NCBI GenBank assembly: GCA_965226885.1 | Contig: CBDDEL010000016.1 | Location: 768,001-832,000 of the forward strand | Source of the DNA: Opitutales bacterium | GTDB taxonomy: Bacteria; Verrucomicrobiota; Verrucomicrobiia; Opitutales; UBA2987 | DNA length: 64,000 nucleotides | Direction of reading: 5' to 3' | Shown here: in pieces, positions 1 through 64,000 of the stretch | How positions within the stretch are numbered: the first letter of the stretch is position 1 | How the letters are laid out: each line of letters begins with the position of its first letter | Program-made: the position numbers and the translations under genes | Notes under the pieces: model-generated | Told to the model about the DNA's origin: nothing | What the model saw: the letters and a program-made list of their open reading frames with translations, nothing else | The model's database searches: none

Positions 1-1028
1 TTCGAGACGATCAATTCCCTGATCTCGGCAAGCGTGTAATCATAGTCCGAGGCGCTTTCCTCTTCCTGTAAAATATCCACGATTTCCCTTATCATGTCCT
101 GCATCCGGCGGGTGGAGTCGATGGCCAACTGCCACTCCTCGCGGTTGCTATCGACTGGTTCCGCGTTGCTGCCGCTGATAAAATCCTGCAAGCCGGACAA
201 GGGGTTTTTCAAACCGTGCACGAGGTGCGATGCCACCGCCCCGATGGCCGAGGTTTTGGCCATCATGGACAGCTCCGCATTGGCCGCCAGGAGGCGCTGA
301 CCGCGTTCCTCGACCTCTTCATAAGCTTTTCGAAGCCGGCCAAATGCCCATAAAAATACCGCCATGATCAAAAAGCTTCCCGTCGCCAAGGCAATCCCGG
401 CCTGCCACCCCAGGTTGGCGTCCAAAGCGGTGAATTGTGTGGCGATTTCCTGGCCGTCCAACAGGTACTGGGCAATACCGAGCAATTGGGAGGAATCTGC
501 GCGATGCAGGGGGGCAATCACCTCCAGCAAAGGATAACCCGCATGATCGGAACTTTTTTCCGAAGCGATGAAGTAATCCTCGATGCGGCCTGATGGATAA
601 TAACGGCTGATGGGTTTCATCCGCCCAATTTTCTGGAGGTCTTCCTTTGACAACTCACCGAGCAGGAAATCACCGGGCACTGCTTGCGAAAACTTTCCAT
701 CCGGTTCGAAGATTCTGACCGCGAGGACACCCTTAAGCTCAGAGGTGTTCAACACAACCTTGAGCAGATCGGTTTCCATTTCCAGGAGCGGATCGTTTAA
801 AAAATCATCCTCGGCCCGTGAAATTTCCATCAGCGCGACGGGGTAGAGCACTTCCGCATCCCTGGCCACGATCTGGTTGCGAACCTGTGAGCGCAGCTTC
901 AGGCTGACCGCCGCCACAATGAGGGCGAAAACGAGCAAAGTGGCCAGCGTCGCCGCAATCGGCACCGGGCCGACAGCCAAACGCCACCGGCGGGTATTAA
1001 TTTTCCCCCTGTTTCCTTTTTGCGCCAA
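1..1028 (-). CDS. Membrane-bound sensor histidine kinase (runs off the window start)
   Basis: Manual translation from TTG at 1028: LAQKGNRG...PIAATLATLLVFALIVAAV (TM1), periplasmic region, second TM, then H-box SAIGAVASHLVHGLKNPLSGL. Absent from the ORF track because it has no stop in the window. Confidence 0.85.
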   Translation of the reverse strand, partial: MAQKGNRGKINTRRWRLAVGPVPIAATLATLLVFALIVAAVSLKLRSQVRNQIVARDAEVLYPVALMEISRAEDDFLNDPLLEMETDLLKVVLNTSELKGVLAVRIFEPDGKFSQAVPGDFLLGELSKEDLQKIGRMKPISRYYPSGRIEDYFIASEKSSDHAGYPLLEVIAPLHRADSSQLLGIAQYLLDGQEIATQFTALDANLGWQAGIALATGSFLIMAVFLWAFGRLRKAYEEVEERGQRLLAANAELSMMAKTSAIGAVASHLVHGLKNPLSGLQDFISGSNAEPVDSNREEWQLAIDSTRRMQDMIREIVDILQEEESASDYDYTLAEIRELIVS

Positions 1029-1031
1029 TGT

Positions 1032-2267
1032 TTAAAAAGTCCTTTCGAAGCCTAAATTTATCACATTTTGCCTGAATTCGTCTTCAATCCGGTTGGACAG
1101 GCTTTCCTCATGCGACCATTGGATAAAGATATTCCATTTTTCCGAGATATTTTTATTAACCCTGACCAGAGCGGAAAGGTCGTTCCTTTGGTAGAGGCGG
1201 TTATCGGAAAAATCCACCGTTTTCACACCATAGTGGTTGAATGAGTAATTGAATTCTCCCACCAGGCTCCAGGATTTTTTTTCCAGGCGCACTTTCTGGC
1301 TGATCTTGTAGCGATCGTAATCGCTGTATCCCACTCCGTTGTCCCGATTTAGTTTGAGGGTAAATTTTGTCGTTGTCTGTAACCATTTTTCCCCCATCCA
1401 GTCCTGCTTCCAGATGACCGATGCTTCGTGCCACTGCCATTGCAGGTTGGTGTGCTCAATGGAAAATCCATTCTCGTCCCGCTGTGTGCGCTCATCGTAA
1501 ATTTTGCGTCCCGTCTTGAAACCAAGTTCCAGTTTTCCTCCAAAAGAAAACCCTTTTTGGTAGGACAGCCGGGCAAACGGATCGGTGTAATCGTCACCGG
1601 AATCCTGAAAATAATTACGCTGGGCACCTCCTTCCAGTTGCAGGTAGGAGTTGTCGGAAAGATTCCAGCGGGCAAAAGGGGCCATATCGAACTGCTTGAA
1701 TTTCAACGTCGTGGACTCGATTTCGAGGTCTGAGCGGGAAATGTCGAACACCTCGTCGGCATAGGTGAAGGTAAACTTGTAGCCGCCGGAAAGCGTATGC
1801 CCCGGATTCCAGGCCACTCGATTTTGCAGGATGACCAGGTTTTCCCTATCGACCCCTTCCGCATCCGGGTAATAATACTGCTCACCCAGGAAATACCAGT
1901 AACTGTCTTTGCGCCCCTCATTCGATATTTTCCATATAAACCCCTCCAGCGAAACGCTTATAAAGGGGCTGCTTTCCTCGGCAAAAGCGCCCTGTAAAAC
2001 ATTATCGTTATAGCCGCCTTGCACCAGTAGGGTGAATTCCTTACTCCAGGAAGAGGTATTTGTTTCTTCACCCGGTTCCGCTCCGGCGATCATGGCATCA
2101 AGCTGGGCATCGCTGAAATCGACCGGAGTAACCGCTGCCGCTGCCGCTGTAACATTGAGCGAGTTTTGAGCGTTTCCGCCGGAATCATTATTGATAAAAT
2201 TGGCCTGCCCCAAAGTTAAATCAGTCACCAAACTGAAAGCTAAAACGATGGGGCCGATTTTAAACAT
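1032..2267 (-). CDS. Putative outer-membrane beta-barrel protein
   Basis: 411 aa; N-terminal signal peptide, aromatic-rich amphipathic strands, C-terminal beta-signal ...LGFERTF. Confidence 0.7.
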   Translation of the reverse strand: MFKIGPIVLAFSLVTDLTLGQANFINNDSGGNAQNSLNVTAAAAAVTPVDFSDAQLDAMIAGAEPGEETNTSSWSKEFTLLVQGGYNDNVLQGAFAEESSPFISVSLEGFIWKISNEGRKDSYWYFLGEQYYYPDAEGVDRENLVILQNRVAWNPGHTLSGGYKFTFTYADEVFDISRSDLEIESTTLKFKQFDMAPFARWNLSDNSYLQLEGGAQRNYFQDSGDDYTDPFARLSYQKGFSFGGKLELGFKTGRKIYDERTQRDENGFSIEHTNLQWQWHEASVIWKQDWMGEKWLQTTTKFTLKLNRDNGVGYSDYDRYKISQKVRLEKKSWSLVGEFNYSFNHYGVKTVDFSDNRLYQRNDLSALVRVNKNISEKWNIFIQWSHEESLSNRIEDEFRQNVINLGFERTF

Positions 2268-2375
2268 GCAACGGCAACTGATTATTAAGCTGAAATAATT
2301 TCGGTCGTTTAATGACTATTTTAATACAGCTTCTTAGCCAATAAACAAAGGGGCGGCAGAGAAGGTTTCAAATGT

Positions 2376-2412
2376 AAAAAGAAAGCAGGCGGCTTCTTTG
2401 AAACCGCCTGCC
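2376..2412 (-). terminator. Rho-independent terminator
   Basis: Minus strand GCAGGCGGTTTC-aaa-GAAGCCGCCTGC followed by TTTCTTTTT, just downstream of the stop at 2462. Confidence 0.7.
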
Positions 2413-3043
2413 ATTACCGGCAAACCCCTTAGCCGGATTTATTTTTGGAATGAATTGTTACTCAACCGCCGTCTCCGTCTCCAGTGTCGGTCACGCGATC
2501 CCTGATTTGGTCGCGCAATTCCCGGCGAAGCTCTTTCTGTTCATGTAAACGCTGCCTTTGTTCTTCGCGGAAAGCCTGGATGGCTGCCTCACGTTCTTCG
2601 CCCGTTAAATCCTTGATTGATTCAAGAAATTCATGCCTATCCTGCCGCAAGGCCTGTCTTTCGGCCTGAAAATCATCCCGTCTGGACTGGAATTCCGGAG
2701 GCAATGGCCGGTGACGTGGCGGCAGCGGCCGATCCCCGCGAACATCCTTCAGTTCTTCCCTGATTTCAGTGGCCAAGTCACGTTGGCTGGCGATGCGGTC
2801 GGCATTCTCTTCGCGGAAAGCCTGCACTGTTTCGCGAATTTCCTCGCGGTCAGGATCCTCCAGGGCGGCAATCGACTCTCTCAGTTCTTCCCTTAAGGCA
2901 CCCTTTTCATCCCGGTAGGAATCGATTTTTTCCCTCAATTCATCGGTCAGTTCGGGTAAATCCGGCCGTTGCACCTGATGTGACCGCCGAAAACACTACC
3001 ATTGCCAGTGAGAGTCTTTCTGGAGAAATTACCGGAAAGACCT

Positions 3044-3310
3044 ATGAAGCAAAAAAGATACACCCCTGAACAAATCATAACGATACTGCGCGAAGTAGAC
3101 GCAGGCAAAGGCATTCAGGATGTCTGTCGGTCCCACAATATCAGTCCTCAAAGCTACCATCGTTGGCGTAAAAAGTATGGCCGCATGGAGCTGCGTGACG
3201 CCAAGCGGCTGAAGGAGCTGGAGCGCGAGAACACACAGCTTAAGAAGATTGTAGCCGAGCAGATGCTGGAGAACCGTGTGCTCAAGGAGGTGAACGCAAA
3301 AAAATGGTAG
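3044..3310 (+). CDS. IS3 transposase OrfA (HTH)
   Basis: MKQKRYTPEQIITILRE...YHRWRKKYG...LKELERENTQLKKIVAE, typical of OrfA. Confidence 0.9.
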   Translation: MKQKRYTPEQIITILREVDAGKGIQDVCRSHNISPQSYHRWRKKYGRMELRDAKRLKELERENTQLKKIVAEQMLENRVLKEVNAKKW

Positions 3311-4233
3311 GCCCGAAGCAGAAAAAGGAAGCGGTGAAGCATGTATTGGCCCAAGGGTCGTGCTCGCTGCGTCGGGCCTGTCAGTATTTTGGGTTGCACC
3401 GCTCAACCTACCTGTATGAACCCAAGAAAGCTACTGAGTATAGGCATAAACTGGTGGCACGCATCATTGCCTTTTCGAAGAAGCATCCGCGCTATGGCTA
3501 TCGTCGGATCCGCGCTTTGTTGACCCATGAAGGTTGGCCCGTGAGTCGCAAATTCGTCCAAAAAGTGCGTCGTTTCGAAGGACTGGGTGTGCGGCCGTCT
3601 GGCAAGCGCCGTCGCCGGCAGGGCCAATCCACGGCTACCCCGACCCGAGCAGTGCAGCCCAACCATGTGTGGAGTTGGGACTTCGTGGCGGATCGCACCG
3701 ACCGGGGCGGTCCGCTCAGGCTCTTGACACTGATCGATGAACATACCCGTCAATGCCTGGCCATTAAGGTTGCGCGCTCACTGAAAAGTGCCGATGTGGT
3801 AGAGGTATTGAACGATGCCATAAGAGAGAACGGCAAACCTCAGTGCATCCGCTCGGACAACGGATCGGAGTTTATAGCCCACCAAGTCAAAGAAGAACTG
3901 CAGCGACAGGAAATTGCCATCGCATACATTGATCCAGGAAGCCCTTGGCAGAATGGACATATAGAATCCTTTCATAATCGTTTGCGCGATGAATGCCTTA
4001 ATCAGGAACTGTTCCTGAGCGTGACCGAAGCGCGTGTGGTGGTCGAACAATGGCGACACAAATACAACGCGAAACACCCCCACAGCCGATTAGGCTTTCT
4101 CTCCCCAAATACATTTGCCAGACTCTGGCGAACAATCAACAAAGCAGCGGCTGGCTCCATTCGGCCTACGGCCTCATTGCGCCACCCGCTGCAAAACCTA
4201 CAATACCAAACCTACGGAAATACTCTCACTTAA
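3304..4233 (+). CDS. IS3 transposase OrfB (rve integrase core)
   Basis: Motifs WSWDF, RSDNGSEF, PWQNGHIESF (DDE). Confidence 0.92.
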   Translation: MVGPKQKKEAVKHVLAQGSCSLRRACQYFGLHRSTYLYEPKKATEYRHKLVARIIAFSKKHPRYGYRRIRALLTHEGWPVSRKFVQKVRRFEGLGVRPSGKRRRRQGQSTATPTRAVQPNHVWSWDFVADRTDRGGPLRLLTLIDEHTRQCLAIKVARSLKSADVVEVLNDAIRENGKPQCIRSDNGSEFIAHQVKEELQRQEIAIAYIDPGSPWQNGHIESFHNRLRDECLNQELFLSVTEARVVVEQWRHKYNAKHPHSRLGFLSPNTFARLWRTINKAAAGSIRPTASLRHPLQNLQYQTYGNTLT

Positions 4234-4600
4234 AGTGGTAGCAAAGATGGGGTCCGATCACACCTCTGGCGGCGCTCCATCTTGACTGTATGCCTTGTCG
4301 ATGTAGAAAAACAGGGCAGACAGTAATATAAAACTTAGATTTATGGTTTTTTTCATGGTATTTCCTTTTTTTAATGGTTTTCCGAAAATTTATTCATCGA
4401 ATATGCCCAACCTAAATGCATCTCTTGTGCCAATGTATATAGAAATTATAACATACTGGTATAAAGTATCATACAAAATATTGACTCATTCTGTAAAATC
4501 ACATTTTACCTCAATTGGGAAATAATGCCCAATGATTTCAGAATATCCGTGATTCAGATTGGGAAATATTTCCCAACGAAGTTTCTAGCATGGGGCCGGG

Positions 4601-6958
4601 TCAGAAGGAGTATTTCATCCCGAAGGTGGCCAGGCGTGGTGGGCCGGGGCGGGGGCCGTGGGGATGCCGTGAGGCGATGTAATGCTGGTCGAAAAGATTG
4701 CTCACTACTCCGAAGATTTCCAGACCGGAGCGGATTTCGTAATTAAAGCTTAGATCAACCGTCAGGTGGCTATCGGTCTTGCCGAATCGGATGTCCGGGC
4801 CGCCAGCGTTGGGGTTGATTTCATCGGTTGAATTGGCGGCTGTTGAAAATGTGCTGCCCACATAGGTAGCGTTCAGGTAGGCGCTGAATTTCTCGTATTC
4901 CAGCCCGGTTGAGAAATTAACCTGAAACTCCGGGATATAGGGCACCCGGTTACCGTCCTGGCCCCCTGCGAAAATGGATTCGACATCCTGGGAATTGGAG
5001 TCTCCATCAAGGGTGGCTCTGGTGTAGGTAAAGGCGATGGAATTGGGATTGCGGAAACCCCAGTCATTGGCCCCGGCGAGATCGAAGCCGACCAATAACT
5101 CAAGCCCCCGGGTTTTTGCCTGGCCGACGTTTTCCGTTTCACCCGCGCCCGCGCCGCCGATATTGTCGGCTACGATCAAGTCGTCAAGCGAGGTGTGAAA
5201 AAAGACTACTTCGCCATAGTGGCCGCGGTGCGTGTCGTAACGAAAGCCCACTTCCACGGCATCGCTTTTTTCCTCGGTCACTCCGTTCCTGATGTTGGCC
5301 CTGGGGCCGGGTGAACCTACTCCCCGGTGGTATCCGGTGAAAAAGAAGACATTGTCGCTGTATCGATAAGTGGTTGAGATGCCCGGGGCGACCAATTGCA
5401 AAACCCCGGTCCCGCTGTTGGTCGGGAGATTAGTCCCGTCGGTGGTAAAATCGGTGTAGGAGAAATCGAGGTTTTCGAACCTTATACCCGGTTGAAAGGA
5501 CCAGCGGCCGATATTGATTTTGTCTTCCAGATAAAAAGCGGTAGCCCTGGTGACCTGCCGCCGGTTGCCGTCCGAGCCGTTGGCGCTGCGGATAGGCGCG
5601 GCGAAATTGCCCTGCCCATCCTGCATATAAAGATCGTGCCATTGGAACCTGCGGATGCTGTCCTTGTGGTAGCGGAATCCGGCTTCCAGATCGTGCCTGG
5701 CATCACCGGTGGAGAAAAAGTAATTGAGGGCGGTTTGCACCCCCGCCATGTAGTAATCGCGGTTGTTGGCGCGCACGCGCAGGTCGCCCGCCCGTTCGCC
5801 CTTGAGCAGTTCCAGGGCCATGCCGTCGTTGCTGCCGGCTAGAGCGGCGGATACTGACGCTCTGATGGGACCGGCACCGGGAACTTCTTCCCGGTCCTCG
5901 GGAATGCCGTTTCCGTCCAGGTCGATATCCCGAATGTCGTGAAGTTTATACCAGTTGCGGTGAAATTTGCTGTAATAAACCGTCGTGGTGAGCTTTAATT
6001 CGGGGTTTAAATCGATAATATGGCGCAGGTGGATATTGGTATGGTTGGTGTCGATGCGGTCGTTGCGGGTGGCGGCATAACGGCGGTTAGGATTTTCTCC
6101 CAGGTCCTCGGTGGTCAGCCCCAGGTATGCTTCGTCGGCGTGCAGGTCCATGTAGCTTAGTCTAAATTCAAAGTAATTGTAGCGTTCCGTGTTGGGCTCC
6201 CAGCTGGCTTTGAAGGTGTAGTCGGTGCGCGTAAAACCGGTTTTATCCGAACCGGAATAATCGCCGGCCCCGTCGATGGTTTTAAATCCGTCGGTCTGCC
6301 GATGGTAAACTTCGCCCAGGAGGCCGATCTGGCCCACGCTGGAATCGTATTTTTGGCCGGCATGGCCGTGCAGGCGAAAGTCGTTGCCGGAGCCGTAGTT
6401 CAGCTTGAGCATTCCTCTCGCCCGATCTGGAATCGGGGTGGAAAGGTAATTAATGGCCCCTCCGGTGGTGTGCGGACCGTATTTTATTTGGCTGGATCCT
6501 TTCAATACTTCCACCCCGGACATGCGCCCGGCAGTAGGGGAGTAGTAGGCGGCCGGGGCCGAGTAGGTGGCCGGGGCCGTTAAAACCCCATCCTCCATTA
6601 CCGTCAACTTGTCGTTGCGCACGGTGTTGACGCCTCGCAGACTGATGTTGGGAAACAAGCCATAACCATCTTCTTCCCGCACGTAAACACCGGGAATTTT
6701 TCGCAAAATCTTGTTGATGTCGTCGAGTTGGAGATTTCCGATATCTTCTCTGTTGATGTAGGCGCCTGAGCCAGGCAGGGTGAATATCGCTTCTTTGGAG
6801 CCGATAATCTCAAATTCTGCCAATGAACGCACCTGGCCGATAGGCGCGCCACTATTTTCACCCAGCTCTTGTTCCTGTCCCCATAGGCTTGAGGCCGAAA
6901 ATCCGAAGATGCAGGTTAAACTTATTATTGAAATAAAAGAGCGCTGATAGCTTTTCAT
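4601..6958 (-). CDS. TonB-dependent receptor, FecA-like iron uptake
   Basis: 785 aa; signal peptide, plug motifs LRKIPGV, PNISLRG and VEVLKGSSQIKYGPHTTGGAIN, NLFD motif, C-terminal Phe. Confidence 0.92.
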   Translation of the reverse strand: MKSYQRSFISIISLTCIFGFSASSLWGQEQELGENSGAPIGQVRSLAEFEIIGSKEAIFTLPGSGAYINREDIGNLQLDDINKILRKIPGVYVREEDGYGLFPNISLRGVNTVRNDKLTVMEDGVLTAPATYSAPAAYYSPTAGRMSGVEVLKGSSQIKYGPHTTGGAINYLSTPIPDRARGMLKLNYGSGNDFRLHGHAGQKYDSSVGQIGLLGEVYHRQTDGFKTIDGAGDYSGSDKTGFTRTDYTFKASWEPNTERYNYFEFRLSYMDLHADEAYLGLTTEDLGENPNRRYAATRNDRIDTNHTNIHLRHIIDLNPELKLTTTVYYSKFHRNWYKLHDIRDIDLDGNGIPEDREEVPGAGPIRASVSAALAGSNDGMALELLKGERAGDLRVRANNRDYYMAGVQTALNYFFSTGDARHDLEAGFRYHKDSIRRFQWHDLYMQDGQGNFAAPIRSANGSDGNRRQVTRATAFYLEDKINIGRWSFQPGIRFENLDFSYTDFTTDGTNLPTNSGTGVLQLVAPGISTTYRYSDNVFFFTGYHRGVGSPGPRANIRNGVTEEKSDAVEVGFRYDTHRGHYGEVVFFHTSLDDLIVADNIGGAGAGETENVGQAKTRGLELLVGFDLAGANDWGFRNPNSIAFTYTRATLDGDSNSQDVESIFAGGQDGNRVPYIPEFQVNFSTGLEYEKFSAYLNATYVGSTFSTAANSTDEINPNAGGPDIRFGKTDSHLTVDLSFNYEIRSGLEIFGVVSNLFDQHYIASRHPHGPRPGPPRLATFGMKYSF

Positions 6959-7001
6959 TTTATCTATAAAATTTTAAGATGTGGACCCAAAAAAGTCCTT
7001 A

Positions 7002-7046
7002 TTGATATTAAGTCTCAAATACAATTTAATTGAGACCCGTTCTCAT
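7002..7046. promoter_or_regulatory. Two Fur-box-like imperfect palindromes upstream of the TonB receptor
   Basis: TTGATATTAAGTCTCAA (7002-7018) and TTGAGACCCGTTCTCAT (7030-7046) resemble TGA(T/G)AATnATT(A/C)TCA and lie 44-88 bp upstream of the start. Confidence 0.55.
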
Positions 7047-7202
7047 GAGTTGTCAAATCATTATCGCAAATTTTTCTTGAAGTTTATCATTTTTCGGCTG
7101 CGAGGTGTAAAAACTTATTGTCCCGGAGGGAGGCAAGCAGAGTTTCAAGGCAAGATTTCCGGTTGACTAGCGAAACGATAGATGCCTCCAATAGCCGTAT
7201 TG

Positions 7203-7277
7203 GCTCCCGTAGTTCAATGGATAGAATATGCGCCTCCGGAGCGTGGGATCTGGGTTCGAATCCCGGCGGGAGCACCA
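7203..7277 (+). tRNA. tRNA-Arg (anticodon CCG)
   Basis: Acceptor stem GCTCCCG/CGGGAGC, D arm with TGG, anticodon loop CT-CCG-GA, T loop GGTTCGAATCC, encoded CCA. Confidence 0.97.
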
Positions 7278-7298
7278 TTTCCGGTAATGGTACTGCGT

Positions 7299-7916
7299 TT
7301 ATGTCGTTAAACGGCCTTCCACATGGATGGTGATTTCGAGGGCGGGAAAGACTTTTAAAAAACCCATCACTTTGATTATCTTGAGGTTCCAGTTCTGGTA
7401 ATCGATCACCGTTTTGGCATCGATGAGGTATTTCCCGTTTTCTTTTTTCAAATCGAAGGGGAACCGGATGACTTTTTCGACGCCATGAAAGGAAAGGATG
7501 CCTTCGACCACCCATTGGCCATTTACACGGGTGATTTTGCTGCTGGAAAATGACCCCGTGGGAAAATCGTTATGGGACAGCAACTTCAGCATGGTTTTAT
7601 CTCGTTTTTTCTCGCCTGAATCCAGGTCGGCAAAGTTGAAAGTAAACCTCGCTCCCACGATCTCGCCAGATTCTTCCTCAATCTCTATGTTCAGGTCGTA
7701 GTGGGTAACCACGCTGGTGAAATCGTGCAGGGTACTTTCCCCGAACACGGTCACCTTTGTCTTTGCCGTATCAATGACCAGCGGCTGCGTTTCGGCCAAG
7801 GCAACCTGCGAAAGACAGGCGACTGTCCAAAAGATGAGCAATGCCATTAAAAATGGAATACGTTTAGACAGTTGTCTTGGCTGGCGCATCTCAAATATGA
7901 GCGATCTGACCCCCAA
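7299..7916 (-). CDS. YceI-like lipid/polyisoprenoid-binding protein
   Basis: Signal/TM segment; motifs STLHDF, DLDSGEKKRD, GILSFHGVEK. The true start may lie further downstream. Confidence 0.8.
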   Translation of the reverse strand: MGVRSLIFEMRQPRQLSKRIPFLMALLIFWTVACLSQVALAETQPLVIDTAKTKVTVFGESTLHDFTSVVTHYDLNIEIEEESGEIVGARFTFNFADLDSGEKKRDKTMLKLLSHNDFPTGSFSSSKITRVNGQWVVEGILSFHGVEKVIRFPFDLKKENGKYLIDAKTVIDYQNWNLKIIKVMGFLKVFPALEITIHVEGRLTT

Positions 7917-8058
7917 ATTATTTCTCTAAATCCACCGTAAGTTCAGCCTCCGATTATCTCCTCGACCGTTTTGAATTTTTGGTCGGCGAATGAGTAGTAT
8001 TTTTCGGTGAATTCCGATGTCCAGAGCCAGCCATACTCTGCTGAATACAGGTAAAAAC

Positions 8059-8092
8059 TTAACGCTTTGGGAGAATTAACGCTTTGGGAGAA
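8059..8092. repeat. Perfect 17-bp tandem duplication
   Basis: TTAACGCTTTGGGAGAA x2; frameshifting. Confidence 0.95.
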
Positions 8093-8353
8093 GAAAAATG
8101 GAAGGGTTCTTCCATAGCAATCTCTCCCTCGGTGACTTTCAACCATCCCAGGGCGGGATGGTAAACCCAGGGATATCGCCTGATGTTCACATACCCCGCT
8201 GCCCGTGTACCTACCCAGCCATCGCCCCAATTGGGATTGTAGGAATTCTCCATGACGCCGTTTCTGTAGAGAACCTGCGATTTTTCAAATCCAGTAACAC
8301 CATCAGAAAAATCCACTTCCCTTAGTACGATTGAAGGAAAATTCATTTCAAAT

Positions 8354-8393
8354 GTGGCCTCAAGCCTAGTAACGTGGCCTCAAGCCTAGTAAC
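8354..8393. repeat. Perfect 20-bp tandem duplication
   Basis: GTGGCCTCAAGCCTAGTAAC x2; frameshifting. Confidence 0.95.
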
Positions 8394-8671
8394 CACGTTC
8401 GCACAAACAACATGGCGTTCCTCCACATACTTCGTTACAATCACATCGCTTCCTTGTTGATAAACCGTCAGGATATGCAATGCATCACATGGGATGCCGT
8501 TAATTTGGGTAACGAGCACGGTTTCGCCTTTTAGACTTGAGCCGGCCAAAAGGGCGAGAATGGCTAAAATTAATCTTATTGTGACTTTTTTCAATTTCAT
8601 GATTATCGATGTTGGGTGTTTCTGATTGCTGCGGTTATTAAAAGCATGACAAAGAAATATTATTATGTAAA

Positions 8672-8701
8672 CAATAGAAGGTTAGCCAATAGAAGGTTAG
8701 C
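8672..8701. repeat. Perfect 15-bp tandem duplication (intergenic)
   Basis: CAATAGAAGGTTAGC x2. Confidence 0.95.
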
Positions 8702-8725
8702 CCTCAGTCATTTTGAACTAAAAAT

Positions 8726-9700
8726 ATGGGAGTCTCCCACAAAAATTTATCTCGCTGGTATATGCAGACAGGCCAAAACCTGGACGCCGGCATTTCCTTC
8801 GGCCAGGCCATGCAGAGCGCGGGCGGCGCTCCGGCCAAAGATGTAGCCGCAATGGCCCAGCAATTGCAAGCGGGCCTATCCATCGACGAAGTTTTTAAAA
8901 ACGCCCCTGGTTGGCTGCCGCAGGCCGACCGTTTGCTGATTTCTGCAGCAGGAACCAGCGGGCGCATACCCGATTCCCTGAAAAAATTGAGCGAGCGGCA
9001 CAAGTTGGCCGCTGAAAATATTTCGCGGGCTGTTTTTGCCACCCTTTATCCGCTTGGAGTGCTCCACCTTGGGGTCCTTATTTTTCCACTGCTGGACCTT
9101 GTGGAATTTACCGATAGCGGCAGCATGCAGTTTCATCCGGAAGCTTATTTGGGCAATGTCCTGGTATTTTTGCTGCCTCTTTGGGCTGTTATTGGAGCCA
9201 TTATTTTCCTGGCAAAGAAGCGCAGCCCGATCGTATTTTTCCTCATGCGTTCCCTGCCCGGTTTGCGTGGCTACAGCAAGGCCAAAGGCATTGCCGATTT
9301 TTCCTTTGCCCTGGAATCCTTTCTCAACGCCGGGGCGCCCATGGCCGAATCCTGGTTCGCCTCCGGGATGGTTTCGGGGGATCCTAATTTGCAAAATGCC
9401 TCCCTGCAAATCACCAATCAAATCAAGGCCGGGCAGCCTCCGGGAAATTTCATCACTCAATACAAAGTTTTTCCCGATGAATTTGTGACGCTTTACAAAA
9501 CCGGTGAAAAAACCGGCCAGCTCGACACCAACCTCCTCATGCTGACAAAGCAATTCCAGGAGAAAGCCGACCAAAGCCTCAGCGTGGCCAGCACTTGGTA
9601 CCCGAAATTGATATTTCTCATCATCGCCATCTACGCGGGCGTCAAAATGGTGGGCTTCTACAGCCAATACCTAGGCGGCATCCTCAAAATGATCGAATAA
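8726..9700 (+). CDS. Type II secretion / type IV pilus inner-membrane platform protein (GspF/PilC family)
   Basis: Two T2SSF-like domains (LISAAGTSGRIPDSL; LYKTGEKTGQLD) and YP-TM segments. Confidence 0.85.
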   Translation: MGVSHKNLSRWYMQTGQNLDAGISFGQAMQSAGGAPAKDVAAMAQQLQAGLSIDEVFKNAPGWLPQADRLLISAAGTSGRIPDSLKKLSERHKLAAENISRAVFATLYPLGVLHLGVLIFPLLDLVEFTDSGSMQFHPEAYLGNVLVFLLPLWAVIGAIIFLAKKRSPIVFFLMRSLPGLRGYSKAKGIADFSFALESFLNAGAPMAESWFASGMVSGDPNLQNASLQITNQIKAGQPPGNFITQYKVFPDEFVTLYKTGEKTGQLDTNLLMLTKQFQEKADQSLSVASTWYPKLIFLIIAIYAGVKMVGFYSQYLGGILKMIE

Positions 9701-9708
9701 GGTAATTA

Positions 9709-10839
9709 TACCAAATCTCATTAGGTATGATAATAAGTTATTTGGCAGAAGCGTTTGCTTGAATGTGCTGCCAGCCTCCGCCAACTAAAGAGAGGACTTT
9801 TTCAGTGTCCTCCCACCAGTCTTTGAGATGGGTTGCGACGACTTCTTCGAGTCGCTCAATGCTCGGCCACAGTTTGTTGGCCGTTTGATCCTGTATCATA
9901 TCCCAAAGTCTTTCAATCGGGTTGAGTTCAGGACTATACGGCGGCAAATTCACGATATGTATGCCCGGGGGGACGTTGGGGTGCTCCGAGTCGTGCGGAT
10001 GGAAGCCTGCCCCGTCCCATACAACCACATGTTCCTCCTCAGGATATTGCTTTTTGATCTGTTGGAGGAAAGCCTCCGTCCACTGTAGATTCGTGCTAGG
10101 GGTTTGGATGCATACCATCTCGCCGTTGACCACGTCGAGGGCTCCGTAACAGTAGCTCCACTGGTATCTTGTCTGATATTTTTTGTGCGGCCGAAGCCCT
10201 CTTTGCGTCCAGCACCGGCGGTACACCGGAAGCAAACCAAAACGGCTTTCATCGGCAAACCACACCCGAACCCGATTGCCTCGGGTGAGGGAAAGCTCCT
10301 GGAGGATCTTAAAAAAGTCTCGCTTGAACGCTTCCGCTTTTGCCGAGTCCCGTTTCTCATGCACGGGGCGAGGGACTCGAAGCACCCCGGCGCATTTTTT
10401 TAGCCATCGCCACACCGTCTTGTAGGCGAAGGAGCGCCCGAAATGTCGCTCCAGCTCTTGCCCCGCCTGAACGGCTGTGTTCCAGCGCGCGACCTTCAAA
10501 CCATTGAGCAAGAAGGCCTCCACCTCTTTGTCGCAACGGCTTTTGATCCCGCCTTTGTAGGCGCGTGTAAGCACCGCCCCGAGCCCTGCAGCACGATATT
10601 TGTCAAACCAACGCTGGATCGTCGCTTTGCCTCGGCCCACGATGGCTCCAATTTCATCAATGCTGTGGTGCGGCTGGAAGCCCATTTTTAATGCCACCAA
10701 ACGCTCTTTACGCCAGCCGACAGCCTCTTTGTTGAGCAATTTCTTGATACGTTCACGGTCTTCATCGGTTCCCATATATCTTCTCATTCCGCCTTTATAG
10801 CTGTTTTTTAATCTTTATCAATCCTTTTGCGATTTGGTA
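9709..10839 (-). mobile_element. IS630-family element, copy 1 (1131 bp)
   Basis: IRs TACCAAATC...GATTTGGTA; TTA on both flanks; near-identical to 48136-49266. Confidence 0.93.
9738..10787 (-). CDS. IS630 transposase
   Basis: WFADESRFG, VVWDGAGFH, LPPYSPELNPIE (DDE_3-type). Confidence 0.93.
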   Translation of the reverse strand: MRRYMGTDEDRERIKKLLNKEAVGWRKERLVALKMGFQPHHSIDEIGAIVGRGKATIQRWFDKYRAAGLGAVLTRAYKGGIKSRCDKEVEAFLLNGLKVARWNTAVQAGQELERHFGRSFAYKTVWRWLKKCAGVLRVPRPVHEKRDSAKAEAFKRDFFKILQELSLTRGNRVRVWFADESRFGLLPVYRRCWTQRGLRPHKKYQTRYQWSYCYGALDVVNGEMVCIQTPSTNLQWTEAFLQQIKKQYPEEEHVVVWDGAGFHPHDSEHPNVPPGIHIVNLPPYSPELNPIERLWDMIQDQTANKLWPSIERLEEVVATHLKDWWEDTEKVLSLVGGGWQHIQANASAK

Positions 10840-10984
10840 TTATATCCAATTCCGGATATACTCCTTACCGGGAATTTATCTATATAGCGTTTTTCTCTCA
10901 CAGATCAAGGAGAACACAGAATGAGCCTCGAACTACAACATTGGCCGACCCTAGATCTAGAAGATGTTGCCTTATCCGGCCTCC

Positions 10985-11057
10985 CCTGCAAAACCTTAAA
11001 TACCAAACCTATGGAAATGCTCTCACTTAAAATGGTAGTGAAGATGGGGTCCGACCA
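10985..11057 (+). mobile_element. Degenerate right-end remnant related to the IS at 2976-4260
   Basis: CTGCAAAACCTTAAATACCAAACCTATGGAAATGCTCTCACTTAAAATGGTAGTGAAGATGGGGTCCGACCA matches 4189-4260 with several substitutions. Confidence 0.85.
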
Positions 11058-11222
11058 AATGTGCTGAGGGCGTTTTTTAGCTTTTAAAACGTATGTCCAA
11101 TAAGGGAAACCCCCTTGCAGGCTTTCATTTTTAATGTGTCCACAGTAGAGAAAGGCCAGAGCTTATCCGACTCCTCTTTTCCATGATTTCGTGTTTTGTC
11201 TGTAATTTTACCTTTTTCAGAT

Positions 11223-12550
11223 TGACGTGTACTGGATTTGTTGGACACGGGATTCTCTTATATTCATTGTTTATTGATTAGTGTGTCAGGCGGCTTGTTT
11301 TGGTAAAGGGTTTTGTTTTCTCGTTGCCCCCCATGGGGGGCAAATATTTTCCTCGAATTGGACTGGGCTTTGGTAACTCAGAGAGGAATGTTTGCGATAT
11401 CGGTTGTAGAAGATTTCCACGTATTCGAAGACAGTTGATCGCAGTTCGCGCTCGTCGGCAAAGTGGCGGCCTCGAATCGTGCTGGTCTTAAAGCGGCCGT
11501 AGAACGATTCCATGGCCGCGTTGTCGTAGCAGTTGCCTTGGGCGCTCATGCTCGGCTTCATGCCTAGTTCAGAGACCAGCCTCTGATAGTCGTCGCTGGC
11601 GTAGGGGCTGCCCCGATCGCTGTGATGAATAATCCCGGTGCGCAGTGTGCCGCGGGTCATGGCCGCGGCTTTGAGGGCCTTGCCAACCAGCTTCGCGTCG
11701 TTGTGGTTGGAAACGCTCCAGCCCAGCAGGCGTCGGCTGAACAGGTCCATCACCGTGGCCAAGTACATCCAACCGGCCAGGGTCCGTAGGTAGGTCGTGT
11801 CCGCCACCCAGACCTCGTCGATATGGGTCGGCTGGCCATGCTTTTTAAGCACATTGGGGCTGTAACCATAGGGATGGTTACTGTTGGTTTTTAATGGCTT
11901 AAAGCGTTTACTCTGGGTGCTTTTGATTCCCATTTCACGCATCAGACGCAGAGCCCGGTCACGGCCGCAATCGATGCCCTCATCATCCTTCAGATGGCGG
12001 TGCATTGGCCGATGCCCATAGCGGCCCTTGGCCTCTTTGTGTACCTTCAGGATCGCCCCCTTGATTCCCTCGTCCTCGATCCGCCGGGCCGAGGGCGCTC
12101 GGTGCCTCCAGCAGTAATAGCCACTGCGACAAATCCCCATCGCCGAGCATATTTCCTCGATCTTGAAGCGCCCCTCGTTGTCTTTGACAAACTGGTACTT
12201 CATTGTTCGTCCTTGGCAAAGTAGCCCACCGTTTTTTTTAGTATCTGGTTGATCCGCTCCGAGCGGCGCAGCTCTTTGCGAAGACGATCTATCTCGGCCG
12301 CCATCTCCTTCGGACTGCTCTGTCGCTTTGAGGTGGCTTCGCCCTGCTGATCGTCCAGATAGAGCCTCTTCCACCTATACAATTGGTTGGTGTTGACCCC
12401 AAGTTTGGTCGATACCTCGGTGGCGCTCAGACCATCGAGTATCATCAGTTGAACTGCCTCATTTTTGAACTCTATACTAAAGCGTCTTCTTCCCATGCTT
12501 CGATTCTCCATTTAGGAGAATCTCGTGTCCACTTTTTCCAGTGCACATCA
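11223..12550 (-). mobile_element. IS3-family element type B, copy 1 (1328 bp)
   Basis: ~38-bp IRs (TGATGTGCACTGG.. / TGACGTGTACTGG..); orfA 12200-12511 and orfB 11286-12203 (WVADTTY, HHSDRGS, DNAAMESF); no TSD. Confidence 0.95.
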
Positions 12551-13794
12551 CCGAGCGTAAAGGTCCCGAAGTGGGACGGCATACGGTGTCTGCGCAGAGC
12601 GTAGGACGCCACAGTCAGCAGATAGACGAGAGCCGGAAGGACGGCCGCGGCGAGGAGCAATTGTTCCAGTGACTCCGAGAACATTTCCACCGCAATACCG
12701 AGAGCGAGGATCAGGAGGATTGCCGGAATCGGAACGGAGGTGTTCGCGGACACCTTACAGAACAACCGGCTTCCCGGGAAGACACGGTCCCGGGACATCG
12801 CGTAGATCAACCGTGAGCCGGAGGCCATGATGATCAATCCACAGGCGTAGACGGAGACGATTATCAGTAGAAAGAAGAGGGACGCAGACAACGAACCAAG
12901 GTTCCTCTCGATGATCAGCGGAAGCGGGTATTCCGCTTGTGTAACGCTCGCCAGATCATTGATGCCCAATACCGTGAATATCAGGAAGAGGGTGCCGACG
13001 ACGACGCTCAAAGCGACGGAAAGGATCATTGCCCGGGGAACGGTCTTGCTCGCGTCGACGGTCTCTTCGGACAGGTTGGCGGCGGATTCGAAACCGACCA
13101 GGGTATAGGCGCCCATGAGCGATGCCATCATAAATGCCTGCCAGTAGCCTCCAGAGGTGGTCGCGTTTCCGGTGTTAAAGAGAATGTCCAGGGCCGGTCG
13201 CTCCCGGGCCGCCAGAATGGCGAAGATGATGACCAGGCCGACCATCCCGACGACTTCGGTGAATACGGCGCCCGAGTTTATGCGGCTTGCCAGCTTCACG
13301 CCGAAGATATGAATGACCGCTTGGGAAACCATCACGCCGCAAACGATAAGCTTGAGCGTGCCTGGACTGTTTTCGATGCCTGTCATGTATCCGATCACCG
13401 ACGCGATGCCGTGATCGACAGACGGGACAACAATGATCAGGAAGCAGACCGCAATCCATCCGGTGAACCATCCCCATGCCGGGCCGGCCAGCCTGCTCAC
13501 CCATTGGTAGGAATAACCCGTCAGCGGCATGCGCGCCGAGAGCTCGGCGAATACGAGCGCCACAAGCATCTGCCCCACGGTTACCAAGGGCCATGTCCAG
13601 AACCCCGCTGGCCCCGAGCGAGTAAGAACCAGGTGGTAGTTGACGGAAATCCCCGTCGTTATCGATATAAAGGAAAAAGCCACCGCGAACGATCCGAGAA
13701 AACGGATCGTCCTCTGTAGTTCCTGGCGGTATCGAAACGTCGACATCACCTGCCGATCATCCGAGGAACCTCTCTCGTCTCCTGTTATTCCCAT
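12551..13794 (-). pseudogene. APC-family amino acid permease, C-terminus truncated by IS3
   Basis: FAELSARMP, GFESAANLSEE and SRLIYAMSRD motifs; after ...FTLG the frame reads into the IS end (DVHWKK...). Confidence 0.85.
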
Positions 13795-14192
13795 ATTCTC
13801 AACCTAGATTTCCCATATGATCACTCATAGTCGTTGAAAATAGCCACTTTCTGAATTTTCGATCCAATTTTCTACTTTCATGGTGATTTGCAAATCTTAT
13901 CCTTCGTTATTCGATGATCAAATCGGCAGCATCTAGCAGCTATTGATGATTTTATCTTTGCCCGGTAGTATCAGGGAAAGACATTTCCCATTGTTAGAGG
14001 TTTCCGCAGCACTGGTAGCCTTCGCACGGTGGAACTTCAACTTGATTCGGCGGTTAAATTGAACCTGAAAATAGTTTTTTTGCGTCACTGATTGAATTTT
14101 TAGAATTTGCTTGCCATAAATCTACTTAAGTAACTTATTATTAATCACATAGCGATTATTTCAAGATAATTTTCTTATGCATTTGAGATTCA

Positions 14193-14726
14193 ATGATGCC
14201 TGATTCTAACGAACAACTAGAATCGGCCACTTTCGGGGCTGGATGTTTTTGGTGTGTGGAAGCGGTTGTTAAGCGTTTGCTTGGGGTTGTGTCTTTTTCT
14301 TCCGGTTATATGGGCGGCCATACGAAGAATCCCACTTATGAGGATATTTGCACCGGGCAAACGGGCCATGCGGAGGTTGTTCAGGTGGTTTTCGATCCTG
14401 AAAAAATCTCGTTCCGGGAATTGCTGGATGTTTTTTGGCAATTGCATGATCCCACGACCTTGAACCGGCAAGGGGGCGACACCGGTACGCAATACCGTTC
14501 AGCTATATTTTATAATTCGGAGGAACAAAGAAAAATGGCCGAAGAATCGAAGGCCAGTGAAGAGGCTAGCGGCCAGCACAATTCGCCCATTGTGACTGAG
14601 ATCGCTCCTGCGGAGCATTATTATGAGGCCGAAGTTTACCATCAGGATTATTATGACAACAACAGGGCCGCTCCCTATTGCCGGATGGTCATTTCGCCGA
14701 AATTGACGAAGCTGGGAATGAAATAA
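14193..14726 (+). CDS. msrA: Peptide-methionine (S)-S-oxide reductase
   Basis: GCFWC active site; GHAEVVQ, HDPT, QYRS, EVYHQDY. Confidence 0.96.
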   Translation: MMPDSNEQLESATFGAGCFWCVEAVVKRLLGVVSFSSGYMGGHTKNPTYEDICTGQTGHAEVVQVVFDPEKISFRELLDVFWQLHDPTTLNRQGGDTGTQYRSAIFYNSEEQRKMAEESKASEEASGQHNSPIVTEIAPAEHYYEAEVYHQDYYDNNRAAPYCRMVISPKLTKLGMK

Positions 14727-14750
14727 TTTTTTTCCGGCAGGCTTTCTTTT

Positions 14751-15404
14751 TCAGGCTTTGCGGTTCACAAACGGTTTTTTGCGGTTGGGGTAGCAGGCGC
14801 GGCAAATTTCGCAGACTGTTCCATTGCAGCCCCTGGCACTGCAATGCTCCCTGCCGTAATAGATGATTTGCAGGTGCAGCCGGTTCCATGTTTGCTTGGG
14901 AAAGAGCCGTTTGAGGTCTTTTTCCGTTTGCAGGACATTTTTCCCGTTGGTCAGACCCCAGCGTTGGGCCAGCCGGTGGATGTGGGTATCGACCGGGAAG
15001 GCGGGAAATCCGAAAGCCTGGGCCATGACCACGGAGGCGGTTTTATGTCCCACACCGGGGAGAGCCTCCAAATCCTCAAAGGTGGTGGGAACTTCTCCGT
15101 CGTGAGTATTGATCAGAATTTTTGACAAACCGGCGATGGCCCTGGCTTTGGATGGGGCCAACCCGCAGGGGCGGATGATGTCTTCGATCTTTTCGACGGA
15201 AAGGCGCGACATATCATGCGGATTATCGGCCAGGGCAAAGAGGGAAGGGGTTGTTTTGTTGACCCTCACATCGGTGCATTGGGCCGAGAGAAGAACCGAA
15301 ACCAGCAAAGTGAAGGAATCCTTGTGAGAAAGCGGAATAGCCGGTTTGGGATAAAGCTCATCCAACCGATTGAGAATATAAGCGGCGCGCCCTTTTTTAT
15401 TCAT
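14751..15404 (-). CDS. nth: Endonuclease III
   Basis: LLSAQCTD, HhH LPGVGHKTA, VDTH, C-terminal Fe-S cysteine cluster. Confidence 0.95.
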   Translation of the reverse strand: MNKKGRAAYILNRLDELYPKPAIPLSHKDSFTLLVSVLLSAQCTDVRVNKTTPSLFALADNPHDMSRLSVEKIEDIIRPCGLAPSKARAIAGLSKILINTHDGEVPTTFEDLEALPGVGHKTASVVMAQAFGFPAFPVDTHIHRLAQRWGLTNGKNVLQTEKDLKRLFPKQTWNRLHLQIIYYGREHCSARGCNGTVCEICRACYPNRKKPFVNRKA

Positions 15405-15529
15405 TATAGAAAATAATCGAAAATTTTTTTAGGTTGAAAAAGATTGGTTGTAGATCGCAATTAAGCTTTTAACTTTCAGAGTGCGATTTCCAGAATTTTT
15501 TCATAGCCGATAGCATTTTCAATCGAACC

Positions 15530-18523
15530 ATGCCAGAGATATTAAAGGGTAAAATCCTGCCTTATGATCCGACTGTCCTGCCGAGGGAACTAAAACGCCA
15601 TTATATCTCCGCCAGTCAAACGGATGTGGATGCTATGCTGGCGGAAAGCGGGCTGCAAAAGCTGAGCGACTTGTTCAAGCATATTCCGGAACCGGCATTG
15701 TTTGAAGAATTCTCGAATTTACCGGAGGAACTCTCTTATGAGGGCGTCATGGAGCGGTTGGAGGAGATCGCCTCGCGCAACAACCTTTTAGATAATTATA
15801 TGGGGGATGGATTGGGTGATTTCGAGGAGCACGAAATTGTGGATTATGTCTCGGGCATTCGGCGATTGACCACTGCCTATACGCCTTATCAGCCGGAACG
15901 CAGCCAGGGGACATTGCATACCCAGTGGATCTACCAATGCCTGATGGCCCAATTAACCGGGTTTGAGGCCATTAATTCCTCCCTTTATGACCGCTCGACG
16001 GCTTTGTTTGAGGCGCTCTTTGTGGCCCTTCGGCTGAAGCGCAGGGCTGACACCGCCATTATACCGGAAGCCCTTTATCCGGGAGATTTTGAGGTCCTCG
16101 AAACGCTGGCCCGGGATACCGAATTGCGGATAGTGAAAATACCCCTGAACCCGGAAACCGGCCGTATTTCCCACCAGGCGGTGGCAAAAGAAGCGCGCCG
16201 TTTGGGTGAACGGCTGGCGGCCATTGTTTTTCCGCAGGTCAATAATCTCGGAATCCTTGAGGAAGTGGATGGTCTGGCCGATTTATGCCTTGAAATGGGG
16301 GCTAAAAGCATAGCCGTTATCGATCCCATGCTGCTCGGCACGGGCGGGCTAAAACCGCCTTCCGAGTTTGGCCGGGAAGGTGTGGATATGATCGTGGGCG
16401 AAGGGCAGCATCTGGCTATAAGCCCGAATTTCGGGGGGCCGGGGTTGGGCGTTTTCGGAATTCGTTGCAATCAAAAGAGGAAAAACGATGTTCGACACAC
16501 ACCTGGCCGATTCGTGGGCAAGGCGGTGGATGCCGAGGGGCGGGATTGCCGTGTGATGGTGCTCTCCACTCGCGAGCAGCACATTCGGAAAGAGAAGGCT
16601 ACCTCGAATATCTGCTCCAACCAGGCATTTCTGGCCACCCTGGCCGGGGCCGCCCTTTTGGCCAGGGGAGAAAGCGGCATGGCCCGGATTTGCCGCATGG
16701 CCGGTGAACAGACCTCAACCACCGCCAACCAGCTCGCCTGCGTGCCGGGGGTGCGTATGGCATTCCCGCGCGAACCTTTTTTCAACGAATTCACCCTGGC
16801 CCTGCCGGTGAAGGCTTCGACCCTGATCGATAAGGGGCGGGAGCAGGGTTTGCTGATTGGCGTAGACGTTTCGTCCAGAGTCGGCGATGGGAGCCGCAGC
16901 CTGTTGAAAATCTCATTTTCGGATAAGAAAAAAGATTTAGAAAAGCTCGTCCGGTTTTTCGAGGAGCAGTTCGGCCAGAGGGAAATGGATTCCCCGCCAG
17001 TGCCGTCCATAGCTAGCCATCTGTTGAGGGGAAAACCGGCGGGATTACCGGAATTTTCCCTCAATGAGGTAAAGCAATACTACCGAGACCTGGGCAAGCT
17101 GAACGTCAGCCCGGACGATGCTTGTTATCCGCTCGGTTCCTGCACCATGAAATACAATCCCTATTTAAACGATTGGGCGGCCGGCTTGAAGGGTTTTACG
17201 GGAGTCCATCCCCAAGCGCCGTTGGAGGATGCGCAGGGTTGTCTGGAGATTTTGTTCGAGATACAGGAATGGTTCAAAGCGATCACCGGTTTGCCCGCGG
17301 TAACAACCCAACCGGTAGCCGGCGCGCAGGGGGAACTTACCGGCATCAAGCTTTTTCGGGCTTACCACCGGGACCGGGGCGAACCCCATCGCGATGTCGT
17401 CCTGATTCCGAAATCGGCACACGGGACTAATTTTGCCACCGCTGTGATGGCGGGCTTCGGTTCCGCCAAAGCGAGCGAGACCAAAGGCGGCATCGCCCTG
17501 CTGGAAGCCGACCAAAGTGGCATCATCGACCGTCAGGACCTGGAGGAAAAAATCAAACAATGCGGGCGACGCATTTGCGGGATCATGGTTACCAATCCCA
17601 ACACCAGCGGGATATTTGAAACCCATTTCAAGGAGATTGCGGATGCCATCCATGCAGTGGGCGGTCTCGTTTATATGGACGGGGCCAACATGAATGCCAT
17701 TGCCGGTTGGGTCGATCTGGGTGCGCTCGGTGTCGATGCGGTGCATAACAATTTGCACAAAACCTGGACCATTCCCCACGGCGGGGGCGGCCCCGGGGAC
17801 GCCATTGTAGCGGTCAGCGACAAGCTGGCGGATTATCTGCCGGGCTATTTGATCGATAAAAGGGATGGCCGGTTCGTTGCCGTAAAACCTGCCAAAAGCA
17901 TCGGCTCTTTCCATCGGCACTGGGGAAATTTTGCCCATAAAGTGCGCTGCTATGCCTATTTGCTGCGTCTGGGAAATGAAGGGATCCGCCGGATGTCTGC
18001 TGTGGCGGTCCTTTCATCGAGGTATCTCTACGAAAAGTTGCGGCGGGATTATCCCACGCTGCCGGCCCATGCCGAAGATGCGCCCCGTATGCACGAATTT
18101 ATCCTTACCCTGGCGGAAAAGGATTTTGAGACTCTGGAGGCGGTCAGCATACCCAAAGCATTGGCCCTTACACGATTGGGCAAACTGTTTCTGGATTTTG
18201 GGTTTCACGCCCCCACGGTGGCCTGGCCGGAGGCTTTCGGCGTTATGATCGAGCCGACGGAAAGCTACACCAAGGCTGAGCTGGACCGTTTCGAGGAGGC
18301 CGTCAGGCATATCCTGAAAATCGTGCGGGAAAAACCCGAGGCGCTCAAGCAGACGCCCTTTTTCACCCCCATCGACCGCGTCGATGAAGTGTCCGCCAAC
18401 CGGAATCTCATTTTGAGCGAACCCTTGCAGCAGCTGCCGGAACTTTCCCCGAACCGGCTCGATCCCGAATCGCTGGCCGCAATGAGCGTTCCTGATATTT
18501 TCAAAAAAATTATAAACAGTTAG
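15530..18523 (+). CDS. gcvP: Glycine dehydrogenase (P protein), single-chain fusion of GcvPA- and GcvPB-type halves
   Basis: TAYTPYQPE, TREQHIRKEKATSNIC, PLGSCTMKYN, PLP-lysine NLHKTWTIPHGGGGPG, IEPTES. Confidence 0.93.
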   Translation: MPEILKGKILPYDPTVLPRELKRHYISASQTDVDAMLAESGLQKLSDLFKHIPEPALFEEFSNLPEELSYEGVMERLEEIASRNNLLDNYMGDGLGDFEEHEIVDYVSGIRRLTTAYTPYQPERSQGTLHTQWIYQCLMAQLTGFEAINSSLYDRSTALFEALFVALRLKRRADTAIIPEALYPGDFEVLETLARDTELRIVKIPLNPETGRISHQAVAKEARRLGERLAAIVFPQVNNLGILEEVDGLADLCLEMGAKSIAVIDPMLLGTGGLKPPSEFGREGVDMIVGEGQHLAISPNFGGPGLGVFGIRCNQKRKNDVRHTPGRFVGKAVDAEGRDCRVMVLSTREQHIRKEKATSNICSNQAFLATLAGAALLARGESGMARICRMAGEQTSTTANQLACVPGVRMAFPREPFFNEFTLALPVKASTLIDKGREQGLLIGVDVSSRVGDGSRSLLKISFSDKKKDLEKLVRFFEEQFGQREMDSPPVPSIASHLLRGKPAGLPEFSLNEVKQYYRDLGKLNVSPDDACYPLGSCTMKYNPYLNDWAAGLKGFTGVHPQAPLEDAQGCLEILFEIQEWFKAITGLPAVTTQPVAGAQGELTGIKLFRAYHRDRGEPHRDVVLIPKSAHGTNFATAVMAGFGSAKASETKGGIALLEADQSGIIDRQDLEEKIKQCGRRICGIMVTNPNTSGIFETHFKEIADAIHAVGGLVYMDGANMNAIAGWVDLGALGVDAVHNNLHKTWTIPHGGGGPGDAIVAVSDKLADYLPGYLIDKRDGRFVAVKPAKSIGSFHRHWGNFAHKVRCYAYLLRLGNEGIRRMSAVAVLSSRYLYEKLRRDYPTLPAHAEDAPRMHEFILTLAEKDFETLEAVSIPKALALTRLGKLFLDFGFHAPTVAWPEAFGVMIEPTESYTKAELDRFEEAVRHILKIVREKPEALKQTPFFTPIDRVDEVSANRNLILSEPLQQLPELSPNRLDPESLAAMSVPDIFKKIINS

Positions 18524-18550
18524 TTGTTGATTGTTTTTTTATAAATAATA

Positions 18551-19219
18551 ATGACCTTTCCGCCCCGGATTAAAATATGCTGTATCAACAGCGTGCAGGA
18601 AGCCCGTTTGGCAATCCGCTACGGGGCCGATGCCTTGGGCCTGGTCTCACACATGCCGAGCGGTCCAGGGGTAATTTCCGAGGAGTTGATTGCGGAAATC
18701 GCAGGCATCGTGCCACCGGGAGTGGCCTCTTTTCTGCTGACCAGTTTGCAGGATGCGTCTTCAATTATCAGCCAGCATAGGCGCTGCCGCACCAATACGC
18801 TGCAATTGGTTGACCGGCTGGAAGAGGGTAGTTATGAGGATTTGCGTGAGGCTTTGCCGGGAATATCCATCGTGCAGGTGATCCATGTGCGGGGAGAGGA
18901 ATCGGTGGCCGAAGCGCTGGAATCGGCGGCTCACGTCGATGCCCTGCTGCTGGATTCCGGCAACCAATCTTTGAAGATCAAGGAGCTGGGGGGGACCGGG
19001 CGCACCCATAACTGGGATTTGAGCCGTGAAATCTGTCAAAAAACGGAAATCCCGATCTATCTGGCGGGAGGCTTGAATCCGGAAAACGTGGCCGCCGCCA
19101 TCAAACAGGTTCGACCCTTCGGGCTGGACCTCTGCTCGGGAGTGCGCACCAACGGCCATTTGGACGAGGAAAAGCTGGCCGCTTACGTTAGAAATATTCG
19201 CATTTGCGCAAGCAATTAA
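18551..19219 (+). CDS. trpF: Phosphoribosylanthranilate isomerase
   Basis: IKICC, LLLDS, GGTG, LAGGLNPENV, DLCSGV. Confidence 0.88.
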   Translation: MTFPPRIKICCINSVQEARLAIRYGADALGLVSHMPSGPGVISEELIAEIAGIVPPGVASFLLTSLQDASSIISQHRRCRTNTLQLVDRLEEGSYEDLREALPGISIVQVIHVRGEESVAEALESAAHVDALLLDSGNQSLKIKELGGTGRTHNWDLSREICQKTEIPIYLAGGLNPENVAAAIKQVRPFGLDLCSGVRTNGHLDEEKLAAYVRNIRICASN

Positions 19220-19297
19220 AGAAACTGCATTCATCCCAAAGTTTACTTGGTAAAAATATGGGAGTGATATTTGAGATCGGGTTTTTCTTTTTGACTA

Positions 19298-19320
19298 CTT
19301 ATGAGACCTTATGAGACCTT
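19298..19320. repeat. 10-bp tandem duplication (intergenic)
   Basis: CTTATGAGAC x2 followed by CTT. Confidence 0.85.
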
Positions 19321-19378
19321 TAGTAAATAGCATATTTTTAAGCAATATGGCATTATCACTGCTGGTGGATAATGCGAA

Positions 19379-19948
19379 GAGGTCAAGCTGCTGTAAGAAT
19401 CCGGGGCTGACGTAAATATAGCCGATAAAGATGGCGAAATACCGCTGTTTATAGCATCGCAATTTGGCCATGCCGAAGTGGTCAAGCTACTGCTGGAAGC
19501 CAGCGCCGATGTGGATAAAGCGCGTTCAAATGGCGTTACTCCGCTAATTATAGCTTCGTCTCAAGGCCATGGCGAAGTAGTCAAGCTGCTGCTGGAGGCC
19601 AGTGCCGATGTGAATAGAGCCCTTACTAATGGCGAAACTCCGCTATATAAAGCGACGTATCAAGGCCATGGCGAAGTAGTCAAGCTGCTGCTGGAGGCCA
19701 GTGCCGATGTAAATAGAGCCCTTACTAATGGCGAAACTCCGCTATATAGAGCGACGTATCAAGCCCATGCCGAAGTGGTCAAGATGCTGGTGGATGCCGG
19801 GGCCGATGTAAATAAAGCCGATATAAATGGCGCTACTCCACTATTTATAGCGTCGGAGCATGACTGTGGCGAAGCGGTCAAGCTGTTGCTGGATTCCGGG
19901 GCTGACGTGAATAAAGCCCGTTCAAATGGCGTTACTCCGCTATATTTA
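19379..19948 (+). pseudogene. Ankyrin-repeat protein remnant
   Basis: About six 33-aa repeats (G.TPL..A...GH.EVVKLLL..GADVN); in-frame TAA at 19394-19396; 3' end cut by the IS at 19949; repeats 19562-19660 and 19661-19759 differ at only 2 nt. Confidence 0.9.
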
Positions 19949-21765
19949 GAGGCTGTCCCAAAAGGGTGATTTTTGCGAGGGCTTTTGATAGGCGCTCATT
20001 TTAGAGGTATTTGCATTTGGGAGAGTATCAACTTTGCTCTCCTATGACGTTAGGATACTGGTTTTGGGGTCCGGTTGCCTGGTTTTCTTTGTATGAGCCG
20101 ACAGTAAGGCTGTGAAAAAGTATTGTCCTTGCTTTTCCGCTCTCTAGGCCGCCGCTTTGGTTTTTAGTTCGTCTTGCTGGGCCAGCATCTTGGCTACTTT
20201 CCATAGGTTGTGCGAGAGTACCGACCAGGCTACGCTGATCGAGCGGTTGGCAAAGCCTTTGCTGCGCAACCGCCCGGCCTGCCAGCGATTCTTCAATACC
20301 CCGATCCGCCCTTCGGTGCTGGCCCGGCGCTTTTGCAATTGCCTGAACAGTGGTTCCTCCATCCGTTTTTTCAACTGCTTCGGATCGCGTGGACAGAGCG
20401 CGTCGTAGATTCCCTCCTGGGCTAACTGCCGGCGGGCCCGCTGGGAGGCAAATCCCCGGTCCGCGCACATGGCCGCTATGGGTTCTTCCAGGTTGAAGCG
20501 GTTCTGTCTTTGCAAACTCTCTTGCATTTGTTCATTTTCGCTTGGAGTTCGGCTGCCGTAGAGTTTCCAGTCCAGCAGGTACCCTTCAACGCTTTCTCCC
20601 AAAAACAGGGTGTTGCCGAACTCGACCTCTTGGCCCGCTTTACCTCGCACAATCACCTGCCCATCGAGTTCGTAAACACTCAAGACTTTCTCTGCGTTTT
20701 TCACCTGGCGGCCGCCAATGATCCGCTCGTGCGCCTGTTTGATGACCACCGGGATTTGCTCGCTCATGCGCTCCATCCGGGCGAGGATCTGTTGGACCTG
20801 TTTCTCGCTGTAATCGCCTTGCTCCCAGCAGGCTTGCAATAATTCCCGTTGACTGCGGGCATGCTCCCCGATCCGTTTGAGCAGCTTTTTCATCTGCCTC
20901 AAGATACCCTTGCGCTGCCGCGCGCTGTCCTTTCGCCGCCGGCTGTGGGTCATCTGTATGCACAGCCGATTCATCTGCCGAGCCAAGGGCTCCGGTTCGA
21001 TCGGCATGCGATGGCGCAAACCGGCCTTCTCGCGGATCAGCCGGATCGCTTTGAGCAACGTGCCGGCTACATCCTTGAGTAATACCCAGTCCGTCGGCCA
21101 ATGAATGTTAGCCTCCAAACAGGTGCCGTCGATCAGGCAAATGGTGGTGTCAATCGGCTTGTCCAATCCCACCTGCCGGGCCAGAAGGGCATCGCCCACC
21201 ACCTCGGTCAAGGTCCGGTGCAAGGCCCTCAACTGCTCTTCGCTGAAAAACTTCGAGGCCCGCTCCAGGGTGCTTTTGGAGATGCCCCTGATGCCATCGA
21301 TCTGCCGGACACGGCAAAAGTCGGCCAACAGATCGCTGCTGCCCAGAGCCCGCGACAAATGCCGAAACGAAATCCCTCCGAGCAGACGGCCCAGCGTATC
21401 CATGCGCAGTGCCTTGATGGCAAAACTGGCCCGCTGCCGCCGGGCCTTTAGACCCATTGGCGGCCACCCCTCCAAGGCCAGCTCAATGGCCTGCGATTCC
21501 ACCTCCGAGTCGATCAGCAGCCGATCGATTCGATCAATGGTGGCGCGGAAGTTATCGTAATCGAGGCACCGGTCGACCACAGTTAAAGCTGGACGCAGGA
21601 GGCATTGGATGGCTATATTTTTCATAGAAAGGGCTATATTGATTTTCGCTAACTCAATTATAGAACCCTTTTTTGGCCGGATCGAGCAAAAACTTGCTCT
21701 TTCCGGCTCTTTTTATCAACGTCATCCAGTTGACTATAAAATCTTTATATTTTTGGGACAGCCTC
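19949..21765 (-). mobile_element. ISNCY-like (ISDol1-group-like) element, copy 1 (1817 bp)
   Basis: 15-bp perfect IR GAGGCTGTCCCAAAA; flanks TATTTA / TAGCCT do not match; same element as 47450-50400. Family assignment inferred from size, TSD length and motifs. Confidence 0.85.
20144..21625 (-). CDS. DDE transposase (ISNCY/IS5-like)
   Basis: DGTCLEANIHWPTD, RGKAGQEVEFG, ADRGF, RRASTEGRIG. Confidence 0.88.
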   Translation of the reverse strand: MKNIAIQCLLRPALTVVDRCLDYDNFRATIDRIDRLLIDSEVESQAIELALEGWPPMGLKARRQRASFAIKALRMDTLGRLLGGISFRHLSRALGSSDLLADFCRVRQIDGIRGISKSTLERASKFFSEEQLRALHRTLTEVVGDALLARQVGLDKPIDTTICLIDGTCLEANIHWPTDWVLLKDVAGTLLKAIRLIREKAGLRHRMPIEPEPLARQMNRLCIQMTHSRRRKDSARQRKGILRQMKKLLKRIGEHARSQRELLQACWEQGDYSEKQVQQILARMERMSEQIPVVIKQAHERIIGGRQVKNAEKVLSVYELDGQVIVRGKAGQEVEFGNTLFLGESVEGYLLDWKLYGSRTPSENEQMQESLQRQNRFNLEEPIAAMCADRGFASQRARRQLAQEGIYDALCPRDPKQLKKRMEEPLFRQLQKRRASTEGRIGVLKNRWQAGRLRSKGFANRSISVAWSVLSHNLWKVAKMLAQQDELKTKAAA

Positions 21766-23378
21766 TAGCCTACTTTGCGGGCTGCTTCGGTCAGAGCTTT
21801 GAGCCCGGCATTGTCCGAGATGAGAGATCGTATTTCCTCGGTCACAAGGACCAATTCGTGAAAGGCGACACGCCCGCGGTAACCGGTGTCCCGGCAGTCC
21901 TTGCAGCCGCGGCCCTGATAAAGAGGCACTTCGCAACCCTCGATATCGTAAAAAAACCGCCCCAACAACTCCGCCGAGGGCATAAAGGACTCCTTGCATT
22001 TATCGCAAATGCGGGCCGCCAGGCGCGGGCCCAGCACGCCCAGAATGCAAGGCGCCACCATGTAGGCGGGTATCCCGATTTCCACCAGCCGGATAATAGC
22101 CTGAATGGCGTTGTTGGTATGCAGGGTGGACATTACGAGATGGCCGGTGAGGGCCGCCTCGGTGGCGATTTTGGCCGTTTCGAGGTCACGGATTTCCCCC
22201 ATCAGGATAACGTCCGGGTCCTGCCTCAGAAGGGAGCGCAGCAAAATGGCGAAATTCAGGTCGATATGGCTGTTGACTTGTGACTGGACAAGCCCTTCCA
22301 GACGCATTTCGACCGGGTCCTCGATGGTGCAAATATTGACATTGGGACCATTGATATGCTGCAAAGCGGCATACAAGGTAGTGGTTTTACCCGATCCCGT
22401 AGGTCCGGTAACGAAGATGATACCGTTGGGGCTTCTGGTCAGTTTTTTAAAGGGAATGAGGACACTTTGCGAAATGAGCATTTGGTCCAGGGTGAGAAAA
22501 TCTTTCTTGCCGGAAGGAGTGAGGATGCGAATGACAATTTTTTCGCCGTCGATTGTGGGAATGAAGGACACCCGAAAGCTCACCTTGTTGGTTCCCAGGG
22601 AGATGGTAAAACGGCCGTCCTGAGGAAACCTGGTTTCGGAGATATTCACCCCGCAGAGGATTTTCGCCCGCACCGTAAGGGCTTTTAAAATACTTTTGGA
22701 AAAATGAAGAACTTCCCGCAGACGGCCGTCGATGCGCAGCCGGATGCGGGTAGTTTCCTCTTGCGGCTCCATATGAATATCCGAAGTCCGCTCCTTGATG
22801 GCCAGGTAGAGCAGAGAGTTGAAGATTTTTATGATCGACCTGGACTCGCCCATGTTGGCCAAATCGTCGGGGCTCAGTTCCGATACAAGCAAACCCTCCG
22901 TTTTTTCCAAAGCGACAATCGAATCCTGAATGCTGACCTCGCTCGAATAATGCACCTCGATGGCATCCCGGATTTGGCAAGGCAGGGCAAAAACCGGGCT
23001 GATCTGTAAACCGCTGATGCCCTCCAAACGGCGCATGGTCGATTCATTGAAAGGGTCCGACATGGCCACCGTGAGATGCGCATCGATTCGGTAAAGAGGA
23101 AGGACTCCGGTTTTTAAAGCTATATTGTGCGGAATTTTTTCCAGGGCCTCAGGCATGACCAGGCTGGAAATGGGATCCACGTAGGCCAGGGACAGAGAAT
23201 CGGCCCATAGTTTACAGCCCGCGGAGTGGGAAATCAGATCCTCCCGGATAAGAGCTTCCACAAAATCAGCCGACGCGCTATCGTAGCGAATGGCCAGGCG
23301 CTCGTAATCTTCGGGTTGAATCTGGATTTTGTTCGCCTGCAGAATCGACAGAAATTTATCCTCGACTATTGTTTCCAC
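21765..23378 (-). pseudogene. GspE/PilB-family secretion ATPase, extreme C-terminus truncated by IS
   Basis: Walker A GPTGSGKTTT, TIEDPVE, LRQDPDVILMGEIRD, STLHTN, two CxxC. The stop is formed at the IS junction after AARKVG, before the usual ...TT.EEV tail. Confidence 0.85.
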
Positions 23379-23577
23379 GGGACCTCCTGCGATTTTTCTT
23401 CAAGATTCCAATCATTTCAGCCTGAATTTCAGCCTGATCGACCAGTTCGCGGGCCAGGATGGAGTTCTGCCTCTCTTCTTCCACCTCGGCGAGAAGTTCC
23501 GGGAGGGAATACTTGACCTCGTTAATGACCGGTGAAGATTTCGGCTTTTTCTCCGTGCCTGGCATATTTTCGGGCAT
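23356..23577 (-). CDS. Small hypothetical protein between the receiver gene and the ATPase
   Basis: 73 aa; operon-like position overlapping the ATPase start; contains an in-frame 12-bp duplication. Confidence 0.6.
   Translation of the reverse strand: MPENMPGTEKKPKSSPVINEVKYSLPELLAEVEEERQNSILARELVDQAEIQAEMIGILKKNRRRSRGNNSRG
23414..23437. repeat. Perfect 12-bp tandem duplication (in frame)
   Basis: ATTTCAGCCTGA x2, encoding QAEI-QAEM. Confidence 0.9.
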
Positions 23578-23611
23578 GATAGATAATGTTCAAATACCGC
23601 CGCCCTACCCC

Positions 23612-25321
23612 TTAAACCAGATTGAGTTCCTCAAAAGTCTCGATAATGAGGCGGGATATATCCTCTTTGGGGGTATCTTTGCGGAAATATTGCACCGCCC
23701 CATTGTCAGCGCTCTGCTCAACCGATTGCCGGGAAGCGATCGAAGTCATCATAATGACAACCGCATCGGGATCAAAATCGGTAATTTTTCCCAGTGCTTC
23801 AAGCCCGTCCATACCGGGCATGTTGATATCCATCAACACCAGTTCGGGCCTCTCTTGCTTATAGCACTCGATACCTTCAATTCCATTGGCTGCCTCCAAA
23901 ACCGTCTCCACCCCAAGTTCGGTCAAAATTGACGTGTACTGGATTTGTTGGACACGGGATTCTCTTATATTCATTGTTTATTGATTAGTGTGTCAGGCGG
24001 CTTGTTTTGGTAAAGGGTTTTGTTTTCTCGTTGCCCCCCATGGGGGGCAAATATTTTCCTCGAATTGGACTGGGCTTTGGTAACTCAGAGAGGAATGTTT
24101 GCGATATCGGTTGTAGAAGATTTCCACGTATTCGAAGACAGTTGATCGCAGTTCGCGCTCGTCGGCAAAGTGGCGGCCTCGAATCGTGCTGGTCTTGAAG
24201 CGGCCGTAGAACGATTCCATGGCCGCGTTGTCGTAGCAGTTGCCTTGGGCGCTCATGCTCGGCTTCATGCCTAGTTCAGAGACCAGCCTCTGATAGTCGT
24301 CGCTGGCGTAGGGGCTGCCCCGATCGCTGTGATGAATAATCCTGGTGCGCAGTGTGCCGCGGGTCATGGCCGCGGCTTTGAGGGCCTTGCCAACCAGCTT
24401 CGCGTCGTTGTGGTTGGAAACGCTCCAGCCCAGCAGGCGTCGGCTGAACAGGTCCATCACCGTGGCCAAGTACATCCAACCGGCCAGGGTCCGTAGGTAG
24501 GTCGTGTCCGCCACCCAGACCTCGTCGATATGGGTCGGCTGGCCATGCTTTTTAAGCACATTGGGGCTGTAACCATAGGGATGGTTACTGTTGGTTTTTA
24601 ATGGCTTAAAGCGTTTACTCTGGGTGCTTTTGATTCCCATTTCACGCATCAGACGCAGAGCCCGGTCACGGCCGCAATCGATGCCCTCATCATCCTTCAG
24701 ATGGCGGTGCATTGGCCGATGCCCATAGCGGCCCTTGGCCTCTTTGTGTACCTTCAGGATCGCCCCCTTGATTCCCTCGTCCTCGATCCGCCGGGCCGAG
24801 GGCGCTCGGTGCCTCCAGCAGTAATAGCCACTGCGACAAATCCCCATCGCCGAGCATATTTCCTCGATCTTGAAGCGCCCCTCGTTGTCTTTGACAAACT
24901 GGTACTTCATTGTTCGTCCTTGGCAAAGTAGCCCACCGTTTTTTTTAGTATCTGGTTGATCCGCTCCGAGCGGCGCAGCTCTTTGCGAAGACGATCTATC
25001 TCGGCCGCCATCTCCTTCGGACTGCTCTGTCGCTTTGAGGTGGCTTCGCCCTGCTGATCGTCCAGATAGAGCCTCTTCCACCTATACAATTGGTTGGTGT
25101 TGACCCCAAGTTTGGTCGATACCTCGGTGGCGCTCAGACCATCGAGTATCATCAGTTGAACTGCCTCATTTCTGAACTCTATACTAAAGCGTCTTCTTCC
25201 CATGCTTCGATTCTCCATTTAGGAGAATCTCGTGTCCACTTTTTCCAGTGCACATCAACTTCAGGTAGAGGCGCATGTGAGCCTCATCATCCACGATCAA
25301 TGCATTTTTAAGCGCTATCAT
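23612..25321 (-). pseudogene. CheY-like single-domain response regulator split by IS3 type B copy 2
   Basis: 25321-25258 encodes MIALKNALIVDDEAHMRLYLK; 23929-23612 encodes ILTELGVETVLEAANG...MDINMPGMDG...; the halves join if 2 nt are supplied. Confidence 0.88.
23930..25257 (-). mobile_element. IS3-family element type B, copy 2 (1328 bp)
   Basis: Same IRs and ORFs as 11223-12550; no TSD. Confidence 0.95.
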
Positions 25322-25531
25322 AATCTTTCTGTTTTTTAACGGTGCTAGCCAAACAACTCCTCGCCACCTTTTTATCGGACACCATTATGGCAAATTAAAT
25401 GGCATTTGTCCTTCCCGTGGGCCTGGGCAGAAACTCAGTCCGGCTAACCAATGATGGTTGCAGTTTGTTCAGAGAACCGTTTTGATGAAAACCCGGCCTA
25501 GAGAATTACTAAAATTGGGAGAAAGATACAG

Positions 25532-26440
25532 ATGGACATAGCACGGGAGCAAATAGATGAGGAATTTGAGCGCCAGGAGGATGAATTTCGGGACTGGGTT
25601 TCGTCCGACGGGAAGTCCGGCTGCCTCCCAGAAGCGGACCGCTACCATTTGTATGTTTCCTTGGCTTGCCCCTGGGCCCACCGGACAATCATCGTGCGAA
25701 AGCTCAAGAGGCTGGAAAATATTATCGGAATGACGGTGGTTGATCCGGTCCGGGATGAAAGTGGCTGGCGATTCGGAACAGGTCCGGGATTTTCAGAGGA
25801 TACTGTCAATGGTTTCCGATTCCTCATGGAGGCTTACCGGGCGACGAATCCGAACTTCAACGGACGGGCAACTGTCCCGGTGCTCTGGGATAAAAAAGAA
25901 AAACGGATCGTCAACAACTCGGAGGACGATATCTCAAAGATGTTCAATGATTCATTCAACGCTTTCACGGATAGAAATCTGGACCTGTTTCCAGCCGAAT
26001 TTGAGCATGAAATGAAGTCTTTGGCCGATTTAATTTATGAAAACGTGAACAATGGAGTCTATCGGGCGGGATTTGCGGGCAGTCAAAAGGTTTACCAGGA
26101 GTGGGCGCAAAAACTGTTTGCAACGCTCGATTTATTGGAAAAACACCTGGAAAATAAAAGGTACCTCCTGGGAGATCGTATAACAGAAACGGACTGGCGT
26201 CTTTTTTGCACCTTAATCCGATTCGACGCTGTTTACTATGTGCATTTCAAGTGCAATGTGCGCCGAATTGTGGATTACCCAAACCTTTGGAACTACCTGC
26301 GAAACCTTTACCACCACGACGGGATTGCCCAAACTGTTAATTTAGATCACATCAAACGTCACTACTACATCACCCACCAGGATATAAACCCAACCCAGTT
26401 TGTGCCCATCGGCTCAGACATTGATTTCGAAAAATCCTGA
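25532..26440 (+). CDS. Glutathionyl-hydroquinone reductase (YqjG/ECM4-type GST)
   Basis: RYHLYVSLACPWAHR, TVPVLWD, NNGVYRAGFA, RFDAVYYVHFKCN, HIKRHYY. Confidence 0.92.
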   Translation: MDIAREQIDEEFERQEDEFRDWVSSDGKSGCLPEADRYHLYVSLACPWAHRTIIVRKLKRLENIIGMTVVDPVRDESGWRFGTGPGFSEDTVNGFRFLMEAYRATNPNFNGRATVPVLWDKKEKRIVNNSEDDISKMFNDSFNAFTDRNLDLFPAEFEHEMKSLADLIYENVNNGVYRAGFAGSQKVYQEWAQKLFATLDLLEKHLENKRYLLGDRITETDWRLFCTLIRFDAVYYVHFKCNVRRIVDYPNLWNYLRNLYHHDGIAQTVNLDHIKRHYYITHQDINPTQFVPIGSDIDFEKS

Positions 26441-26533
26441 AGCGGTCATGACAATCTTTATGATATTAGGTGGGCTTCCGAAGGGTTTGTTCGTTTAATT
26501 CGGTTTTCTGTTTATTATCAAGCGATTGATTAC

Positions 26534-27922
26534 TTAATTCGGAGATAAGAGTTTTTTTAAAAAAGTCATCCCTTGCTCGGTTGTTTCGATAACGCCGTCC
26601 AGTTGCGCTTCATAACAGGCTTCCAGGAGGGATTTGAATTGAGGACCGGGGGTCATACCCATTTCAATCAAATGCCTTCCCATGAGAATAGGTTTGGGCG
26701 CGGCGTCTTTGACCGTCAGCGCTTCAGCCCGGTCCAGCAACCAGTCCAGAGAAGCTGTATCGGGTTCCGGCAGTGGAGGCCGTCCCCGCATGTCCGCCCG
26801 AACCACCCGCGCCAGGCGATCGATTCGTTTTACAGAGCGAGCCAGCCTGCGCACGGCGGAATCACCAGCCCCGGCTTTGAAAAGTTCCATCGGCCGCATG
26901 TGCGCCCTCACCAGCGGAGCTACTTCCTCAAGCAGGTCTTTATGCCGGGTCAATCGGGAAAGAAAGCCCCTGGTAATGCCCTCGCCTTCCACATCGTGGC
27001 CCGGAGAGCGGATGCGGCCGTCATCTCCGGCAACCGATGTCGCCGGTTTGCCCAGATCGTGGCAGAGGATGGCCAGCCCAATCACCAGGTCTTCCCATTC
27101 CACTCCGGTTCTATCTGCGGCAAAAGCATCCAGGCAATACAGGGTATGTATCCAGACATCGCCTTCGGGATGCCAAAGCGGGTCCTGCGGGCAGCCGTCG
27201 AGAGCATTCAGTTCGGGAAAATAGGCGAGCCATCCGCATTCCTTTAAAAAATTCAGACCAACAGACGGCTTTTTCCCTTTCAAAATTAATTTTTTCCATT
27301 CCTCGAAAATCCGTTCCGGGGAGAGGTCTTCCATGCCGATACCGCGGCAAAGTTCAATCGTCTCCGCTGCCACCCGCAATTCATAGCGGGCGGCCAGTTG
27401 CATGGCCCGTAAAACGCGCAAGGGATCCTCGGAAAATTTTATTCCGACATGCTTCAATTTTCCTTTTTCAAGATCGGCCCGTCCGCCAAAAGGATCGATG
27501 ATTTCATTGCTTAGAAGGTCCCAGGAAATGGCATTGATGGTAAAATCCCGGCGGGAAGCGGCCTCGCGCATGGATAAATCGGGGGCTTCCTCAATAGCGA
27601 ACCCCCGATGCCCTTCGGCTATTTTCGTTTCCCGGCGAGGTAGCGATACATCCACCGGAAAGCCCTGTATTTTGAAAACGCCGAAGGCCCTTCCCACCCA
27701 GTCCAGGGAAAATTCCCTTGAAAGCGCTTTTTTGAGGCGTTGAGCGGACAAACCGAAAACTTCGATATCCGCATCGACCACCGGAACATCCAGGAAGGCA
27801 TCGCGCACACAGCCACCCACCAATAGGGCGCGCCCACCCGCCCCTGCAACCAAATGAAAGATTTTTCGGCAAACAAAATCCAGCTCTTCGGGCAGAGGAT
27901 GCGGTTTTTCAGGCATTGGCAT
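26534..27922 (-). CDS. tRNA nucleotidyltransferase (CCA-adding / poly(A) polymerase family) with HD domain
   Basis: VGGCVRD, DADIE, RRDFTINA, EDPLRVLR, HPEGDVWIHT, HDLGK. Confidence 0.9.
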   Translation of the reverse strand: MPMPEKPHPLPEELDFVCRKIFHLVAGAGGRALLVGGCVRDAFLDVPVVDADIEVFGLSAQRLKKALSREFSLDWVGRAFGVFKIQGFPVDVSLPRRETKIAEGHRGFAIEEAPDLSMREAASRRDFTINAISWDLLSNEIIDPFGGRADLEKGKLKHVGIKFSEDPLRVLRAMQLAARYELRVAAETIELCRGIGMEDLSPERIFEEWKKLILKGKKPSVGLNFLKECGWLAYFPELNALDGCPQDPLWHPEGDVWIHTLYCLDAFAADRTGVEWEDLVIGLAILCHDLGKPATSVAGDDGRIRSPGHDVEGEGITRGFLSRLTRHKDLLEEVAPLVRAHMRPMELFKAGAGDSAVRRLARSVKRIDRLARVVRADMRGRPPLPEPDTASLDWLLDRAEALTVKDAAPKPILMGRHLIEMGMTPGPQFKSLLEACYEAQLDGVIETTEQGMTFLKKLLSPN

Positions 27923-27944
27923 GACGAAACCGGTTCAAACGCGC

Positions 27945-28556
27945 TCAGGCGAAAAAAGTTTCCTCAAGCATCAAAGCGAGGCAATGATAAACGGGCAGGT
28001 GACATTCCTGCACCCGGTAAACCTCGGTTTCGGGAACGCGGATGCAAATATCCGCATTTTGCATAAGGGAACCTCCGCTCTGGCCGGTCAATCCGATTAC
28101 AGTCAAGCCTTTGGCCCGAGCGACTTCCGCCGCTTTGAGAATATTCATTGAATTTCCGGATGTGCTGATGCAAAGAAGCGCATCGCATTCGTCCCCTAGC
28201 CCCCAGACCAGTTGGGCGAATCCCAGAAGCGCGTCGCAGTCGTTGGCAAAAGCAGTCAGTAAACTATCGAATGCGGGCAGGGGAATGACTGGCAAGGCGC
28301 CCTCTAATCTGGAGGCCAATTGCGGACCAAGACGGCGGCGCCATTCCTCGTCCAGAGGCCGGTTATGGGCAAAGCCTTTGAGCAATTCGGCAGAAATGTG
28401 GGCGCAATCGGCGGCGCTCCCGCCATTGCCGCAAAGAAGCAGCTTGCCACCGCCGGCAAAAACGGTGCTGAGGGCTTCATGAGCCGCCGACAGGTCCTCC
28501 CGGCAGACCATCAAGGCTGGATAACGTTTCAATAAAGATTCCAGAAACACACTCAT
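27945..28556 (-). CDS. gmhA: Phosphoheptose isomerase (SIS domain)
   Basis: CGNGGSAADCAH, ISTSGNS, QECHL. Confidence 0.85.
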   Translation of the reverse strand: MSVFLESLLKRYPALMVCREDLSAAHEALSTVFAGGGKLLLCGNGGSAADCAHISAELLKGFAHNRPLDEEWRRRLGPQLASRLEGALPVIPLPAFDSLLTAFANDCDALLGFAQLVWGLGDECDALLCISTSGNSMNILKAAEVARAKGLTVIGLTGQSGGSLMQNADICIRVPETEVYRVQECHLPVYHCLALMLEETFFA

Positions 28557-28788
28557 TCTCTTAATACAATGGGCACAATAAAGAGAAAAGGACGGGCGGG
28601 AACAATAAAATTAAATGCTCGCGGGGTTGCCGAATACCAAGAGTAAAGATACCTTCCAAAATCGTAAAGTCTTGACCTTGTGGCGGAAATGAATATATAT
28701 GAACCACCATCCGTCGATGGGAAAATAATTGAAAGAGATTCACCAATGAGATTTATGATTACCTCAAATTCGGACAATATTTTCTGAA

Positions 28789-29160
28789 ATGGGCAAAATT
28801 CTCATAATCGACGATGATTTGGCTATGTGCGACATGCTCAAAATGGCCCTCGGAAATGAAGGCCATAAAGTGGTTGCAAAGCAAAACGGGGAAGAGGCGG
28901 TGGCCCACTATTGCGAAGAGCCAGCCGACCTCATCATCACAGACATTTTCATGCCCTTAAAAGATGGCATCGAAATCATCCTGGAATTGCAGGGCCGGTT
29001 CTCGAATTTGAAAATAATCGTTATTTCCGGCGGGGGCGCCACAGGTGTGGGAACATCGGACGTATTTGTCGCGGCCAAGGAATTTGGGGCCAATTATACC
29101 TTTAAAAAACCCTTTAAAATCGAGGATATGATGAAAGCGGTGCGAAATTTGCTAAATTGA
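28789..29160 (+). CDS. Single-domain response regulator
   Basis: ILIIDDD, ITDIFMP, ISGG, KPF. Confidence 0.9.
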   Translation: MGKILIIDDDLAMCDMLKMALGNEGHKVVAKQNGEEAVAHYCEEPADLIITDIFMPLKDGIEIILELQGRFSNLKIIVISGGGATGVGTSDVFVAAKEFGANYTFKKPFKIEDMMKAVRNLLN

Positions 29161-29337
29161 GCCCATTCTCCAGTTTTCGATTTTTGTTGCCATTTTTGAA
29201 TAAATATTCTAGATTTCGCGACATTTAATAGATGAAATGCCGTTCAGGCTGCCCCCAAACCGCGATTTAGCAAAAATCCGGCTTTTTTAGTTCGGAAATA
29301 TTTGGGATGAGCCGACTTGATAATGGGAAGCAATCAG

Positions 29338-29829
29338 ATGAAAAAAACCGAAATAAAAGGCTTTTCTCTTATTGAAATTTTTATCGCCATTACTATCATT
29401 GGTTTCCTCATTACTATGGCTGTCCCGGCGGTCCGAAAAGTGATTCGCGCAAGCCAAAACAATGTCATTACCAACGACTTAAGAGTTTTTTCATCAGCTT
29501 TTCAGCAATACGCCGGAGAATTTGGCAATTATCCCGACGACCAAGCCTCGGGAAATTCCTACCCGACGGGGATGGAGGGATACCTGAGGGAAACGACCTG
29601 GATACGGGTAACGCCCATCGGCGGAAATTACGATTGGGACAAAAACGCAATGCATCAGGGGACCAAGTACGAAGCCGTCATTACCATCAATGAGGCCCAA
29701 GACAATGATATCATTGTGAGCTTGGAGCAATTGGAGGAAATTGACGATCTGATTGATGACGGCGATCTCAATGCGGGTTATTTCCGCTTGGGTAAAAGAA
29801 ACGCGCCTATTTTCATTGTTGCGGAGTGA
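29338..29829 (+). CDS. Type IV pilin / T2SS pseudopilin-like protein
   Basis: Class III signal MKKTEIKG|FSLIE followed by a hydrophobic helix. Confidence 0.85.
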   Translation: MKKTEIKGFSLIEIFIAITIIGFLITMAVPAVRKVIRASQNNVITNDLRVFSSAFQQYAGEFGNYPDDQASGNSYPTGMEGYLRETTWIRVTPIGGNYDWDKNAMHQGTKYEAVITINEAQDNDIIVSLEQLEEIDDLIDDGDLNAGYFRLGKRNAPIFIVAE

Positions 29830-29883
29830 GCCGATCTCCAGATGGCCACGACGGCTAATGTTGGGGCGGTAACCGGATCTTAT

Positions 29884-30771
29884 TTATTGCAAAAGTTCCG
29901 TCAGGCTACCCGGAAAGCGATAATAAATATCCTTGTAAAACTCGATCTCGTCGTTGCTTACCAGGTTGATAATTTCCCGCTCGTCCAGAATGGCCTGGAG
30001 AGTGCCTTCGCTTCTTGCGTAAGCGTAGGTTCCTTCATCCTCCACATTCAGAACGACCTGATCCAATTCCCTCGAATAGTTGTACTCATAGAGCTTGGCA
30101 ACGGCGTTTCCGGACAGGTGAATGACCAAATCTCCCTCCTCGCTCCCCGTCATATAAGTTCCCGCATAAATGGCTTCGAGGGAGGCAATTTCCGCCTGGG
30201 CGCTGACAAGATCGTTTTCAATGGGCGGAAAACGATTGTCGATTTCTCCGAAATAGATCCAGGCACCGGTGGTTCCTCCCACCACTAAAATGACATAAAC
30301 GGCCGTCTGGATGAACCGGGCCAGGTTGTAAGCCCTTTTTTGCGCCTTGTCGTAATCATCGGCGGTCATCTCCGCCGGAGGCGTATAATCGAATTCCTCT
30401 CCCGACACGAAAACAATCGCCTCCTGCACTGTGACCTCCACATCGCGCTCGTGGGCGACATCAAGATTCGAGGCATAAAGCTGGCCCTCTCTGCTTTCCA
30501 GGGTAAAGTTCACCCATCGGGATTTAGCCACCACCAAGGGTGGGAATTGCATGTCTTCAGAACACTTCAGCTTCACCATCCTCTCAATATACTGACACAG
30601 CTCCTCCCGGCTGAGGTTTCCGATTTCGTTCAACCCGAACTCATCCCCGGCAGCAAGGAAATCTTTATCCACGCTCCTGGAGGTAACTTTAATAACCGTA
30701 ATCAAAATATGGAGTCTGCTAGCTTCCTCAAATTGCGATATTCCTGAAAGGAACCCCTCGGACGGAAACAA
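29884..30771 (-). CDS. Hypothetical single-pass membrane protein
   Basis: 295-aa ORF with a central TM (AVYVILVVGGTTGAWIYF) and an acidic C-terminal domain. Confidence 0.65.
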   Translation of the reverse strand: MFPSEGFLSGISQFEEASRLHILITVIKVTSRSVDKDFLAAGDEFGLNEIGNLSREELCQYIERMVKLKCSEDMQFPPLVVAKSRWVNFTLESREGQLYASNLDVAHERDVEVTVQEAIVFVSGEEFDYTPPAEMTADDYDKAQKRAYNLARFIQTAVYVILVVGGTTGAWIYFGEIDNRFPPIENDLVSAQAEIASLEAIYAGTYMTGSEEGDLVIHLSGNAVAKLYEYNYSRELDQVVLNVEDEGTYAYARSEGTLQAILDEREIINLVSNDEIEFYKDIYYRFPGSLTELLQ

Positions 30772-30821
30772 TTACATGAAATTGGCTTAGAAATGACCCT
30801 TTCATCGGTCAGTTAATAGAA

Positions 30822-32148
30822 TGATGTGCACTGGAAAAAGTGGACACGAGATTCTCCTAAATGGAGAATCGAAGCATGGGAAGAAGACGCTTTAGTATAG
30901 AGTTCAAAAATGAGGCAGTTCAACTGATGATACTCGATGGTCTGAGCGCCACCGAGGTATCGACCAAACTTGGGGTCAACACCAACCAATTATATAGGTG
31001 GAAGAGGCTCTATCTGGACGATCAGCAGGGCGAAGCCACCTCAAAGCGACAGAGCAGTCCGAAGGAGATGGCGGCCGAGATAGATCGTCTTCGCAAAGAG
31101 CTGCGCCGCTCGGAGCGGATCAACCAGATACTAAAAAAACGGTGGGCTACTTTGCCAAGGACGAACAATGAAGTACCAGTTTGTCAAAGACAACGAGGGG
31201 CGCTTCAAGATCGAGGAAATATGCTCGGCGATGGGGATTTGTCGCAGTGGCTATTACTGCTGGAGGCACCGAGCGCCCTCGGCCCGGCGGATCGAGGACG
31301 AGGGAATCAAGGGGGCGATCCTGAAGGTACACAAAGAGGCCAAGGGCCGCTATGGGCATCGGCCAATGCACCGCCATCTGAAGGATGATGAGGGCATCGA
31401 TTGCGGCCGTGACCGGGCTCTGCGTCTGATGCGTGAAATGGGAATCAAAAGCACCCAGAGTAAACGCTTTAAGCCATTAAAAACCAACAGTAACCATCCC
31501 TATGGTTACAGCCCCAATGTGCTTAAAAAGCATGGCCAGCCGACCCATATCGACGAGGTCTGGGTGGCGGACACGACCTACCTACGGACCCTGGCCGGTT
31601 GGATGTACTTGGCCACGGTGATGGACCTGTTCAGCCGACGCCTGCTGGGCTGGAGCGTTTCCAACCACAACGACGCGAAGCTGGTTGGCAAGGCCCTCAA
31701 AGCCGCGGCCATGACCCGCGGCACACTGCGCACCGGGATTATTCATCACAGCGATCGGGGCAGCCCCTACGCCAGCGACGACTATCAGAGGCTGGTCTCT
31801 GAACTAGGCATGAAGCCGAGCATGAGCGCCCAAGGCAACTGCTACGACAACGCGGCCATGGAATCGTTCTACGGCCGCTTCAAGACCAGCACGATTCGAG
31901 GCCGCCACTTTGCCGACGAGCGCGAACTGCGATCAACTGTCTTCGAATACGTGGAAATCTTCTACAACCGATATCGCAAACATTCCTCTCTGAGTTACCA
32001 AAGCCCAGTCCAATTCGAGGAAAATATTTGCCCCCCATGGGGGGCAACGAGAAAACAAAACCCTTTACCAAAACAAGCCGCCTGACACACTAATCAATAA
32101 ACAATGAATATAAGAGAATCCCGTGTCCAACAAATCCAGTACACGTCA
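30822..32148 (+). mobile_element. IS3-family element type B, copy 3 (1327 bp)
   Basis: 4-bp TSD AGAA; slippery run is A7 instead of A8; intergenic. Confidence 0.95.
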
Positions 32149-32379
32149 AGAATGAATGAAATTAATTAACATTATTGATAGACCCGCAAGGAATTATATA
32201 CAGAAATAATTCAAATAAAAAAGAAAAACTGATAAACCGGTTAACTTTTTTTCTAAAAAAAATTTCGGATTTAACAAACGGTAAATAGAAAATTATTATC
32301 ACCACTTTTTTTTAATCTCGTAGTTTCCGGTTGCCTTCGGAGAAAACGGGAGGTCAAGATAGATTCGCAACGAACGATT

Positions 32380-34953
32380 ATGGCGAAAACCGGCAAACAA
32401 AAGAAAGAGGGCTCCCTTACCCCCATGATGCGCCAGTATCAAGAGGTGCGGCGGGGGCTGCCGCCCAACACCCTGCTCCTCTTTCGCCTCGGCGATTTTT
32501 ACGAAATGTTCCTCGACGACGCCGCCACCGGGGCCCCCATTATGGGTATCACCCTGACCAAACGCCACGGCATGCCCATGGCCGGGATTCCCTACCATGC
32601 CGTCGACAATTACATCGGGAAACTACTGGCGGCAGGGAAAAAAGTCGCCATCTGCGACCAAATGGAAGCTCCCCAGCCCGGCAAAATCGTGAAACGGGCG
32701 CTCACCCGTATCCTTTCGCCGGGCACGACCTTGGAAGACCATCAGAGCAATGCGCGCACCAATAATTTTCTCCTCGCCGTCGAATGGGAAAAATCCACCT
32801 TGCAAGCGGCCTGGCTGGACCTTTCAACCGGGTATTTTCAAATCGCCTCGGACCCCTCGCCCGAAAATTTACTGGCCGTATTTTCCAGCATCCACCCGAG
32901 GGAAATCATTATCCCGGAGGAGGCCGCCAATGTTTGGAAAAAAGATGAAAGCCTGCAATCCTGGGCAGATTCATTTTTTCAGTTTTGTCAAGGGCGTCCT
33001 GTCAACGAACTGCCCGCCTACCACTTCGATCAGCCCGGCGGAGCCCAGAGTGTGATGGACGCTTTGGGAGTCATCAACCTGCAAGGTTTCGGCATCGCTG
33101 CGGAACACGGCGGCCTAGGGCCGGCCGGCGCCTTGATCCATTACGCGACCGAAAGCCTTTGCTCCAAACCGGGCAATTTGCGTGGGATCAAGGAATACCG
33201 GACCGCCCGAACCCTTCTCCTGGATCCCGCCACCTTGAGAAACCTGGAAATTTTCCGCTCCTCTCAAAACCGGCGGGAGGGAAGCCTCCTGGAGGCCATG
33301 GACGCCACCGTAACGGCTGCCGGAGCACGCCTGTTGGAACAATACCTGGCCGAGCCAACCCTGAACCTTGAGGAGGTAAAGCGACGCCAAAACTGTGTCG
33401 GAGATTTTCTCCAGGGGCCCGCATTCGCCTCGGAAATCCAGGAATACATGAAGGGTATCCGCGATATTCCCAGAATCCTGGGCCGGCTGCAAAACCGCAT
33501 CCGAAACCCACGCGAGCTGGGCGGCATCCGCGACACCTTGCGCCAGATCCCTCTCATTTTGCAAGTTCTTGGGCAATTCGATGAACCCGGGTTGGAGAAA
33601 TTGGCTGGCAAAGCGCTCGATTATCCGCAGTTACGCGAACTTCTGGAAAAATCCCTCGCCGAGGAGCTTCCCAATCAATTGAAGGACGGCGGCTACATCC
33701 GCGATGGTTTTGATGAATCTCTCGACCGTCTGCGGGGTTCCTCCCTTGAAAATAAAAACTGGCTTTCCGATTTGGAGAGAGAAGAACGGGAACGAACCGG
33801 CATCAAAAAACTTCGCATAAAATACAACCGTGCTTTCGGCTATTTTATAGAGGTGACCAAGATTAATCTCGATCTTGTCCCCGATCATTACATCCGCAAG
33901 CAGACGACCACTAACGCTGAACGCTACTACACCGAGGACCTGAAACAAAAGGAGAAAGAAATCCTCCACTCCGATGAAAGGTCCATTGCAAGGGAGGAGG
34001 AATTGTTTCGCAATCTGGTGGCCCATGTCTTGGCCGAAGCGGAATCCCTGGCCGAAACCGCGCGCGCCCTGGCGGAAATCGATCTTTACATCGGCTGGTC
34101 GAAAATCGCCCGCGAATGGGACTATTGCCGGCCTGAAATGGATGACAGCAGCTTGCTCCAAATCGAGGTGGGCCGCCACCCGGTTATCGAGCAAACCATC
34201 CGCAAAGAGCGTTATGGCTTGGCCGGGGCGCGTGCATTCGTTCCCAACGATGCCTTTTTGAGCGCGGAAAAAGATCAGATAGGTATCATCACGGGGCCCA
34301 ACATGGCAGGTAAATCCACCTACATCCGGCAGGTCGCCTTGATTACCCTAATGGCCCAAACCGGTTCCTGGACACCCGCCCGAAAATGCCGCATCGGCCT
34401 GGTCGATCGCATATTTTCCAGGATCGGGGCCAGCGACGAACTGTCTCGCGGCAACTCCACCTTCATGGTGGAAATGAACGAGACCGCCAACATCATCAAT
34501 AACGTGACCGATAAAAGTCTCGTCATTCTCGACGAAATCGGGCGCGGCACCAGCACCTACGATGGCATGAGCATCGCCTGGGCGGTCGTCGAGCACTTGC
34601 ATGGGGAAAAGATCCGCGGTCCCCGCACCTTGTTCGCCACCCATTACCACGAGTTGACTCGGCTCGAGCAATTGCTGCCCAGGGTATGCAATTACTGCGT
34701 CGCGGTGAAGGAATGGAATGACGAAATCGTTTTTGTGCGGCAGGTCTTGCGGGGCGCCTCCGACCGCAGCTACGGCATCCAGGTAGCCCGCTTGGCCGGT
34801 CTCCCCCAGAAAATCATCGATCGGGCCAAAGTATTGCTGGAGCAACTGGAGGCGGACGATTCCAGCCACAATCTGGCGGCGGACCGAAAAGGGGGGAAAC
34901 GCTCCGGGGTGAAGGAACCCAAACAATCCTGGCCCCAAATGGAACTTTTTTGA
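32380..34953 (+). CDS. mutS: DNA mismatch repair protein MutS
   Basis: TPMMRQY, GDFYEMF, TGPNMAGKST, STFMVEM, DEIGRGTS, FATHYHEL, SYGIQVARLAG. Confidence 0.98.
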   Translation: MAKTGKQKKEGSLTPMMRQYQEVRRGLPPNTLLLFRLGDFYEMFLDDAATGAPIMGITLTKRHGMPMAGIPYHAVDNYIGKLLAAGKKVAICDQMEAPQPGKIVKRALTRILSPGTTLEDHQSNARTNNFLLAVEWEKSTLQAAWLDLSTGYFQIASDPSPENLLAVFSSIHPREIIIPEEAANVWKKDESLQSWADSFFQFCQGRPVNELPAYHFDQPGGAQSVMDALGVINLQGFGIAAEHGGLGPAGALIHYATESLCSKPGNLRGIKEYRTARTLLLDPATLRNLEIFRSSQNRREGSLLEAMDATVTAAGARLLEQYLAEPTLNLEEVKRRQNCVGDFLQGPAFASEIQEYMKGIRDIPRILGRLQNRIRNPRELGGIRDTLRQIPLILQVLGQFDEPGLEKLAGKALDYPQLRELLEKSLAEELPNQLKDGGYIRDGFDESLDRLRGSSLENKNWLSDLEREERERTGIKKLRIKYNRAFGYFIEVTKINLDLVPDHYIRKQTTTNAERYYTEDLKQKEKEILHSDERSIAREEELFRNLVAHVLAEAESLAETARALAEIDLYIGWSKIAREWDYCRPEMDDSSLLQIEVGRHPVIEQTIRKERYGLAGARAFVPNDAFLSAEKDQIGIITGPNMAGKSTYIRQVALITLMAQTGSWTPARKCRIGLVDRIFSRIGASDELSRGNSTFMVEMNETANIINNVTDKSLVILDEIGRGTSTYDGMSIAWAVVEHLHGEKIRGPRTLFATHYHELTRLEQLLPRVCNYCVAVKEWNDEIVFVRQVLRGASDRSYGIQVARLAGLPQKIIDRAKVLLEQLEADDSSHNLAADRKGGKRSGVKEPKQSWPQMELF

Positions 34954-35009
34954 GCCTTTTTTTTCCAACGGAAATACTCTGCCCACACAACTCAAACCCC
35001 ACTCATTAA

Positions 35010-37598
35010 ATGAAAAACTGGACATTACTTCCATTTGCGCTACTCGGCGCAATCCTCTTCTCACAGCTTTCCTGCGTCAAATCGCCGGAAAAATCGACCG
35101 CCAAAGAAGAGGAAAAAGATAAAGAAGACGAAGAAAAAACCATTGCCGAAATCGTTGAAGAGAGCCAACGCTACGACGGTCTCTTTACTTTTTTCCAGGA
35201 CAAAAAAACGGGTGATGTCCACATGCTCGTCAATGCGGATCAGATCGACAAGGAATTCATCTATTTTTCACATACCGTTGATGGCATCGTAGAACCCGGC
35301 CATTTCAGGGGAAATTATCTCTGGAATTTCGTTTTTACGGTTCGAAAAAATTTCGACCAAATCGAGTTCATCGAAGAGAGCACCTCGTTTTATTTCGACC
35401 AGGACAACGCCCTTCACCGGTCGGCCGAAGCCAACATCAGCCGCTCCATCCTGGCCGTGGCCGAGATCGTCGCCCAGGATGAAGAAAAAGGTGAATACCT
35501 GATTGAGGCCGACACCCTTTTTCTCAAGGAAAATCTAAGCCAGATAACCCCTTCCCCCGATCCGGAACATGGGGATTCAGACGACGCCTTCAAACTAGGT
35601 TCCCTCAGCGAGGATAAAACCAGGTTTGTCAGCATAAAAAGCTATCCCCTCAACACCGATATCCTGGTGGAATACGTTTACGAGAATCCAACCCCCGATT
35701 GGGATGTTGAGGCTTATATCACCAATCCGAGAAATATCAGCATCAAAATCCAGCATAGCTTTCTGCCTATGCCGGAAAACGACTACATACCGCGCTTCGA
35801 CGACCCCCGTGTGGGCTATTTCCTGGACCGCGTGACAGACCTTACTTCTACCAGCGCGACTCCCTACCACGACCTCATCACACGTTGGCATCTCAAAAAG
35901 AAAAATCCCGGAGCCGAGCTCTCGGAGCCGGTTGAGCCCATCATTTTCTGGATCGAAAACAGCACACCGGTCGAATTTCGGGATACAATCAAAAAAGCGG
36001 GCGAGGCATGGAACGAAGCCTTCGAGTCGGCCGGTTTTAAAAACGCCATGGTGGTAAAAGTGCAGCCGGATGACGCCGAGTGGGATGCGGGCGACATCCG
36101 TTACAATGTTCTAAGGTGGACCTCCTCGCCCAATCCTCCCTTTGGCGGTTACGGGCCCAGCTTTACCAACCCGCGGACCGGTCAAATCATCGGGGCGGAC
36201 ATCATGCTGGAATACGTCTTTATGACCAATCGCTTGCACATGGAAAAACTTTTCGAGACGGCGGCGCTCGATTTTCCCGGCCAGGACAATCTGCCGCACA
36301 GCGGAATGACCTGCTCCATGGGCCATTTCATGCAATACAACAACTTGTTCGGCCAACAAGTACTGAGAACGGCGGGAGCTTCCGCCATCGAAATGAAACG
36401 GCTGATTGATGAAGCCCTTCATTTACTTATCCTGCACGAGATCGGCCATACCCTCGGGCTCAACCATAACATGAAGGCGACCCAGCTACACTCCATTGAG
36501 GATGTTCATAATCCAAAGATAACGGGACGGATCGGCCTCTCCGGGTCAGTTATGGATTATCACAGCATCAATATCGCCCCGCCCGGTGTCGAGCAAGGCC
36601 AGTATTACGACACCAAACCCGGCCCCTACGACCATTGGGCCATTGAATTCGGCTACTCCGAAGCTCTCGACGACCAAAGTGCAGAAGCCCAAAGGCTTGA
36701 AAAGATTCTCAGCCGTTCCACCGAACCGGAGCTGGCCTTCGGCAACGACGCCGACGATATGCGCGCTCCCGGCCGCCACATCGACCCCAGAGTCATGATC
36801 AGCGACCATTCCAGCGATGCAATCGGCTACGCGGAAGACCGGCTGCGCCTCACACGCCAGCTCATGCAGGGCATCAAGGAAAAATATTCAAAGCAGGGGC
36901 AATCTTATCATGAAATGAGAAATGCCTTCCTTATTTTGACGCGGGAACAAAGCACCTCGGCAAGAACGGTTTCACGATATATCGGCGGAGTATATGTGGA
37001 TCGGTCGATGATGGGCCAGGAGGGCGCCGGACAGCCCTTCACACCTGTCAGCCTGGCCAAACAGAAACAAGCCATGGAAGTCCTCAGTAAATATGTGTTC
37101 TCGCCGGAGGCTTTTGCCGCCCCGGAAGGACTCTACAACTACCTGGCCATGCAAAGGCGCGGTTTCGATTTTTACGACGATAACGAAGACCCCAAAGTCC
37201 ACCAACGGGTTCAGAATATTCAAAACGACATTCTCAACCACCTGCTTCACCGCAAAGTCCTGGCCCGCATCACGGATTCGCGGGTTTACGGCAACGAATA
37301 CAGCCTGATTGCATTCATGAGCGACTTGACCGATGCGGTTTTCCAGGCCGACGCTCACGCCGACGTCAATACCTTCCGTCAAAATTTGCAACTGGAGTAC
37401 GTCAACCGGCTGATCGCCGTAGCGGGGCCGGACGGAGATTCTAGATACGACTATCCTTCGCAATCGGCGGCCTTGCACAACCTCAATTCGATTAAAAAGA
37501 TGCTGCGGAATCGGCCGGTTGGAAACGAAGAAACCACCGCCCATACCGAACTCGTTCTCTTCACCATTGAGCGTGCCCTGGAAGTTAAAAAATCTTAA
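35010..37598 (+). CDS. Zinc-dependent metalloprotease lipoprotein (DUF5117/DUF4953 Met-zincin-like)
   Basis: Lipobox-like LSC; PRFDDPRVGYF, HEIGHTLGLNHN, Met-turn SVMDY, GPYDHWAIEFGY. Confidence 0.88.
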   Translation: MKNWTLLPFALLGAILFSQLSCVKSPEKSTAKEEEKDKEDEEKTIAEIVEESQRYDGLFTFFQDKKTGDVHMLVNADQIDKEFIYFSHTVDGIVEPGHFRGNYLWNFVFTVRKNFDQIEFIEESTSFYFDQDNALHRSAEANISRSILAVAEIVAQDEEKGEYLIEADTLFLKENLSQITPSPDPEHGDSDDAFKLGSLSEDKTRFVSIKSYPLNTDILVEYVYENPTPDWDVEAYITNPRNISIKIQHSFLPMPENDYIPRFDDPRVGYFLDRVTDLTSTSATPYHDLITRWHLKKKNPGAELSEPVEPIIFWIENSTPVEFRDTIKKAGEAWNEAFESAGFKNAMVVKVQPDDAEWDAGDIRYNVLRWTSSPNPPFGGYGPSFTNPRTGQIIGADIMLEYVFMTNRLHMEKLFETAALDFPGQDNLPHSGMTCSMGHFMQYNNLFGQQVLRTAGASAIEMKRLIDEALHLLILHEIGHTLGLNHNMKATQLHSIEDVHNPKITGRIGLSGSVMDYHSINIAPPGVEQGQYYDTKPGPYDHWAIEFGYSEALDDQSAEAQRLEKILSRSTEPELAFGNDADDMRAPGRHIDPRVMISDHSSDAIGYAEDRLRLTRQLMQGIKEKYSKQGQSYHEMRNAFLILTREQSTSARTVSRYIGGVYVDRSMMGQEGAGQPFTPVSLAKQKQAMEVLSKYVFSPEAFAAPEGLYNYLAMQRRGFDFYDDNEDPKVHQRVQNIQNDILNHLLHRKVLARITDSRVYGNEYSLIAFMSDLTDAVFQADAHADVNTFRQNLQLEYVNRLIAVAGPDGDSRYDYPSQSAALHNLNSIKKMLRNRPVGNEETTAHTELVLFTIERALEVKKS

Positions 37599-38350
37599 GT
37601 CCAGCAAGTTTTCAAACGGGTTAGCTCCCGCCCATCATTTTCGCTGATGATTTGATGCAGGAACCAATTCCCTTTTTCGTTTTCTCCATCGCCATGAGGC
37701 TGGGAGCGGCTCAAGACCCTGTCACCGTAGCCGATCTCGCCCCGAAATGCGACCTCCAACTCTGCGGGGCCGGAATTTCTCCCCAATTCATCGGGTAAGG
37801 TTTCCAGGGCCCATTCAACATAAACGGCGTTGTTGAAATGCCGGTTAAGGTCGAGGTCGTTTAACCTAACCAGGAACGGCCTCTCAAGGTAAGGTAGATC
37901 GGTCTTTAATCTGGGCATTGGGCCGAGCGAATCATGGAGCGCGCGATCGGCATAGAGAGGGAAATCGGGAAGGATGGCGCCAGCGTTGACCGGTTTTTTC
38001 TTTTCCAGGTCAATTATAATGAATGTAGTGGTGGCCAGGGCCAGAATTTCACCGTTTTCGCCGGACAGCTCGAATTCCCTCATGGCGAAAATCTTTTTCC
38101 ATCCGTAGGGCCAGGTTCGCAGCGTCACCCGGTCTTCCCAATGTGGATAACGGAATACCTTTAAATGCAGGCGGGAGAGGACCCAACTGAATTTTCTCGC
38201 CATCAAGTCGTGCCCGCCGACTCCCAATTGATTGGCGTGCTCTCCGGCGGCATCTTCAAAATAATTCAAGAGGCTGACCGCCTTGAGCGCCCCCGTTGTA
38301 TCGGACTCGTAGCTGCGGACCTTGTATCGTTGGCTGTAAATAGGTTTCAT
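37595..38350 (-). CDS. Acyl-ACP thioesterase (FatA-like double hotdog)
   Basis: VRSYESD, WVLSR, DLDLNRHFNNAVYVEW. Confidence 0.88.
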   Translation of the reverse strand: MKPIYSQRYKVRSYESDTTGALKAVSLLNYFEDAAGEHANQLGVGGHDLMARKFSWVLSRLHLKVFRYPHWEDRVTLRTWPYGWKKIFAMREFELSGENGEILALATTTFIIIDLEKKKPVNAGAILPDFPLYADRALHDSLGPMPRLKTDLPYLERPFLVRLNDLDLNRHFNNAVYVEWALETLPDELGRNSGPAELEVAFRGEIGYGDRVLSRSQPHGDGENEKGNWFLHQIISENDGRELTRLKTCWT

Positions 38351-40392
38351 TGTTCGTTTGAATTCCTGAAAATCCAGTTCCAGTATTCTGCCGCCCTGGC
38401 TGCAATATAATCGAGGTCTTCCGGAAGAAGGAATCCCTGCGCGGATAATTCCTGCGTGGCCAGGCGGACTTTTTTCAGGTATTTTTCCCGGTTAGGATAA
38501 AGAGACTTTATGGCAGGCCGAGGATCGCCGGATTTCGATTTTTCCGATGCCGTTTTGGGAAAGGGAAGAAAATTTCCCCAAAAATCGATCATTTCATCGT
38601 CCCCGCCGGGGAAACCGGTGCGCAGGCTCCAGGGTGTAAAAGTGGCCAGGGGAACCCGCAATTCGACATTGCGGACACCTCCAAGCTCATTCCCGAATGA
38701 ATCCACTTGCGGAATAAGAACGGGATATGACGGACCAGCTTTCGGCGGCTGATGATCGATGATGCCCCTCCCCCATCGCGGACCGTAATCAACCCGGTAG
38801 GCGTTGTGAATTCGCAAAGGAACCTCGACACCGGGAATGCCGGGGAATTTGAGATTTTCCAAACGGGTCAGGGTCGCATTCGACAATCGCGGAAAGACGT
38901 TGGCGGGAGGCTCGATCTCTTTCGAGACCCATTCCGCCAGGCGAACGAGAAGAGCGCGGTAGTTCACCTTGAACTCGAGAGGATTCCCCCTGAAAAAACG
39001 CTCGTCCTCGAAGCCCCCTTTATCCTCGGGCGGAAACGGGGCCACAAAATGTTGGCCGCCGGCCAGGTGGTAAATGCGCTCAGTGCCTAGGGGTTCCACA
39101 TCTTTTTGCCCGTCGATAGTGGTGTGAATTAAAGCGGCCGCCCTGCCCCAGTATTCATAGCCGGTGTTGATATAAAATAGCTTGGGGATAAATGCCATGT
39201 CGGGAATATGGGCGAGCAAGCCGTCGGATCGCCAGTTGACCGGATCGAATTGAGTCCGGCTGGAAAAAGGAAAAATATCGGTTGGGTATAAAAAGGCGGA
39301 ATAACGATGCCCGTCGCGCGATGGTTGAGCAAAACGATGGTTAAAACTACCGCGCCCGGCCCCAGCCGTAATGATCATCATGCCGTCGTAGGCTATCCTT
39401 CCCTCTTCATCGGTGTTGAATCCATCGTAAAGAAATTTGCGGAGAAAACGGCCGGTTTGGGAAATTCCCGCCGAGATGCCATATCGAGCCGGGAACGGGC
39501 TGTTTTTATGGTACTTGGCATGGGATACAATATCGCGGATCACCGCCAACCCCAGGCCGATGATAACCGGGTCGCGCGCCTGGTAAACCAGTTCGTAAAT
39601 CCTTCCCGCCTGGAAACCGTTTTGCAACGTTATGGAATCGTTGGCAGCATCTTCGCTTGTAAATTGCCACTCCGGGCGGGGAACAACAATACGCTCGGCA
39701 TCGCGGCCATCCCGCACAGTCAGTACATTATCGGGATGCGCGGGATCATCCACCCTGTAATAAATATGTTTCCGATGGCTCAATGGCAGCGTATTCGCCG
39801 CATCGTCCACTGTCCAGTCGCTACGAACCAGACCGGTGAGGCTTTCTCCATTAACGCCCTTGGCTACAGCCGCTTCCAGCCGTAGAAGCCCTTTGCCCAA
39901 GGGAACATCCGCCTGCCAGCCGATCCACACCACCGTGAATCCCCGGCGAAGGAGTAATCCGTCGCCAAAAGATTCGGGGTTGTCGGCAGCCAGACTGCGG
40001 TCCGTGGCGCGGTTGAAATAATTGAGGGAAAACTTGCCCCCACGGTTGCTTATTTCGACCAAGACAATGCCGTTTCCGACGTCGGGATTGACCGGCTTGA
40101 GAACAACCAGATTGGCCCGGGCTTCAATTTCTCCCTCTTCATTGCGGGGAGCGAGTTTCAGATCGACGATACGCTCATTGGCCGGATGGGCGGGGTCGAG
40201 ACCGAATTGAACCCGCCCTTTGAGCAATTCATAAGGGCCGCTCGATCCAAAATTGCGGCCTTCCAGTAGAATTTCCCGCGAGTCGATTTCCACTTTGCGG
40301 ACTGCCCCGAATAGCGGCCCGGCAAAAGAAATTCCGGACAAGACGAGAAATAAAAAACCGCAACGTAACATGGAAAACGATTGTCCCGTCAA
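38347..40392 (-). CDS. Exported alpha/beta-hydrolase-domain protein
   Basis: Signal peptide; GISQTGRFLR nucleophile-elbow motif, EYWGR, VDSFGNELGGVR. Confidence 0.75.
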   Translation of the reverse strand: MTGQSFSMLRCGFLFLVLSGISFAGPLFGAVRKVEIDSREILLEGRNFGSSGPYELLKGRVQFGLDPAHPANERIVDLKLAPRNEEGEIEARANLVVLKPVNPDVGNGIVLVEISNRGGKFSLNYFNRATDRSLAADNPESFGDGLLLRRGFTVVWIGWQADVPLGKGLLRLEAAVAKGVNGESLTGLVRSDWTVDDAANTLPLSHRKHIYYRVDDPAHPDNVLTVRDGRDAERIVVPRPEWQFTSEDAANDSITLQNGFQAGRIYELVYQARDPVIIGLGLAVIRDIVSHAKYHKNSPFPARYGISAGISQTGRFLRKFLYDGFNTDEEGRIAYDGMMIITAGAGRGSFNHRFAQPSRDGHRYSAFLYPTDIFPFSSRTQFDPVNWRSDGLLAHIPDMAFIPKLFYINTGYEYWGRAAALIHTTIDGQKDVEPLGTERIYHLAGGQHFVAPFPPEDKGGFEDERFFRGNPLEFKVNYRALLVRLAEWVSKEIEPPANVFPRLSNATLTRLENLKFPGIPGVEVPLRIHNAYRVDYGPRWGRGIIDHQPPKAGPSYPVLIPQVDSFGNELGGVRNVELRVPLATFTPWSLRTGFPGGDDEMIDFWGNFLPFPKTASEKSKSGDPRPAIKSLYPNREKYLKKVRLATQELSAQGFLLPEDLDYIAARAAEYWNWIFRNSNEQ

Positions 40393-41861
40393 TCAAGGTC
40401 GAATTTGACACCCTGGGCAAGCGGCAATTGCCCACTGTAATTGATGGTGGCGGTCTGCCGGCGCATGTAGGCTTTCCAGGTGTCGCTGCCGGACTCGCGC
40501 CCGCCCCCGGTTTCCTTTTCGCCTCCGAACGCTCCCCCGATCTCGGCCCCTGATGTGCCGATGTTGACATTGGAAATTCCGCAATCGGAACCGCCGGGCG
40601 AGAGGAAAAGCTCCGCCTCGTCCACACGGCCGGTGAATATAGCCGAGGCCAATCCCTGGGGTACGTCATTGTGAATTTCCATCGCCTCTTCCAGCTCTGT
40701 GTAGGGAAGAATGTATAAAATTGGGGCGAAGGTTTCCTGCAGCACCCTTGTTCCTCCCCAGACTATTCCGCCCTGGTCGCGAGCGGCTTGCAAAGCGGCC
40801 TGCATTTGCTTCCATGCGGCCTCGTCGATGAGCGGCCCCACCAAAACGCCATTATCAGACGGGTTTCCTATGGAAAGGCTATCATAAGTTTTTTTCAGCC
40901 TTTCGATTAACGAAGAAGCAACCGACCGGTGGACGATGAGCCGGCGGAGGGTCGTGCACCTCTGCCCACAGGTTCCCACGGCGGCGAAAACGATGGCCCT
41001 TAAAGCCAGTTCCAGGTCTGCCGAGGGCGTCAGAATCATGCCATTATTGCCGCCCAGTTCGAGCAGGGAGCGGCCCAACCTGGCACCCACGGTTTGCCCC
41101 ACGCCCCGGCCCATGGGCACCGAACCGGTAGCCGAAACCAAAGGCAGCCCGCCATTGCTCGCGATGGCCTTGCCAGTATCGGCCCGGCCAACCGTTACGG
41201 ACAGTAAATCCCTGGGCAAGTCTGGCATCTCCGCCAACGCTATGTTGGCCAGCAAGTGGCAGGCCAGGGCGCACAATGGCGTCTTTTTGGAAGGTTTCCA
41301 GACCACCGGATCCCCACATACGAGAGCGATGCAGGCGTTCCAGGCCCAAACGGCGACGGGACAATTGAAGGCCGTGATGACCCCAACCGGGCCGAGCGGG
41401 TGCCATTGTTCCATCAGCCGATGGCCGGGCCGCTCACTGGCGATGGTCAACCCGTACAACTGCCGGGATAGACCCACCGCAAAATCGCAAATATCGATCA
41501 TTTCCTGCACTTCGCCGCGTGCCTCGGAGTCAATTTTTCCGGCTTCCAGGGTGACCAATTCGGCTAGGGCCTCCTTGTGCTCTCGAAGAACCATGCCCAT
41601 CTGCCGGACCAACTCTCCCCTCCGGGGGGCCGGAATTAAACGGAATTTCCTGAAAGCCACCTGAGCCCGGAGAACCGATTCCTTAACATCATCCGCTGTG
41701 CAGGAACCCACCCTGGCGAGGACCTCGCCGTCGATGGGAGAAATCGCCTCGACGATTTCCCCTCCTCCCGGCTTGAACTCCTGCCCCACCAGGTGACCGG
41801 GCAGATTGTCAATGGTCCCCAGGGCGTTGAACCCAAGCTTTTCAAACCAATCGTTGTTCAT
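40389..41861 (-). CDS. ALDH7-type aminoadipate-semialdehyde / piperideine-6-carboxylate dehydrogenase, possibly with an internal in-frame deletion
   Basis: PAPRRGE, GLSRQLYG, LLELGGNN, GQRCTT, ETFAPILY, GAEIGGAFGGEKETGGGRESGSD. Confidence 0.88.
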   Translation of the reverse strand: MNNDWFEKLGFNALGTIDNLPGHLVGQEFKPGGGEIVEAISPIDGEVLARVGSCTADDVKESVLRAQVAFRKFRLIPAPRRGELVRQMGMVLREHKEALAELVTLEAGKIDSEARGEVQEMIDICDFAVGLSRQLYGLTIASERPGHRLMEQWHPLGPVGVITAFNCPVAVWAWNACIALVCGDPVVWKPSKKTPLCALACHLLANIALAEMPDLPRDLLSVTVGRADTGKAIASNGGLPLVSATGSVPMGRGVGQTVGARLGRSLLELGGNNGMILTPSADLELALRAIVFAAVGTCGQRCTTLRRLIVHRSVASSLIERLKKTYDSLSIGNPSDNGVLVGPLIDEAAWKQMQAALQAARDQGGIVWGGTRVLQETFAPILYILPYTELEEAMEIHNDVPQGLASAIFTGRVDEAELFLSPGGSDCGISNVNIGTSGAEIGGAFGGEKETGGGRESGSDTWKAYMRRQTATINYSGQLPLAQGVKFDLD

Positions 41862-43000
41862 GCCGAATAGATGTCCTTGAGGGGTTCTATGGCCGCGGAC
41901 GGTTCCTGCTTTGCGCCTTCCGTGTAAAAATACTGGCCAAATCGATTGTTGAGAAAATCAGCCAGGGAAACGGACTCCTGCCGGATGAAACCGGTCGAGG
42001 CGAGTCGCCCTTCGGCCTGCAGATCGACCACCGCGCAGATTCCCGCCGCGGTCGTTATCTGGATGGAGCTCCAATGTTCCCCGTGCACCTTGCGGTTATA
42101 AATTTTGCGGCCGTCGCTGACCTGCAAAAGTTGGCCGTTGATATGCCCGCTGACCGTGCAAAAGGTCAGCACCACATCCTGCAAGGTAATGGGAATCGCC
42201 TTCTCCAGAATGTCCTTCAGTATTTCCCTTCTCGCTCCCAGCCCGAGGCTTTCAATGAGGAAACGCATGAGATACTGGTGCCCTTGGTAGCGAACGGTTT
42301 TATAGTTAAGTTCCTTTACCTCGCCATCCAATGTATCGCAAAGGGTTCCCAAACCCCCGGATGTGTTAAAGGCCTCGTAATTGACTCCGTCGAGCGAAAA
42401 ACGCTCCAATCCACCCAATGGCACCATTTGAACCGGCTTGCCATCTGCAATGGCCTCGCAGGAATTGCAGTATTCATTGATCAATCCGTCTGTTGACCAA
42501 GTCAAATTATAGAGCATCATGTTGGAGGGAAATTGGGGAAGGGCCCCGACCCGCATTTTGACCTCCTGCAAACTCTCAAAACCGGCGCATAGATCGTTGG
42601 CTAGAATGCTGATGAAGCCCGGCGCCAAACCGCATTGAGGCATGAAGACCTGACCTTCGTGGGCTTGTTCGGCCAGCTCCATGACGGCATGCGAGGTGGC
42701 CACATCTTCAGTCAGGTCGAAGTAGCTGACTCCGGCGTTGAGGGCGGCCCTGGCAATGGAAGGATTGAGAAAATAGGGACAGGCCGACAAAACCCTCTCC
42801 CTCCCTTGCAGGCATTTGATCAATTTTCCTTCGTCCGTCACATCCAGATGTATAGTTTCGACGGGAAGGGCGTCCTTCAGGCGTTGCAGCGAGGCCTCGT
42901 CGGAATCGGCCACTGCGACTGTATAATCGCCGCTATGAAATAACAGTTTGGCAATCGCTCCGCCAATTTTACCGGAACCCAGAATGATTACGTTGCGCAT
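41858..43000 (-). CDS. Saccharopine dehydrogenase-family protein (probable lysine 6-dehydrogenase)
   Basis: GSGKIG Rossmann motif, YFDLTED, CGLAPG, WSTDGLINEY, EAFNTSGG, YKTVRYQGH. Confidence 0.85.
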   Translation of the reverse strand: MRNVIILGSGKIGGAIAKLLFHSGDYTVAVADSDEASLQRLKDALPVETIHLDVTDEGKLIKCLQGRERVLSACPYFLNPSIARAALNAGVSYFDLTEDVATSHAVMELAEQAHEGQVFMPQCGLAPGFISILANDLCAGFESLQEVKMRVGALPQFPSNMMLYNLTWSTDGLINEYCNSCEAIADGKPVQMVPLGGLERFSLDGVNYEAFNTSGGLGTLCDTLDGEVKELNYKTVRYQGHQYLMRFLIESLGLGARREILKDILEKAIPITLQDVVLTFCTVSGHINGQLLQVSDGRKIYNRKVHGEHWSSIQITTAAGICAVVDLQAEGRLASTGFIRQESVSLADFLNNRFGQYFYTEGAKQEPSAAIEPLKDIYSA

Positions 43001-43005
43001 GCGAC

Positions 43006-43837
43006 CTAACCTTTGCTGGACGCGGTGTGCGTGTCGGTTGACTCAAAAATTTTGTCCGCGCTGGCGGCTACGAAACCGTTATAGAGATGGCCATCGGCAT
43101 CGGCGTAGCGGAGGGCAAACTCGTAGTAGCAAGTGGGAATCTCATGCACCTGGCCGCCGGCAAATTCCACCGGCATGCGGTCGGCCATTGACGACCCCTG
43201 CTCCAGTAATACCTGGGGCGATCCTTTGACCCGACCACCCGATTGATTGACCGGTATACCCTGCTCCTCCACCACTTGCAGCACACCTTCAACTGTCGGG
43301 GTTTTCTTCAGGTGGTTGACGGCGATCGTAAAATGGTTGGCATGCAACCCGTGGGCGGCAAACCAGGCGGCGTATTCACTTTCTTCAAGCAGTAAGCCAT
43401 AGTCATCCCATGAAATCGGATCCCACAAGCGGCCGGCCCAAAGAACTTCCGGTCCCTCCACCCGGATGGGGTCAATCTGAGTGCAAATACCTTGCAGAAT
43501 TACCTTGCAGAATTTTTTGCGCGTCCACGCTGAGGGTGGAACAATCAAGGGCGCTCAGAAAAATCCTGGGCTGGGAAGGGTCTGGATGCAAATAACCCCA
43601 GGCATTCAATTTTTTTTCTTTGAAAACATAGGGCGCCAGGGGCTCGTAGCCGAGGGCCAGGATATGCTTTTGCAGCACTGGCAGGCGAATCAGATCCAGA
43701 TCGAGGGTCCGAAATGCGACGTGATCGTTGAGGACTTGCTCGCCTCTGTTTTCAAAAACAGATTTAAGCCGGGCGGCGCGGGGGGCCATCCCGATGTAGT
43801 CCTCCCAGAGACTTTGGAAGAAGATTTGAGTATTCAT
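43006..43837 (-). pseudogene. DUF1338 / HglS-like 2-oxoadipate dioxygenase-decarboxylase, frameshifted
   Basis: NDHVAFRT, SEYAAW, NHFT, LLEQ, YYEFALR; removing one 13-bp copy (43488-43513) restores a 272-aa frame. Confidence 0.85.
43488..43513. repeat. Perfect 13-bp tandem duplication
   Basis: TACCTTGCAGAAT x2; frameshifting. Confidence 0.95.
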
Positions 43838-43854
43838 GTAGTAATTTCCGATAA

Positions 43855-44493
43855 TTAAATCGAGTATTCAACCCCTATGTTGCGAAATGTGGATGAATCC
43901 CCGAAGGCCGAAGAAATACGCCGCCAAGGGTAGCTATGGAGAATCCGCCCGGGGGGTGGTATTTTTCCCTTAAACAATTCCCGATAGATTTCATTTTGCG
44001 GGGACTCGATACGCTTCATATCGAATCCGGCCGTTTTTATGGTTGTAAATCCGTAACGATAACAGGCAGCTAGCAGGGGGTAGGAAAACTTTTTTTCTTC
44101 CTCTAACAACCGGCGGCAATGACCTAAATAGAGCGTCCCCGCCGAAATATTTTTCTTCCAGTCCCAGGCATTGGACCACGGCTCATCTGAAACAACATTC
44201 CAGGCCCCTTTGCTCATCTGCATGATTCCTCGGGCATAACCGGTGTCGGCGTATGCATTGAGAGAACTCTCCGCCCTTAAAATGGCAAATACGAATAGCG
44301 GATCGAGCTGGTTGTGAAGGGCTTCGGCTCTCGCCACTGGCCAAACCAGGGTTGCCGGCAAAAATTTCGGGGCCCTTCGACAGCGCACAAAAATCAGAGC
44401 CGTTATAAAAAACAGCGACAAAATAATAAGGATGCCGCATCTATTTCTCAGACATCCCCGAAAATTTCCGAGCCTACCCATTGTATTTACCAT
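43855..44493 (-). CDS. Lytic transglycosylase (SLT domain)
   Basis: N-terminal TM; AILRAESS, ARGIMQM, NISAGTLYL. Confidence 0.8.
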   Translation of the reverse strand: MVNTMGRLGNFRGCLRNRCGILIILSLFFITALIFVRCRRAPKFLPATLVWPVARAEALHNQLDPLFVFAILRAESSLNAYADTGYARGIMQMSKGAWNVVSDEPWSNAWDWKKNISAGTLYLGHCRRLLEEEKKFSYPLLAACYRYGFTTIKTAGFDMKRIESPQNEIYRELFKGKIPPPGRILHSYPWRRISSAFGDSSTFRNIGVEYSI

Positions 44494-46614
44494 GTTCTCA
44501 TAAGGCCCATCTTCCTGTTTTGCAATCGGAGGAATTACGGGGAAAAACTCATCTCACCCCGGCGGCGAAGATTCGGAATTAATTTTTGGTTCCACTGGCC
44601 GACTTTCGTAGAGCTTCCCTAAAGTTTAATCCAGTCAGGAATTTTCCTGCTGAGGCAAAGCAATTGTATGTCCAATCCTGCAACATCAAGTGTCAGCATC
44701 TTCGGCACCGGCACAAGGCGCACGTCTTGGCCGCTGGCAGCCTGTGAGGATCATTCCCGATGAGCAAACCGGTCACTCAACAAAATATTGCCTTAAGCAA
44801 AGCCCATTTTCAGGTTGTGGAAGCGCTGCCCGGTATTGACGATATGAGCCGGTTCGCGGCTTACTGGCCGATGCTGCAACTTTGCCCTTTCCCCGCCTGG
44901 TTGTCCGATGAAAATGGCTGCCGGGTCTATTTCAATCAGGCATGGCTCGACCTGCGAGGCCAAACAGCGGATAGCGATTTAAACGACGGATGGGTAAATG
45001 GGATTCATCCCGATGATCTCGTGTCCTTGCTCAAGACCGATCTAAGAGCCCATGAAAAAGAGATTCCCTATGCTGCGGAGATACGTATCCATAATACTAA
45101 AGGCGATTATCGATGGATTTCAATCCCGGCATCACCCATCCAAGATTCCGACGGTTTGTTCATCGGCCTGACCGGTTTTTGCCTCGATATAACGAGCAGT
45201 AAGGAGACTGAGCAAGAACTGCTCATTAAGAAGAATCGCTACAAACTAGCCATTGAAAATACCGGGCTTGGCATTTGGGACTGGAATATCGCCACCGGTG
45301 AAATATACTTCAACCGCCGTTATGCCGAAATCCTCGGCTACGAGTACGACGAGATGGACAGGCAATTCCATTGCCTGGATCAATTCATTCACCCCGATGA
45401 CAAGGCGGAGGTATGGGAAAAACTCCAGCGGCATCTGGATGGCAAATCTCCCAGTTACGACTCGGAACATCGTCTCAAGACTAAATACGGCGATTGGGTC
45501 TGGATTCAGGACCGGGGCAAAGTGGTAGGCCGGGACGACAGCGGAAAACCCCTCCGCATGACGGGAACCCATCGCGACACCACCATGAGGAAGGAAATGG
45601 AAGAGTCCATGCAACGTCTCTCCCTGGTGGCCAGCCGTTCAAATACCGGCGTGGTCATTTCAAATGCGGATGGAGAGACCGAATGGGTCAATTTTGCCTT
45701 CGAGAAAATGTCAGGTTACGATCTTTACGATTTGGAGGGAAAAACAGCGGGAAACCTGTTACACGGCCCCGGCAGCGATCCCGAAGTCATCGCCTACATA
45801 GATCGATGCATAAAGGAGAAAAAAGAGTTTCATGCCGAAATTCTCAATTACCACAAAAGCGGCCAAACCTTTTGGGTGGACATAGACGCCACTCCCATTT
45901 TCGACAGAAGGGGTAAAGTTATACAGTTTATCGCCATCGAATCGGATATTACTTCCCGGAAAAAAGCCGAAGAAGAGATGAAAAAGGCGATTGAGGCAGC
46001 GGAGTCTGCCAACCAGGCAAAAAGCGATTTCCTGGCCAATATGAGCCACGAGATTCGCACTCCCATGAATGCCGTCATGGGCATGACCAGCCTGCTCATG
46101 GACACCGAGTTGACCGAGGATCAATTGGACTTCGCTCAGACCATCCAAAGCAGCAACGAGTCCCTTCTCAATATAATCAACGATATTCTGGATTTTTCCA
46201 AAATCGAATCCGGCAAACTGGACCTGGAGGACGTAGCCTTTAGCCTGACCTGCTGCGTCGAGGAGGCGATCGATCTATTCGGGTCGGCGGCCGCCGAGAA
46301 AGAACTGGAACTGCTCTGCCATATTGACGACAAAGCGCCGGAATACCTCATCGGCGATCCCACGCGATTGCGTCAAATTCTCATCAATTTATTGGGCAAT
46401 GCCATAAAATTTACCTCCCATGGAGAAATAGTAACCACCGTTACACTGGAAGAAATACAGAACGAAGACTATATTATACGGTTTTCCGTACGCGATACCG
46501 GAATCGGAATTCCCGAGCAGCGGCAAAGTATCATCTTCGAAGCCTTCACCCAGGTGGACGCCTCCACAACCCGTCAATACGGCGGATCAGGTCTGGGTTT
46601 GGTCATCTGCAAAA

Positions 46615-46672
46615 GGCTCAGCAATTTGATGGGGGGCGACATTGGCTCAGCAATTTGATGGGGGGCGACATT
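46615..46672. repeat. Perfect 29-bp tandem duplication
   Basis: GGCTCAGCAATTTGATGGGGGGCGACATT x2; frameshifting. Confidence 0.95.
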
Positions 46673-47449
46673 GGTTTAAAGAGTGAGGTAGGCAAAGGTA
46701 CCGAATTTTTCTTCACCGTGAAACTGAGCCCCGACAAATCGCCGCCCTCGCCTACTTTCCAGGCGGACTCGCTGTTTGGGAAACGAGCGCTGATCGTCGA
46801 TGACAACGCCACCAACCGGCAAATCCTTACTCTCCTCTTGAGCAAATGGGGTATCTACGCCGAAGAAGCCGAATCGGGTGTCGAAGCGATCGCCAAATTA
46901 GATCAAAGCGCGTCTTATGATGTGGCCATTCTGGACTGCCAAATGCCTCTCATGGACGGAATGGAACTAGCAGCCAAAATTCGCAAATCAAAATCTTACG
47001 GCAAGCTTCCTCTGATTATGCTTACCTCCATGACGCACCCCGATACGGAAAAACTACGCCAGAAACTGAATTTTTCCGCCTATTTGACCAAACCGGTTAA
47101 AAACCTCATATTATTGAATGCGTTGCGGCAAGCCCTGCAGGATTCTTCGACTCCAAATAGCTATAACGGTCGTGCCGGTTCACCTTTCCAAAACCTGCCT
47201 GCTTCGAAACAAAATTTCAGCCTGCTTTTAGCCGAGGATAGTCCGGTCAATCAAAAAGTCGCTCTTCTGCTGCTCAAACGCCTCGGCTACCGGGCTGATG
47301 TGGCCAATGACGGCGACGAGGTTTTGGACTTATTACAAAAAGTATCCTACGATGTTATCCTTATGGATGTGCAAATGCCCAATAAGGATGGCATTGAAAC
47401 CACGCGTATCCTTCGTCAAACTTTTTCTCAGGACCGCCAACCCTACATA

Positions 47450-50400
47450 GAGGCTGTCCCAAAAATATAAAGATTTTATAGTCAACTGGATGACGTTGAT
47501 AAAAAGAGCCGGAAAGAGCAAGTTTTTGCTCGATCCGGCCAAAAAAGGGTTCTATAATTGAGTTAGCGAAAATCAATATAGCCCTTTCTATGAAAAATAT
47601 AGCCATCCAATGCCTCCTGCGTCCAGCTTTAACTGTGGTCGACCGGTGCCTCGATTACGATAACTTCCGCGCCACCATTGATCGAATCGATCGGCTGCTG
47701 ATCGACTCGGAGGTGGAATCGCAGGCCATTGAGCTGGCCTTGGAGGGGTGGCCGCCAATGGGTCTAAAGGCCCGGCGGCAGCGGGCCAGTTTTGCCATCA
47801 AGGCACTGCGCATGGATACGCTGGGCCGTCTGCTCGGAGGGATTTCGTTTCGGCATTTGTCGCGGGCTCTGGGCAGCAGCGATCTGTTGGCCGACTTTTG
47901 CCGTGTCCGGCAGATCGATGGCATCAGGGGCATCTCCAAAAGCACCCTGGAGCGGGCCTCGAAGTTTTTCAGCGAAGAGCAGTTGAGGGCCTTGCACCGG
48001 ACCTTGACTGAGGTGGTGGGCGATGCCCTTCTGGCCCGGCAGGTGGGATTGGACAAGCCGATTGACACCACCATTTGCCTGATCGACGGCACCTGTTTGG
48101 AGGCTAACATTCATTGGCCGACGGACTGGGTATTATACCAAATCGCAAAAGGATTGATAAAGATTAAAAAACAGCTATAAAGGCGGAATGAGAAGATATA
48201 TGGGAACCGATGAAGACCGTGAACGTATCAAGAAATTGCTCAACAAAGAGGCTGTCGGCTGGCGTAAAGAGCGTTTGGTGGCATTAAAAATGGGCTTCCA
48301 GCCGCACCACAGCATTGATGAAATTGGAGCCATCGTGGGCCGAGGCAAAGCGACGATCCAGCGTTGGTTTGACAAATATCGTGCTGCAGGGCTCGGGGCG
48401 GTGCTTACACGCGCCTACAAAGGCGGGATCAAAAGCCGTTGCGACAAAGAGGTGGAGGCCTTCTTGCTCAATGGTTTGAAGGTCGCGCGCTGGAACACAG
48501 CCGTTCAGGCGGGGCAAGAGCTGGAGCGACATTTCGGGCGCTCCTTCGCCTACAAGACGGTGTGGCGATGGCTAAAAAAATGCGCCGGGGTGCTTCGAGT
48601 CCCTCGCCCCGTGCATGAGAAACGGGAATCGGCAAAAGCGGAAGCGTTCAAGCGAGACTTTTTTAAGATCCTCCAGGAGCTTTCCCTCACCCGAGGCAAT
48701 CGGGTTCGGGTGTGGTTTGCCGATGAAAGCCGTTTTGGTTTGCTTCCGGTGTACCGCCGGTGCTGGACGCAAAGAGGGCTTCGGCCGCACAAAAAATATC
48801 AGACAAGATACCAGTGGAGCTACTGTTACGGAGCCCTCGACGTGGTCAACGGCGAGATGGTATGCATCCAAACCCCTAGCACGAATCTACAGTGGACGGA
48901 GGCTTTCCTCCAACAGATCAAAAAGCAATATCCTGAGGAGGAACATGTGGTTGTATGGGACGGGGCAGGCTTCCATCCGCACGACTCGGAGCACCCCAAC
49001 GTCCCCCCGGGCATACATATCGTGAATTTGCCGCCGTATAGTCCTGAACTCAACCCGATTGAAAGACTTTGGGATATGATACAGGATCAAACGGCCAACA
49101 AACTGTGGCCGAGCATTGAGCGACTCGAAGAAGTCGTCGCAACCCATCTCAAAGACTGGTGGGAGGACACTGAAAAAGTCCTCTCTTTAGTTGGCGGAGG
49201 CTGGCAGCACATTCAAGCAAACGCTTCTGCCAAATAACTTATTATCATACCTAATGAGATTTGGTATTACTCAAGGATGTAGCCGGCACGTTGCTCAAAG
49301 CGATCCGGCTGATCCGCGAGAAGGCCGGTTTGCGCCATCGCATGCCGATCGAACCGGAGCCCTTGGCTCGGCAGATGAATCGGCTGTGCATACAGATGAC
49401 CCACAGCCGGCGGCGAAAGGACAGCGCGCGGCAGCGCAAGGGTATCTTGAGGCAGATGAAAAAGCTGCTCAAACGGATCGGGGAGCATGCCCGCAGTCAC
49501 CGGGAATTATTGCAAGCCTGCTGGGAGCAAAGCGATTACAGCGAAAAACAGGTCCAACAGATCCTCGCCCGGATGGAGCGCATGAGCGAGCAAATCCCGG
49601 TGGTCATCAAACAGGCGCACGAGCGGATCATTGGCGGCCGCCAGGTGAAAAACGCAGAGAAAGTCTTGAGTGTTTACGAACTCGATGGGCAGGTGATTGT
49701 GCGAGGTAAAGCGGGCCAAGAGGTCGAGTTCGGCAACACCCTGTTTTTGGGAGAAAGCGTTGAGGGGTACCTGCTGGACTGGAAACTCTACGGCAGCCGA
49801 ACTCCAAGCGAAAATGAACAAATGCAAGAGAGTTTGCAAAGACAGAACCGCTTCAACCTGGAAGAACCCATAGCGGCCATGTGCGCGGACCGGGGATTTG
49901 CCTCCCAGCGGGCCCGCCGGCAGTTAGCCCAGGAGGGAATCTACGACGCGCTCTGTCCACGCGATCCGAAGCAGTTGAAAAAACGGATGGAGGAACCACT
50001 GTTCAGGCAATTGCAAAAGCGCCGGGCCAGCACCGAAGGGCGGATCGGGGTATTGAAGAATCGCTGGCAGGCCGGGCGGTTGCGCAGCAAAGGCTTTGCC
50101 AACCGCTCGATCAGCGTAGCCTGGTCGGTACTCTCGCACAACCTATGGAAAGTAGCCAAGATGCTGGCCCAGCAAGACGAACTAAAAACCAAAGCGGCGG
50201 CCTAGAGAGCGGAAAAGCAAGGACAATACTTTTTCACAGCCGTACTGTCGGCTCATACAAAGAAAACCAGGCAACCGGACCCCAAAACCAGTATCCTAAC
50301 GTCATAGGAGAGCAAAGTTGATACTCTCCCAAATGCAAATACCTCTAAAATGAGCGCCTATCAAAAGCCCTCGCAAAAATCACCCTTTTGGGACAGCCTC
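47450..50400 (+). mobile_element. ISNCY-like element, copy 2, with a nested IS630
   Basis: IR GAGGCTGTCCCAAAA; 6-bp TSD TACATA (47444-47449 and 50401-50406); length 2951 = 1817 + 1131 + 3. Confidence 0.92.
48136..49266 (+). mobile_element. IS630-family element, copy 2 (transposase 48188-49237)
   Basis: Inserted in the ISNCY transposase gene; comparison with the uninterrupted copy 1 shows TTA duplicated. Confidence 0.95.
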
Positions 50401-50577
50401 TACATAATCGCTTTAACCGCCGCCGCTACCGTCAAGGATAAAAACCATTGCCTCAAAGCCGGTATGAACACTTTCATGAGCAAACCGATCAAAATTAAAG
50501 AACTGGCCATGGCGCTCAAAACGGCCCAGGAAGAAACTGCCCTCAAACAGCTGAATAGCATTTCCCATTCACCGGCA

Positions 50578-51623
50578 TCAGGATAAACCGGTAAAGCGCG
50601 AGGGCAATTCCCAGATAGCGCGGGTGTCCCTGATAATTTTTTGCAGCACCTCGGGTGTGACACTTTGCACCGGGTCGTCCCCGATGCCCCGGGCCGGGTC
50701 GATATGAGTTTCAATGATGAGGCCGTCCGCTCCGTAAGCCATGCCCGCCAGGCAGCAGGCGGGAACGTAAATAGCTCGGCCCACCGCATGGGAGGGATCG
50801 ATTATCACCGGAGCCCAGGTTTTCTGCTTGAGCAGCGGAGTTATGGATTCATCGGGATGGTTCCTGTAACCATCCAATCCCGGCATGGTCCCGCGCGGGC
50901 AGAAAAATAAATTCGGATTGCCATTGGAGACGATGTACTCGCCCGCAGAAATATATTCATCAATCGGGCCCATATGACGCCCTCTTTTAAGGAGAACGGC
51001 GGTGTTCGTGTCCGCAGTTTTCCTACCCACCTGTTTGAGCAAGGAATAATTGAGGGCGTTGCGAGTACCGATTTGCAGCATGTCGATTTTAGCTTCCAAG
51101 GCGATATCGATTTGCTCCTCGTCCATAACTTCGGTCACAATCGGCAGTCCCGTACGCGCTCTGGCCTCCAGTAAAGTATCGAGTGTTTTGATGTCTCCCT
51201 GATAGGAGTGGGGCGTCGTTCGCGGTTTCCACACCCCCCCCTGATGGCATGCGCGCCGGCCTCTTTAATGGCCTCGGCGGTCTCCAGCATATAATTCGGG
51301 TTTTTCGGGTCGATGGTGCAAAGCCCGGCGATAAATAAAGGCTCTTCCCCCACCTTGACGCCACCCAGGCTGCTGCGGTGCTTCGCCAGCTCGGAATGAA
51401 CATCCATCAATTTGTAAACGGTCTCCATGCGGTCCACCCGGTCGATGTAGGCGAGCCCCTTGATACGGTTGACCATCAATTCGCTACGCTCATCGCCTAT
51501 AATGGCGTAGATATTGCGATGGGCGCCGTAGATGACCTGAATCGAGCAGTCGAATTCTCCGACAATGGCTTCGACTTCCCGCAATTGATCTTCAGTAAGC
51601 TTGTTTTCTTTGGAAATAATCAT
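50578..51623 (-). pseudogene. aroF: Type I-beta DAHP synthase with N-terminal regulatory domain, frameshifted in a G homopolymer
   Basis: IAGLC, RGG|VWKPRT, QIGTRN, LLKRG, DPSH. G8 at 51234-51241; G9 would restore the frame. May be a sequencing error. Confidence 0.8.
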
Positions 51624-51744
51624 AGCTGTGGCATCCCATGGTAACGCGACCTTAACAAAGGGCCGGTTATAGCGTAGGTTGCAAATTTAACAACTCCATA
51701 AATTCTGGTCAGCAATTGCTTTTTTGCCGCTGCAACCTGTCCGC

Positions 51745-52893
51745 TCATCTATAATAAAAGGTAATACTGAATGGCTCTTCTACACTCAGAATGGCCACCA
51801 TTTCTTCCGTCCACGGTCCGAAGGGCGCCCGTGATTGAATAGAGTCCTGCGCGACCAGCGTGGCCACCCGGCTGGCTGTGGTGAAAGCGATAACCAAATT
51901 CTTGATTTCCCCCTCCCGCGTCAGTTTGAATTTCACCAGCACCATTGAATTCACCTCTGCTCGAGCCACCTGACTCTGGAAGGCCAGAATCTGAAATTGT
52001 GAACCGATGGCGTCGAACATGCGCGCCAGATAATCTCCGAAATCGGTGAATTTGGCGCTCACGGCGATATTGTCCATAACCGGGGCCCGCCCGGAGGATT
52101 GCATGATCGGCCCTGGAAGCACTGATGAGGCTACCCTCGGTCTGGGGCGGGGCTGCTGGGGTTGAGCCGCCAAAGTCTGCTCTGGGCTGGGCGGTTCCAC
52201 ATTGGGTTTGAGAAACTGTTCAACCGAAGTCACGGTTAACGGTATATCGCTGGCCCGCAAAGGATCTTCGACATCCGCTTCCCCCTTATTCGGCGCATCC
52301 GCCATGCTGGCAATCCCTTCCTCCGACAGCACCGTGTCCTGCTCAATGAAGTCCGGTGCCATTGGCTGAGGCGGGGGCAAGTAGGGAATCGATGGACTCT
52401 GCTGCTGCTCGACCGATTCCTGCTGCGCCAATGCCTCCGGAAAAGGCTGCGCATCCGAGTAGGTGCCATCGATTATTTTTGACGATTCTAATTCCTCGCC
52501 ATCAATGAAAGGCATATCGTCCGGGCCCGCATCCGACTCCTCCTTTTGTCCCGCCTGCTGGTCGCGATTGGAAATATTGGCCGTTTCATCGGGTTCATTG
52601 GTTGGCACATCCGGATTGGTCTCCACAAACCGCTGTTCCTGAGGCTCCGGCAGAGCGTCCTCATAAACATATTCCACCTCACGATCGCGACTAAGGGTGT
52701 GGTCGGCAATCAGGCTGCGCTTTATTTCCCAGGGAATCATCCAGAAAAGCATCAGGTGCAGAAAAAGCGTTACCGCCATGGCCCACCCAACGCCCCGCAA
52801 GTCCCCCCCCTCCAGTTTAGGGGAAGCCAGATAACGGGAAATATCAATCTCCCGCCGCTTCTGCTTAGGTGCTTTGGCCGTCGTCGCTCTCAT
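51745..52893 (-). CDS. TonB/TolA-like protein (TM anchor, Pro/acidic linker, C-terminal domain)
   Basis: TM segment with the motif TLFLH; long P/E/Q-rich linker; C-terminal VLVKFKLTREGEI...APFGPW. Confidence 0.6.
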   Translation of the reverse strand: MRATTAKAPKQKRREIDISRYLASPKLEGGDLRGVGWAMAVTLFLHLMLFWMIPWEIKRSLIADHTLSRDREVEYVYEDALPEPQEQRFVETNPDVPTNEPDETANISNRDQQAGQKEESDAGPDDMPFIDGEELESSKIIDGTYSDAQPFPEALAQQESVEQQQSPSIPYLPPPQPMAPDFIEQDTVLSEEGIASMADAPNKGEADVEDPLRASDIPLTVTSVEQFLKPNVEPPSPEQTLAAQPQQPRPRPRVASSVLPGPIMQSSGRAPVMDNIAVSAKFTDFGDYLARMFDAIGSQFQILAFQSQVARAEVNSMVLVKFKLTREGEIKNLVIAFTTASRVATLVAQDSIQSRAPFGPWTEEMVAILSVEEPFSITFYYR

Positions 52894-52958
52894 GAAAAAT
52901 GAATTCAGTAAAAATAAAGTAAATTTCGATTACTATAAATTAAAAACTATCCGTCTCA

Positions 52959-53591
52959 TCAAGCATCCAGTTTGCATCCAGTATCCGGCAACCTAAGCGC
53001 TTCCCAAAGCCCATGTTTTTGCAGTAATTCCGAAGTCTCCTCGACCGGCAGGCCCATCACGTTACTGAACGACCCTTCTAGATTTTCCAATATGATTTCC
53101 CTGCCCTCCTGAATACCGTAGGCCCCCGCCTTATCCAAAGGATCGACAATGCTCAAATAGCGGCTGATCCCCTCCTCGTCCAGTTGCCGGAAAGTGACTT
53201 CGCTGGTCACGCACAGAGTCTCGTCAATATTGCGCTCCCGAAATATCAGGCAAATACCGGTAAAAACCGTATGGGTGCGCCCGGAAAGCTGGCCCAACAT
53301 ACGCCGGGCATCCTCCAGATCGCCCGGCTTGTTCAAAATAACGCCATCCAAAGCCACCGTGGTATCCGCCCCCAGCACCGGGCAGTGGGCATGGGCTCCA
53401 TCCGCCACCACGAACTCGGTCTTCAAACGACAATTATGCAGCACCAGCGAACGCGGGTCGGCCCCCGCCTCAAACCATTCCTCCACCGCCGCCGGAACCA
53501 CCGCAAAGCGCAAACCCATCTCGTTGAGAAGATGCCGCCGCCGAGGCGAAGAAGAAGCCAACACCAATTGCAAATGTAAACGTGAATTCAT
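52959..53591 (-). CDS. maf: Maf-family nucleoside triphosphate pyrophosphatase
   Basis: LASSSPRRR, GADTTV, LSGRTHTV, DKAGAYGIQ, NVMGLP. Confidence 0.93.
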   Translation of the reverse strand: MNSRLHLQLVLASSSPRRRHLLNEMGLRFAVVPAAVEEWFEAGADPRSLVLHNCRLKTEFVVADGAHAHCPVLGADTTVALDGVILNKPGDLEDARRMLGQLSGRTHTVFTGICLIFRERNIDETLCVTSEVTFRQLDEEGISRYLSIVDPLDKAGAYGIQEGREIILENLEGSFSNVMGLPVEETSELLQKHGLWEALRLPDTGCKLDA

Positions 53592-53643
53592 CGAAATAAA
53601 ATCTCTCTAGTAAACGTGAATTCATCGAAATAAAATCTCTCTA
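53576..53643. repeat. Perfect 34-bp tandem duplication spanning the maf start
   Basis: GTAAACGTGAATTCATCGAAATAAAATCTCTCTA x2. Confidence 0.95.
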
Positions 53644-53986
53644 AAAAAAGCCAAAATGAAGAAAATGATAAGATAAGAATAATAAGAGCCAATCCAGCAA
53701 AGGTCAGGACTATACCATATTCCAGAAAAAACCGCAATAGATACGTTGGCTCCGTTTGATGCTGATGCGTTTGAATAAACTTCAAAAAAACCAGAAAAAA
53801 TCCAAAAATGCGCCAATATGTCCCACCAAAACATATCCCCCATCAAACATCCTGCACCCAAATAATTCCTCTTATCAGCCAAAAAATTAAAACTAAATTG
53901 CAAAATTCAGCCAAAATGTTATCTTACCCAATTATAGACATGCGCACAATATGTTAAGATTAAATCGATAAACAGAGGAGGACGAA

Positions 53987-54666
53987 ATGAAAGATATTGC
54001 ATTAATAACGATACATGGTATGGGAAAAGTGGATCTAAATTATTTTTCAGATTTAGAGGACGGACTAAAAAATAGACTCGGCAGGGACTGGACAAGGATT
54101 TCTTTTCAAAATGTACAATACGCGCCGATACTACAAAAACCACAGAATCAATTATGGAGGGACATAATAAGAACGCCCGACAATGATATAGATGCTACAA
54201 AGTTAAGGCAGTTTTTTCTTTATGGTTTTGGTGATGCCGGCTCTCTTGAATACAGTGCCCATAATGACGAGGTGAAATACATTGAGGTACAGGAAAACAT
54301 ACAAAAAGCATTAAATAACGCATACTCGGAATTGGGTCGGGACAATTCAAAGTCTGTCGTGATTATCGCCCATTCACTTGGTTGCCAAGTGATTTCCAAT
54401 TATCTTTGGGATGCACAAAATAATAAGTATATATTTAAAAATACTGGTGGTAATGATTCTCCTGAATTAGATTTCCTTCGATTAAAATCCCTAATTAATT
54501 TGGTTACTACTGGCTGCAATATACCATTGTTCATTTCAGGTATAAGTGATCGCCAGTGTTTTAATAAACCGAATGATCAATTCAAATGGGACAATTGGGA
54601 CAATTATTATGATCCGGATGATGTCCTTGGATGGCCGTTGAGGCAGTTGAGTAACTCATTCAATAT
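53987..54666 (+). pseudogene. AT-rich alpha/beta-hydrolase-like protein, C-terminally truncated by IS3
   Basis: RBS GAGGAGG; IHGMG, IIAHSLG, YDPDDVLGWPL; the frame runs into the IS end. Confidence 0.7.
54587..54604. repeat. 9-bp tandem duplication (in frame, WDN-WDN)
   Basis: TGGGACAAT x2. Confidence 0.8.
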
Positions 54667-55994
54667 TGATGTGCACTGGAAAAAGTGGACACGAGATTCT
54701 CCTAAATGGAGAATCGAAGCATGGGAAGAAGACGCTTTAGTATAGAGTTCAAAAATGAGGCAGTTCAACTGATGATACTCGATGGTCTGAGCGCCACCGA
54801 GGTATCGACCAAACTTGGGGTCAACACCAACCAATTGTATAGGTGGAAGAGGCTCTATCTGGACGATCAGCAGGGCGAAGCCACCTCAAAGCGACAGAGC
54901 AGTCCGAAGGAGATGGGGGCCGAGATAGATCGTCTTCGCAAAGAGCTGCGCCGCTCGGAGCGGATCAACCAGATACTAAAAAAAACGGTGGGCTACTTTG
55001 CCAAGGACGAACAATGAAGTACCAGTTTGTCAAAGACAACGAGGGGCGCTTCAAGATCGAGGAAATATGCTCGGCGATGGGGATTTGTCGCAGTGGCTAT
55101 TACTGCTGGAGGCACCGAGCGCCCTCGGCCCGGCGGATCGAGGACGAGGGAATCAAGGGGGCGATCCTGAAGGTACACAAAGAGGCCAAGGGCCGCTATG
55201 GGCATCGGCCAATGCACCGCCATCTGAAGGATGATGAGGGCATCGATTGCGGCCGTGACCGGGCTCTGCGTCTGATGCGTGAAATGGGAATCAAAAGCAC
55301 CCAGAGTAAACGCTTTAAGCCATTAAAAACCAACAGTAACCATCCCTATGGTTACAGCCCCAATGTGCTTAAAAAGCATGGCCAGCCGACCCATATCGAC
55401 GAGGTCTGGGTGGCGGACACGACCTACCTACGGACCCTGGCCGGTTGGATGTACTTGGCCACGGTGATGGACCTGTTCAGCCGACGCCTGCTGGGCTGGA
55501 GCGTTTCCAACCACAACGACGCGAAGCTGGTTGGCAAGGCCCTCAAAGCCGCGGCCATGACCCGCGGCACACTGCGCACCGGGATTATTCATCACAGCGA
55601 TCGGGGCAGCCCCTACGCCAGCGACGACTATCAGAGGCTGGTCTCTGAGCTAGGCATGAAGCCGAGCATGAGCGCCCAAGGCAACTGCTACGACAACGCG
55701 GCCATGGAATCGTTCTACGGCCGCTTCAAGACCAGCACGATTCGAGGCCGCCACTTTGCCGACGAGCGCGAACTGCGATCAACTGTCTTCGAATACGTGG
55801 AAATCTTCTACAACCGATATCGCAAACATTCCTCTCTGAGTTACCAAAGCCCAGTCCAATTCGAGGAAAATATTTGCCCCCCATGGGGGGCAACGAGAAA
55901 ACAAAACCCTTTACCAAAACAAGCCGCCTGACACACTAATCAATAAACAATGAATATAAGAGAATCCCGTGTCCAACAAATCCAGTACACGTCA
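54667..55994 (+). mobile_element. IS3-family element type B, copy 4 (1328 bp)
   Basis: Same IRs and ORFs as the other copies; flanks ATAT / GGCC, no TSD. Confidence 0.95.
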
Positions 55995-56219
55995 GGCCCC
56001 ATTAATTTCAGGAGTCATTTTTTTGATTATCTCCTCTATGTATGGCTTTAATTCGGGATCCTTGTGTATGGCTGTTTCAATTATGGATTTCTTAATTGCG
56101 TCTGCAAAAATATCCTTATAAGTACGAGATGAATCGGGTTTAAGATTATAATCTTTTCTTACTTCAAGAAGCCAAGTGTCATAAGACAATAATACTGCCT
56201 CAAATCTACCCTTCTCTAG

Positions 56220-57786
56220 CCCGGATATTTCATGAAGGGTAAAGTTTGGCTCGTTATTGCTATTGGAGATGGATTTCTTTGTATTTTGAGCAGATCGTCT
56301 TGATTTTTAGGTGTTTTTCAGGGTGTAGAGACACTGCCCCCTTTCCCCCATTGGTTCGGTAGTGCCGGGGGCAGCACCAATGCACCCTTTAGGTTGGCAC
56401 CAATCGGCGGGCCGCATGGTTGAAAAGACTGGCCCAAGGATAACTCTCACTTAGGTGAAAGTGAATCGTTCGGGTGTTGCGCACGATGACCGCTCCGATC
56501 TTGATTAATTTGAGCCGCAGGGTGTGGCATTGGGCCCGCGCCCACTTCGTCCCTTTTAAGGCTAACCGGCGCATGGCTTCCATCAAGGTGTAGGCCAGCG
56601 CCGACAAGAGCAATCGCCACTGATTGGCCCACCATTGATGGGCGCTGGTGCGCTCGCTGAACAATTGCATCTGTTCCTTGATTCGGTTCTCCATTTCACC
56701 GCGGCCACAGTATACCTTGTCGTAAAGCTCCTGGGGATCGCCCGGCAGGTTCGTCACCACGAAGCGCGGGTTGGACCCCTGTGCGGTGTGTTCGGCTTTA
56801 TGGATGACCAACCGCAGCCATCGCCACGAATCGGCAGCATAGACGAAGTCCTGGAATAACCGTTGTTTTTTACCCCTTAGTTCGAACCATTCTTTGGCCT
56901 GCTTTTGCAACTGCTGGGCGTCTTGCTGCAAGCGTGCATTGCGAGCCATCCCCACGATGTAACTAACTTCGTTGCGGTCGCACCAAGAGAGTATCCGGTC
57001 TCGACAAAATCCACTGTCGGCGCGCCAAATAATCCGCGTACGGGGCCAGCTTTGGCGAATCCGTTTAACCAGCAATTTGAGGATGGCCCCGGCATGCTTG
57101 CTGGCATCGATCTTGCTCGGCCGCAGGTAGGCCACCAGCAGCTGATCACCGCAAAAAACATATAGCGGCAGAAAACAGTAATGATCATAATAACCGTGGA
57201 AAAAACGTCCCTCCTGGAGCCCGTGCACCGGATTGTCGGTGGCGTCAAAGTCCAGGATGATCTCTTCGGGTTCCTCGGCAAAGGAGCCCATGAACTGTTC
57301 GACCAACAGCTCGTTTACCGCAAAGGCCGCCCGCCGATCCTGCCCGTTTTCAAAACGACACAAAGTCGGCGCGCTGGCCAACGTTTCAATGCGCCCCGTT
57401 ACCGTTTGCAACAATGGATCGTGGCGCAGGGTATCAAAGTCGTTCAAATCCTCATAGCCCGCCACCAGCCCGTAAACGCGCTGCCGCAGCATCCCCAATA
57501 CCTCATGGCGTACTTTGCCCTTCTGCCGTTTGTCCACTAACTGTCGGGCCGCTCGTTCGGTCAAGCCCAACTGCCGATCCACTTCCCGGATCAAAAGCAG
57601 TCCGGCATCCGAAGTAACCTCTCCGCCCTTGAAATCAACCCGCACACGGCGGCCTTTTACCCTTGTCAACTGTAGCTTTAATTGTTTACCTTTTGTCATC
57701 GCTGATATTGCTTTAATTATTGATCTATCCTGCTGTATATCAGCAGTTAAGCATATCAACGATACTTTTTTTACGAAATATCCGGG
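56220..57786 (-). mobile_element. IS1380-family element, copy A (transposase 56389-57699, intact)
   Basis: IR CCCGGATATTTC; TSDAGLLL, GYEDLND, LDFDAT, RADSGF, RGEMENRIKE; CTAG on the left flank. Confidence 0.93.
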
Positions 57787-57790
57787 CTAA

Positions 57791-59358
57791 CCCGGATATT
57801 TCATGAAGGGTAAAGTTTGGCTCGTTATTGCTATTGGAGATGGATTTCTTTGTATTTTGAGCAGATCGTCTTGATTTTTAGGTGTTTTTCAGGGTGTAGA
57901 GACACTGCCCCCTTTCCCCCATTGGTTCGGTAGTGCCGGGGGCAGCACCAATGCACCCTTTAGGTTGGCACCAATCGGCGGGCCGCATGGTTGAAAAGAC
58001 TGGCCCAAGGATAACTCTCACTTAGGTGAAAGTGAATCGTTCGGGTGTTGCGCACGATGACCGCTCCGATCTTGATTAATTTGAGCCGCAGGGTGTGGCA
58101 TTGGGCCCGCGCCCACTTCGTCCCTTTTAAGGCTAACCGGCGCATGGCTTCCATCAAGGTGTAGGCCAGCGCCGACAAGAGCAATCGCCACTGATTGGCC
58201 CACCATTGATGGGCGCTGGTGCGCTCGCTGAACAATTGCATCTGTTCCTTGATTCGGTTCTCCATTTCACCGCGGCCACAGTATACCTTGTCGTAAAGCT
58301 CCTGGGGATCGCCCGGCAGGTTCGTCACCACGAAGCGCGGGTTGGACCCCTGTGCGGTGTGTTCGGCTTTATGGATGACCAACCGCAGCCATCGCCACGA
58401 ATCGGCAGCATAGACGAAGTCCTGGAATAACCGTTGTTTTTTACCCCTTAGTTCGAACCATTCTTTGGCCTGCTTTTGCAACTGCTGGGCGTCTTGCTGC
58501 AAGCGTGCATTGCGAGCCATCCCCACGATGTAACTAACTTCGTTGCGGTCGCACCAAGAGAGTATCCGGTCTCGACAAAATCCACTGTCGGCGCGCCAAA
58601 TAATCCGCGTACGGGGCCAGCTTTGGCGCATCCGTTTAACCAGCAATTTGAGGATGGCCCCGGCATGCTTGCTGGCATCGATCTTGCTCGGCCGCAGGTA
58701 GGCCACCAGCAGCTGATCACCGCAAAAAACATATAGCGGCAGAAAACAGTAATGATCATAATAACCGTGGAAAAAACGTCCCTCCTGGAGCCCGTGCACC
58801 GGATTGTCGGTGGCGTCAAAGTCCAGGATGATCTCTTCGGGTTCCTCGGCAAAGGAGCCCATGAACTGTTCGACCAACAGCTCGTTTACCGCAAAGGCCG
58901 CCCGCCGATCCTGCCCGTTTTCAAAACGACACAAAGTCGGCGCGCTGGCCAACGTTTCAATGCGCCCCGTTACCGTTTGCTAACAATGGATCGTGGCGCA
59001 GGGTATCAAAGTCGTTCAAATCCTCATAGCCCGCCACCAGCCCGTAAACGCGCTGCCGCAGCATCCCCAATACCTCATGGCGTACTTTGCCCTTCTGCCG
59101 TTTGTCCACTAACTGTCGGGCCGCTCGTTCGGTCAAGCCCAACTGCCGATCCACTTCCCGGATCAAAAGCAGTCCGGCATCCGAAGTAACCTCTCCGCCC
59201 TTGAAATCAACCCGCACACGGCGGCCTTTTACCCTTGTCAACTGTAGCTTTAATTGTTTACCTTTTGTCATCGCTGATATTGCTTTAATTATTGATCTAT
59301 CCTGCTGTATATCAGCAGTTAAGCATATCAACGATACTTTTTTTACGAAATATCCGGG
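57791..59358 (-). mobile_element. IS1380-family element, copy B (transposase frameshifted)
   Basis: Direct repeat of copy A after a 4-bp CTAA spacer; extra T at 58981; CTAG on the right flank (59359-59362). Confidence 0.93.
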
Positions 59359-59527
59359 CTAGGGCCGCAGAAAAAACCGCCGCTAGGTAGAGAGTGAGGC
59401 CGGGGATTGACGCCATCCTTCTACCTTTAATTCGCGGATGATTTTTATGTTCCGAGAATTCTGACCATGACTTTGTCGTGTAGGATTTGCCCCAAAGGTC
59501 TTTTGGCTTCCTATCCTTTTTCATGAT

Positions 59528-60832
59528 TGACGTGTACTGGATTTGTTGGACACGGGATTCTCTTATATTCATTGTTTATTGATTAGTGTGTCAGGCGGCT
59601 TGTTTTGGTAAAGGGTTTTGTTTTCTCGTTGCCCCCCATGGGGGGCAAATATTTTCCTCGAATTGGACTGGGCTTTGGTAACTCAGAGAGGAATGTTTGC
59701 GATATCGGTTGTAGAAGATTTCCACGTATTCGAAGACAGTTGATCGCAGTTCGCGCTCGTCGGCAAAGTGGCGGCCTCGAATCGTGCTGGTCTTGAAGCG
59801 GCCGTAGAACGATTCCATGGCCGCGTTGTCGTAGCAGTTGCCTTGGGCGCTCATGCTCGGCTTCATGCCTAGTTCAGAGACCAGCCTCTGATAGTCGTCG
59901 CTGGCGTAGGGGCTGCCCCGATCGCTGTGATGAATAATCCCGGTGCGCAGTGTGCCGCGGGTCATGGCCGCGGCTTTGAGGGCCTTGCCAACCAGCTTCG
60001 CGTCGTTGTGGTTGGAAACGCTCCAGCCCAGCAGGCGTCGGCTGAACAGGTCCATCACCGTGGCCAAGTACATCCAACCGGCCAGGGTCCGTAGGTAGGT
60101 CGTGTCCGCCACCCAGACCTCGTCGATATGGGTCGGCTGGCCATGCTTTTTAAGCACATTGGGGCTGTAACCATAGGGATGGTTACTGTTGGTTTTTAAT
60201 GGCTTAAAGCGTTTACTCTGGGTGCTTTTGATTCCCATTTCACGCATCAGACGCAGAGCCCGGTCACGGCCGCAATCGATGCCCTCATCATCCTTCAGAT
60301 GGCGGTGCATTGGCCTCTTTGTGTACCTTCAGGATCGCCCCCTTGATTCCCTCGTCCTCGATCCGCCGGGCCGAGGGCGCTCGGTGCCTCCAGCAGTAAT
60401 AGCCACTGCGACAAATCCCCATCGCCGAGCATATTTCCTCGATCTTGAAGCGCCCCTCGTTGTCTTTGACAAACTGGTACTTCATTGTTCGTCCTTGGCA
60501 AAGTAGCCCACCGTTTTTTTTAGTATCTGGTTGATCCGCTCCGAGCGGCGCAGCTCTCTGCGAAGACGATCTATCTCGGCCGCCATCTCCTTCGGACTGC
60601 TCTGTCGCTTTGAGGTGGCTTCGCCCTGCTGATCGTCCAGATAGAGCCTCTTCCACCTATACAATTGGTTGGTGTTGACCCCAAGTTTGGTCGATACCTC
60701 GGTGGCGCTCAGACCATCGAGTATCATCAGTTGAACTGCCTCATTTTTGAACTCTATACTAAAGCGTCTTCTTCCCATGCTTCGATTCTCCATTTAGGAG
60801 AATCTCGTGTCCACTTTTTCCAGTGCACATCA
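59528..60832 (-). mobile_element. IS3-family element type B, copy 5 (1305 bp; orfB broken by a 23-bp deletion)
   Basis: Deletion between TTGGCC direct repeats near 60310; no TSD. Confidence 0.95.
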
Positions 60833-60833
60833 C

Positions 60834-60953
60834 CCGGCCGTTACCAGTCCCTTACCCGGCATGAAAAGCCCGGACCAGGCCCGCCGGAACGCCGCCGCGG
60901 CCGACGGTGATCTCAGCGAAGAAGACCTGAGCTTCCTCGATAAAATTTCCTGA
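60834..60953 (+). pseudogene. 3' fragment of an aldo/keto reductase gene
   Basis: PAVTSPLPGMKSPDQARRNAAAADGDLSEEDLSFLDKIS* resembles the AKR C-terminal IPG...Q...N motif; the 5' part is missing at the IS. Confidence 0.7.
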
Positions 60954-61071
60954 TCCTTTCACTCGTTCCATAAAATTATCTTCACTTTCTCCGGCGGGAT
61001 GGCCATATTGCAAAATCCAATTCGGTAAGGACCGAGTTAATCGACCAATAAAATACGGAGGAAAAACAAAC

Positions 61072-61803
61072 GTGATAAACTTGAAAAAACGTCTGGCCGA
61101 TGGCGATTCGCTGATCGGCGCCATTGTCAGCCTGGAGGGTGCAGATCGAATGCAATTGGAGCGGATTCTGGAAAAAAATCCCTATGATTTCTTCATGGCG
61201 GACAGCCAGCACAGCCAGTTTACCGAGCCGGATTTGGTATCTCTATGCCAATCAGCTACCGATTTATCCATACCGGTGGTCTTCCGCATCATGGACACGA
61301 AGCAAATTTATCTGATCGGCAAATACCTCGACCTCGGAGCCGTCGGAATCGAAGTGCCCCAGGTCAACACGCCCGATGTAGCGGCCGAAGCGGTTAAAAA
61401 ATTTTACTACCCTCCCCTCGGAATCCGCAGCATGGGTGGCAATTATCGCTCCCGGCTCGGCCATGAGGACCAGGACGTGAACGACAATCTTGCCTATCCG
61501 GATTTATGGAACCAATGCGGGATTCTCTGGCTCCAGGTAGAATCCGTGCAGGCCGTCATGGTGGCTCAATCCCTGGCCCGGCAGGGTGTCGATTGCCTCT
61601 CCTTCGGGCCCGCTGACCTGACGCACGACATGCGTTTCAATCCCCACCCTCAATTGAAAACCCTGGACGACTGCGTCCAACACGTGGTCAAAGAACTGGA
61701 AAATACCGGCGCCGTCGTCTGCCACCGCCACGGCAAACCGGAAAACCGCCAAAAATACCTCGACATGGGAGTCCGCCTCCTCCTCGAAAAACCACCCGCA
61801 TAA
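61072..61803 (+). CDS. HpcH/HpaI aldolase-family protein
   Basis: DSQH, LDLGAVGIEVPQV, YPPLGIR, QVES, GVDCLSFGPADL; RBS GGAGG. Confidence 0.85.
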   Translation: MINLKKRLADGDSLIGAIVSLEGADRMQLERILEKNPYDFFMADSQHSQFTEPDLVSLCQSATDLSIPVVFRIMDTKQIYLIGKYLDLGAVGIEVPQVNTPDVAAEAVKKFYYPPLGIRSMGGNYRSRLGHEDQDVNDNLAYPDLWNQCGILWLQVESVQAVMVAQSLARQGVDCLSFGPADLTHDMRFNPHPQLKTLDDCVQHVVKELENTGAVVCHRHGKPENRQKYLDMGVRLLLEKPPA

Positions 61804-61868
61804 ATGAGTTTTTTAATGGAGTAATCGAGCCCTCTTATTGCTTAAAAGGCCAAGGGCCAAGTGCCCAT

Positions 61869-64000
61869 TCAACCATCGGGGAGTCGTTGTGATTGCAGGC
61901 TGGGGGTTGCCGTAGAGGGCGATGGAGCGCCGAGGGGTTCTACAATGGTTTCGGGTTTGTGGAGAATTTTTTCCCGCAGGTCGCTTAATAGAGTATAGAT
62001 AACGGGGATCACAAAGAGCGTTAAAAGAGTGCTCGTGGTGAGCCCCCCCACGGCTACCACGCCGAGCGGACGGCGGCTCTCTGCCCCCGCTCCGAAACCG
62101 ATGGCGATGGGCATGATGCCCGCAATGGTGGAAAAGCTGGTCATCAGAATAGGCCGCAGGCGAATGCGTCCGGCGGCGACGATGGCGGCATACGTATCCA
62201 GGCCCTTGGCTCGCTGCTGGTTGGCGAACTCAACCAGGAGAATGGCGTTTTTGGTGGCCAAAGCGATAAGCAGGACGAAGCCGATCTGGCTGAAAAGATT
62301 CATGTTCATGGCCGGTATGCGCGGAACCCAGGGAGAGAGGGTTTTAACCCAATCGGGCGCATCGGGCGCGAAATTAGCCCACCCGTAAAGCATATTGCCC
62401 AACACATCCACCTGCCCCATCAGCCAGAGACCGCCAAAGGCTCCTATAGAGGCCAGGGGAATCGTCAACATAACCGTAAAAGGATGGATGAGGCTCTCGA
62501 ACTGCGAGGCCAGGACCATAAAAACCACCAACATGGCTATGCCGATGATAAAGAAAATGTCTTTCCCGGTATCGCGGAGCTGGCGGCCCTGCCCTCCCCA
62601 CTCGTAACGAATCCCGGCCGGCATGTCCTCCGCCAGAATGGCTTCCGCCCGCTCCATGGCGGTGCCCAGGGGCATGTTCAGGGGCGTTCCTTCGAGGGTG
62701 ATGGAACGGTAGCGGTTGTAATGGTAAATGGCGTTGGGGCCGCCGTTGGGCACGAGTTGGACCACATTGCTCAACTGGGTCAACCGGCCCGAATTGTTCC
62801 GCACATAAAGTCGCTCTATATCGCTGGGGGTGAGTCGGGAATCGCGTTCCAGCTGCACTATGACGTCGTACTCCTTGCCCCCGCGTTTGATTTTGCTCAA
62901 ATCCAGTCCGCCAAAAAGTATCTGCAAGGTTTGCGAAAGCTCCTCGATGGATACGCCCAAGACGGCGGCGCGGTCGCGGTCGATTTGCACGAACAACTCC
63001 GGTTTGTTGAGCTGAAAATTGGGCCGCAGGTTGGCCAGAAAACCTTCGCCTCTCAAACGGTTGGTCAACTCGCCCGCGAACTCGTTCAATTCATCGAGAT
63101 CGTGATGCTGCAGGACCAGTTGAAAGGGCTGCCCAAAACCACCGCTGATAGCCTTGGGAATGTTGGGAAAAGCGATGGCCCCCTCGATCTCCGCGAAAAA
63201 CCGCGCCCCCAGCCCGTTGGGACCGTTCACGATGTCCTGCACCGAGCGGTCGCGCTCATCCTTGAACCGGGCAAACATGACCCCTAAATTGGATTCACCG
63301 GGACCGTTGAAAGGCAAAGCCACAGCCGTGAAATAACCATCCACCTCGGGTATCTCGGACATGATTTCCTCCATCTTCCGCACCATCCGGTCGGTGTATT
63401 CGCTGGTCGATCCTTCGGGCGCAATGGCCATGCAAAATAGGCTTCCTTTATCCTCCTCGGGCAAAAAATCGCGCTCCAGCTGAGTGTAAATGTAATAACT
63501 CGCAATGACCGTCAAAAAGCTGAATACGACCACACTTGGACGATGGCGCAGAGCGAAGCGAAGGAGCTTGAGGTAGGTGCGCGTTATCCAGTCGAGGCAG
63601 TCCTCGAAAAAGAGAAAGATTCGGCCGTGTTTTTCCTTTCTAACCGGCCTCAGAAGGCGGGAGGAAATCATGGGGGTGAGCGACAGGGCAATAAACGAAG
63701 AAATCACCACCGACCCGGCCAAAGCGATGGCGAACTCGATAAAAAGCCTCCCCGTCAGACTGGTTTGCAGGGCCATGGGCAGGAAAACGGCGACCAGGGC
63801 CAGGGTTGTGGCAATGACCGCGAAAACGATCTCTTTCATTCCCTGAAAGGCGGCCTCCATCGGTTTCATGCCCTCCTCGATATGGCGGTAGATATTTTCC
63901 AGCACCACAATCGAATCGTCCACCACCACCCCGATGGTCAATATAAGGGCCATCATGGTGACGATATTGATAGAAAAACCGAGCAGCGAAAGCAGAGCAA
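61869..64000 (-). CDS. RND efflux transporter permease (AcrB/MdtC family), 5' part outside the window
   Basis: GVVVDDSIVVLENI, SLTPM, FLPEED, LASQFES, KNAILLVEFA, RLRPILMT. Confidence 0.95.
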   Translation of the reverse strand, partial: ALLSLLGFSINIVTMMALILTIGVVVDDSIVVLENIYRHIEEGMKPMEAAFQGMKEIVFAVIATTLALVAVFLPMALQTSLTGRLFIEFAIALAGSVVISSFIALSLTPMISSRLLRPVRKEKHGRIFLFFEDCLDWITRTYLKLLRFALRHRPSVVVFSFLTVIASYYIYTQLERDFLPEEDKGSLFCMAIAPEGSTSEYTDRMVRKMEEIMSEIPEVDGYFTAVALPFNGPGESNLGVMFARFKDERDRSVQDIVNGPNGLGARFFAEIEGAIAFPNIPKAISGGFGQPFQLVLQHHDLDELNEFAGELTNRLRGEGFLANLRPNFQLNKPELFVQIDRDRAAVLGVSIEELSQTLQILFGGLDLSKIKRGGKEYDVIVQLERDSRLTPSDIERLYVRNNSGRLTQLSNVVQLVPNGGPNAIYHYNRYRSITLEGTPLNMPLGTAMERAEAILAEDMPAGIRYEWGGQGRQLRDTGKDIFFIIGIAMLVVFMVLASQFESLIHPFTVMLTIPLASIGAFGGLWLMGQVDVLGNMLYGWANFAPDAPDWVKTLSPWVPRIPAMNMNLFSQIGFVLLIALATKNAILLVEFANQQRAKGLDTYAAIVAAGRIRLRPILMTSFSTIAGIMPIAIGFGAGAESRRPLGVVAVGGLTTSTLLTLFVIPVIYTLLSDLREKILHKPETIVEPLGAPSPSTATPSLQSQRLPDG

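Follow-up and report, generated by a model that had tools for sequence, protein, structure and literature searches.

Tandem duplications in an Opitutales bacterium and its sister species carry a one-stranded junction mark that points to topoisomerase III

The genomes of an Opitutales bacterium (G000) and of its sister species (G004) record a mutational process that produces short tandem duplications, at twice the density in G000 as in G004. This process is real, recent, ongoing and independent of repeats, and it is neither replication slippage nor an assembly artefact. We think it probable, from a correlation only, that the duplications arise when the cell's own topoisomerase III, TopB, rejoins cut DNA wrongly.

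The window analysed here is a stretch of 64,000 nucleotides of G000. Its initial annotation had reported nine exact two-copy tandem duplications, all of which were found again with the same starts and lengths, and the junction overlaps were as small as had been stated (0, 0, 1, 3, 0, 1, 2, 0 and 1 in positional order). The features of the window are as follows.

8059..8092, plus strand: 17-bp tandem duplication, overlap 0; frameshifts an unnamed minus-strand gene; weak junction mark, with A at -5.
8354..8393, plus strand: 20-bp tandem duplication, overlap 0; second frameshift of the gene hit at 8059; strong start site TTTCAAAT^.
8672..8701, plus strand: 15-bp tandem duplication, overlap 1; G at -5.
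18778..18788, plus strand: 11-bp segment, one copy in the window and duplicated in the X5 strain; its start has C at -5.
19242..19254, plus strand: 13-bp segment, one copy in the window and duplicated in the X5 strain; its start has C at -5.
19298..19320, minus strand: 10-bp tandem duplication, overlap 3; intergenic; minus-strand start site TTACTAAA^.
23414..23437, plus strand: 12-bp tandem duplication, overlap 0; directly ahead of a type II secretion ATPase gene.
32380..34953, plus strand: mutS, intact, 857 aa, domains I-V.
43488..43513, plus strand: 13-bp tandem duplication, overlap 1; frameshift in a 2-oxoadipate dioxygenase/decarboxylase (HGLS) gene.
46615..46672, plus strand: 29-bp tandem duplication, overlap 2; frameshift in a PAS hybrid histidine kinase, with loss of the receiver domains.
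53576..53643, plus strand: 34-bp tandem duplication, overlap 0; covers the start of maf and leaves its 210-aa frame open; strong start site TTGCAAAT^.
54587..54604, plus strand: 9-bp tandem duplication, overlap 1; in frame; start site ATTCAAAT^.
62352..62369, strand unassigned: 9-bp tandem pair in an AcrB-family gene; in frame, without the junction mark, and absent from the earlier list.

The tenth pair, at 62352, may be a chance occurrence by its matrix score. Four of the duplications frameshift genes, three genes in all, and removal of one copy lengthens the open frames as had been proposed: from 182 to 282 aa at 43488, from 636 to 897 aa at 46615, and to a 233-aa open frame when one copy is removed at both 8059 and 8354. 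An Rfam search returned one tRNA only.

Across the 5.48 Mb genome there are 602 exact tandem pairs with a period of 10-60, and 559 of these have an overlap of at most 4. The same count in three local shuffles gave 7, 4 and 8, and a genome-wide excess over shuffled controls, which the initial annotation had proposed to look for, is thus present. Overlaps of 0, 1, 2, 3 and 4 were observed in 323, 142, 68, 20 and 6 of the 559 duplications, against a chance expectation of about 314, 157, 59, 20 and 6 computed at 25% base match; junction overlap is therefore at chance level. The insertion sequences had been described as free of such duplications, which holds in the window but not genome-wide, where 136 of the 559 lie in multi-copy DNA. 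Repeated DNA makes up 35% of the genome.

In copies of IS elements we identified 102 distinct polarised duplications of at least 4 bp (+1282 bp) versus 30 deletions of at least 4 bp (-764 bp, large deletions being uncounted), beside 1358 distinct substitutions. These counts come from BLAST pieces of at least 300 bp in nine families, and subfamilies within one family (F2) inflate the substitutions. Microhomology of at least 3 was present in 20 of the 30 deletions versus 11 of the 102 duplications. Replication slippage was rejected on these grounds, since the junctions lack flanking direct repeats and their overlap is at chance, whereas deletions in the same DNA show microhomology.

The duplications are derived and recent, as had been suggested from the window alone, both by their single-copy orthologues and by contigs from other samples that differ in their duplications. 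A single-copy orthologue was found for 23414 in G004, for 43488 in the relative G003, and for 46615 in both. At 8059, 8354 and 53576 the orthologues (in G004 or G003) have diverged and a second copy is not visible, while at 8672 the G004 locus is broken by an IS 8 bp away. In the comparison with G004 and G003, 54587 and 62352 had no match and 19298 had no usable alignment.

Junctions were checked against Logan contigs, rather than raw reads, of four runs over positions 4300-23900 of the window, which leaves four of the nine sites outside. Contigs of run X1, possibly the source sample, cross 8059, 8354, 8672 and 23414 with 0 differences. A contig of X4, from a different sample and study, covers 7477-8939 with 15 gap letters, and by this gap count its strain carries the 17-bp (8059) and 20-bp (8354) events and probably lacks the 15-bp (8672) event. 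Contigs of X5, from a third study, have tandem duplications of 11 bp and 13 bp that are their own; where the window has a 10-bp unit at 19298, the X5 strain has a 15-bp unit from that same start. The use of contigs, the possible identity of X1 with the source sample and the four sites outside are what speaks for an assembly or polishing artefact. Such an artefact is already refuted for the contig-compared stretch and overall has a negligible probability: contigs from three studies show either the window's events or events of their own, 34 events recur across several IS copies, G004 has its own set of duplications bearing the same mark, and 8 pairs contain one internal mismatch.

The junctions carry a mark on one strand. 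At the 5' start of the unit the mark is strong (T-rich at -8/-7, C at -5, A/T from -4 to -1), and at the 3' end of the unit it is weaker, on the same strand, with C or G at -5. C stands at -5 in 72% of oriented starts, whereas no base exceeded 41% in null runs, and A stands there in 4% of starts. Among zero-overlap events (n = 289), same-strand pairing of the ends was enriched (odds ratios 1.7 and 2.7) and inverted-outer pairing was depleted (odds ratio 0.30, p 1e-6). The mark at the junctions lacks two-fold symmetry; a palindromic target motif at one end was rejected as an artefact of mixed strands.

A matrix trained on 202 non-repeat events was tested on held-out events in IS copies. The 94 IS-copy duplications scored a mean of 2.97 versus -0.89 (p 8e-33), and the 30 IS-copy deletions gave no signal (p 0.63). 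Over positions -1 to -8 of the IS-copy events, enrichment was found at -5 only (77 of 94 versus 59.3 expected), and both ends were marked on one strand in 44 events versus 23 expected. Furthermore, the start is the fixed end: independent pairs of events have a common start in 26 cases (null 0.6) and a common end in 3 (null 0.5). The hottest site, in an IS1380-family element, has six events with units of 6, 7, 9, 10, 11 and 14 bp, and the held-out matrix places it 6th of 3098. A strong start site is present in only about a third of events of at least 10 bp. In G004, 30 duplications bear the same mark (p 9e-8), and there the both-end excess appears at -4 too (15 of 30 at -4, 18 of 30 at -5). The mismatches in 12 imperfect duplications have polarity both ways, in events whose orientation is often unclear.

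The arrangement of the mark bears on two ways of making duplications of variable length, namely opposite-strand staggered nicks that are filled in and end-joined, as the initial annotation had suggested, and lagging-strand flap errors. Staggered nicks on opposite strands predict an inverted end mark, and the depletion of inverted-outer pairing leaves that reading unsupported; at both ends the mark instead lies on the same strand. The search that had been proposed for Ku/LigD found Ku in 0 of 5 genus genomes and an ATP-dependent ligase likewise in 0 of 5 (G000 is 96% complete). The missing Pol I polymerase and the stand-alone 5' nuclease described below could favour flap errors. Re-annealing of a flap needs microhomology, however, and a lagging-strand origin is disfavoured by neighbouring events lying on one strand in only 67 of 142 pairs and by the lack of a link to GC skew, which is weak in this rearranged genome. 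Taken together, we consider both routes very unlikely. Nor did the events favour the non-template strand, the one left single-stranded in R-loops (40 coding, 59 template, p 0.07).

A second suggestion had been that the duplications are footprints of excised transposons of the IS1549/IS1634 type, which make long, variable target duplications. In its favour, variable-length direct repeats resemble those seen here and such elements can give repeats of 8-514 bp (PMC2266710). The IS1634 family (NF033559) is above cut-off only in the two affected genomes (3 copies in G000 and 84 matches in G004, about 99% alike), and genic duplications lie a little closer to IS ends than by chance (median 1.6 versus 2.6 kb). 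We nevertheless reject it on the length of the target repeats: the resident IS1634-family element makes 4-bp repeats (YTAR) in 7 of 8 complete copies, the eighth having none. The other IS families have target repeats of mainly 3-8 bp, and the proposed search for elements flanked by 9-34 bp repeats found none flanked by a repeat longer than 10 bp genome-wide, the candidates being palindromes or 9-bp IS1-type repeats. The one-stranded mark with its depleted inverted arrangement, and the disproportion between 3 element copies and more than 550 events, argue in the same direction. The footprint reading is thus largely refuted, and we give it a very small probability.

TopB is an 830-aa protein encoded about 12 kb before the window by the sole type IA gene in the genome. 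It scores 1072 bits against NF006032 (cut-off 1058), 586 against TIGR01056 (516) and 237 against topA_bact (456), and by these profile scores, above the topoisomerase III cut-offs and below the TopA cut-off, it is classed as topoisomerase III and not TopA. Its best solved relative is E. coli Topo III (E 5e-86; Topo I, 4e-35). Aligned with E. coli Topo III, TopB has its catalytic features intact, including the lysine of the EKP motif, the DxD metal site, the arginine of GRVQ and the tyrosine. TopB also keeps the arginine of R-x-x-A-D-W, which we read as the equivalent of E. coli R168, so that it appears ordinary at this position. A metagenome search for TopB gave no close relative (54% at best), and a single-sequence structure model (pLDDT 32) was unusable.

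The C at -5 with its A/T run points to TopB as the cutter, since -5 is the published register of Topo III and TopB is the sole type IA enzyme. C at -5 is described for bacterial Topo III and human Top3, and G or C for yeast Top3 (bioRxiv 10.64898/2026.03.13.711646), while E. coli Topo III disfavours A at -5 (PMC13476441) and the register of Topo I is -4 (PMC11999072). Type IA enzymes link to a 5' end through a phosphotyrosine and rejoin it to a 3'-OH (PMC9363430). The mark found here likewise has C or G at -5 and seldom A. Against the match, two of the same sources (PMC13476441, PMC11999072, PMC9363430) describe bacterial Topo III without the -4 preference of Topo I, and one calls the preference of bacterial Topo III weak. 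The passages drawn on here concern cutting and rejoining, and not duplication as a mutational product.

In the mechanism that we propose, TopB would cut one strand at the start site and stay attached to the unit's 5' end. The 3'-OH would leave TopB, and a polymerase would extend it by 5-50 nt along the intact strand. TopB would then take the new 3' end into the same groove and join the bound 5' end to it, giving a product strand X-U-U-Y with a loop that exceeds the range of MutS, and replication would fix the duplication. Such a mechanism implies no homology, variable length, a fixed start and no reciprocal deletion. MutS is intact, as had been claimed, mutL is intact elsewhere in the genome, and by these genes mismatch repair is not the lesion.

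The same path of nicking, extension and rejoining could be started by a different enzyme that cuts one strand and then links to, or frees, a 5' end, such as a repair nuclease or an HUH nickase (for example a stand-alone Y1/RAYT-like protein). HUH enzymes also make 5'-phosphotyrosine links, the same-strand, fixed-start geometry suits any enzyme of this kind, and G000 has a 329-aa Y1-domain gene. This gene is found in the relatives G001 and G002 as well, however, both without the process, and the 55 IS200-type copies are confined to G004. HUH sites are short exact words adjoining the cut, unlike the lone C at -5 observed here. We consider such a cutter unlikely. A C with an A/T run carries little information, however, and a different nicking enzyme could leave it too.

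If TopB is the cutter, the question becomes what sets its rate in G000 and G004. Relatives were sampled in part, at 20-680 kb each, and gave low counts without the mark: 5 duplications in 360 kb for G001, 2 in 154 kb for G002, 0 in 134 kb for G003 and 6 in 400 kb for G039. Three genomes of 0.8-0.9 Mb had 0 duplications in 200 kb. Loss of TopA was rejected as the cause, as a single type IA match is found in 39 of 40 relatives as well (G003 has none). Loss of the Pol I polymerase was likewise rejected as order-wide: the polymerase domain of PolA is present in 0 of 5 genus genomes and only 4 of 41 order genomes have a full-length PolA, with a stand-alone 290-aa 5' nuclease left where the domain is missing. 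G000 retains open frames for RecA, RecQ, RecJ, MutL, XseB, RNase HII/HIII, DnaE and two Y-family polymerases. The genomes searched yielded no SbcD, no RNase HI and no second GyrA/ParC gene.

TopB departs from near-invariant columns at A14T and A18T only. T14 occurs in 4 of 119 other homologues, and A14T was rejected as the cause, being missing from G004 and present in G039 without an excess there. T18 is seen in none of the 119 other homologues but is among about 12 rare residues that G000 and G004 share by descent. A18T, which lies in the helix that follows the catalytic EKP motif, is a candidate cause of the raised rate in both species.

Alternatively, TopB may be normal, and drift together with decay of clean-up functions (a broken xseA) may have amplified or exposed a low baseline common to TopB-only bacteria without a Pol I polymerase. 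The extent of repeated DNA and the missing polymerase fit this explanation, as does xseA, which in G000 alone, the genome with twice the density, is both interrupted by an IS1380 insertion and frameshifted. In contrast, G001, G002, G003 and G039 combine the same background with low counts and no mark, the process occurs in G004 despite an intact xseA, and ExoVII loss did not sensitise E. coli to a trapped type IA enzyme (PMC7929499). We regard this explanation as improbable. Under it TopB would still be the cutter, and only the cause of the rate is disputed.

More tentatively, we suggest that in this natural lineage Topo III writes tandem repeats by attaching a newly extended 3' end to the 5' end it has bound, at about 1 event per 13 substitutions and outweighing small deletions in neutral DNA, with the rate set by a heritable change in the enzyme that was fixed before the two species split. 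If so, this would be the first mutational signature of Topo III read from a genome, and the hundreds of junctions would show where the enzyme prefers to cut and rejoin in vivo. The numbers of duplications, deletions and substitutions in the IS copies indicate a small-indel pressure towards gain, which runs counter to the usual bacterial trend and also inactivates genes. A survey of bacterial pseudogenes, which likewise takes the neutral DNA of drifting genomes as a mutation record, gave the opposite balance, with 300 insertions versus 396 deletions and few longer than 15 nt (PMC6054270).

Topoisomerase error can make a tandem repeat from unique sequence in eukaryotic Top2 mutants, which form de novo duplications of 2-5 bp. 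Top2 is of type II, staggers its cut by a fixed 4 nt and acts at a symmetric site, whereas the events here involve one strand and 5-50 bp. The birth of a tandem repeat from unique sequence has been called unknown (PMC6954433, Discussion). This transposon-laden bacterium offers a natural test case for that step, with more than 550 natural junctions whose register, strand rule and fixed-start hot spots point to one enzyme. In the literature covered on duplication spectra or mutators of topB/topoisomerase III, on de novo duplications and on tandem duplications in Opitutales, in which subscription journals are mostly missing, no natural case was found.

The initial annotation had proposed an undescribed mutagenic system. 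Its type of product, however, is already known from the E. coli topA R168C laboratory mutator, which makes repeat-independent head-to-tail duplications of 4-36 bp (Bachar et al., PMC6954433). This closest known system shares with ours the independence from repeats, the hot spots and the intact mismatch repair. It differs in being a laboratory mutant of Topo I that produces deletions too and in which its authors found no motif; here the state is natural, in two species, in a Topo III that keeps the arginine, and the mark is sharp. We compared 32 distinct published R168C duplications of at least 4 bp with printed sequence, leaving out three MA rows without sequence, repeat events and rows missing from the table text. 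These 32 had no mark at -5 and no both-end mark. Their overlaps were 0, 1 and 2 in 17, 10 and 2 cases, and C at -4, the Topo I register, showed only a trend, in 23 of 32 versus 18.5 expected (p 0.06, the best of eight positions).

All nine exact tandem duplications that the initial annotation reported in the window are present, with 0-3 bp of overlap (bases shared at the junction), and a tenth pair, of 9 bp, lies at 62352. Deleting one copy of the duplicated unit reopens the reading frame, as had been claimed, at 43488, at 46615 and at 8059 and 8354 together. The window (G000:C16:768001-832000) belongs to an Opitutales genome, G000 (5.48 Mb in 17 contigs, 35% repeated bases), that as a whole shows an excess over shuffled controls: exact tandem pairs with a period of 10-60 number 602, and three locally shuffled versions gave 7, 4 and 8. 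Overlap is at most 4 in 559 of the 602 (323, 142, 68, 20 and 6 pairs for overlaps of 0, 1, 2, 3 and 4), a distribution that is, arithmetically, the one expected of random junctions. Non-repeated DNA contains 355 pairs in 3.54 Mb, or 10.0 per 100 kb. Since nearly all 16-45 bp pairs in unique DNA are perfect (179, against 8 with one internal mismatch), the surviving duplications are young; they leave the start of the process undated, because perfect repeats can collapse again.

Contigs from four public runs were compared with window positions 4300-23900. The junction check, made on assembled contigs, bore out four duplications in sample X1 (perhaps the source sample) with 0 differences, and a contig from X4, a different sample and study, covers 8059-8672 with 15 gap letters. 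Sample X5, from a third study, carries 11-bp and 13-bp tandem duplications without counterpart in the window, both with C five bases 5' of the unit's start (position -5). At 19298 the X5 unit is 15 bp versus 10 bp in the window, and the minus-strand start is common to both. The ankyrin-repeat protein at 19478-19969 is truncated by an IS at 19932, and its repeats differ in the X5 strain. Orthologues at 23414, 43488 and 46615 are single copy, and the remaining sites are diverged or without alignment. Partial samples of relatives gave 30 tandem pairs in 680 kb (G004, the sister genome), 5 in 360 kb (G001), 2 in 154 kb (G002) and 0 in 134 kb (G003). Two further relatives gave 6 in 400 kb (G039) and 2 in 160 kb (G008), three small genomes 0 in 200 kb, and sampled loci of 31 more distant genomes 3 in 450 kb. 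Among relatives the junction mark described below was found only in G004 duplications (p 9e-8); the others, with few events, gave p 0.2-0.3. The signature is a real, ongoing, lineage-restricted mutational process.

Across 289 unique zero-overlap duplications, C is over-represented at the fifth base beyond either end of the unit. Pairings of these marks on the same strand occur in excess (odds ratios 1.7 and 2.7), whereas the inverted-outer pairing is rarer than expected (0.30, p 1e-6). Both marks therefore lie on one strand and form neither a palindrome nor an inverted pair. Once oriented, the start is T-rich at -8/-7, has C in 72% and A in 4% at -5, and is A/T at -4 to -1, while position -5 of the end is C in 44-46% and G in 29-30%. 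When the orienting method was applied to matched random sites (8 runs), no base exceeded 41%. Seven of the nine window duplications have C at -5. An excess of strong start sites is seen even for units as short as 5-7 bp; among duplications of at least 10 bp, about one third have such a site. The template strand is slightly favoured over the coding strand (59 vs 40). Lagging-strand flaps are an unlikely source: neighbouring duplications lie on one strand in only 67 of 142 pairs, and GC skew is not followed.

IS copies provided a record of past mutations. Alignment of 1255 pieces from nine IS families to their family consensus yielded 102 distinct duplications of at least 4 bp, 30 deletions and 1358 distinct substitutions, with 24 more insertions of at least 7 bp (imperfect, nested or complex) left out. 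When trained on 202 duplications outside repeats, a start-site matrix gave the 94 scorable IS-copy duplications much higher scores than matched sites (p 8e-33), with no signal on the IS-copy deletions (p 0.63). Microhomology of at least 3 was found in 20 of the 30 deletions and 11 of the 102 duplications, and -5 was the sole enriched position among -1 to -8 of the duplications. A 5' start was common to 26 pairs of independent duplications (null mean 0.6) and a 3' end to 3 pairs (null mean 0.5). The matrix ranked the three hottest starts 6/3098, 9/3590 and 18/3590. One cluster of three duplications has its end, not its start, in common, which would be compatible with some preference at the acceptor end. 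Over 15 different duplications, on both strands, cluster densely round two short direct repeats at 1669-1711 of the F2 family consensus. Copy number has already reached three or four (units 20-45 bp) at F1 1078, F4 763, F4 1814, F8 626 and F2 1172; this is minisatellite birth from fresh duplication.

The initial annotation had suggested two origins for the duplications. Filling in and end-joining of staggered nicks finds no support in the five genus genomes, where Ku and ATP-dependent ligase were each found in 0/5. The other was the footprint of an excised element with long target duplications, of the IS1549/IS1634 type. An element of the IS1634 family is indeed over cut-off in G000 and G004 only, about 99% alike between both:

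G000:C4:26890-28900 (locus L149) and G004 (locus L148), IS1634-family element, 4-bp YTAR target

Seven of eight complete IS1634-family copies, however, have 4-bp repeats, the target repeats of the common IS families are mainly 3-8 bp, and a genome-wide search for elements within 10-60 bp direct repeats returned palindromes and two IS1-type cases, nothing else. Genic duplications are somewhat closer to IS ends than chance, which could be explained by relaxed selection in decayed regions.

The IS1634-family element has recently moved between G000 and G004, because it is about 99% identical where genes are 86-90%; matches number 84 in G004, with 3 over cut-off in G000. An IS3-family element is likewise common to both (99.7%). 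G004 has 55 IS200/IS605-type transposase matches (loci L031-L100) and G000 none of that type. A 329-aa Y1/HUH-domain protein (L157:629-1618), in size unlike an IS200-type transposase, is single copy and also occurs in G001 and G002. Family F5 (IS630-family; window 9701-10848) has no target repeat in 46 of 47 copies by the boundary call used, its target likely being a TA merged with the element ends. Family F2 (window 20144-21625; about 164 copies, several subfamilies) has a 3-bp TAA-type target and a 493-aa transposase that gave no Pfam match at 1e-5 and whose NCBIfam scores all stay below cut-off, the highest being 206 of 325 bits (ISNCY).

The register of the mark directs attention to topoisomerase III (TopB). 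G000 has one type IA topoisomerase, identified as TopB by curated cut-offs and likeness to E. coli Topo III, and one GyrA/ParC gene. In the available portions of the reports, bacterial Topo III and human Top3 have C at -5 and yeast Top3 G or C (bioRxiv 10.64898/2026.03.13.711646); in E. coli Topo III the base at -5 is read by an arginine, A is disfavoured there and the preference is otherwise weak (PMC13476441); the Topo I register is -4 (PMC11999072); and type IA enzymes keep the 5' end bound to tyrosine and reseal it to a 3'-OH (PMC9363430). In a duplication, the sole new bond links unit end to unit start, and both its sides look like occupants of one TopB active site. From this we infer a cycle in which TopB would cut, the 3'-OH would escape and be extended, and TopB would rejoin the strand, a mechanism that we regard as probable. 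Two substitutions in TopB, A14T and A18T, fall in the helix that follows the EKP lysine. A14T was rejected as the cause, being neither needed nor sufficient; A18T occurs in G000 and G004 only, among 121 sequences, and is one of about 12 residues so shared.

The E. coli topA mutator R168C (PMC6954433) served as a control, using the 32 distinct duplications of at least 4 bp with printed sequence in its supplement, placed on BW25113 by coordinates. In both R168C and G000, overlap is at chance level. Within this printed set, C at -4 of the start was the highest of eight positions, though short of significance (23 vs 18.5 expected, p 0.06), and there was no -5 mark and no both-end mark. The R168C product is like that of G000, yet on this set the register argument is unconfirmed by the laboratory mutant. 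The G000 process works like the R168C mutator but does not have its defining lesion, and is best filed as a natural variant with the Topo III register.

The Pol I polymerase domain is missing from the genus, which keeps a stand-alone 5'-3' nuclease (290 aa; L156:1494-2366); the extension step would therefore depend on DnaE or on a polymerase of the Y family, uncoupled from flap removal. Full-length PolA occurs in only 4 of 41 genomes (G000 and 40 relatives, sampled Opitutales), and its loss is an order-wide background, not the trigger. RNase HI and SbcD were each found in 0/5 genus genomes. The large subunit of exonuclease VII has an intact gene in G001-G004 and a broken one only in G000:

G000:C11:253527-256392 (loci L258, L259), xseA, with an IS1380-family insertion and a 1-bp deletion

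As described in the available part of PMC7929499, ExoVII strips 5'-tyrosine adducts from overhangs of at least 4 nt in vitro and gave E. coli no protection from a trapped type IA enzyme; loss of xseA is therefore at most a modifier.
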